From positions 1 to 19,662 of the forward strand of contig JAYWGM010000065.1 of NCBI GenBank assembly GCA_043778225.1: a stretch of 19,662 bases of DNA, written 5' to 3'. This document shows positions 1 through 19,662 of this stretch, one piece after another. Below the pieces are notes generated by a model. That model saw nothing but the letters and a program-made list of their open reading frames with translations, was not told the origin of the DNA and searched no databases. The stretch comes from Deinococcales bacterium (GTDB lineage Bacteria > Deinococcota > Deinococci > Deinococcales > JAAFIG01). The translations under genes were made by a program, and so were the position numbers. Within the stretch, counting starts at the first letter, position 1. The number at the start of each line of letters is the position of its first letter.

Positions 1-152
1 CTCGTATGATTCATCTCAATGAGAATATATTTGCTTGACTGACGCATTCGTAAAATTCATGAAAGATTTTTAAGTGAAACGTACACCTTAACTTGGTATA
101 AGCCGTTTTGCTTGTCGCTTGCCCTGACAAGCCCGTGTTAGCGTACAACCGT

Positions 153-437
153 ATGCTTGTGCCTCCAAAAGTGCTGAATGCCGAAATGCTTAAACTGGCT
201 GTGCCGTTGCTGTTTTCTAACCTTGCAACGGTATTGATTGGTGTGACCGATACCTATTTTGCCGGTCAATTGGGAACAGTGGCGCTCGGTGCGGCTGGCT
301 TAGGGGTGATGTGGTACGGCGGCGGTTTACTCGAGATTTGGCTTGCGCCATTTGTCTATTTGGCACTGCTGGCAGGGGTCTACTGGTGGCGCTGGCAAGC
401 GGGTCATTGGCGCACCGCCAGCCTTGGTGCGGTTTAA
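153..437 (+). pseudogene. Internally deleted MATE efflux transporter remnant (N-terminal helices joined in frame to the C-terminal tail)
   Basis: EMLKLAVPLLFSNLATVLIGVTDTYFAGQLGTVALGAAGLG matches the MATE N-terminus (lavP...l...vDt.f.g.lg..alaa.g). It runs straight into GGGLLEIWLA...WWRWQAGHW, which resembles the MATE C-terminal G.G..GiW...r.g.W tail. Only ~94 aa versus ~450 aa for a full MATE. Confidence 0.75.
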
Positions 438-1573
438 GGCAGCAGTCGTTTAACCGTCTCGAGTCCAAGCTGAACGGTGTCCTCGAGCAATTGCGGATTG
501 ACTTTGCTGTCGGCTGGCAGATGATAGTTAGGCTCATAACCACGCCAGAAAAATACGGCTGGTACATTTTCGGCTAAAAAACTGGCATGGTCTGAACCTG
601 CAAAATCGTTAAACTGCCCAATGTCTGGTCTGATGCCACGAACCAAGTCCGTTAGCTTACTCGAGCCACCGACCGACATTTTGTTGTTGACCGCCACCAT
701 ATCAAAATTAAGCATCGCTTCTAAGCCATCCAGCGTTTTGGTCGGCAGTGCCTGAACAAACGCATTTGAACCGATTAAACCATCTTCTTCGGCATCAAAA
801 GAAACAAACCAAATTTGTTTTAAGCGCTCTGGCGCTAACCGCCTTGCGATCTCGAGAATCGCGGCTGTGCCACTGGCGTTGTCGTTTGCGCCCGGACTGC
901 CTGGAACACTGTCAAAATGCCCACCAAGAATGAGCTTGGGCGGCTCGCTCGAGAACTTTGCAACGACATTGCGCCCAGTCACGGCAACCCGTCGCACCTC
1001 AGAAATGAGCCGCACCCGAACTTGGTTTGCCTCGAGCAGAACTGCGCCATCTATCCCCGAGACCGCCAGCACGGGAATCTGGAAATCGCCCAGAAAATTG
1101 GCGCTTAAACGCCCAGCCACACTGTTGACCAGCACCACACCGACTGCTCCAGCCTCAAGCGCGGCACGGGCTTTCTCGAGAAAAGTAATGCCACCGCGTT
1201 TGACCACGGCGATACGACTTTTAAGGTCTAAGCCTTGGTAATCGGCTCGAGAACCAAAATTGGGAATACGGATAGCTAGGGCTTCGATGTCGGAGATATT
1301 CGAGGAATACAACGTATCAGCTTCTAAGCGCTTGCCAGCCACGGTCACACTCGAGCCAAGGTCGCGCAGGCGTTCAAAAGAAAAGGTTTCGATACTGGCG
1401 TTTGCACCAATTTTTTTGTATTCGCCGACCAAATAGTTGGCGGCTCGCTCGAGGTTCTGACTGCCCGAAACCCGAGGTCCAAAACCAACCAGATTTTCGA
1501 CATCTCGGTTTGCGTCCTGAAAATTGATTGCCAATGCTGCACCACAAAATAAACCAAGCCACCAGAGTTTCAT
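434..1573 (-). CDS. Secreted M28-family aminopeptidase with PA domain
   Basis: Signal peptide MKLWWLGLFCGAALA. PA domain (RIAVVKRGGITFLEKARAALEAGAVGVVLVN). M28 metal motifs GGHFDS, GANDNASG, DAEEDGLIGS, NFDMV, SDH, YH. Start taken at ATG 1573, which has a TATTCT box 6 nt upstream. Confidence 0.92.
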   Translation of the reverse strand: MKLWWLGLFCGAALAINFQDANRDVENLVGFGPRVSGSQNLERAANYLVGEYKKIGANASIETFSFERLRDLGSSVTVAGKRLEADTLYSSNISDIEALAIRIPNFGSRADYQGLDLKSRIAVVKRGGITFLEKARAALEAGAVGVVLVNSVAGRLSANFLGDFQIPVLAVSGIDGAVLLEANQVRVRLISEVRRVAVTGRNVVAKFSSEPPKLILGGHFDSVPGSPGANDNASGTAAILEIARRLAPERLKQIWFVSFDAEEDGLIGSNAFVQALPTKTLDGLEAMLNFDMVAVNNKMSVGGSSKLTDLVRGIRPDIGQFNDFAGSDHASFLAENVPAVFFWRGYEPNYHLPADSKVNPQLLEDTVQLGLETVKRLLP

Positions 1574-1579
1574 GGTCTT

Positions 1580-1626
1580 AGAATACTCGAGCATCATGAC
1601 AAGCGCCTACTGACTTTGGTTAGAAT
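1580..1626. promoter_or_regulatory. Back-to-back -10 boxes for divergent leaderless genes
   Basis: TAGAAT (1621-1626) lies 5 nt before the manA ATG. TATTCT on the minus strand (1585-1580) lies 6 nt before the peptidase ATG. Neither gene has a Shine-Dalgarno, matching the leaderless arrangement common in Deinococcota. Confidence 0.6.
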
Positions 1627-1631
1627 ACCTC

Positions 1632-2537
1632 ATGCAGCCTTTTCAAGTTTCGATTCAATACCACCCTCGAGTCTGGGGTGGGCAGCGCCTCAAAGCCACA
1701 CCAAGCAGCACCACGCCCATCGGTGAAGCGTGGCTGATTCATGAGCATAACTTGGTGCAAAATGGCGAATTTAACGGTCAAACCCTCGAGCAACTGACCT
1801 TAAAATTTGGCTCAGATTTGTTGGGGCGCAATTGCACTGGCATAAGATTCCCACTGCTGATAAAAATCCTAGACTGTGCCGACTGGCTCTCGATTCAAGT
1901 CCATCCCGACGACACCCAAGCGGTGCAACTCGAGGGGGCTGGACAACTGGGTAAAACCGAGGCATGGCATTTACTCGAGGTTGAAGCAGGTGCAGAACTG
2001 ATTTGTGGGGTCAAGGCTGGTGTTTCTAAAGCCGAACTCGAGGCGGCAATTCGTGAGGGTCAGGTACAAAATGTTGCTCAATACCAAAAGGTTTTGACTG
2101 GCGAAACGATCTTGATGCTGGCTGGAACAATGCACGCCCTTGGTTCGGGGATGCTGCTCTACGAAGTGCAACAAACCTCGGATACGACCTACCGCGTTTA
2201 TGATTGGGGTCGTCCCGCCAGTGCTGGACGGGCGCTGCACCTCGAAAAATCGGTGGCTGTCACGACTGTTACAGCTGCCACGGTTTCGCCGCCGCTTGAG
2301 GCTGGTGTTTTGACCCAATGCCCATATTTTAAGCTCGAGAAATTCAAAAATCTATTGCAAGACACACCCAATGGCTCGAGTTTCCATGCCATTACGGTCA
2401 CATCGGGTCTGGCGTGGCTTGAGTGTGCAGGGGAGAAGTGGCAATTGAACCGCTTTGACTCGGTGATTGTGCCAGCCAGCAGCCCAGCCTACAGCCTGAC
2501 GGGGACGTTTGAAGCGCTGCGCTCGAGTGTGCCATGA
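1632..2537 (+). CDS. manA: Class I mannose-6-phosphate isomerase (cupin)
   Basis: Motifs RVWGG, IGEAW, FPLLIKILD, LSIQVHPDD, GKTEAW, GTMHA and EVQQTSDTTYRVYDWGR. Confidence 0.93.
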   Translation: MQPFQVSIQYHPRVWGGQRLKATPSSTTPIGEAWLIHEHNLVQNGEFNGQTLEQLTLKFGSDLLGRNCTGIRFPLLIKILDCADWLSIQVHPDDTQAVQLEGAGQLGKTEAWHLLEVEAGAELICGVKAGVSKAELEAAIREGQVQNVAQYQKVLTGETILMLAGTMHALGSGMLLYEVQQTSDTTYRVYDWGRPASAGRALHLEKSVAVTTVTAATVSPPLEAGVLTQCPYFKLEKFKNLLQDTPNGSSFHAITVTSGLAWLECAGEKWQLNRFDSVIVPASSPAYSLTGTFEALRSSVP

Positions 2538-3010
2538 CCATTCAAAGTCTCGAGCCAGTATTTTTAGAAGCCACCGCCAAGCTCTTAAAAGAAGCCATCC
2601 TCGAAAGTCCGCATTATTCGCCTTTGGCAAAAACCGAAGAAATCGCGGCTTTGACGGGCGAAAAATTAGTGATGCAAAATGTTTTTATTGCTGTAGAAGA
2701 TAAAACCTTGCTTGGTGTGCTGGTCTCGAGTACCGCCGAGGCTGGTTTGCTGTGGCTGTCTTGGGTGGTGGTCTCGCCACAAGCTCGGGGGCGTGGCATT
2801 GCCAAGGACTTGATAACGGCTTTTCATGCCAGTGCAGCCGCCCAAGGGGTGCATAAAACATGGTGTGACTCGAGGCTTGCTAATACTGCCAGTGCGCGGA
2901 TGCTCGAGAAATCTGGCTATCGGGTTGTGGCAACTTTGTATAAGCATTGGTACGGTTTGGATTATTTGATTTGGGAACGTTTGATTCTTGACACGCTTAC
3001 GTTAGACTAA
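2534..3010 (+). CDS. GNAT family N-acetyltransferase
   Basis: Acetyl-CoA motif A (VVSPQARGRGIA) and N..S..M.EK.GY motif B. ATGA overlap with manA. Confidence 0.88.
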   Translation: MTIQSLEPVFLEATAKLLKEAILESPHYSPLAKTEEIAALTGEKLVMQNVFIAVEDKTLLGVLVSSTAEAGLLWLSWVVVSPQARGRGIAKDLITAFHASAAAQGVHKTWCDSRLANTASARMLEKSGYRVVATLYKHWYGLDYLIWERLILDTLTLD

Positions 3011-3015
3011 ACGCC

Positions 3016-4287
3016 ATGACTGCCCGACGACAAATGCGACTTGCTCCCGATGCTTTATTGGCTCGAATCGGTTTATATGCGGTTTTAATGATTGGCAGTT
3101 TTTTGATGGCGTTTCCGTTTTTATGGATGATTGTCACCAGTTTTCAGAGTCCACAAGAAAGCCTTCAAGCCACACCAGTCTGGTTTCCACAGCGCTTGCA
3201 CCTTGGTAATTGGTCTGCCGCTCAAGAACTTGGGGCGCAAGGCGGCGATGCCACTTGGGGCGGGTTAGCACCCCAAAAAGTCTTAACCCTCGAGATTCGT
3301 ACTGTCGGTAGCGCCAATGGCGACTTGGTGTCCGAAGTCCCATCGGATTCACGCAGCAACAGCAATTCGTTTTTGTTTGGTGCAGCCACCACGACATCCA
3401 CCGACCCGCGTCAAGTCACAACCGAAAAACTCGAGGGTGGGCTTTGGCGGGTCAGCATTAAAAATACGGGCGAGCAACTCGAGCTAAAAGTGCCGCTTAA
3501 AATTACGCTGCCCGATGGTTTGACGCTGGTCTCGAGTACCCTCCCACCAGACCGCAACTCGAGAAGCGACACTGGGGCATTTTATGAATGGAGCAATGTT
3601 GCGCCTGGGTTACTTGGCTATGTCCTCGAGAACTACCGCGATGCCCTGCGAGTTGCGCCTTTTGGGCGGTATTTTTTGAATAGCTTAATCAACTCGGTTG
3701 CTCAAGTGCTGCTTGGGATGATTGTGGTGACACTGGCGGCTTTTGCATTTGCCAAAATTCCCTTTTGGGGCAGCCATGTGGTATTTGCAGCAATTCTCTC
3801 GAGTTTAGTGATTCCCGGCGAAATGTTGCTTGTGCCTAATTTTGTGACGGTTTTTAAGCTCGGTTGGCTCGACTCTTATGCTGGAATTGTTGTGCCATGG
3901 ATTGCCAGTGTCTTTGGGATTTTTTTGCTGCGTCAGTTTTTTTTAAGTCTGCCAAACGAACTTTTTGAAGCCGCCCGCATTGATGGCGCGGGGTACGGCA
4001 CACAACTGACCCGAATTGCGCTGCCATTGGCAGTACCCGGCTTAGTCACCTTTGGGATTTTTAGCTTTTTGGGTTCTTGGAATGCGCTGCTCTGGCCGAT
4101 TATTGTGACCAGCAAAACCGAAATGCGAACCCTACAAGTCGGTTTACAAAGTTTTATTGGCGAGGCTGGCAGTAATTACGGGCAACTGATGGCAGCCAGT
4201 TTACTGGTCATTACGCCAATTATTTTTGGCTTTTTGCTGGCACAAAAGCAATTTATTGCGGGTGTGGCGCGAAGTGGCTTAAAGTAA
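3016..4287 (+). CDS. Carbohydrate ABC transporter permease (MalG/UgpE type) with a ~140-aa soluble insertion
   Basis: PFLWMIVTSF, ENY...FGRYFLNS, EAA loop ELFEAARIDGAG, SWNALLWP, QKQFIAG. TAGACT -10-like box 7 nt upstream of the ATG. Confidence 0.92.
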   Translation: MTARRQMRLAPDALLARIGLYAVLMIGSFLMAFPFLWMIVTSFQSPQESLQATPVWFPQRLHLGNWSAAQELGAQGGDATWGGLAPQKVLTLEIRTVGSANGDLVSEVPSDSRSNSNSFLFGAATTTSTDPRQVTTEKLEGGLWRVSIKNTGEQLELKVPLKITLPDGLTLVSSTLPPDRNSRSDTGAFYEWSNVAPGLLGYVLENYRDALRVAPFGRYFLNSLINSVAQVLLGMIVVTLAAFAFAKIPFWGSHVVFAAILSSLVIPGEMLLVPNFVTVFKLGWLDSYAGIVVPWIASVFGIFLLRQFFLSLPNELFEAARIDGAGYGTQLTRIALPLAVPGLVTFGIFSFLGSWNALLWPIIVTSKTEMRTLQVGLQSFIGEAGSNYGQLMAASLLVITPIIFGFLLAQKQFIAGVARSGLK

Positions 4288-4317
4288 TATGGACAGTGTG
4301 TTGCACTGTCCATATTA
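4285..4317. terminator. Probable bidirectional terminator hairpin between convergent units
   Basis: Perfect 14-bp inverted repeat TAATATGGACAGTG-tgttg-CACTGTCCATATTA between the permease stop and the stop of the valS 3' copy. Confidence 0.75.
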
Positions 4318-4325
4318 AAGTTGGG

Positions 4326-4486
4326 CTAAGCAAACTGCGCCAGCACTTTTTGCAAGCGCTCTAATTGCATTCCAAAATCCTCAATTCGCCTTTGTTCCTC
4401 GAGCAGAACGTCTTGTGGCGCATTCTTAAAGAAATTCTCGTTACTTAACTTGCCTTTGGCTTGCTGCACTTGCTTCTCGAGTTCAA
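4326..4486 (-). pseudogene. Stranded duplicate of the last 52 codons plus stop of valS
   Basis: Encodes ELEKQVQQAKGKLSNENFFKNAPQDVLLEEQRRIEDFGMQLERLQKVLAQFA*, versus ValS ...AVSKLSNENFVKNAPED.... Manual alignment to 6711-6871 gives about 27 mismatches in 161 nt, mostly synonymous, and 4 amino-acid changes. Confidence 0.95.
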
Positions 4487-5046
4487 AAGTCCACATTTGA
4501 CAGCAATTGACCACGCAACCAAACAACAGATTTCACCAAACCCTGTTCCTCGAGTTGCAACAATATGGCATTCATAGAAATAGGAGGGCGTTGTAAATTG
4601 GCTAACTGCATCTGAATGGTGTTCAAAACAAGATTGGGTGTGCGTTCAACAATACGCATCACAAATTCATCAGGACTAAGCGCAAGAATTCCAAAAGGCT
4701 CAAGTATGGCTTGGGGAAAATCCCGCAAATTATGCGTAACAATAAAACCAGCCCGAGCATAAACAGCAGCCTCGAGAACATGGCAATCATTAACGTCTGG
4801 AAGCATAATCTCGAGCCGAGGTACATTCTCAAGTAAAGCATCAGGCAATGCCTTATCCATCAGGTTTTGGGTACGTTCTAGATTTGCCGCTAAGATTTCA
4901 GGGCGTTTTTGTAACAAATTGCGTTTCCATTCAGATTGAATTTCGGATGTCCAATGTGCTTGGTAGGCTTTTTGTAATGCCAGCCAAATGAAAAAATCTC
5001 GCAACCGCGCCGAATACAAGATATTGGCATCAAGTATTGCAATCAC
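4483..5046 (-). CDS. PIN-domain protein (VapC50/PIN_3-like toxin)
   Basis: N-terminal ILDANILY, W...I..EW, LPDVNDCHVLEAA and IVTHNLRDFP motifs. Start overlaps the stop of the upstream HTH gene. Confidence 0.9.
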   Translation of the reverse strand: MIAILDANILYSARLRDFFIWLALQKAYQAHWTSEIQSEWKRNLLQKRPEILAANLERTQNLMDKALPDALLENVPRLEIMLPDVNDCHVLEAAVYARAGFIVTHNLRDFPQAILEPFGILALSPDEFVMRIVERTPNLVLNTIQMQLANLQRPPISMNAILLQLEEQGLVKSVVWLRGQLLSNVDF

Positions 5047-5462
5047 TGATTGTACAATCCAAGTTCTTGCGAAAGGTCTGATAGCTCCTGCATAGCGATA
5101 AGGCTACGCTGACGTTGTTCAGCTTGATATGTAAGAACATCCATTAGTTTTATCCGATGATGTGAACCAACCATGCGAAACGCAATCTCGCCACGTTCGA
5201 GTAACTTCGTCACAAACGGACGCGAGACATTCAGTACATCCGCCGCCTCAAAGGTGCTGAGTTCCGTATCGAGCGGCAGAACCACCACTGGGCGTGCATG
5301 ACCCATTTGCTCGAGGACTTCTTGAAAAACCGTCAGGGTTTCTTGAGGCAATAACGTAATTTCACCATTGCTCGAGTGAAAAGCGAGTTGCCCAGATAGG
5401 AGTTGCTGCCCGACTTCTCGAGCAGTTTGGGCGGCTTGGGCAGAAAGCACAATCGGTTGCAT
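5043..5462 (-). CDS. Excisionase-like HTH DNA-binding protein (putative antitoxin of the PIN gene)
   Basis: ELSTFEAADVLNVSRPFVTKLLERGEIAFRMVGSHHRI is the HTH_17 pattern usually paired with this PIN family. Start at ATG 5462. Confidence 0.88.
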   Translation of the reverse strand: MQPIVLSAQAAQTAREVGQQLLSGQLAFHSSNGEITLLPQETLTVFQEVLEQMGHARPVVVLPLDTELSTFEAADVLNVSRPFVTKLLERGEIAFRMVGSHHRIKLMDVLTYQAEQRQRSLIAMQELSDLSQELGLYNQ

Positions 5463-5495
5463 GACTCGAGTATAGCACAAGTGAAATAAGTGAAA
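5463..5495 (-). promoter_or_regulatory. Leaderless extended -10 promoter with tandem repeat (possible operator)
   Basis: TGcTATACT sits 6 nt before the ATG. AAGTGAAA occurs twice on the plus strand (5479-5486, 5488-5495) over the -35 region. Confidence 0.5.
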
Positions 5496-5608
5496 CGTTA
5501 TTCATGATAAAAATGATAGATTTTTCGCACGAAAACGACAATTCTACCAAACCCGCGAAAGAGTAAAAATGTGCGAAAAATAAAAATCAACCAGAAAATC
5601 AAAAGCAA

Positions 5609-6637
5609 TTAAGGATTCTCGAAAATTGAGAAATCGAATGTTGAAAATAATCTATTAAACGATGTTCCTTCATGACTTAAAAAAGGCACAAGATAATGGT
5701 ATATCCAATCGTTTTCATCACCCGTAATTGTAATTTCAATGATTCGAGCTTCTTCATTTATATCCCTTCTGATATAGCCATCATAATCCAGAATGCTAAT
5801 TTCCGTTTTTAGATCAGGGTACTTACAAACACGTTCAAACTTTTCCCAAACAGTTATTTTTTTAGAATTGCTGTTTTCACGATTGTCAATAATTTCTCCA
5901 AGCACTTGTCGAGTAATTCTTGGCAATACGCTTAATCCCTGAAAATAATTTCTTAAATCAGAAATAACCCTCTCAAAACCATCTATGTCCCAGTTGCTAT
6001 CAATACAAAACTTTTTGAGCTTACTGCATTCTCCCAATTGCTTTGATGGTCTTAATTCCATAAATTCCCCTAAATCTGTTGGGAATTCGCCATTTGAATT
6101 AGGCAATTCAAGTTCTATTCTCACTCGAGTAAGTTCACGCATGACAAACTGATAAATGCGCTCAAGCACATCTGGCTTAATTCCGATAAGTTTTTGGGAA
6201 AGCGTAATAATATCCCAAATATTTTCCTTTTCATTAAAATTAAGCACTTGACACAGCGTAGGATCTAACGTGTACGAGCCTTGTTTCTTACCGACAACTA
6301 ATACATATAAGGCTTCAATCTTGAATTGTTCAGAATTGGTCTTTCTTTCCTCAACTTTACGCAAAGTGTCATTTACTTTTTGCGTAGTACAAACAGTTGT
6401 GATTTGGATACCTATTTTGGAATTGGCATCGTACAAATCTATTCCTGCACTATTATTTCGCTCTCTGTTCGTATTTTCCAGATTTGAATTATCCAATTCG
6501 TTTAGGATAGTCATAAAAAAATCTTCAAGGACACGATGTAAATCAGTTAAGCCAATTTTTGCACGAAGTTCGGCACGTTCTGCAATGGTGGCAAAAGCAT
6601 CAATAATTTCACCGAGGTAACGTCCACTGAGTATCAT
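5609..6637 (-). CDS. SMEK-domain protein (putative defence nuclease effector)
   Basis: N-terminus ...LRAKIGLTDLHRVLEDFFMTILNEL...LENTN...NSAGIDLYD..SKIGIQITT follows the SMEK pattern (D.....E.F...LN....L.N.N.....gIDL.D......QiT). AT-rich. Confidence 0.8.
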   Translation of the reverse strand: MILSGRYLGEIIDAFATIAERAELRAKIGLTDLHRVLEDFFMTILNELDNSNLENTNRERNNSAGIDLYDANSKIGIQITTVCTTQKVNDTLRKVEERKTNSEQFKIEALYVLVVGKKQGSYTLDPTLCQVLNFNEKENIWDIITLSQKLIGIKPDVLERIYQFVMRELTRVRIELELPNSNGEFPTDLGEFMELRPSKQLGECSKLKKFCIDSNWDIDGFERVISDLRNYFQGLSVLPRITRQVLGEIIDNRENSNSKKITVWEKFERVCKYPDLKTEISILDYDGYIRRDINEEARIIEITITGDENDWIYHYLVPFLSHEGTSFNRLFSTFDFSIFENP

Positions 6638-6667
6638 TTTTCACCTGCTTTAAGTCTAAAACTAAAG

Positions 6668-6704
6668 TTTAGCTCACATATTTTTTATGAATACGTGAGC
6701 TAAA
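6668..6704. terminator. Stem-loop downstream of valS
   Basis: TTTAGCTCACATATT-ttttatg-AATACGTGAGCTAAA, 14 of 15 bp paired, 6 nt after the valS stop. Confidence 0.55.
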
Positions 6705-6710
6705 AGTTCT

Positions 6711-9350
6711 TTAGGCGAACTGCGCCAAGACTTTTTGTAATCTCTCAAGCTGCATTCCAAAATCCTCAATCCGCCTTTGCTCCTCGAGAAGCACATCTTC
6801 TGGTGCATTTTTCACAAAGTTCTCGTTGCTTAACTTGCTTACGGCTTGCTGCACTTGCTTCTCGAGTTCAATTACTTTTTTCTTGCCTCGAGTCACATAT
6901 TCCGATGTGTCTATCAGCCCCTCGAGCGCTAGAATCACCTCGAGTCCTGGTGCTACACCACTTATTACTTTTCCTGTAACAGTTGTCAATTGAGCGCGTG
7001 CAAGCCGCTTAAATAGTTCAGAATTTCGTTGGACTGAATTTGCATTTTCCCCAGTAATCTCAACGTACAATTCTTTGCCAAGAGGTAACATTAGTTCATT
7101 GCGTAAAATACGAACTTGAGTTACAGCGGCACGAATTGAATCAAAGTCTTCTTCAAGATTATCAAAACTTGCATTGGCTTCAGGAAACTTTTCAAATGCC
7201 AATTTATTTTCTAAACTACCATTCGGATTCCCAAGAATAATTGATTCATACAAGTACGAAGTAATGAATGGCATAAATGGGTGAAGTAGTTTTAAGATAG
7301 CCTCTAAGAGGTTCATTAAGACCTTTAGTGTTGATTTTGAGCCTGCATCAATACCACGTTTAGCTGACTCAATATACCAATCACAAAAATCGTCCCAAAC
7401 AAATGAGTAAATAGACCGAATTGCTGCTCCAAGATCGAATGCGTCTAATTGTTCTCGAGACCTACGAATAACTCCATTCAGGCGTTTGACTATCCATCTA
7501 TCTGCTATGTCTGTGATGTCATTTTCCCCCCAAAACTCTTGTAATTCTGACCTTTGGTACTGCATTAAACTCATTTGAACAAAGCGCGACGCATTCCAGA
7601 GTTTATTGGAAAAATTCCGACCCATTTCGTAACGGCGCTCATCGTGTTTAATATCCTGCCCGCCCGTGCTGAGATACGCCCATGCAAAACGACAACCATC
7701 CACGCCGTATTTATCCATTAGCTCGAGTGGGTCAATGCCATTGTTTTTGGATTTCGACATTTTCTGACCCTTGGCATCCAAGTACAAACCATGCAGCATG
7801 ACGGTATGAAATGGTGCTTGACCAGTGAATTCAAAACCAGACATTTGCATTCGCGCCACCCAGAAAAACAGGATGTCATAACCAGTCACAAGCACATCGT
7901 TAGGGTAGAATTTAGCTAAGTCCTCAGTTTGGTCTGGGTAGCCCATGGTCGAGAAATTCCAGAGTGCCGAAGAGAACCACGTATCAAAAACATCAGGGTC
8001 TCGAGTTAAAGTCAAATGCGCGTAACGGGGGTCTTGGTCACAATCCAAATCTGGATTATCTAAGTCTGGCACATAGATTTTACCATCGGCATCGTACCAA
8101 GCTGGAATTTGATGCCCCCACCAGAGTTGCCGCCCAATTGCCCATTCACGAATATTCTCGAGCCAATCTTTGTTAACCTTGGTGTAGCGCTCCGGCACAA
8201 TTTTGATTCGCCCATCCTCGAGTGCATCCAGCACTTGCCTGGCGGGTTTATCCATTTTGCACCACCACTGGGTCATGACCATCGGTTCAACAGGCTCTTT
8301 AGTGCGCTCCGAAATACCCATGCTGACCTTATAATCTTTAGCCTCGAGCAATTCGCCCGATGCCTCGAGCGCCTTGACCACGGCTTTACGGGCAGCAAAA
8401 CGCTCCATGCCACGAAATTCTTCTGGTACAAGGTCGGAGGTGAGTTTCGCAAATTTATCAATCACACTGGGGGTGGCTAAATTATGGCGTAAACCAATCT
8501 CAAAATCTGTTGGGTCATGGGCTGGGGTGATTTTCAGGCAACCCGTGCCAAAATCCATTTCAACACTCGAGTCGGCAATAATTGGAATCAGCCTATCAGT
8601 AAGTGGAATCCGCACTTTTTGACCCACAAGGCTCGAGAAACGCGCATCTTCTGGATGAACCGCCACGGCTTGGTCAGCAAAAATGGTTTCAGGACGGACA
8701 GTCGCCACGTTCATCACGCCACTACCATCCTCGAGTGCATAGCTTAGGGTGTACATCTTGCCCTGACGATCCTCACGGTCAACTTCGAGGTCAGACAACA
8801 CCGTTTGCGCCACAGGATCCCAATTAACAATTTTTTCACCACGGTACGCCATGCCTTTTGCCACGTACTCCACAAAGGTACGACGCACAGCCCGAGACAG
8901 CCCAGCATCCATTGTAAAGCGTTCTCGAGACCAATCGGCAGAAACACCAAGTCGCGTGAGTTGATGCAAAATCGTACCACCGTGCTTTTCCTTAAATGCC
9001 CAGACTCGCTCGAGGAATTTCTCACGCCCAAGATCAGACTTATGCAGACCCTCGAGAGCAAGTTCTTTTTCGACCAGCACTTGGGTACTAATCCCCGCGT
9101 GGTCAGTCCCCGGCAAGTACAGTGCCTCGAAACCCGCCATGCGCTTAAAGCGGGTCAGGACATCAATAATCGTGTTATCGAGCGCATGACCAAGATGTAA
9201 ACTGCCCGTTACATTGGGCGGCGGAATAACAATTGTAAAAGCAGGTTTACTCGAGGTTGCATCGGCACGAAACGTACCCGGTTTAGCCCAGAGTTCTGCC
9301 CAAGAAGATTCGACAGCCGATGGTTCGTATTTAGTAGGTAATTCATTCAT
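6711..9350 (-). CDS. valS: Valine--tRNA ligase
   Basis: PPPNVTGSLHLGH (HIGH), GTDHAGISTQ, ATVRPET, GTGCLKITPAHD, RQLWWGHQIP, DVFDTWFSS, KMSKS, and a C-terminal coiled coil. AAGGAG RBS before ATG 9350. Confidence 0.99.
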   Translation of the reverse strand: MNELPTKYEPSAVESSWAELWAKPGTFRADATSSKPAFTIVIPPPNVTGSLHLGHALDNTIIDVLTRFKRMAGFEALYLPGTDHAGISTQVLVEKELALEGLHKSDLGREKFLERVWAFKEKHGGTILHQLTRLGVSADWSRERFTMDAGLSRAVRRTFVEYVAKGMAYRGEKIVNWDPVAQTVLSDLEVDREDRQGKMYTLSYALEDGSGVMNVATVRPETIFADQAVAVHPEDARFSSLVGQKVRIPLTDRLIPIIADSSVEMDFGTGCLKITPAHDPTDFEIGLRHNLATPSVIDKFAKLTSDLVPEEFRGMERFAARKAVVKALEASGELLEAKDYKVSMGISERTKEPVEPMVMTQWWCKMDKPARQVLDALEDGRIKIVPERYTKVNKDWLENIREWAIGRQLWWGHQIPAWYDADGKIYVPDLDNPDLDCDQDPRYAHLTLTRDPDVFDTWFSSALWNFSTMGYPDQTEDLAKFYPNDVLVTGYDILFFWVARMQMSGFEFTGQAPFHTVMLHGLYLDAKGQKMSKSKNNGIDPLELMDKYGVDGCRFAWAYLSTGGQDIKHDERRYEMGRNFSNKLWNASRFVQMSLMQYQRSELQEFWGENDITDIADRWIVKRLNGVIRRSREQLDAFDLGAAIRSIYSFVWDDFCDWYIESAKRGIDAGSKSTLKVLMNLLEAILKLLHPFMPFITSYLYESIILGNPNGSLENKLAFEKFPEANASFDNLEEDFDSIRAAVTQVRILRNELMLPLGKELYVEITGENANSVQRNSELFKRLARAQLTTVTGKVISGVAPGLEVILALEGLIDTSEYVTRGKKKVIELEKQVQQAVSKLSNENFVKNAPEDVLLEEQRRIEDFGMQLERLQKVLAQFA

Positions 9351-9369
9351 GATTGCTCCTTGCAAGTTG

Positions 9370-10713
9370 CTAACTTTCCAAAAGTAAAATGGCTGTTTCT
9401 TCTATTCTTTTTAGAATTAAAGAATTATCAAATTCGGGTCGAAATTTTTTATTAAATTTCAATAGATTGTATAGAAAGGAATTAAAATTTACTTTTTCTA
9501 CAAGTGAATCCAGTGATGCAAATAAATCGTTTCGTTCAGGAATTGAAGTGGCAATTCTTGAAAATACCCAGAAATCTTGATTCATTAAAAATTCTGGATT
9601 CATTAATTCACTGAGGATTTTATATCGTGGGAAAGTTTCAATTTTTCCTAAACCAATGCTTAGAATTCTTTTTAGAACAGCATCTGATCTAAATTTCCTA
9701 CCCTCGTTAGACCTAGTAAAATAGGTCTCAACACCATTATTTATTTTAAGTTTGTTTTCGGGATCATGTAAATCCGCAAACGTTTCAAACGCCCAATACT
9801 GCATATACTCATCTCGAGTAAACTGCTCCACTTTTGATGAGTTGATATTCAATCCAATTTTGTGAAGTTCTCGAGACGCGAGAAAGAGTATTTTTTTTGC
9901 CGTCTCTGCATCTTGAGACATTATTATTTGGTCATCGGAGTATCTAATATACTTCGAGCAATTTTCATCACAGATTTTTTTCATGTATAAGTCAAAATCT
10001 TGAAGATAAAAGTTTGATAGTATTCGTGAACTATCGCCAACTTCATCTTGTGGCAGACCGACAGTTTTTCTATAGTAGCCTTCTATTGGTCTGTTCCAGT
10101 TATGTAAGAAGTGAAAAAGCAAATCAACGTAAAACATTTGCTCCTTTTCAACAGTGTGCCGTATTTTTGCTTCTAAAAGGTTCAAATTAATAGAGTCATA
10201 AAAATTTGCAATATCAAACTTTAAGAAATACTGCAAATCTCCATCTGATGCCCATTCAAAAGCTCTTTTTTGAAAGTCTTTCCAATGTTCCGACCACTCA
10301 TACGGCGTATAAGTTCCGAATGGTATCCCTGAAACAGTTGATGTTAGTCTGCTAATTTCTTCTACTTCGCGTGACTTAATAGGATTATTTAAGGTCCAAC
10401 CGCCATAAGTTCCTTCTACTCTGTTTTTGGCGATGTTTTCCTGAATTCTTTCTACGCAAAAATAGTATAGGCAATTCTCTCGAAAGTGGAAACACGGAAC
10501 TATTCTTGAAACAAGATTATGTTTATTAAAAACAACGTAATTTCTAGGGGAATTAGGGGTAAATTTTTTATGTTTAACTTCAAAGTAAAGTTCTTTTAAG
10601 AATGCGGGTTTTATTGGAAGCTCATGCTTTTCGTATTCAATTAAAGTCTCCTTAGTGCTTTTCTTCCAAAAACTACTTGAAAAAATTCTAACAAACGCCT
10701 CTTCTTGTATCAT
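9370..10713 (-). CDS. Stand-alone reverse transcriptase, Abi/UG (defence-associated RT)-like
   Basis: RT motifs KFDIANFYDSI, GLPQDEVGDSSRILSNFYL, YIRYSDD and GLNINSSK, with a helical C-terminal extension. No intron maturase/HNH domain. AGGAG RBS. AT-rich. Confidence 0.88.
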   Translation of the reverse strand: MIQEEAFVRIFSSSFWKKSTKETLIEYEKHELPIKPAFLKELYFEVKHKKFTPNSPRNYVVFNKHNLVSRIVPCFHFRENCLYYFCVERIQENIAKNRVEGTYGGWTLNNPIKSREVEEISRLTSTVSGIPFGTYTPYEWSEHWKDFQKRAFEWASDGDLQYFLKFDIANFYDSINLNLLEAKIRHTVEKEQMFYVDLLFHFLHNWNRPIEGYYRKTVGLPQDEVGDSSRILSNFYLQDFDLYMKKICDENCSKYIRYSDDQIIMSQDAETAKKILFLASRELHKIGLNINSSKVEQFTRDEYMQYWAFETFADLHDPENKLKINNGVETYFTRSNEGRKFRSDAVLKRILSIGLGKIETFPRYKILSELMNPEFLMNQDFWVFSRIATSIPERNDLFASLDSLVEKVNFNSFLYNLLKFNKKFRPEFDNSLILKRIEETAILLLES

Positions 10714-10754
10714 TTCAATCTCCTGACTGCAAACTCAACCATTCAACATTTTTT

Positions 10755-10833
10755 CTCGAGGCTTGGGGCTTTGGCTGGTTGGGCAAGGCGTGCCTTGCCA
10801 CTACGGGTTTCTAGGCTCGAGCTTTGGCGCTTT
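10755..10833 (-). repeat. Cassette-boundary repeat R1 (hicB 3' end copy + GTAG-REP-like hairpin + CTCGAG)
   Basis: Minus strand: AAAGCGCCAAAGCTCGAGCCTAG-AAACCC-GTAGTGGCAAGGCACGCCTTGCCC-AACCAGCCAAAGCCCCAAGCCTCGAG. Matches 12975-13053 with 6 mismatches. Confidence 0.95.
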
Positions 10834-10834
10834 T

Positions 10835-11440
10835 TCATAACAGTTTCTCGAGTTCATTCACAAAACGCTGAAAATACGATAAATCCAAGAGCAGTTTGGG
10901 ATTGGTTGTCTCGAGCAATTCAAATGAAATACTGCCTTTTTTGTACTGTTTTTTTTCACAATCTTTGGTTGCTTTTTCTAGGGCTGCAAAAAGCGTTTTA
11001 CGGTTTCTTGTTTCGGGGTCGGTAGGTGCAGGTAAGGCATTTTCGTTAAAAGATTGTCCAAAAAAGCGGCGTAAGTTTTCTCTATCAGCAATTAACCATG
11101 TTTCCATGCAGGTTGCCATAAAATGCACTTGGGCATCTGTTGTGTTACTTGGTTGATTCCAATTGTCTCGAGTTTTTAAGTGCTTCCAAGGTGGTTCTTG
11201 AATAGGGTCTTCGCTATCTACGAGCAGGATGTAAATTGTGTTTTCTTCGGCTTTACGAAGCGCAATTTGAAAATCATCAAAGGCTTGTTGTCTGCCACCA
11301 CATCCAATAAATTTGGGTAATCTGCCTGCAAAACCAGCTTTTGAGAACAATTTGCTAAAGGCTGCCCGCAATGGCTCTTGGTTGGCTCGAGTATCACCGC
11401 CACCTTCAACATAAACCCGAATAGAAACTTTGGTTTTCAC
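10835..11440 (-). CDS. DUF4276 family (TOPRIM-like) protein
   Basis: YVEGGGD, GCGGR, LLVDSE and METWLIADR motifs. GTG start overlaps the ATPase stop. Confidence 0.82.
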   Translation of the reverse strand: MKTKVSIRVYVEGGGDTRANQEPLRAAFSKLFSKAGFAGRLPKFIGCGGRQQAFDDFQIALRKAEENTIYILLVDSEDPIQEPPWKHLKTRDNWNQPSNTTDAQVHFMATCMETWLIADRENLRRFFGQSFNENALPAPTDPETRNRKTLFAALEKATKDCEKKQYKKGSISFELLETTNPKLLLDLSYFQRFVNELEKLL

Positions 11441-12594
11441 CAGCGCACCCCACCAATTTCACCACGTAACCATAAATCGCCTAGTCCGTACTGCTCGAGC
11501 CATTCATCAAGTCGGTTAGTTTCCAAGCGTTTCAGTGTGGTGACACCATTTTCCTTTTCACAAACCACAATGCTTTCGGGGTCGCTCGAGAACGCATTGA
11601 CAAGAAGTTCTGAATGGGTTGTGACAATCAGTTGGGTGCGTGTGGCAGCATCTTTTAAGAGTTTGGCAATGTTTCTAATTAAATCTGGGTGCATTCCAAG
11701 TTCTGGTTCTTCGAGACAAATAAGTGGCGGCGGGTCTGGGTCGAGTAAAAGCGTGACAAGCACCAAATACCGTAGAGTGCCATCGGATAAACGAATGGCT
11801 GGAATGCTTTTATCACCTTCGGATATAAACAATGCCGCGTTTGCATTGCCAATATCAATGTTAATGTCAGTAATACCATCGTAAACTTCTTTGAAGGCTT
11901 CAATAATTTTTTGTTTGGTTGAAGGTGTTCTAAATAAACGGCTTAAAAAAAGACAGAAATTTGAAAAATCCTCTTCTAGTACACTATTTCGCATATCCGC
12001 TCTTTGGGGTTGACGCAAAATTGAATAATGCCCAAATGACCAATTTCGGTAAAGTTTAATCTTTTCAAATGAAGTAGTAATTTTCGATAAGTACCAAGTA
12101 GTGTTTGGGTATTTAATCTGACCTAAAACAGAAGAATTAAAATCCAAAGAATTAATTGATATTTTATTAAAATTGTGATCCAATAAAATTGGATGTTTAT
12201 AATTAAAATCATAAATCAGTGTATCTATTGCGTTGCTCGAAATCTCTTCAGCTAAGATTCGCAAATCCCGATTCTCTTGTGTGAATCTAAAAAGATACTT
12301 CATCTCTTCAAAAAAACGCACTTTAAGTTCAACTATATTTGGATCACCAGATTTATTTGAATCACCAGATTTATGAGTCCATTCTTGAATTCCTCCTCCT
12401 CGAGAAATAACATCATCTAAACTTCCACTTGCACGTTGAGGAATTGTTAATGCTCTTAAAAAAGCAAAAACCTCCAAAAAATTAGATTTTCCTGACCCAT
12501 TTGCCCCAATAAGGATATTCAAGCGGTTCAGCTTGAATGCTGGTGTTTGGCTCGAGAATGAAAGCAAATTTTTTATTTCAATACTAGAAATCAT
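11437..12594 (-). CDS. AAA_21/ABC-like ATPase (COG4637-like), partner of DUF4276
   Basis: Walker A GANGSGKSN, signature LSDGTLR, Walker B LEEPELGMHP, H-loop TTHS and terminal LGDLWLRGEIGG. Confidence 0.9.
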   Translation of the reverse strand: MISSIEIKNLLSFSSQTPAFKLNRLNILIGANGSGKSNFLEVFAFLRALTIPQRASGSLDDVISRGGGIQEWTHKSGDSNKSGDPNIVELKVRFFEEMKYLFRFTQENRDLRILAEEISSNAIDTLIYDFNYKHPILLDHNFNKISINSLDFNSSVLGQIKYPNTTWYLSKITTSFEKIKLYRNWSFGHYSILRQPQRADMRNSVLEEDFSNFCLFLSRLFRTPSTKQKIIEAFKEVYDGITDINIDIGNANAALFISEGDKSIPAIRLSDGTLRYLVLVTLLLDPDPPPLICLEEPELGMHPDLIRNIAKLLKDAATRTQLIVTTHSELLVNAFSSDPESIVVCEKENGVTTLKRLETNRLDEWLEQYGLGDLWLRGEIGGVRW

Positions 12595-12635
12595 GGACTC
12601 ACCTCAACTTTAATGTTTACCATAAAGGTCTTAAC

Positions 12636-12676
12636 CTATCCTGCTCGAGCTTGGGGCTTTGGCTGGTTGGGCAGGC
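12636..12676 (-). repeat. Cassette-boundary repeat R2 (truncated) plus 14-bp copy of the NUDIX 3' end
   Basis: Minus strand GCCTGCCCAACCAGCCAAAGCCCCAAG-CTCGAGCAGGATAG. The final 14 nt are identical to 18578-18591. Confidence 0.9.
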
Positions 12677-12678
12677 AG

Positions 12679-12758
12679 TTAAATCAATTCCACATCGTAA
12701 AGCCCAAATTTTTCTCGAGACTCCAAATCAAAATGTGTGCATCAAGAAGTAATTTCAT
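12679..12758 (-). pseudogene. Internally deleted vapC remnant
   Basis: MKLLLDAHILIWSLE (PIN N-terminus, ending at CTCGAG), then AAAAA, then an out-of-frame FGLYDVELI*. The 31 nt at 12678-12708 are identical to 17278-17308 at the end of the intact vapC. Confidence 0.9.
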
Positions 12759-12961
12759 TCCATGTACTCTTTCATGTCCTCGAGAGGCGCATTAAAATCA
12801 TCACTCATTTTCCAACCCTTTAGACTGCCGACCAAACCGCGTTTCTTGGGCTTAATTTCAAATTCTCGGTTTTCTAAGGTAATCACGACACTTTCACCGG
12901 CGGCGGCTTGTTGCAATAAAGCGACTAGGTTTTGTTGGGCTTCAATAATGCTTACGGTCAT
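12755..12961 (-). CDS. Phd/YefM-like antitoxin (DUF2281-like C-terminus), copy 2
   Basis: MTVSIIEAQQNL..L...A..GE.VVIT followed by GSLKGWKMSDDFNAPLE. AAGGAG RBS. Paralog of 17662-17877. Confidence 0.85.
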   Translation of the reverse strand: MTVSIIEAQQNLVALLQQAAAGESVVITLENREFEIKPKKRGLVGSLKGWKMSDDFNAPLEDMKEYME

Positions 12962-12974
12962 GGTTTTCTCCTTT

Positions 12975-13030
12975 CTCGAGGCTTGGGGCTTTGGCTGGTT
13001 GGGCAAGGCAAGCCCCGCCCCTACGGGTTT
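12975..13030 (-). repeat. Cassette-boundary repeat R3
   Basis: Minus strand AAACCC-GTAGGGGCGGGGCTTGCCTTGCCC-AACCAGCCAAAGCCCCAAGCCTCGAG, immediately followed by AAAGGAG RBS. Confidence 0.95.
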
Positions 13031-13399
13031 CTAGGCTCGAGCTTTAGCGCTTTGTTCGGCAAGTAGTGTTGCTACCATTTGATTCAAACTCACATTGTTC
13101 TGCTCGGCTTGTTCGGCTAAACGCTGATGCAAATTGCTGGGAAGGCGCACCACAAAACGCCCACTGTACTTTTTTTGCATCGCAGGTAATGGAATTGAGT
13201 TTCCAAGCTCGAGATTGACTTTGAGCCAAGCAAATTTTGCATCCTCGAGCATGGCTAGGGCTTCCTCGAGCGTATCGCCTTGCGAGACACAACCAGCTAA
13301 ATCTTTTATTTCCACCGAGTACCCAATGGCTTCGGGAATCAGGGTAATTGGGTATTTGAGGCTTAGGTAATACTCGAGTTTTGGTGTTTTATTTTTCAT
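13031..13399 (-). CDS. hicB: HicB family antitoxin (orphan; no hicA seen)
   Basis: LEYYLSLKYPI, DLAGCVSQGDTLEEAL and a C-terminal RHH YSGRFVVRLPSNLHQRLAEQAEQNNVSLNQ. Start at ATG 13399. Confidence 0.9.
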   Translation of the reverse strand: MKNKTPKLEYYLSLKYPITLIPEAIGYSVEIKDLAGCVSQGDTLEEALAMLEDAKFAWLKVNLELGNSIPLPAMQKKYSGRFVVRLPSNLHQRLAEQAEQNNVSLNQMVATLLAEQSAKARA

Positions 13400-14474
13400 T
13401 GGTTTTCCTTCTTTCATTAGCTCGAGTTTGCTTAGCTGGTTTAACTTGCTTTGGTTCATCGCTCACCTTGGCTAATTCTGCCTCGAGTTGTGCAATGGTT
13501 GGTAAATCCAACTCGAGGTCTTTAGGTAAAGCTGTCACAAAATCTGCCACGCCAATAGGAGCGCTAACTCCACGCAGAACATACTCGGCTATATTCCCAT
13601 TTTTGCCTTTGCAAAGAATTAAGCCTATGGTTGGTGCATCTTGCGGATGCCTGAGTAAGTCGTCTACTGCGCCAACGTAAGCGAGGACTTGTCCAACATC
13701 GGCAGGTTCAAAATCTCTGGCTTTTAATTCAATCACCACAAAAGCCCTTAATTTTAGGTGGTAAAAAAGTAAATCAATGTAAAAATCTTGCCCTCCAATC
13801 TCGAGGTGATACTGACTGCCAACAAGTGCAAATCCCACTCCTAGCTCAAGCATAAATTTTTTCAGGTACTCGAGTAAACCAGCTTCTAAGGCGCGTTCAT
13901 GGGCATCTTTGCCAAGGGTAAGAAAATCAAAATTGTAGGGGTCTTTGAGAATTTGTTGCGCGAGGTCAGATTGCAACGGTGGTAGGGTTGCGGCAAAATT
14001 TGTAATGGCTTTGCCGCTTCGTTCAAAGAGTTTAGATTGAATTTGTAACTCGAGGATACTTCTGCTCCAACCGTTCTCGAGGGTTTGTTTGGCATACCAA
14101 AGGCGTTGATTATGGTCTTTAATTTTCTCGAGCAGCACAGCATTGTGCGCCCAAGGTAATTGTGCCACAAGCTGTGGCACAATTCCAGAATCGTTCTGGT
14201 AAGCTAAGTAAAATGCTCTCATTCGGTAAAGAGAACGTCTTGAGAATCCTTCAACTCCTGGTAATGCAGCTTTCAAATCCTTTGCAATTTGCTCGAGTAC
14301 CTTATCACCCCAAGTGTATTCTTTTTGTGCTTTGACAATATCTTGTCCGATTTGCCAGTAAAGCATGACAAGCTCTTGGCTGACAGCCAGTGCTGCTTTG
14401 ACTTGGGTTTGTTGAATACGTTTTTTAAGGTCAAGTAAGAAAATCTCGTATTCAGTTTTTGGTTTTTCTAACAT
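13389..14474 (-). CDS. DUF1016/YhcG family PD-(D/E)xK nuclease-domain protein
   Basis: LYWQIG, WG.KV, GFSRRSLYRMRAFY, LPWAHN, KDPYNFDFL, FYIDLLFYHLKLR, VIELK and TIGLILC. Confidence 0.93.
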   Translation of the reverse strand: MLEKPKTEYEIFLLDLKKRIQQTQVKAALAVSQELVMLYWQIGQDIVKAQKEYTWGDKVLEQIAKDLKAALPGVEGFSRRSLYRMRAFYLAYQNDSGIVPQLVAQLPWAHNAVLLEKIKDHNQRLWYAKQTLENGWSRSILELQIQSKLFERSGKAITNFAATLPPLQSDLAQQILKDPYNFDFLTLGKDAHERALEAGLLEYLKKFMLELGVGFALVGSQYHLEIGGQDFYIDLLFYHLKLRAFVVIELKARDFEPADVGQVLAYVGAVDDLLRHPQDAPTIGLILCKGKNGNIAEYVLRGVSAPIGVADFVTALPKDLELDLPTIAQLEAELAKVSDEPKQVKPAKQTRANERRKTNEK

Positions 14475-14483
14475 AGATTACCT

Positions 14484-14510
14484 CTCGAGGCTTGGGGCTT
14501 TGGCTGGGCA
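14484..14510 (-). repeat. Cassette-boundary repeat R4 (short)
   Basis: Minus strand TGCCCAGCCAAAGCCCCAAGCCTCGAG, followed by AGGTAATCT-ATG of DUF1016. Confidence 0.9.
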
Positions 14511-14516
14511 ATCGTT

Positions 14517-15257
14517 TCATACTTTCTTGGCTCGAGACTTTTGATGTTGTCGTTTATGGGCGGCTTTGATTTTCTCGAGTAATTCCCGTGGCTTGCTTTC
14601 AAATGCAGCAAAAGTGCTTATATTGTCATGTTTCAAATGGATTTGTCCTTCGCCTGTGTTGCCTCGGTGCTGACCAGTGGAATAATACTTGTTGGTGGCT
14701 ATTTCACTCGAGCATAAAACCCAGTAACGAATAATGTCGCGCCAAACGGCTATCCAAATAAAAATATCACTGCAATCAGGTTTGACTTGTTGAAAATTCA
14801 TGTCAAATCGTTTGCTTGAACTCGAGGCTAGGGCTTTGACATAAAGGGCTTCTTGGCTATCAAAATCTACGGCTCGAGAGGCTTTAACTTCGATTTTGAT
14901 ATTACCCAGTAAAAAATCGTATTGCCCTGAGTAACTTGAGTCTAGTTTCTTAGTGGGTTTGACCAGTTCAGGAACGATTTCTTTCAAATGTCCTTGCGCC
15001 CAATTTTCTCCGAATCCTCTGGGCGAAGTCATTTCAAAAAGATGCAGGTACATATTTCGAGCTAAGTATTCGTCGCGCAGGTCGTAATAATCGTTTAGGG
15101 AAATTTTGTTGTTTCCCATCAGGCTGGAAATTAGAAATTCAAATTCGTTAAAGGGATACACCGAAAATAAATCATCGAGCCTTTGCATAATCTCTTCGCG
15201 TTTGGTTTGCTCTAATTGCTCGAGAAGTGTTTGTAAATGCTGTTTTAAGATTTCCAT
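14517..15257 (-). CDS. Putative type II restriction endonuclease
   Basis: PD-(D/E)xK-like YDFLLGNIKIEVKASR and NFQQVKP. Overlaps the end of the methyltransferase. GGAGAGG RBS before ATG 15257. Confidence 0.7.
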   Translation of the reverse strand: MEILKQHLQTLLEQLEQTKREEIMQRLDDLFSVYPFNEFEFLISSLMGNNKISLNDYYDLRDEYLARNMYLHLFEMTSPRGFGENWAQGHLKEIVPELVKPTKKLDSSYSGQYDFLLGNIKIEVKASRAVDFDSQEALYVKALASSSSKRFDMNFQQVKPDCSDIFIWIAVWRDIIRYWVLCSSEIATNKYYSTGQHRGNTGEGQIHLKHDNISTFAAFESKPRELLEKIKAAHKRQHQKSRAKKV

Positions 15258-17197
15258 GATGCCTCTCCGATGGTTTGTTGAATTAAACCAATTTCTTCTT
15301 CGGTTAAACAAAAAACTTGATATACCAAAGCATTGATTTCTGAGCTATCCGTTTTCTGCTCGAGTATCTGGTTCACTTTACTCTCGATTTCATCATGTAT
15401 TTCTGGCTCGAGAACCGGAAATGGTAATTTTTCAAGGTCGCCTCGCAGCACCTTATGGGTGGCAAATTTCCTGGTAAATAAAAACTGAAATAAGCTCGAG
15501 TTTAGGAATGCCATCACGACTTTAATACTCATATTTGGAATTTTTGGAATCAGGATATTGGCACTGTTGAGTGTTAGGGCTTGTGATTGATCAAATGCAA
15601 AAACCAGTTTTTTGGATATGAATTTGTACACCAGTTTTTCTTCGGCTCGAAAGAAGCGTTCTGGTGCGACTTGCTGAAATTCGTTTGGAGTAAATTCTAT
15701 AAATGTTTTGGCTTCTATTAGGTAAAATGGTTGTATGTCGCTGCCCCTAAAAATAGGCTCGAGATTTGGTGATTGCTCCAAGCGTAAGAACTTGGTGTTA
15801 TTGCCTGTGACAATGCCAAGCGCCCATTCGGAATGCCCGTGCAAGGTGAAATGCGGTGTGGTATAAATTTTTGCAATTAATGCTTGCTGGTCAGTATCTA
15901 CTTGTGTATCAAAAATAAAGTCTGAGTTTTTCAAAAATCTATTCTGATTGACTCGAGTCGTAATGTTCTTATCGTCTATTAGGTCAAGCCAATGGTCTTC
16001 TGGAATTGCTTTTTGAATATCCAAACGAATAACAGGTGTGAAAACCTCACTAAATTGCCGTCCCAATTCAATAATCCTGATTATTGAATTGTTCTTGAGA
16101 ATGTATGCTCGAATGTCCGCATGGGTTTTTATTTTCAAAATGGATTCAGGCAAAATAAAAGATAGTTCGCCGTTTTGTTTGAGTAATTGCAAGGATTTTA
16201 GTATAAACATGGAGAATGTCTCACCAGATTGAAGTATGCCCTCGAACTGCTTTGGGATACTCGAGTTTTTATATGCGCCCCAAGGCGGATTGGTGGCAAT
16301 CACATCAAAAAAACCTATCAGATGATTTGTTTCGCAAAAAAATTCTTCATTTGCAAGTTCAGAAAGTGCATCTAAACAAAAAATTCTAGGTGTAAATTCT
16401 GAAGTCTTAAATTGCAATAATAAGTTAATTCGAGCAATTTGTACGGCAATGCTGTCAATATCAAACCCATAAATTGATTCTGGTTGCAAAGAAAACACTT
16501 GCGCTGCGCCAATCAAGTATTTTCCAGTTCCACAACAAGGGTCTAAAAAATTACTGACATTTTCGAGCATCACATCTTTTAAGGCTTCTTGTACCAAATG
16601 TGTTGGGGTGTAATACGAACCCAAATTCGATTTGTTACCTTCGCTGCGTAAAGACTGATAAAGAATTCCAAGGAAATCATCAGTATTCTGCTCGAGAAGT
16701 GAAGCATAGACACTTGAATATAAGTCTCTGTGCTGAATCGTGCCAAAACTGGCTTGCCAATTGTTCATTTCTTTTTGAACCGAAACTCGAGTAAAAATGG
16801 CTTTGGTTAAGTCAAAAATATCGATTTGTGTACTTCTTTTTATCTCAAAATTCTGCTCGAGTTGACAAATAGTTGCTAAGAATAAAAGTGGTTCAAGCTC
16901 GAGTGCATTTTCCTTAAATTTTTGCACAATCAATTGCAGATTCCCGAGGTCATCAGCATTTGTCGCCGACTCAAGCGGAATAAAATTCTGTTTGGACTGC
17001 GCTTTATTTGCCCGAATATGCAGCTTCTGAATAGAACCATCGGAAATTTGGTTTTTAAGACTAATTAAACTGTCCTCCGAGAAAGCCAAGGGATGGGCAT
17101 TCACAGGACTGACGTACCCAGCCTTGACCCAATTGCGAATGGTCGCAGAGGAAACGCCTATGATTTGTGCAGCCTTATCTATGGAAACTTGATTCAT
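15245..17197 (-). CDS. N6-adenine DNA methyltransferase (gamma/TaqI-like) with N-terminal HTH
   Basis: GSYYTP, motif I FLDPCCGTG and motif IV NPPW. C-terminal TaqI_C-like TRD (GIVTGNN, FRGSDI, KLVYKFI, LNSS..LEKLPFP). N-terminal AAQIIGVSSATIRNWVKAG HTH. Confidence 0.9.
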   Translation of the reverse strand: MNQVSIDKAAQIIGVSSATIRNWVKAGYVSPVNAHPLAFSEDSLISLKNQISDGSIQKLHIRANKAQSKQNFIPLESATNADDLGNLQLIVQKFKENALELEPLLFLATICQLEQNFEIKRSTQIDIFDLTKAIFTRVSVQKEMNNWQASFGTIQHRDLYSSVYASLLEQNTDDFLGILYQSLRSEGNKSNLGSYYTPTHLVQEALKDVMLENVSNFLDPCCGTGKYLIGAAQVFSLQPESIYGFDIDSIAVQIARINLLLQFKTSEFTPRIFCLDALSELANEEFFCETNHLIGFFDVIATNPPWGAYKNSSIPKQFEGILQSGETFSMFILKSLQLLKQNGELSFILPESILKIKTHADIRAYILKNNSIIRIIELGRQFSEVFTPVIRLDIQKAIPEDHWLDLIDDKNITTRVNQNRFLKNSDFIFDTQVDTDQQALIAKIYTTPHFTLHGHSEWALGIVTGNNTKFLRLEQSPNLEPIFRGSDIQPFYLIEAKTFIEFTPNEFQQVAPERFFRAEEKLVYKFISKKLVFAFDQSQALTLNSANILIPKIPNMSIKVVMAFLNSSLFQFLFTRKFATHKVLRGDLEKLPFPVLEPEIHDEIESKVNQILEQKTDSSEINALVYQVFCLTEEEIGLIQQTIGEASWKS

Positions 17198-17220
17198 AAC
17201 TCCTTCTTCTTTGCGCGAGG

Positions 17221-17265
17221 CTCGAGATTAGGGCTTTGGTTGGGCAAGGCGTGCCTAGCCCCTAC
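17221..17265 (-). repeat. Cassette-boundary repeat R5
   Basis: Minus strand GTAGGGGCTAGGCACGCCTTGCCC-AACCAAAGCCCTAATCTCGAG, between vapC and the MTase. Confidence 0.9.
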
Positions 17266-17278
17266 GGTTCAGGACGGG

Positions 17279-17665
17279 TTAAATCAATTCCACATCGTAA
17301 AGCCCAAAGAATTCATCATCTGAAACCAAGGTGGCATTCTCGCTTATGGCTTGGGCTATCAGCATTCGGTCAAACGGGTCTTTGTGATGCAACGGCAAAG
17401 GCTTTAAGACATCCAAATGCTTGGTTTGAATCTCGAGAATCTGAAAATCGAGGTTTACTAGGTGCTGCTCGAGTTTTGTTAAACTCATTTCAAGTGGCAG
17501 ATTTAACTTACCCATCCCAGCTTTGATGCTCATTTCCCAAAGACTGGCAATGCTTACTAAAACCTCGTTAGAGCCGTCCTCAATGATTTCCGAGTGCCTT
17601 AACTTGCGTTTTGGATTCTCCTCGAGATGCCAAATGAGAACGTGGGTATCAAGTAAAATCCTCAT
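17279..17665 (-). CDS. vapC: VapC/PIN toxin
   Basis: LLDTHVLIW, SIASLWEMSIK.GK and LPLHHKDPFDRMLIAQA..E...LVSDD. ATGA-coupled to the antitoxin. Confidence 0.93.
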   Translation of the reverse strand: MRILLDTHVLIWHLEENPKRKLRHSEIIEDGSNEVLVSIASLWEMSIKAGMGKLNLPLEMSLTKLEQHLVNLDFQILEIQTKHLDVLKPLPLHHKDPFDRMLIAQAISENATLVSDDEFFGLYDVELI

Positions 17666-17877
17666 TCCATGTACTCCTTAAATTCTTCGAGTGGGGCGTT
17701 AAAATCCTCGCTCATTTTCCAGCCTTTTAAGCTGCCAAGCGCACCTCGAGTTTTCTTCTTGGTGGCAGTAATTTCAAAAGCCTGATTTTCTATGGTGACA
17801 ACAATTTTTTCGCCTTCAACAGCTTTCATAATCAGGGCTTCTAGGTTTTGTTGGGCTTCTAGTATGCTTACGGTCAT
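17662..17877 (-). CDS. Phd/YefM-like antitoxin (DUF2281-like C-terminus), copy 1
   Basis: MTVSILEAQQNL...GEKIVVT...GSLKGWKMSEDFNAPLE, directly upstream of vapC. Confidence 0.87.
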   Translation of the reverse strand: MTVSILEAQQNLEALIMKAVEGEKIVVTIENQAFEITATKKKTRGALGSLKGWKMSEDFNAPLEEFKEYME

Positions 17878-17890
17878 GGTTTTCTCCTTT

Positions 17891-17913
17891 CTCGAGGCTT
17901 GGGGCTTTGGGCA
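17891..17913 (-). repeat. Cassette-boundary repeat R6 (short)
   Basis: Minus strand TGCCCAAAGCCCCAAGCCTCGAG, followed by the same AAAGGAGAAAACCATGACCGTAAGCAT as after R3. Confidence 0.9.
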
Positions 17914-17935
17914 TTGGTTTAATTATGAAACAAAT

Positions 17936-18574
17936 TTATGAACTACTTTGCCAATTTTTTTCGAGAATTTGTGTACCACCAATTGAAGCTATTTCAGTAG
18001 GGGTTGCTTCTCGAGAATGCAGCCATGCGTTTATACTTACTTCAATTGCAAAGTCATCATTGAAAGAGCATAAAACACTGCCCGCCGAGCTATGCCAAGC
18101 CACTGAACCTCCAAAAGTTGCACATGGAAATGAAGTTTCCCAAGGCGGATATGATGGATATTCAAGGTTCAAATCTAAGATACTTCGCACAATATTTTTA
18201 CGGATTTCTCGAGGGATTTCAGATGGCGAATTATGTATCTGTCGAATCGGACAATCTAGTACAACTTGGATAATTGCATTTTTAACAACATCAAAATCTT
18301 CATCGTGAAAATGTGTCAAAGGTGGGAAATTATTTTCCTCGCGCATAAAACGGACAACAGAATAGAAAACCCAACCTGAATCTAAAGAATACTCGCGTTG
18401 CTGATTGCGATGATCTTCTATTTTCCTTGAGTACCAATTCAAAAGCGCAATCAATTCCCAAGTGCCATCAAAAATACTAATGGAACTATATTCAGAAAGG
18501 TTCTTTAGCTTTTCTGGAGAAGTCAGAATATCTTCGTAATGTGGGTAATCTTTTGAGTCAATGATAAGTTTCAT
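17936..18574 (-). CDS. Hypothetical protein (212 aa)
   Basis: AT-rich ORF whose ATG overlaps the NUDIX stop (ATGA). No motif recognised. Confidence 0.7.
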   Translation of the reverse strand: MKLIIDSKDYPHYEDILTSPEKLKNLSEYSSISIFDGTWELIALLNWYSRKIEDHRNQQREYSLDSGWVFYSVVRFMREENNFPPLTHFHDEDFDVVKNAIIQVVLDCPIRQIHNSPSEIPREIRKNIVRSILDLNLEYPSYPPWETSFPCATFGGSVAWHSSAGSVLCSFNDDFAIEVSINAWLHSREATPTEIASIGGTQILEKNWQSSS

Positions 18575-19488
18575 AAACTATCCTGCTCGAGTTTAGTTTT
18601 GAGTTCATCAATAAATTCAGCCATTTCCCAGTCAATTTGTGCTTCTGTTATTGGTACAAACGAATGCTTAAAAACCTTGCCTTTGTCATCTTCGCCGTCT
18701 GATACAACCCATTCCCAAGAATCCCTAGGCTCGAGGGTCTTAAACCAATAGTAATACCTGTCCTCCAGAAATTCGAGCGGCGAACCATTTTCTGGGTGTG
18801 CGCCTTTGAAGTAATAGTCTTGCCGCCCGAGAAAAACAGGATTCTCGAGACTTAGCCCGCTTTCCTCGAGAATTTCGCGCTTGGCGGCTTCTAAAGGCGT
18901 TTCGCTATCTTCAATGCCGCCTGCTGGTACGCCCATGCCGCCGTCTGGGTGTCCCGAGAAGGTCAGGACTTCGTGTCCTCGGGTGATGTAACAAATCACG
19001 CATGGGCGAATATTGGCGCGTGAAATCTGTAACTCGAGTCCGAGGTGTTTTCCCAATTCGGGTAGCATCGCATCCATATCGTAATGCAGTATCACATTCT
19101 CGAGTTTTTCAAAGCGGTGATAAAAAACGTATTTTTCTTCGGCGAAATGCTCCCACGTATCCCGTTTTTCAGTTGTCTCGAGCCACACAAAATGCCAGAC
19201 TGATGTACTCATCCCATTTTTGTATAAGCCAGAACCAAGATGCTGTTTCATTTCGAGGTTCTCGAGTCCTGTTTCCTCATGGGCTTCTCGAGTTGCGGCT
19301 TCAAAAACTGTTTCGCCAGTCTCGAGTCCACCGGCTGGGACTTGAATTCCTGCGGTTGGATACTTAGCTTCGTGTTCAAAGACTAAAATCTCGAGTCCTC
19401 GGGTGATGTAGACACAAACCCGTTGGCGTATGCCGTTGGCTCGGGCGTGTGCTTGGGCTGTCTCGAGATTGGCATACTTGGTAAACAT
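18571..19488 (-). CDS. Tandem double-NUDIX hydrolase
   Basis: Two Nudix boxes, GGLETGETVFEAATREAHEETGL and GGIEDSETPLEAAKREILEESGL, each preceded by a C.YITRG.E(I/V)L repeat. GAGG RBS. GTG at 19494 is an alternative start. Confidence 0.92.
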   Translation of the reverse strand: MFTKYANLETAQAHARANGIRQRVCVYITRGLEILVFEHEAKYPTAGIQVPAGGLETGETVFEAATREAHEETGLENLEMKQHLGSGLYKNGMSTSVWHFVWLETTEKRDTWEHFAEEKYVFYHRFEKLENVILHYDMDAMLPELGKHLGLELQISRANIRPCVICYITRGHEVLTFSGHPDGGMGVPAGGIEDSETPLEAAKREILEESGLSLENPVFLGRQDYYFKGAHPENGSPLEFLEDRYYYWFKTLEPRDSWEWVVSDGEDDKGKVFKHSFVPITEAQIDWEMAEFIDELKTKLEQDSL

Positions 19489-19491
19489 AAA

Positions 19492-19662
19492 CACCTCGTC
19501 CGTAAAATATGCGGACGAGATGGGTGCGTTGTCGCGCCGTCCCGCGTTACCACCGCTTTTCTCGAGCCGAGTTCTTAAAAAACTGGTCGAGCGCTCTTGC
19601 TACGCTGTGATGGGCGCTCCCAGAGGATTCTACTGGTGTGGGCGTGTGACCGCCCACCTGTT
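19492..19662 (-). promoter_or_regulatory. T-box riboswitch leader, probably Val-specific (5' part runs off the window)
   Basis: T-box sequence GCGG-UGGUAAC-GCGGGA (19556-19540) pairs with UCUCGU-CCGC (19520-19511) to form the antiterminator with a 7-nt bulge. The alternative hairpin CAUCUCGUCCG...CGGACGAGGUG (19522-19492) covers the NUDIX SD and is followed by UUUAUGUUU. UGGU is complementary to ACCA (A73, as in tRNA-Val). Candidate GUA specifier at 19633-19631. Confidence 0.85.

Follow-up and report, generated by a model that had tools for sequence, protein, structure and literature searches.

CTCGAG is an iterated palindrome of a Deinococcales family, with a probably passive link to DNA rearrangement

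The window analysed here is the whole 19,662-nt stretch of contig JAYWGM010000065.1 from a Deinococcales bacterium (GCA_043778225.1), whose genome, labelled G000, belongs to an uncultured Deinococcales family and comprises 4.03 Mb in 107 contigs at 89% completeness. It holds an array of defence cassettes beside valS, several gene-end copies and deletions, copies of an element that we call R, and CTCGAG sites throughout:

1..98 (unstranded): assembly overlap, shared with the ends of contigs C66, C92, C22, C36 and C78 and with an internal copy on C70
316..318 (+): MATE deletion point, 1052-1053 nt lost relative to G007, G003 and G001; CTCGAG 330 lies outside the event
330..19566 (unstranded): 128 sites at 6.5/kb, belonging to the genome-wide iterated palindrome CTCGAG
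4327..4486 (-): valS relic, a copy of the last 160 nt; shared CTCGAG 4476 lies 5 nt inside the inner edge
5609..6637 (-): SMEK gene, 1 CTCGAG, GC 0.35; the G003 and G001 orthologues also have 1
6712..6871 (-): 3' end of the valS gene itself, sharing 84% identity with the relic and containing CTCGAG 6861
9370..10713 (-): reverse-transcriptase (RT) gene, 2 CTCGAG, GC 0.33
10752..10833 (-): R1, with hicB-end copy, hairpin, CCAACCAGCCAAAGCCCCAAGC and CTCGAG (10755) at the downstream end, upstream of the RT gene
12643..12652 (unstranded): left copy of GCTCGAGCTT, also the switch point from NUDIX-end-like sequence to the R2 core
12653..13034 (-): indel segment with R2 core, vapC remnant, DUF2281 and R3 hairpin, present in G000
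12678..12708 (-): vapC 3'-end remnant of 31 nt; deletion point 12708, CTCGAG 12714 on one side only
12972..13053 (-): R3, upstream of DUF2281, with 93% identity to R1 and terminated by CTCGAG 12975
13035..13044 (unstranded): right copy of GCTCGAGCTT, within the 3' end of hicB
14483..14507 (-): core of R5, upstream of a YhcG-family gene and terminated by CTCGAG 14484
17221..17267 (-): Rx, a hairpin and degenerate R core, upstream of a methyltransferase gene and terminated by CTCGAG 17221
17888..17914 (-): core of R6, upstream of a DUF2281-vapC pair and terminated by CTCGAG 17891
19566..19662 (unstranded): assembly overlap of 97 nt with the end of contig C84, starting on the last base of a CTCGAG

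The 128 exact sites between 330 and 19566 amount to one per 154 nt, in agreement with the initial annotation, which had counted about 125-130 (roughly one per 155 bp) and judged this far above chance; dinucleotide-preserving shuffles of the window have a mean of 2.54 sites and a maximum of 7, and 0 of 200 attain 128. The genome as a whole holds 24,877 sites (6.17/kb, about one per 160 bases, about 27-fold above base composition), CTCGAG being its most frequent hexamer with 0.6% of all positions, and the density of the window is the ordinary genome average. The Markov-corrected enrichment that had been proposed as a check gives genome-wide observed/expected ratios (O/E) of 26.7, 47.5, 15.1 and 3.6 at orders 0 to 3, and the order-4 ratio of 1.16 was set aside as uninformative because the pentamers CTCGA and TCGAG are almost confined to CTCGAG. 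All 18 other genomes searched in the same family (f1, five genera) carry 4.3-6.8 sites/kb, compared with 0.03-2.9 sites/kb in 12 genomes from four other families of the order. The over-representation is genome-wide and family-wide, not that of a single strain.

That the abundance reflects protein or codon need (Leu-Glu pairs, codon bias) instead of a DNA-level word is scarcely credible. On an ORF-based proxy gene set the LE frame does account for 59% of coding sites (13,217), and the spacings show a period of 3, but 9,153 sites fall in the remaining two frames (4,653 and 4,500), 2,507 are intergenic, and coding density (6.18/kb) equals non-coding density (6.15/kb). Moreover, the LE dipeptide occurs at 2.33 times expectation in G000 and EL at 0.97 times, and 69% of LE dipeptides (13,240 of 19,177) are written CTCGAG, so the word has shaped the proteins and not the reverse. 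The use of several frames, which had been read in the window as unexplained by protein need, is a property of the genome. Sites are also about 1.3-fold denser near gene ends and stop codons, which inflates proximity at cassette borders.

At orthologous positions CTCGAG is kept three times more often than other hexamers. In valS, 12 of 13 sites are common with G003 (48% of control hexamers) and 6-9 of 13 with other genera (15-21% of controls), while across 209 kb aligned with G006, 900 of 1384 sites are conserved (65%, against 21% of controls). Where a site is not shared in the G006 alignment, at least three letters differ in 43.7% of cases compared with 21.2% in controls, an excess that hints at concerted change unlike simple point substitution. 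Spacing, analysed at short range only since G000 lies in 107 contigs, shows repulsion, distances below 10 nt occurring at 0.12 times the exponential expectation; 123 pairs stand at a 7-nt spacing, and a metagenome contig (X3) has a 6-nt GCTCGA insertion.

The sparse stretches described in the initial annotation are all as stated: SMEK has one site, RT two, and there is none in the middle of AAA_21 (11591-12398) or in the AT-rich part of valS (6945-7453). No DNA match for the RT gene is listed among the 18 family genomes searched. The further proposal that density dates cassette arrival is not borne out: in three species SMEK carries a single site, while PIN and HTH of the same cassette have 5-9/kb, and G006 DNA that cannot be aligned to G000 has 5.7 sites/kb compared with 6.4 in alignable DNA. 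Density as a clock of residence is not supported; low density flags AT-rich imported genes in these genomes and is unfit for dating them.

CTCGAG had been reported at or within about 12 nt of a list of rearrangement junctions, and each listed class of junction indeed has one edge within about 13 nt of a site, but only 6 of 9 edges lie at 13 nt or less. The nearest site is 5 nt from the inner and 71 nt from the outer edge of the valS copy, 6 nt and 82 nt from the two sides of the vapC deletion, 13 nt from the MATE deletion point, 3 nt (HSP edge) or 0 nt (switch point) from one edge of the NUDIX-end copy and 22 nt from the other; the 82-nt R/hicB-end unit has sites at 3 and 12 nt, and the R cores have one at 0-3 nt from one end and at 18-41 nt from the opposite end. 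The permutation of junction distances suggested earlier places this proximity above background (P=0.0036, with junctions and a 12-nt threshold chosen after the sequence had been seen), the background probability of a site at no more than 12 nt being 0.19. Around the PIN-HTH-SMEK insertion, the CTCGAG at 6861/4476 occurs only in those compared genomes that have the insertion, a restriction that a passive link through abundance leaves unexplained. At the MATE deletion CTCGAG stands at neither edge in three relatives, which have ATCGAA or ATTGAA at the site of G000, and by sequence comparison the MATE and vapC deletions evidently did not use CTCGAG. We rejected 1-98 and 19566-19662 as biological junctions; both are assembly overlaps, and the supposed junction at 19566 is uninformative on recombination.

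One event does coincide with the word. A 392-nt indel (12653-13044) is flanked by the 10-nt direct repeat GCTCGAGCTT (12643-12652 and 13035-13044), and the segment is missing from G007 (L004 1678-1757) and from an X3 contig, both of which retain a single CTCGAG there. The X3 contig is 95-96% alike over the parts aligned to the window, its joint running from 12607 to 13035 with 31 letters between. The event has the form of a short-direct-repeat (microhomology) indel, in that GCTCGAGCTT bounds the long form on both sides and is retained once in the short form, with unrelated flanks; neither the MATE nor the vapC deletion is of this kind. Two further joints were noted in this comparison: 12975>17279 reflects a different cassette order in a more abundant relative, and 17398>12709 was read as a mosaic alignment to a paralogous toxin-antitoxin cassette of a more abundant relative and not as a rearrangement of G000. 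X4 covers next to none of the window, and metagenome contig scans with conserved valS words gave no match.

The claim that the R copies end at CTCGAG is borne out in every context of the window, where the core of this array-specific element terminates on the word in 6 of 6 copies; what comes next downstream falls into five different sequences, one of them common to R3 and R6. Relatives have several further copies with CTCGAG directly after the core and a few without it or with it farther off, and in the X3 contig R homology stops exactly at G+CTCGAG. The opposite, upstream edge is never at CTCGAG. An Rfam search of the window gave no match, so the hairpin corresponds to no described RNA family. 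The constant CTCGAG end belongs to one sequence family and does not represent many independent events.

Over the genome, a shared CTCGAG lies flush with 18 of the 273 ends of low-copy repeats, from 16 of 109 families, where 3.8-6.7 are expected, a 3- to 5-fold enrichment (Poisson p 1e-7 to 2e-4), and among repeats of at least 90% identity the count is 7 of 57 ends against 1.4-1.8; simulated alignment bias yields only a 1.06- to 1.17-fold excess. These events are few (18, 11 or 7) and imperfectly independent, and several are paralogous coding segments in which the apparent limit of homology could be set by CTCGAG being conserved. More than 90% of low-copy repeat ends have no CTCGAG, and when the 5016 unique repeat ends are pooled, 9.4% have a site no more than 12 nt away, compared with 18.0% of random positions. 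One high-copy family makes up 2267 of the 2567 repeat pairs in the self-comparison of G000. The raw flush count over all de-duplicated ends (42 of 1484, 11.2 expected) was dropped in favour of the family-filtered counts because tandem arrays and a repeat-protein family (C28/C90/C17) inflate it. Breakpoint mapping against same-genus genomes was likewise dropped, because G006 is about 75% identical with synteny broken gene by gene and breakpoints could not be placed to a few nucleotides. CTCGAG supplies 8.9% of chance 6-mer identities and is contained in 20.9% of chance 8-mer identities.

A search for an enzyme that acts on the word gave about 18 candidate methyltransferase genes in G000, seven of which were tested for distribution and none of which is present in all 19 genomes. 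The best placed are L044 and L043: besides G000 the genus has seven genomes, of which six carry L044 orthologues at 82-88% identity (7 of 8 counting G000), and other genera have none; L043 has orthologues in six other genomes, one a fragment (7 of 19 with G000). Sequence does not reveal which word a methyltransferase recognises; for the methyltransferase of the window, the PDB returned only generic N6-adenine methylases, M.TaqI not being among the 11 hits at E<=0.001, and NCBIfam gave no specificity-level names for 13 restriction-modification candidates. For an XhoI-type restriction-modification system acting on CTCGAG the outcome is negative but weak: its endonuclease family (PF04555) was not found in the 89% complete G000, by a search that also gave no match in control genomes. 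A very-short-patch repair ratchet of the Dcm/Vsr type is not supported either: Vsr (PF03852) was not found in the same assembly, and the T:G deamination neighbour CTTGAG/CTCAAG, at O/E 1.41, is not depleted.

We consider it probable that CTCGAG is an iterated palindrome of this family whose link to rearrangement is passive, through abundance. The word is imposed on the DNA itself and does not follow from protein need, and it is retained once present; the imposing cause, a step that we infer, may be selection for some function of the chromosome or a repair ratchet with a bias. Illegitimate recombination at short homologies and slippage would then hit CTCGAG more than any other word, because it occupies 0.6% of positions and supplies about 9% of chance 6-nt and about 21% of chance 8-nt identities. 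A minority of junctions, such as the 392-nt indel and the constant end of R, would form at CTCGAG and most elsewhere. Since the word supplies 9-21% of chance short identities, a comparable share of microhomology junctions is expected, and a recombination role should be claimed only if the share exceeds that range. As for the initial annotation's proposal that CTCGAG acts as a recombination microhomology, the GCTCGAGCTT indel, the R end and 18 of 273 repeat ends speak for it in a minority of events; against it stand the deletions in MATE and vapC, as do over 90% of repeat ends. The proposal is partly supported: the word occasionally provides the short shared sequence for DNA loss or joining, but it does not mark most rearrangements. 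It is unlikely that there is no link at all and that proximity arises from the background of 6/kb, gene-end enrichment and alignment effects. The high chance proximity, the depletion at pooled repeat ends, the excess around stop codons, the two deletions off CTCGAG, the assembly overlap at 19566 and the post hoc choice of junctions and threshold all agree with such a reading, but the window permutation, a flush enrichment that exceeds simulated bias and persists at 90% identity or more, and breakpoints inside GCTCGAGCTT in two genomes do not.

An active site, at which a dedicated enzyme (an XhoI-like endonuclease, repair nickase or recombinase) cuts, nicks or synapses CTCGAG and so promotes cassette insertion and excision, the defence array beside valS having been put together at R|CTCGAG, seems to us quite unlikely. 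The constancy of the R end before five distinct sequences, its recurrence in relatives with a few exceptions, the exact break in the X3 contig, the flush enrichment, the valS duplication edge with CTCGAG in insertion-bearing genomes only, and the 7-nt pairs together with the GCTCGA insertion would all suit such an enzyme. However, neither PF04555 nor PF03852 was found in G000 (within the limits of completeness and search given above), none of the seven tested methyltransferases is family-wide, many CTCGAG sites inside cassettes are unused, the R element at its upstream edge, the valS copy at its outer edge and both deletions are off sites, and so are over 90% of repeat ends. Similarly unlikely, in our estimate, is a putative DNA-level system that would introduce CTCGAG through concerted short-patch changes and for which the word would serve as the crossover point in joining defence and toxin-antitoxin cassettes to R beside valS; if true, CTCGAG would become the first iterated palindrome for which a role in recombination could be demonstrated.

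The analogy with HIP1 drawn in the initial annotation is a sound one. The marks of the HIP class, namely over-representation by at least an order of magnitude, similar coding and non-coding density, conservation and lineage-wide presence, are all found for CTCGAG. Like HIP1 (GCGATCGC) and the alternate HIPs of cyanobacteria, as described in the available portions of PMC4390886 and PMC5861425, it is a GC-rich palindrome over-represented tens of fold, occurs between genes and within them in all frames, is conserved at orthologous positions above control oligomers and scarce in imported DNA, and lies in ungapped columns of the alignments checked, as expected if it spread by substitution. In the same portions, the class is said to have a word- or core-specific methyltransferase wherever the word is abundant (Elhai 2015, PMC4390886) and a kilobase-scale periodic spacing (Xu et al. 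2018, PMC5861425). CTCGAG differs in being a hexamer and not an octamer, in being about six times denser (one per 160 nt compared with about one per kb in the accounts available), in belonging to another phylum, Deinococcota, in that the 7 methyltransferases tested, out of about 18 candidates, included no cognate orphan enzyme, in that its one-off neighbours are not depleted, and in that the genome is otherwise nearly without 6-bp palindromes. HIP1 proper, with its GATC/CGATCG methylation, was rejected: the word is another, GATC has an O/E of 0.13 and CGATCG 182 copies, and the lineage is Deinococcales, not cyanobacterial.

Restriction-modification and defence genes reportedly insert with long target duplications (Nobusato 2000; Furuta 2010). 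The locus resembles such insertions in that the valS 3' end is doubled (160 nt) around the PIN-HTH-SMEK insert with valS left whole, and in the NUDIX and hicB gene-end copies at cassette borders; it differs in that only one of the two valS duplication edges is near CTCGAG. For excision, the nearest parallel is the smtB gene of Synechococcus PCC 6301, where a HIP1-flanked 352-bp segment was lost (Gupta 1993), and such excision was reportedly promoted just as well in E. coli (Robinson 1997), according to the accessible part of PMC13756078 for both studies. As in that account, a segment of a few hundred bp (here 392 nt) lies between two palindrome copies, one of which is left in the short form, and the GCTCGAGCTT-bounded indel would fit host-independent short-repeat recombination. 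The present event differs from smtB, as there described, in that it is deduced from comparison of genomes and a metagenome contig, which does not give its direction (insertion or deletion), and was not watched in culture, and in having a shared repeat of 10 nt, in which 4 flanking letters extend the palindrome. HIP1 has also been proposed as an uptake watermark (PMC13756078, in the part available). CTCGAG resembles the uptake or self-marking words (DUS/USS) in being a short word found throughout the genome of one lineage and rare in foreign DNA, and differs from them, as far as the sources at hand describe them, in being palindromic, 6 nt long and far denser. To our knowledge, the purpose of HIP1 is a thirty-year-old question studied in one phylum only. 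A second, independent iterated palindrome, a different word six times denser in Deinococcota with no obvious cognate methyltransferase, could separate the general features of such words from cyanobacterial accidents.

The CTCGAG enrichment claimed by the initial annotation was borne out by our counts, which gave 128 exact sites in the window against a mean of 2.54 and a maximum of 7 in dinucleotide-preserving shuffles. The excess is a genome-wide property and the window is not special: in the source genome G000 (107 contigs, 4.03 Mb, 48.7% G+C) CTCGAG is the commonest hexamer, with 24,877 sites or 6.17/kb, and the window has 6.5/kb. Correcting for sequence composition genome-wide gave an observed/expected ratio (O/E) of 26.7 from base composition and, under Markov models of first, second and third order, 47.5, 15.1 and 3.6; a fourth-order model left only 1.16, because CTCGA and TCGAG are found almost only within CTCGAG. 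As there is no strong extension in the flanking bases and 68% of TCGA tetramers sit within the word, the hexamer itself is the unit. Almost every other 6-bp palindrome is extremely avoided in this genome, and of the 64 palindromic hexamers over 30 have an O/E of at most 0.1; in 4 Mb there is one copy each of GACGTC, AGGCCT and GGGCCC, 3 of GGCGCC, 24 of GAGCTC and 131 of GGCC.

Among public genomes, the closest valS loci (84% and 71-72% amino-acid identity) belong to metagenome-assembled genomes with Deinococcota or Deinococcales in their titles; those of Meiothermus and Deinococcus come next (58-61%). All 18 other searched genomes of the family, from five genera, carry 4.3-6.8 CTCGAG/kb; the range is 0.03-2.9/kb in 12 genomes from four other families of the order. 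GAGCTC avoidance is also family-wide, 15 of the 18 having fewer than 30 copies, compared to 62-2162 in other families.

The claim that frame usage rules out protein need holds as well, since coding and non-coding densities are equal (6.18/kb and 6.15/kb, ORF-based gene set) and all three frames are occupied (13,217 coding sites as Leu-Glu, 4,653 and 4,500 in the other two). The Leu-Glu dipeptide stands at 2.33 times expectation, compared to 0.97 for Glu-Leu, and 69% of Leu-Glu pairs are spelled CTCGAG, which indicates that the word shaped the proteins and not the reverse. Sites less than 20 nt apart repel each other strongly (0.12 and 0.53 times what an exponential predicts), with no pairs at 6 nt and 123 at 7 nt; spacings of 75-200 nt are in excess and those of 400-1000 nt too few. 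Sites are also conserved between genomes at orthologous positions. Of the 13 G000 sites in valS, 12 are common to G003, a genome of the same family, compared to 48% of control hexamers, and 6-9 of the 13 are common across genera, compared to 15-21%. Over 209 kb aligned with another relative, G006 (~75% identity), 900 of 1384 sites (65%) are common, compared to 21% of controls. At the non-shared sites, 398 of 910 (43.7%; controls 21.2%) differ by at least three letters, and the most frequent partner is TTAGAA, an AT-rich spelling of Leu-Glu; these multi-letter differences fit a strong directional pressure on intermediates or a concerted change. Between G006 (contigs C23 and C45) and G000, gene order within the genus is broken almost gene by gene, adjacent G006 segments mapping to different G000 contigs, and 55% of 388 kb aligns at a mean DNA identity of ~75%.

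As for agents that might maintain the word, its one-off neighbours are not depleted (CTTGAG/CTCAAG O/E 1.41), and no Vsr gene (PF03852) was found in the 89%-complete G000 genome. Nor was an XhoI-family endonuclease (PF04555) found there, a weak result given that the search was silent in control genomes too. Elhai's criterion for iterated palindromes, as given in PMC4390886, is a cognate methyltransferase. G000 has ~18 methyltransferase candidates; none of the 7 checked for distribution, the window's TaqI-like enzyme included, is family-wide, so that no cognate enzyme has emerged so far from these 7; specificities are unreadable from sequence. Among the best candidates, one (L044) has orthologues of 82-88% identity in six of the seven other genomes of the genus (7/8 with G000), and the other (L043) in six other genomes, one a fragment (7/19 with G000). 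The window's enzyme lies in the following cassette.

14517-17197, minus strand: cassette with a 650-aa N6-adenine methyltransferase that has an HTH at its N terminus and a specificity domain like that of TaqI

An adjoining 264-aa ORF has, by eye, a D...E-x-K-like motif without a family match. Orthologues occur only in G003 and in another relative, G001 (68% amino-acid identity), the G003 copy with an in-frame TAA.

The initial annotation further proposed that CTCGAG marks rearrangement junctions as a recombination microhomology. By background alone, a position in the window has a 0.19 chance of a site within 12 nt, and the junctions lie as follows.

4327-4486 and 6712-6871: valS 160-nt duplication, 84% identical; inner edge 5 nt from a CTCGAG common to both copies
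valS duplication, outer edge: 71 nt from the nearest CTCGAG, only one edge thus being near a site
vapC deletion: CTCGAG 5-6 nt away on one side and 82 nt on the other, not between two sites
MATE deletion: lacks 1052-1053 nt that G007, G003 and G001 have; 13 nt from CTCGAG 330

In a permutation preserving the spacing of paired edges, five of five junction classes had an edge within 13 nt of CTCGAG (P=0.0036), as did six of nine edges (P=0.0036), the junctions and the 13-nt threshold having been picked post hoc and two of the five classes being one repeat unit. CTCGAG 330 is not part of the MATE deletion, since in the three relatives neither edge has a site and its position reads ATCGAA or ATTGAA. 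Two further edges were rejected as assembly overlaps with other contig ends: the 19566 edge (0 nt from CTCGAG) and the first 98 nt of the window (>200 nt from CTCGAG). At valS the end copies look swapped: the functional G003 end (pair at L001 9556-9715 and 11974-12128) is 91% identical to the G000 relic, and the G003 relic matches the functional G000 end at 81%. Within the genus, valS is 84-88% identical over its first two-thirds; the remaining third (6711-7579), which is AT-rich, aligns badly from one species to another.

The cassettes between NUDIX and valS are bordered by an array-specific element, R.

9366-19500, minus strand: variable array of defence and toxin-antitoxin cassettes (RT; AAA_21 + DUF4276; DUF2281 relic; YhcG + HicB; TaqI-like methyltransferase + PD-ExK-like ORF; DUF2281 + vapC)
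10776-10806, 12996-13026 and 17237-17267: R hairpin copies, also present in comparison loci L001, L002, L004 and L005

Cassette order and content differ in each relative examined, G006 having almost none and G003 the methyltransferase cassette only. R stands at every cassette border and reads, on the gene strand, CCGTAGGGG, a hairpin, then CCCAACCAGCCAAAGCCCCAAG(C)CTCGAG. Full or core-length copies in G000 occur at this locus only, with just short or hairpin-like partial matches elsewhere. Six copies in the window include the core, and there is one hicB-end look-alike; in all six, homology ends at CTCGAG, with five different sequences beyond (R3 and R6 have the same one), and in relatives CTCGAG directly follows the core in several more copies and is absent or farther away in a few. 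Five different gene ends adjoin the other edge, which never lies at CTCGAG, except at 9-12 nt in the hicB context. Hairpin pairing is kept while stem letters vary between genomes (GGCAAGGC/GCCTTGCC, GGAGGGG/CCCCTCC, GGGAGGGT/ACTCTCCC); Rfam has no family matching it. In G006 and G007 a similar hairpin and then a T-run directly follow the valS stop, like an intrinsic terminator.

Within the array, 392 nt of G000 lie between two copies of GCTCGAGCTT (12643-12652 and 13035-13044) and contain the R2 core, a vapC remnant, DUF2281 and R3. In G007 (L004 1678-1757) this segment is missing and the AAA_21 upstream region runs into the hicB end via one CTCGAG; a contig from metagenome run X3, of a different study (95-96% alike over the aligned parts), has the same short form. 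This indel is a clean event at the GCTCGAGCTT repeats, either an insertion or a deletion. Also in the array (12749-12975 and 17279-17386), a contig from runs X1 and X2, ~88-90% alike, joins DUF2281 directly to a vapC end with 5 other letters between, at three times the depth of the window's own contigs in X1; the samples seem to contain a second, more abundant relative whose cassettes stand in another order.

Genome-wide, a self-comparison of G000 gave 5016 unique repeat ends, of which 9.4% lie within 12 nt of CTCGAG compared to 18.0% of random positions, and one high-copy family makes up 2267 of the 2567 repeat pairs. Subsequent flush counts took only CTCGAG common to both repeat copies in register. 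De-duplicated ends gave 42 of 1484 with a shared site at offsets 0-3, compared to 11.2 expected from the interior; this raw count was set aside, as inspection found tandem arrays and one repeat-protein family among the ends. With tandem pairs and families of more than 6 pairs excluded, 18 of 273 low-copy ends (16 of 109 families) are flush with a shared CTCGAG, where interior density predicts 3.8 and genome density 6.7. Among pairs of at least 85% identity the count is 11/130, and among those of at least 90% it is 7/57 compared to 1.4-1.8 expected. Residual identity beyond the ends is 0.37 for flush and other ends alike. The enrichment is real, ~3- to 5-fold, in under a tenth of repeat ends, because alignment bias yields only 1.06-1.17-fold in simulations (random breakpoints, observed lengths and divergences, CTCGAG protected or unprotected) and the rise in site density around stop codons is only ~1.3-fold (8-9.4/kb over the final 60 nt of genes and the first 20 nt past the stop, compared to 6-7/kb). 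There are also 73 same-contig direct-repeat pairs of 40-500 nt, 0.3-30 kb apart (for example C104 5572/11949, C44 75797/77274, C81 1544/3466 and C40 11072/12973), several of which look like gene-end or upstream-region duplications around inserted genes, as at valS.

The microhomology proposal therefore stands in part: the window permutation, the 18 flush ends and the 392-nt indel speak for it, and the MATE and vapC deletions and most repeat ends against it. An active use of CTCGAG at junctions would suit the strikingly constant R edge, and also the valS duplication edge, where among the compared genomes CTCGAG occurs only in those with the insertion (in both copies in G000 and G003), the insertion-free genomes reading CTCTAA (G006), TTCTAA (G004), TTCGAG (G007) and TTCAAA (G013). 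We nonetheless consider such a use unlikely. From squared hexamer frequencies, CTCGAG makes up 8.9% of chance 6-mer identities between two G000 positions, and 20.9% of chance 8-mer identities contain it; any short-identity joining process would, by abundance, land on CTCGAG about as often as seen. With CTCGAG at 7-12% of low-copy repeat ends, these shares mean that a passive role suffices and a dedicated enzyme is unneeded. The best reading of the junction link is thus a passive consequence of CTCGAG abundance, which would agree with the host-independent excision suggested by a title in the reference list of PMC13756078 (Robinson 1997), according to which HIP1, the iterated palindrome of cyanobacteria, promotes excision equally in E. 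coli.

The suggestion that CTCGAG density dates cassette arrival found no support. SMEK has a single site in each of G000, G003 and G001, at 77-81% identity, and its cassette partners PIN_3 and HTH_17 have 5.3 and 9.1/kb; 1-kb windows over 388 kb of G006 average 5.71 sites where unaligned to G000 compared to 6.43 where aligned; inside G+C classes the two kinds of window do not differ consistently, and of the 99 unaligned windows only 10 are site-poor. These contrasts indicate that low density flags AT-rich imports and not residence time. Density climbs with G+C, from 0.3/kb below 35% to 6.9/kb at 50-55%. For the reverse transcriptase and a 212-aa ORF, with two sites each, the searched relatives offered no counterpart at the DNA level, as would fit a recent arrival.

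9370-10713, minus strand: 447-aa reverse transcriptase (RVT_1), G+C 0.33, its end 4 nt ahead of the start codon of valS; the 18 family genomes searched have no listed DNA match

Taken together, the abundance of CTCGAG is confirmed, the junction idea is partly right and the dating idea is unsupported. The full-text literature searched, mostly outside subscription journals, contained no description of CTCGAG as an iterated palindrome. CTCGAG is a member of the HIP class, a hexamer, in Deinococcota, and the analogy with HIP1 drawn by the initial annotation is sound: the word is over-represented, in coding and non-coding DNA alike, kept at orthologous positions and family-wide. It differs from HIP1 in that no cognate methyltransferase has so far been found among 7 of ~18 candidates, and in being six times denser. 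In form, the 392-nt CTCGAG-bounded indel resembles the HIP1-flanked 352-bp excision at smtB (Gupta 1993, as cited in PMC13756078).

Follow-up and report, generated by a model that had tools for sequence, protein, structure and literature searches.

In Bacillota, T-box leaders occur at valS and ileS. In a contig of an uncultured Deinococcales bacterium, a valine T-box leader and valS lie on the same strand with some 10 kb of apparent defence genes between them, which raises the question of how leader and synthetase gene came to stand so far apart, and whether the intervening genes share the leader's control. The window analysed here is this whole contig (C65 of genome G000; 19,662 nt). We propose that the locus is very probably a T-box(Val)-nudix-valS operon whose interior serves defence and toxin-antitoxin (TA) cassettes as a docking site; the steps of transcription and regulation that would follow from this arrangement we hold to be reasonably likely.

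Of the T-box, only the 3′ half is found in the window (Table 1); contig C84 carries the 5′ half together with the promoter. An Rfam scan of the window, which cuts the leader, gave no match at the gathering threshold. In E-value searches, RF00230 matched 19508-19662(-) over its positions 114-219 (5′-truncated) with 22.6 bits (E 0.0037) and Stem I on C84 (L002 1384-1586) with 34.9 bits (E 1.1e-5). The suggested RF00230 check of the extended sequence was thus positive by E-value and fell short of the gathering score of 93 bits, the two halves being scored separately on two contigs; contiguous Val leaders of relatives, at 26-87 bits (E down to 3.7e-19), are also all below this score. A promoter, TTGACA-16-TATACT, was read from the C84 sequence at L002 1355-1382. 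The specifier had been expected to be a Val codon, and indeed the specifier loop of the C84 Stem I is GAGAAA-GUC-A, the codon GUC followed by a purine; GUC is the specifier in 13 of 13 aligned leaders (14 rows, with G000 entered as two pieces), and a matching tRNA-Val(GAC) gene was found in the same genome.

Folding gave a terminator hairpin at 19492-19522 (-17.5 kcal/mol, z -5.4) and an antiterminator with a UGGUAAC bulge at 19509-19556 (-18.4 kcal/mol), in agreement with the antiterminator/terminator previously noted at 19492-19556 before the NUDIX gene. The segment CUCGUCCGC is common to both folds, which are mutually exclusive, and the T-box sequence AGCGGUGGUAACGCGGGA is nearly invariant across the aligned leaders. 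In genus g1, the NUDIX Shine-Dalgarno sequence (GAGG) is part of the terminator's 3′ arm, and the NUDIX start codon lies in the U-tract, which is interrupted (UUUAUGUUU). These sequence features confirm the leader as a Val-specific T-box with the specifier GUC, for which tRNA-dependent read-through is predicted. Like T-box leaders of valS and ileS (RF00230), it combines a Stem I specifier loop (GUC plus purine), a T-box with a UGGU bulge and competing terminator and antiterminator with a cognate aminoacyl-tRNA synthetase (aaRS) gene in the operon and a matching tRNA gene; unlike them, it has the aaRS gene 10.1 kb away behind 12 other genes, a NUDIX hydrolase first, and covariance-model scores below gathering. 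T-box leaders have been reported for Deinococcus ileS and glyS (PMC2494555); for D. radiodurans, that paper (Wels et al. 2008) lists only ile and gly T-boxes, and its main text contains neither 'Nudix' nor 'MutT'.

The link between T-box and contig might be an artefact of assembly or binning, the C84 leader coming from another strain or locus. Indeed, the window ends inside the leader, where the metagenome assembly broke, a sign that the assembly graph branches here. We nevertheless consider an artefact extremely unlikely: in reverse complement, window 19566-19662 matches the last 97 bases of C84 exactly, and comparison of the genome's contigs found neither end on any third contig. Moreover, the 3′ half of the leader is present in the window itself, and in relatives the same leader is contiguous with NUDIX and preceded by a flank syntenic with that on C84 (AP_endo2-HlyIII-GGDEF). 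Logan contigs also continue past the window end, by 3331 nt (X1 record 7) and 1184 nt (X2 record 14), and are not independent data because they possibly derive from the same sample.

The relatives point to the original form of the operon. Across two families, 15 of the 19 Val leaders examined have NUDIX as the first ORF after them (G000, G003, G004, G006, G007, G008, G010, G011, G013, G014, G015, G017, G018, G020 and G024; the others are G001, G002, G019 and G021, and the G025 leader was left out of the count), counts that are not independent across related genomes because of common ancestry. A homologous leader lies 42-220 nt from valS in G002, G021 and G025, and only NUDIX stands between leader and valS in G020, G024 and G010 (the contig of G010 being fragmentary), which bears out the earlier assignment of the leader to valS. 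Between NUDIX and valS, gene content varies from species to species within the family while the flanks stay syntenic, as anticipated by the suggestion that the array grew inside the valS unit. This comparison indicates that T-box-NUDIX-valS is the older operon and NUDIX its conserved first gene, and not, as had been thought, part of the cargo.

Across the family, the cassettes between NUDIX and valS comprise VapBC-like TA, type II restriction-modification (R-M), YhcG/PDC-S02, HicB, HEC-01 and UG13b reverse transcriptase (RT) units, all co-oriented. The cargo is R-M in G003, YhcG and TA in G004, one 354-aa gene in G006, YhcG, HicB, HEC-01 and TA in G007, TA in G008, HicB modules in G014 and G015, and DUF1016_N with TA in G018. 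With different genes at the same spot in relatives, the essential operon seems to offer immune genes a place to dock and be expressed.

In the window, the valS ATG is at 9350, 10,142 nt downstream of the terminator, and the RT stop codon (9370-9372) is followed by a 19-nt gap, CAACTTGCAAGGAGCAATC, that includes the valS Shine-Dalgarno sequence; both distances had been given correctly (~10.1 kb and 19 nt). The NUDIX-to-valS interval holds 11 co-oriented genes in ~6 cassettes, ~9 kb of anti-phage and TA genes. The defence character first proposed for them is upheld by PADLOC and Pfam for most of the cargo (PADLOC scores in bits: MTase_II 348.8, REase_II 230.8, PDC-S02 459, HEC-01A 430.5, HEC-01B 234.5, RT_UG13b 464.6). 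The cargo is AT-rich (33-45% GC), and the RT gene, with 33% GC, has 1.5 CTCGAG sites per kb compared with ~6.2 per kb genome-wide. The first TA cassette encodes a 71-aa antitoxin and a 128-aa PIN protein (E 1.3e-17), a predicted toxin, in ORFs overlapping by 4 nt, the organization of a type II TA system; the unit at 12678-12961 is a duplicate of this cassette (17278-17914). The R-M pair is 68% and 87% identical to that of G003, and distant homologues of the 212-aa protein adjoin valS in G008 and G018.

Table 1. Features of the valS locus and its 3′ islet, in window coordinates
Feature	Coordinates	Strand	Basis or content
Val T-box leader, 3′ half	19492..19662	-	Stem III, T-box sequence/antiterminator, terminator hairpin
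Double-domain NUDIX hydrolase, conserved first operon gene	18571..19494	-	Pfam, relatives
212-aa protein, no family assigned	17936..18574	-	4-nt overlap of its start with the NUDIX stop
Junction repeat copy 1, core CCAAAGCCCCAAGCCTCGAG	17878..17935	-	Repeat comparison
Type II TA cassette (VapBC-like)	17279..17877	-	DUF2281/Phd-like antitoxin 17662-17877, PIN toxin (predicted) 17279-17665
Junction repeat copy 2, with hairpin	17198..17278	-	Repeat comparison
Type II R-M cassette	14517..17197	-	MTase 15245-17197 (N6_Mtase, Eco57I, TaqI_C), REase ORF 14517-15311
Junction repeat copy 3	14475..14516	-	Repeat comparison
YhcG/DUF1016 PD-(D/E)xK nuclease, then HicB antitoxin-like gene	13031..14474	-	PDC-S02 13389-14474; HicB 13031-13459
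Junction repeat copy 4, 82-nt form with hairpin	12962..13053	-	Repeat comparison
Second DUF2281 antitoxin gene and remnants of internally deleted PIN gene	12678..12961	-	Repeat comparison, Pfam
Junction repeat copy 5	12595..12700	-	Repeat comparison
HEC-01 candidate defence pair	10835..12594	-	AAA_21 ATPase 11437-12594, DUF4276 protein 10835-11440
Junction repeat copy 6, 82-nt form with hairpin	10714..10834	-	Repeat comparison
Defence-type reverse transcriptase, UG13b class	9370..10713	-	PADLOC, Pfam
valS	6711..9350	-	Sole full-length valS match in genome
Terminator-like hairpin just 3′ of valS stop	6668..6704	-	15 bp and T-run; likely unit end
Second islet at valS 3′ end	4327..6637	-	SMEK-domain protein 5609-6637, HTH_17 5043-5480, PIN_3 4483-5046

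How the cassettes arrived is suggested by the repeats at their junctions. A junction repeat of 35-82 nt with a 7-8 bp hairpin occupies 6 of 7 cassette junctions; its 6 strong genomic copies are all in this array, with 3 weak matches elsewhere (E 0.002-0.003), and it recurs in the valS-leader arrays of G001, G003, G004, G006 and G007. Among 8 copies compared, 4 of the 8 predicted pairs of the hairpin show a compensatory change. In G006, the repeat is single after NUDIX, against 6 copies in G000, a comparison between genomes and not between alleles of one species. Elsewhere, a Septu system in G007 stands between 299-nt direct repeats of 92% identity, 39 nt of the ileS 5′ end are duplicated in G003, and in the second islet of the window 160 nt from the 3′ end of valS (6712-6871) recur at 4327-4486 with 84% identity. 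Direct repeats of >30 bp without a mobility gene, as expected of insertion with long target duplication, were thus found at the valS 3′ end/SMEK islet, at the G007 Septu and in the G006-G000 comparison. The junction repeat, which in this genus is almost confined to the locus, fits repeated insertion of that kind: cassettes would have entered successively into the spacer downstream of NUDIX, each insertion leaving one further spacer copy. Insertion with long target duplication was described by Furuta, Abe and Kobayashi 2010 (PMC2853133), with one case in Thermus, and the features outlined there (defence units without a mobility gene, direct repeats >30 bp that match a single-copy target sequence, low-GC inserts) recur here; in our locus the process appears iterated at one intra-operonic site, with at least 6 units that include TA, RT and ATPase genes besides R-M.

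The array does not look like an integron. Pfam found no integrase or recombinase among the 14 ORFs of the array, valS and the SMEK islet, another 6 ORFs of the window and, from the last 5.4 kb of C84, 4 more, so that an IntI-type enzyme is missing from these stretches, and the repeats look more like iterated long target duplications than like attC sites. What stands of the analogy first drawn with integron arrays read from Pc is the layout: co-oriented cassettes behind one upstream promoter, no sigma-70-like promoter site in the junctions, a repeated hairpin-bearing junction element and content that varies between relatives. In contrast to integrons, the junction element precedes the next ribosome-binding site, a riboswitch-type leader heads the array, and an essential housekeeping gene ends it.

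In 14 arrays (9 at valS, 5 at ileS; ~52 kb), same-strand ORFs cover 72-98% when arrays are cut at the aaRS start; when ORFs overlapping that start are counted, we take cover to be at least 92% in all 14. Uncovered ORFs on the opposite strand do not exceed 81 aa. Five of 9 arrays have a hairpin of at least 9 bp with a T-run no more than 60 nt past valS, compared with a single such hairpin in the interiors of all 14, and short weak terminator matches have similar rates in arrays and within aaRS genes. Furthermore, the gene upstream of valS could be read in 11 genomes (G000 included); in 10 of them an unrelated gene overlaps the valS start or lies at most 20 nt from it, and the sequence 5′ of the valS Shine-Dalgarno differs in each. 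From the common orientation, the lack of a strong internal terminator, the post-valS hairpin and the abutment of valS on unrelated genes we infer co-transcription and tRNA-Val control of the cargo. Single-copy valS would depend on transcription from the leader promoter, because of which only co-oriented inserts without strong terminators would survive, and the whole unit, ~13 kb, would be one transcript ending at the post-valS hairpin. Cargo expression would then track T-box read-through, always at a basal level and higher with uncharged tRNA-Val. With 10 kb between sensor and valS, however, regulation would be weakened.

TA and R-M modules usually have autoregulated promoters of their own. 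The array could accordingly be an ordinary defence island between two co-directional units, in which NUDIX, perhaps together with the 212-aa gene, is all that the T-box controls, and internal promoters in the AT-rich cargo drive the cassettes and valS, valS being no longer tRNA-regulated; we regard this as possible, though doubtful. Coding-strand promoter-like sites do occur inside cargo genes, and two of them, at 9772-9743 (10/12 matches) and 9431-9404, lie inside the RT gene within 420 nt of the valS ATG, so valS could start there on its own. Such sites are, however, below the level of shuffled sequence (15 observed, 24.2 expected), and of the 10 on the coding strand, one overlaps the RT start codon and none falls in a junction repeat. 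In G009, the order is GH20-NUDIX-3 ORFs-valS, with no T-box motif within 6.2 kb upstream and no RF00230 match in the contig, which means that valS is expressible without this leader; in the other direction, with a different upstream gene at valS in each relative, a valS promoter would need to have arisen in many unrelated genes. The co-orientation throughout 14 arrays and the contrast between array interiors and the strong hairpin 3′ of valS likewise argue for a single unit.

The position of the NUDIX Shine-Dalgarno and start codon in the terminator, with its interrupted U-tract (GGUGUUUAUGUUU), suggests that the switch may act partly on NUDIX translation. It might even be mainly translational in this genus, the hairpin hiding these signals and not stopping transcription, so that uncharged tRNA-Val would alter NUDIX synthesis directly and the downstream genes weakly, via coupling or polarity; translational T-boxes are known for actinobacterial ileS, as noted in PMC12647780. 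This we judge improbable: in sister genera (G008, G010, G011, G014, G015, G017 and G018) the homologous hairpin is followed by a clean T-run and a separate ribosome-binding site, and G002 retains the same hairpin ~220 nt before valS with only NUDIX remnants after it, where hiding a Shine-Dalgarno sequence would be senseless.

T-box leaders of aaRS operons in this Deinococcales family might double as immunity sensors, an idea that we put forward tentatively. Phage takeover or toxin action that lowered the charging of tRNA-Val or tRNA-Ile would then increase read-through, and along with the synthetase the embedded cassettes (restriction, Septu, RT, nuclease and TA) would be expressed more strongly; linkage to an essential gene would also shield them from deletion. 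This would amount to a cassette platform for defence genes that works under a riboswitch and without an integrase; we found no paper on this layout in the literature. In its clustering of several adjacent systems between conserved flanks, with content variable among relatives, the interval is a defence hot spot comparable to core hot spots as described for, e.g., Pseudomonas aeruginosa in PMC10250203. It differs from these in lying within an operon, after a leader-proximal gene and before an essential aaRS gene, in having all inserts co-oriented, and in that the same genome shows the pattern again at another T-box operon. There, on contig C63, an Ile T-box with the specifier AUC is followed by a Septu system and then by ileS; the adjacent genes for the PtuA ATPase (393.5 bits) and the PtuB nuclease (310.1 bits), the pair that marks Septu, are overlapping ORFs (L039 5480-6835 and 4698-5498).

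We noted that no T-box reached the Rfam gathering threshold, either in the window or in 20 valS loci of its relatives (by related-locus search, the closest are uncultured Deinococcales/Deinococcota MAGs). For the window, which is contig C65 in full, this is because the contig, from a MAG of 4.03 Mb in 107 contigs with 89% completeness, ends inside the leader. The Val leaders of the clade score 26-87 bits, all under Rfam's 93-bit threshold, so that none belongs formally to RF00230 by score, and we therefore used E-value searches in place of the gathering threshold. Such a search found the leader at the end of the window (22.6 bits, E 0.0037, model positions 114-219, 5′ end cut). The preliminary description had placed a T-box ahead of the NUDIX gene and, indeed, the 3′ domain folds there into a classical antiterminator with a UGGUAAC bulge (-18.4 kcal/mol) or, alternatively, into an 11-bp terminator (-17.5 kcal/mol, z -5.4). 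Despite its score the leader is, in its structure, a T-box on every count.

The 5′ part of the leader lies on C84, another contig of the same genome (G000), whose terminal 97 bases are the exact reverse complement of the end of the window; neither of these two contig ends is shared by another contig of G000. C84 carries a 5′ match to RF00230 (Rfam; 34.9 bits, E 1.1e-5) with the specifier loop GAGAAA-GUC-A and, directly upstream, TTGACA-16 nt-TATACT (read from the sequence), of which TATACT is almost invariant among relatives. The specifier is thus the Val codon that the preliminary description had presumed: GUC is kept in 13 of 13 aligned Val leaders, and G000 has a tRNA-Val(GAC) gene. Several lines of evidence support the join. 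The last genes of C84 (AP_endo2, HlyIII, GGDEF) also precede a contiguous T-box-NUDIX arrangement in relatives G003, G004 and G006, and partly so in G007; both G000 pieces can be aligned with the unbroken leaders of 12 relatives; and Logan contigs of sequencing runs X1 and X2 extend 3331 and 1184 nt beyond the window end, though, as these runs are maybe the source sample, they represent independent assembly and not independent data.

In genus g1 the Shine-Dalgarno of NUDIX (GAGG) lies in the 3′ arm of the terminator and its start codon in the U-tract, which is interrupted; in sister genera the terminators are clean and the ribosome-binding site is separate. A single g1 hairpin may thus both terminate transcription and mask translation, and part of the control may therefore be translational.

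Features of the window and of related loci (window coordinates unless a locus or contig is named)
Feature	Position	Strand	Remark
RF00230 match	19508-19662	minus	
Antiterminator and terminator folds	19492-19556		
Terminator	19492-19522		
Overlap with C84	19566-19662		
g1 Shine-Dalgarno/start codon region	19478-19522		
5′ leader part on C84	L002 1384-1586		
Double NUDIX	18571-19494	minus	first gene behind the leader
212-aa protein	17936-18574	minus	overlaps NUDIX by 4 nt
DUF2281/Phd-like antitoxin, PIN toxin	17278-17914	minus	after 212-aa gene
Type II MTase, REase		minus	after DUF2281/PIN pair
YhcG/DUF1016 nuclease (PDC-S02), then HicB		minus	after R-M pair
Second DUF2281 gene, remains of PIN gene	12678-13006	minus	after HicB
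HEC-01A, HEC-01B		minus	after second DUF2281 gene
UG13b reverse transcriptase (RT)		minus	last gene before valS
valS		minus	19 nt after RT stop, gap with AAGGAG
SMEK/HTH_17/PIN_3 islet with both valS 3′-end copies	4327-6871		
212-243 aa family, relatives	L035 2840-3571; L063 2888-3532		
GH20-NUDIX-three ORFs-valS	L072, G009:C119:3400-9613		
Ile T-box locus	C63, L039 4453-7160	minus	

All genes of interest in the window are on the minus strand, and valS, the sole full-length match in the G000 genome, follows the leader on that strand directly behind the RT gene, as the preliminary description had it; the terminator and the valS ATG are 10,142 nt apart. The DUF2281-PIN cassette occurs twice; in the second copy a deletion of about 300 nt in the PIN gene has orphaned the antitoxin gene. 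Against PDB sequences the NUDIX protein gave generic MutT/Nudix matches only (best E 6.6e-8). The 212-aa protein has no family in Pfam or PADLOC, scored 0.85 or less in an Atlas search and gave a poor model (pTM 0.21). It belongs to a fast-evolving family (212-243 aa, 26-29% identity) without known domain that recurs in the operon, beside NUDIX in the window and beside valS in G008 and G018.

We located valS and RF00230 matches throughout the family (all 19 genomes) and in representatives of four sister families, and read the intervals between them. The preliminary description had asked whether the T-box abuts valS in relatives: it does so in G021 and G025, and in others the two are up to 5226 nt apart.

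T-box to valS distance (where both lie on one contig; G000 via the C84 join) and genes after NUDIX in G000 and relatives
Genome	Distance (nt)	Genes after NUDIX
G021	42	
G025	65	
G002	220	
G020	635	
G024	739	
G010	863	
G019	956	
G008	1789	TA, distant homologue of 212-aa protein
G006	2145	single 354-aa gene
G011	2678	
G013	3084	
G014	3485	HicB module
G015	3993	HicB module
G018	4084	DUF1016_N, TA
G003	5226	148-aa gene, same R-M pair as in the window (68% and 87% identity), 257-aa gene
G000	about 10,100	
G004		YhcG, TA, two small genes
G007		YhcG, HicB, HEC-01, TA, 215-aa gene
G012		TA, distant homologue of 212-aa protein
G017		HicB module

NUDIX is the first ORF behind 15 of the 19 Val leaders that we examined, two of the 15 (G020, G024) coming from another family, and is therefore an old member of the operon rather than part of the cargo among which it had been counted. 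As for the exceptions, a 271-aa gene precedes NUDIX in G001 (the ORF next to the G005 leader has the same length, on a contig that ends soon after), in G002 NUDIX is reduced to collinear remnants of its 5′ end, a SAM methyltransferase takes its place in G019, and the leader abuts valS in G021, as it does in G025, whose leader was outside this count. The content after NUDIX varies among relatives while the flanks are conserved, which marks the site as a hot spot and bears out the proposal that the array grew inside the valS unit. The observation behind the preliminary description is thus confirmed, and its interpretation supported in part.

The leader-proximal NUDIX itself has one domain in G008, G010, G020 and G024 (125-218 aa), two in genus g1 (about 300-330 aa, with longer ORFs in G003, 351 aa, and G001, 364 aa) and three in genera g3 and g5 (420-479 aa). 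Across L035, L033, L036, L060-L064 and L072 this range represents a tandem domain expansion.

Cargo between T-box and synthetase recurs not only across the family, but also at a second T-box operon. The Ile T-box of G000 (AUC specifier, 60.8 bits) is followed by Septu (PtuA, 451 aa, 393.5 bits; PtuB, 266 aa, 310.1 bits) and then by ileS. The ileS leaders of G003, G005 and G007 are followed by the same ORF pair, as judged by length (the G003 ATPase was confirmed by Pfam), and by other ORFs; in G002, G011 and G019 the leader adjoins ileS. The third T-box of G000 abuts a class II synthetase gene.

The layout suggests that the array through valS is one transcription unit. Fourteen arrays (about 52 kb) are filled by same-strand ORFs, leaving no credible opposite-strand gene, and in 10 of 11 readable genomes valS begins within, or no more than 20 nt from, an unrelated upstream gene. 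The sequence upstream of valS differs among genomes as far as the Shine-Dalgarno, so that a promoter of its own for valS would have needed to arise inside many different genes. Junction repeats, the elements separating cassettes, contain no sigma-70-like site, such sites being fewer than in shuffles (15 versus 24.2). Hairpins of at least 9 bp with a T-run follow valS in five of nine arrays (in the window, a 15-bp hairpin at 6668-6704, after the stop codon), and only one was found inside any array; only stems of this length are informative, as short-stem weak matches in our own terminator scan were equally frequent in arrays and aaRS coding sequence. Against a single unit stand the AT-rich cargo with promoter-like hexamers near valS, the NUDIX start signals within the g1 terminator, with the translational control that they may imply, and G009, where valS has no detectable leader: no T-box motif was found in the 6.2 kb upstream and no RF00230 match on the same contig. 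There the gene ahead of NUDIX, at a distance of 16 nt, encodes a GH20 glycosidase, and it seems that the NUDIX-valS block was fused to a different upstream unit.

The junction element is present in six of the seven cassette junctions of the window. Its coding-strand core, GCCTTGCCCAACCAGCCAAAGCCCCAAGCCTCGAGA, is often preceded by a 7-8 bp hairpin, and it ends 10-50 nt ahead of the next start codon. Compensatory changes in four of eight predicted hairpin pairs (eight copies) are suggestive of covariation in this small sample. An nhmmer profile of the six copies, searched against the whole G000 genome, found the same six and three weak matches (E 0.002-0.003), and it also matches the valS-leader arrays of G001, G003, G004, G006 and G007. 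It was more useful than the pattern CCAAAGCCCCAAGCCTCGAG (up to two mismatches), which in 21 genomes gave only scattered two-mismatch matches outside the window array and G004:C100.

The preliminary description had likened the array to an integron. The likeness holds in layout only: no integrase was found among the ORFs examined in the window and at the C84 end, and we rejected the integron reading. Growth fits insertion with long target duplication, a process that Furuta et al. 2010 (PMC2853133) described for R-M units and of which the direct target duplications flanking inserts at the Val and Ile loci are examples. At 2.4 kb downstream of valS there is a 160-nt copy of its 3′ end (84% identical; 91% in the protein, residues 827-879), and between the two copies sit the SMEK-domain, HTH_17 and PIN_3 genes, an islet that was inserted into the valS tail with duplication of a long target; this islet and a valS remnant are shared by G003. 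Similarly, Septu in G007 is flanked by 299-nt repeats, 39 nt of the ileS 5′ end are duplicated in G003, and 49-65 nt of a YhcG-like 3′ end are repeated around the TA modules of G014, G015 and G018. Repeated insertion events at the spacer behind NUDIX would have produced the junction copies.

The locus unites two known kinds, a T-box operon and a defence hot spot. Descriptions of defence islands usually place them between genes, or on mobile elements that bring their own regulation. Here two essential tRNA-sensing operons host immune and TA cassettes, in one orientation and with turnover among species. If co-transcribed, the arrays would offer a simple way to express and retain defence genes without their own promoter, a direct and testable link from tRNA charging state to defence expression, a natural example of how far apart T-box and target can lie, and integrase-free array growth via repeated target duplication. 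T-box operons may be preferred sites for such insertions, or these two may be among many in these genomes. In the full-text literature other than subscription journals we found no paper linking T-box leaders with defence or TA cargo between T-box and synthetase. For D. radiodurans, Wels et al. 2008 (PMC2494555) name ile and gly T-boxes only, and the words 'Nudix' and 'MutT' are absent from the main text of that paper.

Run X3, another freshwater metagenome, contains a relative (90-95% identity) whose contigs skip cassettes, with joints in the array that fall at junction repeats or close to them. In one joint (12607>13035, side 125) HicB is joined straight to HEC-01A; two others (12667>17259 and 9350>12643) have sides of 25 letters only, too weak to count. 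These joints, known from DNA contigs alone, hint at other cassette orders.

Finally, CTCGAG occurs 24,877 times in the 4.03 Mb of G000, 27 times expectation, and other palindromes are nearly missing (GGCGCC, three copies; GGGCCC, AGGCCT and GACGTC, one each). The density of CTCGAG per kb is 13.0 in NUDIX, 7.2 in valS, 1.5 in RT and 1.0 in SMEK, the low values suggesting a recent import of the RT and SMEK genes.

Follow-up and report, generated by a model that had tools for sequence, protein, structure and literature searches.

Cassette variation at CTCGAG-ended repeats between a NUDIX hydrolase gene and valS: an apparently integrase-free hotspot in an uncultured Deinococcales bacterium

Introduction

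How can defence and toxin-antitoxin genes be collected in an array of co-oriented, repeat-separated cassettes when no integrase is found? This question is raised by the interval between a NUDIX hydrolase gene and valS in an uncultured Deinococcales bacterium. The window analyzed here, a stretch of 19,662 nt, is one contig of a metagenome-assembled genome (MAG; 4.03 Mb, 89% complete). The original prediction, made from the sequence, was a distinct system for cassette capture and shuffling, with crossover at or next to CTCGAG.

Layout of the NUDIX-valS interval

All genes from NUDIX to valS are encoded on the minus strand. The anchors, the cargo modules and the terminator are:

18571..19494, minus strand: NUDIX hydrolase gene, conserved upstream anchor of the array (Pfam NUDIX, E 2.8e-29)
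17936..18574, minus strand: 212-aa ORF without family assignment, the start overlapping the stop of NUDIX (ATGA)
17279..17877, minus strand: toxin-antitoxin module, Phd1 (17662-17877) and VapC1/PIN (17279-17665) (Pfam)
14517..17197, minus strand: type II restriction-modification module, N6-adenine MTase (15245-17197) and REase (14517-15257) (Pfam, PADLOC)
13389..14474, minus strand: DUF1016/YhcG PD-(D/E)XK nuclease gene, PDC-S02 (Pfam, PADLOC)
13031..13459, minus strand: HicB-family antitoxin gene (Pfam HicB, 2.6e-12)
12678..12961, minus strand: Phd2 (12755-12961) and an internally deleted VapC remnant (sequence, Pfam)
10835..12594, minus strand: AAA_21 ATPase (11437-12594) and DUF4276 (10835-11440) (Pfam, PADLOC)
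9370..10713, minus strand: reverse transcriptase (RT), defence type DRT UG13b, the last cassette (PADLOC, Pfam RVT_1)
6711..9350, minus strand: valS, conserved downstream anchor (Pfam)
6668..6704, minus strand: strong terminator-like hairpin 3' of valS (15-pair stem and T run)

The 212-aa ORF has no match in Pfam, NCBIfam or PADLOC and is absent from the loci of all seven relatives examined (tblastn). VapC1 is matched by Pfam PIN (1.3e-17), while the Phd/DUF2281 match of Phd1 is weak. An intact VapC occupies the Phd2 position in a co-occurring strain. The MTase (Pfam N6_Mtase/Eco57I/TaqI_C) and the REase are assigned by PADLOC as MTase_II (1.7e-104) and REase_II (5.1e-69), the AAA_21-DUF4276 pair as the candidate defence pair HEC-01 (HEC-01A, 1.5e-129; HEC-01B, 2e-70) and the last cassette as RT_UG13b (8.2e-140). 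The RT gene is AT-rich (27-36% GC in windows wholly within the gene) and poor in CTCGAG (2 sites in 1344 b). On sequence grounds, the probable start of HicB is the ATG at 13399. For valS, the ATG at 9350 is most likely the start, rather than the TTG at 9365.

The interval looks like a single transcription unit. No promoter-like site was found on the coding strand at the array boundaries, and the terminator at 6668..6704 is the only strong one on the minus strand from NUDIX to that point; the AAA_21 gene contains a weaker terminator-like hairpin (8 pairs, 12517-12538). Although each repeat of the interval interrupts the public unitigs, their depth is even (25-29 in one run, 13.6-13.8 in another), and both runs may represent the source sample.

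Boundary repeats

Six internal boundaries carry the repeats R1 to R6, and a seventh is degenerate:

17891..17915, minus strand: R1, tail and CTCGAG, without hairpin (repeat search, sequence)
17221..17268, minus strand: R2, GTAG hairpin, variant tail and CTCGAG (sequence)
14484..14509, minus strand: R3, tail and CTCGAG, without hairpin (sequence)
13421..13456, minus strand: degenerate seventh boundary ahead of HicB, tail-like stretch and CTCGAG (sequence)
12972..13053, minus strand: R4, 82-nt unit of upstream CTCGAG, GTAG hairpin, tail and CTCGAG (repeat search, blastn self-hit)
12644..12670, minus strand: R5, tail and CTCGAG, the hairpin mostly deleted relative to R2 (sequence)
10752..10833, minus strand: R6, 82-nt unit, copy of R4 (repeat search, blastn self-hit)

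A co-oriented tail ending in CTCGAG is thus present at all six boundaries, as had been predicted. The hairpin, which had been attributed to all of them, was found only in R2, R4 and R6. A 26-mer has three copies at up to 3 mismatches, versus none in 200 shuffles. The 12-mer AAAGCCCCAAGC occurs exactly five times, always on the minus strand (R6, R5, R4, R3 and R1), and R2 has a variant of it. Tail variants show internal deletions and 7-nt register shifts (CTCGAG versus CTCGAGCCTCGAG). In every case, the repeat is preceded by a stop codon and followed by a ribosome-binding site, the distances from CTCGAG to the next ATG being 13, 23, 9, 13, 49 and 41 nt. No repeat was found between NUDIX and the 212-aa ORF, where the genes overlap, or between RT and valS.

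DUF1016 and HicB had been taken for one module. They are separated by the degenerate boundary, and relatives have DUF1016 without HicB; in G004 and G007 (see below), a normal repeat is found at this place. The last ~20 codons of the DUF1016 gene, which overlap HicB, are unlike those of its relatives, and homology to G004 and G007 stops at 13453-13461.

R4 and R6 form a direct repeat of 82 nt (93% identical) on either side of the block from Phd2 to DUF4276. The 3' coding end of HicB lies within R4, and the corresponding stretch of R6 is a non-coding remnant, as a target duplication would give.

Variation among congeners and strains

Five genomes of the genus could be read across the interval, G004 from two contigs and G007 from two contigs joined by inference. 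Content and order are unlike in each:

G000 (the genome of the window): 212-aa ORF, Phd1-VapC1, MTase-REase, DUF1016, HicB, Phd2 with deleted VapC, AAA_21-DUF4276, RT
G003: 148-aa ORF, MTase-REase, 74-aa ORF with REPs, 257-aa ORF
G004: DUF1016, Phd-VapC, 122-aa ORF, 120-aa ORF
G006: 354-aa ORF alone
G007: DUF1016, truncated 148-aa-like ORF, 182-aa ORF, unannotated stretch with a HicB-like 3' end, AAA_21-DUF4276, Phd-VapC, 215-aa ORF

The Phd1-VapC1 module is found at three array positions in three genomes (G000, G004 and G007; Phd 93-96% identical at the amino acid level), and the MTase-REase module recurs in G003. Across the five genomes, module-specific sequence starts directly after CTCGAG at 19 of 20 boundaries and after ATCGAG at the remaining one; AAAGCC[C/T]CAAG is present at 11 of the 20, with one-letter variants at three more. 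The Phd2-VapC remnant segment (392 b) is an indel relative to G007, with GCTCGAG on both edges. The same segment is missing from contigs of another study with 94-96% identity to the window; their joint at 13035 adjoins the CTCGAG at 13036-41. Other variant metagenome contigs have joints at 12975 and 12643, both at CTCGAG edges, and further ones at 12667 (the start of a tail) and 9350 (the valS ATG). The expected variation in cassette content and order, with breakpoints in the repeat or at CTCGAG, is therefore seen in every congener examined, and the variant contigs agree. The evidence throughout is comparative, drawn from MAGs and from unitigs whose breaks coincide with the repeats in question.

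Both anchors, NUDIX and valS, are conserved in all 5 genera of the family, and the NUDIX gene adjoins the variable interval in relatives too. In other genera, the boundaries at this locus are remnants of DUF1016 3' ends. In five genomes, homology restarts exactly at the valS ATG, and the ribosome-binding site differs in each. This appears more precise than expected from random illegitimate joining.

The tail is the same in four copies of G000 and the same or one letter off in G003, G004, G006 and G007, while genes common to G000 and its congeners are only 67-91% identical at the protein level. By this comparison, the tail could be a functional site rather than a scar. In another reading, the repeats would be expression signals and not recombination sites: the REP hairpin would protect upstream mRNA, and the unstructured C/A-rich leader would aid translation of promoterless operon genes, with all variation due to homologous replacement by way of the core genes on either side, as for minimal mobile elements in Neisseria. 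The lack of promoter-like sites at the boundaries, the sole strong coding-strand terminator-like site after valS, the placement between stop codon and ribosome-binding site, the stems, which differ between copies but still pair (by eye), and the anchors conserved throughout the family are in line with this. We nevertheless consider it rather unlikely. Since the tail is not present elsewhere in the genome, it is not a general operon signal, and half of the copies lack the hairpin. Indels, a duplication junction and strain-variant joints end at internal repeats too, beyond the flanks; one module is found at three internal positions; and R6 includes a useless HicB coding-end remnant.

CTCGAG and the GTAG-REP family across the genome

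Among hexamers, CTCGAG ranks first in the genome (24,877 copies, one in ~162 b), and 128 copies are observed in the window versus 2.5 expected. Its mere presence at a boundary is thus not special. This hyper-abundance was overlooked in the original prediction, as was the ordinary nature of the hairpin half, which belongs to a genome-wide GTAG-REP family; dozens of relatives, some as inverted pairs, lie in ordinary intergenic regions. Upon genome-wide search, locus specificity was upheld for the tail, which is confined to the NUDIX-valS locus, but not for the hairpin half.

Ends of intragenomic repeats were compared with the outer edge of CTCGAG: 29 fall at offset 0, versus 1-9 at each of the offsets 1-9. 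With repeats of at least 90% identity, 9 ends coincide with the edge versus 0-4 at nearby offsets. The outward control is flat. The spike could in part reflect CTCGAG persisting as identity islands in diverged repeats, a worry that further analysis reduced but did not eliminate.

Search for recombination machinery

No integron integrase was found in the assembly, as anticipated. Its three tyrosine recombinases score 29-68 bits (best TIGR02249 score, 67.9 bits; cut-off, 265) and are far under both the integron and the Xer cut-offs. The anticipated lack of an attC palindrome was also borne out, the boundary repeats showing no attC-like fold and folding no better than shuffles (z from -1.97 to +1.10). 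A classical integron, or a CALIN (an attC cluster that lost its integrase), would fit a co-oriented, mostly promoterless array with a cargo rich in toxin-antitoxin and defence genes. It is extremely improbable given these results, and a repeat before the first cassette with none after the last is the opposite of attC placement.

Transposition of single-stranded DNA between GTAG hairpins, of the REP/RAYT type or IS200/IS605-like, is suggested by the REP nature of the hairpin half and by the one Y1_Tnp (HUH) transposase encoded in the genome. Immediately downstream of the Y1 gene is a 394-aa ORF that we take to be TnpB-like; the two would then form an IS605-like TnpA-TnpB pair rather than a solitary RAYT, and no RAYT was found in the assembly. 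With R1, R3 and R5 lacking the hairpin, folds no better than shuffles and no REP at the boundaries of two further arrays (see below), we regard this mode as very improbable.

No recombinase was detected by Pfam in the 19.7-kb contig, nor among the 18 ORFs in and beside the second array, at sufB-sufD.

Further arrays and gene-end duplications

A second insert is found on the other side of valS:

4327..6637, minus strand: SMEK (5609-6637), HTH_17 (5043-5480) and PIN_3 (4483-5046) (Pfam)

After the three genes, ~155 nt of the valS 3' end (6717-6871) are present a second time (4327-4486), the upstream breakpoint being 5 nt from a CTCGAG. G006 lacks this insert.

A second array in the same genome lies between sufB and sufD. 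It has its own local repeat ending in CTCGAG (AGCAGCCAAGGCTCGAG; four exact copies and two variants with up to 3 mismatches). Array content is variable in G001, G004, G006 and G007, and within the family the length of the interval ranges from 1.3 to 6.2 kb. A duplicate of ~90 nt from the sufD 5' end lies within the array, with the junction at a CTCGAG. A third locus, a toxin-antitoxin island, has a local repeat of ~55 nt that also ends in CTCGAG. GCCAA[A/G/T]GCTCGAG is common to the boundary repeats of all three arrays, which purely local scars would not predict. Of its 105 genomic copies, 83 lie in open frames of at least 600 nt.

Such a common core might be the site of a dedicated recombinase or nuclease, encoded elsewhere or missing from the MAG, which would recognize the tail or GCCAA[A/G/T]G...CTCGAG, cut at or next to CTCGAG and move cassettes in a fixed orientation: integron-like, with a new kind of site. 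The uniform direct orientation, the start of cassette sequence directly after CTCGAG at 19 of 20 boundaries, the similar core terminating the repeats of three separate arrays, the exact valS-ATG junction and a tail conserved across species beyond the neighbouring genes would all be accounted for; since the assembly is just 89% complete, a trans-acting recombinase could be missing. We still judge such an enzyme unlikely. The repeats differ between the three arrays, other genera use gene-end remnants, and most genomic copies of the core outside the arrays lie in coding DNA. Half of the copies have no hairpin, and a fixed site would hardly tolerate the tail deletions and register shifts. The search of the contig and of the sufB-sufD array, and the low scores of the three tyrosine recombinases, argue in the same direction.

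Proposed mechanism

Different local repeats at two more loci and gene-remnant boundaries elsewhere agree more readily with recombination scars and long target duplications than with a single recombinase acting on a single att site. Of the predicted system, variation in cassette content and order at CTCGAG is supported, and machinery of its own is not. Our preferred reading, to which we assign a probability of about 0.5, is insertion with long target duplication and homologous recombination between the repeats, with joins favoured at CTCGAG.

The NUDIX-valS interval would then be an integrase-free cassette hotspot inside an apparent single transcription unit. Defence and toxin-antitoxin modules would enter with long target duplication, which would be equivalent to Campbell-type integration of a circle carrying a target copy. 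Each event would duplicate the original sequence downstream of NUDIX (REP hairpin, C/A-rich flank and CTCGAG), so that every new boundary would have a repeat in direct orientation. The direct repeats of 25-82 bp and the conserved flanking genes would serve as substrates for homologous recombination, leading to excision, deletion, tandem duplication, reordering or exchange between co-occurring strains, the latter probably after DNA uptake. Homologous recombination on 25-80 bp is, however, inefficient in well-studied bacteria. Joins would be made by preference at CTCGAG, which occurs about every 160 b in the family and thus provides short stretches of homology for joining; an additional stimulating effect on recombination may exist, in analogy to HIP1. 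With the essential valS at the end of the unit, selection would keep the genes co-oriented and free of terminators. As no integrase was found, it is tempting to speculate that ordinary recombination at a very frequent palindrome may do the job of an integron.

Comparison with known systems

Insertion with long target duplication occurs without mobility genes, according to the accessible part of the report from the Kobayashi group (Furuta et al. 2010, PMC2853133). The units described there are flanked by direct target copies of >30 bp, often at a gene end, and are AT-richer than the genome. Target copies in our case are 82 nt (R4/R6), ~155 nt (valS 3' end) and ~90 nt (sufD 5' end) long, and the inserts likewise exceed the genome in AT content. 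As far as that part of the report goes, single restriction-modification units are described, whereas here insertion would be iterated at one site and build up an array of several cassettes, toxin-antitoxin and other defence genes make up most of the cargo, and the joins fall on a palindrome that is hyper-abundant.

Integron arrays and CALINs share with this locus cassettes that are co-oriented, tightly packed, mostly promoterless and separated by repeats, a content and order that vary between relatives, and a cargo rich in toxin-antitoxin genes. They differ by IntI, attI and attC-like folded palindromes, none of which was found here, and the repeat here is locus-specific.

The minimal mobile elements of Neisseria occupy a slot between two conserved genes, with cassettes that differ by strain. 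Neisseria is naturally transformable, and cassettes are exchanged by homologous recombination; we infer the same two abilities for this Deinococcales lineage. There is usually one alternative cassette in Neisseria, without internal boundary repeats or reordering within an array.

REP, BIME and REPIN elements resemble the hairpin half, in which a GC-rich imperfect palindrome comes after an initial GTAG. Here, in contrast, a RAYT was not found, the hairpin is lost from half of the boundary copies, and conservation resides in the flank rather than in the palindrome.

The cyanobacterial HIP1 (GCGATCGC) is likewise a short palindrome that is over-represented tens of times across a lineage, and deletions between HIP1 sites have been reported. 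CTCGAG is a different word (a hexamer) in a different phylum and is without a known methylase or function. In the literature searched, no role at cassette boundaries is described for HIP1. According to the accessible parts of two reports, HIP1 raises transformation and recombination, its authors likening it to Chi (bioRxiv 10.1101/2024.09.10.611283), and has been proposed as a DNA-uptake sequence (PMC13756078).

Array Layout and Boundary Repeat

The window corresponds to a complete MAG contig of 19,662 b (G000:C65). Every gene from position 19494 down to 6711 of the window is encoded on the minus strand. The series comprises the following features.

Features of the NUDIX-valS series, in coding order
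NUDIX gene, minus strand, first of the series, at the upstream end of the array
212-aa ORF, minus strand, after NUDIX, no family
Phd1-VapC1, minus strand, after the 212-aa ORF
Type II MTase-REase pair, minus strand, after Phd1-VapC1
DUF1016/YhcG gene, minus strand, after MTase-REase
HicB gene, minus strand, after DUF1016/YhcG
Phd2 and a VapC with an internal deletion (dVapC), minus strand, after HicB
AAA_21 and DUF4276 genes, minus strand, after Phd2-dVapC, assigned to HEC-01 by PADLOC
UG13b defence reverse transcriptase (RT), minus strand, after DUF4276
valS, minus strand, last, after the reverse transcriptase

The original prediction described an array of cassettes separated by a repeat (R1-R6), the full unit being a GTAG hairpin, a tail and CTCGAG. 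The array and its repeat were confirmed. A 26-mer of the repeat occurs three times in the window with at most three mismatches, versus none in 200 shuffles, and the 12-mer core has five exact copies, all on the minus strand and each at a module boundary. The repeat is indeed found at all six internal boundaries (R2 being a variant), but the hairpin is kept only in R2, R4 and R6. R4 and R6 form a direct repeat of 82 nt (93% identical) which starts with an upstream CTCGAG and contains a stretch from the end of HicB that is coding in R4 and non-coding in R6. Between DUF1016 and HicB, there is a seventh copy in degenerate form. No copy was found at the NUDIX/212-aa ORF and RT/valS junctions of the window.

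The DUF1016 frame of the studied genome, G000, extends about 20 codons beyond the stop codon of its relatives (13389-13459) and overlaps the HicB frame. This extension looks like a by-product of HicB insertion.

A scan of the window detected no promoter-like site at any boundary on the coding strand. The only strong terminator-like hairpin of this strand follows valS, and a weaker one is located inside the AAA_21 gene. This pattern fits a single long transcription unit, which we predict.

Integron and REP Explanations

No recombinase was found in the window, nor among 18 ORFs in or beside a second array, located between sufB and sufD (see below). The predicted lack of an integron integrase held: against the TIGR02249 cut-off of 265 bits, the three Phage_integrase proteins of the assembly, which is 89% complete, reach 67.9, 40.5 and 29.0 bits. 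attC sites are imperfect palindromes, about 60-140 nt long, which fold as single strands and of which each cassette has one at its 3' end. The repeats were also correctly predicted to be devoid of such a fold (eight repeat regions, z from -1.97 to +1.10 relative to shuffles). Their placement differs as well, there being no repeat after the last cassette and no hairpin in three of the six. The integron reading was rejected on the integrase scores and the repeat folds. The array works like an integron, yet it has neither of the two features that define one.

The hairpin half of the repeat does have the properties of REP elements (GTAG plus an imperfect palindrome, in many genomic copies). Mobility of REPs is associated with RAYTs, solitary Y1 transposase genes that are usually flanked by REPs. 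No solitary RAYT was found in G000. The single Y1_Tnp match is to a gene directly upstream of a 394-aa ORF (G000:C28 about 82900-84430, L084), which we take to be TnpB-like, and the pair hence to be an IS605-like element. RAYT-driven mobility was rejected, since the sole Y1 gene seems to belong to an IS605-like element and hairpins are absent from half of the repeats.

Duplicated Gene Ends

A segment of about 155 nt from the valS 3' end occurs in two copies (4327-4486 and 6717-6871). The copies flank a 2.3-kb insert coding for SMEK, HTH_17 and PIN_3, which is present in the congeneric genome G003, while the congeneric genome G006 lacks it and has a single valS-end copy. This is the pattern by which insertion with long target duplication is recognized, i.e., direct repeats of more than 30 bp, a single copy in the insert-free genome and no mobility gene. 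The upstream breakpoint of the duplication is 5 nt from a CTCGAG. The functional valS end of G003 is 91% identical to the downstream and 81% to the upstream copy of G000, which suggests that the copies have undergone exchange. R4 and R6 (82 nt) flank the segment from Phd2 to DUF4276 in a similar manner. This is a partial case, as a genome with the empty site was not found.

The NUDIX-valS Interval in Related Genomes

In ten genomes, which represent four of the family's five genera, NUDIX and valS are on one contig at a distance of 1.1-9.2 kb, and they flank different ORFs in different genomes, as is typical for minimal mobile elements and hotspots between core genes. As anticipated by the original prediction, the content of the interval differs in every readable genome of the genus.

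Content of the interval in four congeneric genomes
G003: 148aa, MTase-REase, 74aa with REPs, 257aa
G006: a single 354-aa gene
G007, two contigs joined by inference via overlapping DUF4276 fragments: DUF1016, the 148-aa gene in a truncated copy, 182aa, an unannotated stretch whose 3' end is HicB-like, AAA21-DUF4276, Phd-VapC, 215aa
G004, two contigs: DUF1016, Phd-VapC, 122aa, 120aa

Modules change position. Phd1-VapC1 follows the 212-aa ORF in G000, DUF1016 in G004 and DUF4276 in G007, with the Phd proteins of the three modules being 93-96% identical. The gene adjacent to valS is a different one in each of these genomes (in G000, it is the AT-rich and CTCGAG-poor RT gene). Homology between genomes restarts at the valS ATG, and the ribosome-binding site differs every time.

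Of 20 boundaries from these five genomes, 19 have CTCGAG and one has ATCGAG immediately before the module-specific sequence. AAAGCC[C/T]CAAG is found in 11 of these boundaries, and one-letter variants in three more. Anchored ungapped identity over the boundaries is 0.41 in the tail versus 0.29-0.38 downstream. This statistic is weak at CTCGAG because the copies differ in register; the step is clear by eye.

In other genera, the boundaries of the interval consist of remnants of the DUF1016 3' end rather than the REP-tail unit. Remnants of the last ~60 nt of a DUF1016 gene recur at several cassette boundaries (loci L075, L077, L078, L079 and L027), sometimes without an intact DUF1016 nearby.

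Breakpoints and Strain Variants

Comparison of G000 with G007 shows an indel, the 392-b Phd2-dVapC segment of G000, which has GCTCGAG at both ends. The same deletion was encountered in public contigs of a relative from another study (joint at 13035, beside the CTCGAG at 13036-13041; six differences per arm of 125-149 nt). One contig from the same run proceeds from VapC to a different REP and then to the tail (joint at 12667). It exits the window at 12643, beside the CTCGAG at 12644-12649, and matches the window again from 9350, the valS ATG.

Two runs (X1 and X2), possibly from the source sample, contain a commoner co-occurring strain, whose depth in one of them is higher by a factor of about 3-4. 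It has a joint at 12975, where the CTCGAG of R4 has its edge. This strain has a diverged Phd2-like gene and an intact VapC (12709-12975 and 17279-17398). The deletion in the second VapC of G000 is thus strain-specific. The assembled order is supported by the even depth of the unitigs, although these are interrupted at every repeat. For two further runs (X3 and X4), stretches without contig cover were left out of the interpretation.

Genome-wide, repeats were collected by intragenomic blastn (50-3000 b, at least 80% identity). Their ends coincide with the outer CTCGAG edge in 29 cases, while each of the nine offsets that follow has 1-9. The corresponding numbers are 9 versus 0-4 at 90% identity or higher and 5 versus 0-2 at 95% or higher. 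Repeat ends are paired, so that independent events number about half of these counts, and the signal may be inflated by CTCGAG islands that stayed conserved in old repeats. Outward-measured distances of repeat ends to CTCGAG are flat.

Further Arrays in the Genome

A scan of G000 for locally clustered direct 16-mers retrieved two further array-like loci in addition to tandem-repeat genes.

Further array-like loci in G000
G000:C81 about 1650-7930 (L108), genes co-oriented: second array, between sufB and sufD
G000:C40 about 11000-14200 (L109), both strands: toxin-antitoxin island

A direct-repeat array with a period of ~61 b (G000:C80 1-2700) is read as a probable CRISPR array.

The sufB-sufD array comprises about 12 small co-oriented ORFs, including two PIN toxins and one ParE toxin (by Pfam); two others are read as putative lipoproteins. 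The ORFs are separated by AGCAGCCAAGGCTCGAG, in four exact copies and two variants with at most three mismatches. A tandem-repeated block, with a probable content of VapBC, RelBE-like, lipoprotein and sufD start, ends in approximately the first 90 nt of sufD, and the junction is at CTCGAG. The interval is 1.3-6.2 kb long across the family. Its content and order differ in four relatives (G001, G004, G006 and G007), and the repeat also occurs in G001 and G004.

At the third locus, a repeat of ~55 nt is present in 4-5 copies, with an extended -10-like TGGTAGAAT and ending in GCCAATGCTCGAG. It could be a repeated promoter or the start of a small RNA.

The boundary repeats end alike in all three arrays, in GCCAA[A/G/T]GCTCGAG. 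This ending was rejected as a signal for boundaries in general, since 83 of its 105 genomic copies are in open frames of at least 600 nt. The few non-coding copies beyond the arrays include tRNA-flank terminators.

CTCGAG, the Tail and the REP Hairpin

CTCGAG occurs 128 times in the window, versus 2.5 expected, and is the commonest hexamer of the 4.03-Mb assembly (24,877 copies), about three times as frequent as any other hexamer and about nine times as frequent as the next palindrome (2,854 copies). In other genera, six loci of 3.5-5.5 kb have 21-43 copies each. CTCGAG is thus hyper-abundant in the genome and in the lineage. Its background is flat: coding and non-coding DNA alike have a site about every 160 nt. 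A profile relative to start codons was used for this background only, as it is biased by a start choice that accepted GAGG, which CTCGAGG supplies. A reversed-motif control was uninformative, the reverse of CTCGAG being itself not abundant. Among the loci examined, the MTase of the window is present in G000 and G003 only and is therefore not a family-wide agent acting on CTCGAG. A literature search retrieved no publication combining CTCGAG with "highly iterated palindrome", and none of the papers listed on over-represented palindromes in Deinococci contains CTCGAG.

Several 6-bp palindromes (AGGCCT, GACGTC, GGGCCC and GGCGCC) have just 1-3 copies each in G000, which suggests strong restriction avoidance. 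At three positions (G000:C73 5755 and 17552; C19 10049), two arms, each with a CTCGAG, pair as a hairpin, GCTCGAGC-loop-GCTCGAGC, directly downstream of putative tRNA 3' ends. Both C73 hairpins are followed by a T run, so that CTCGAG also builds sites resembling intrinsic terminators.

The hairpin half of the boundary repeat belongs to a genome-wide GTAG-REP family. GTAGGGGC has 101 copies in G000, dozens of which are intergenic and followed by GC-rich hairpins, R2 and R4 among them. Some members have a similar AACC..GCCAAAG flank or form inverted pairs.

The tail was rejected as a genome-wide intergenic element. All four exact copies of its 18-mer form are on the window contig, and the remaining four genomic matches have two mismatches each. 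Across 19 genomes of the family, copies that are exact or have one mismatch are confined to the genus, mostly to the NUDIX-valS locus. Two one-mismatch copies outside of NUDIX-valS contigs (G003:C15:14522 and G001:C424:2708) could mark further arrays. Public scans for arrays returned 14 loci on genome contigs and 20 on metagenome contigs. REP context and high CTCGAG density coincide in three of the 34, which are the congeneric G003, G004 and G007 contigs. The other 31 were rejected as chance matches in unrelated DNA.

Proposed Mechanism

We propose that modules would enter by insertion with long target duplication, iterated at one site. Homologous recombination would then take place among the direct repeats so formed and also from one conserved flank to its counterpart, with joins being favoured at CTCGAG. 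Entry by long target duplication without mobility genes is described for restriction-modification units (PMC2853133).

A rival explanation is a dedicated site-specific system that would drive cassette movement. It is kept in play by the tail being more conserved across species than the neighbouring genes, by the ending common to the three arrays and by the exactness of the valS ATG junction. Repeated duplication-insertion with homologous recombination and CTCGAG-favoured joins is the most economical reading. It explains that each array has its own repeat and that the repeats contain useless remnants of gene ends. It also explains the uniform orientation, the position changes of modules and the different scars in other genera. 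The original prediction of a distinct capture and shuffling system is partly supported: shuffling and joins at CTCGAG stand, and a distinct system is the less likely reading.

For the cyanobacterial palindrome HIP1, one study reports raised efficiencies of transformation and integration, which its authors liken to Chi (bioRxiv 10.1101/2024.09.10.611283), and another proposes HIP1 as an uptake sequence (PMC13756078). By analogy, an active role of CTCGAG is plausible. A stronger version is that CTCGAG, beyond supplying handy microhomology, might be the working crossover site of a lineage-wide pathway that captures and shuffles foreign genes in operon-embedded slots, be it as a Chi-like or uptake-linked stimulator or as the target of a cut-and-rejoin enzyme. 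We consider this unlikely, at roughly one chance in five. If true, this pathway would be a functional analogue of the integron that lacks integrase and attC and is based on a hyper-abundant palindrome, and gene capture would be a concrete role for HIP-type words.

Because joins coincide with a palindrome found every 160 b, the old question of the purpose of hyper-abundant words such as HIP1 becomes testable. It is predicted that altering a boundary CTCGAG would alter the place and frequency of cassette recombination. The palindrome link is the part of the finding that is worth an experiment.

Comparison with Known Systems

The usual explanations for defence islands and for arrays of toxin-antitoxin genes invoke integrases, transposases or the replacement of whole islands. 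The genome studied here has at least two arrays, seen in several relatives as well, whose modules are ordered and shuffled although no mobility gene is visible. Each is bounded by copies of its own target and is part of a predicted operon with an essential gene at its end. If the proposed mechanism is true, general recombination alone can yield an integron-like organization. The known kinds that are nearest to the array are long-target-duplication insertions and hotspots flanked by core genes, to which the link with CTCGAG is added here.
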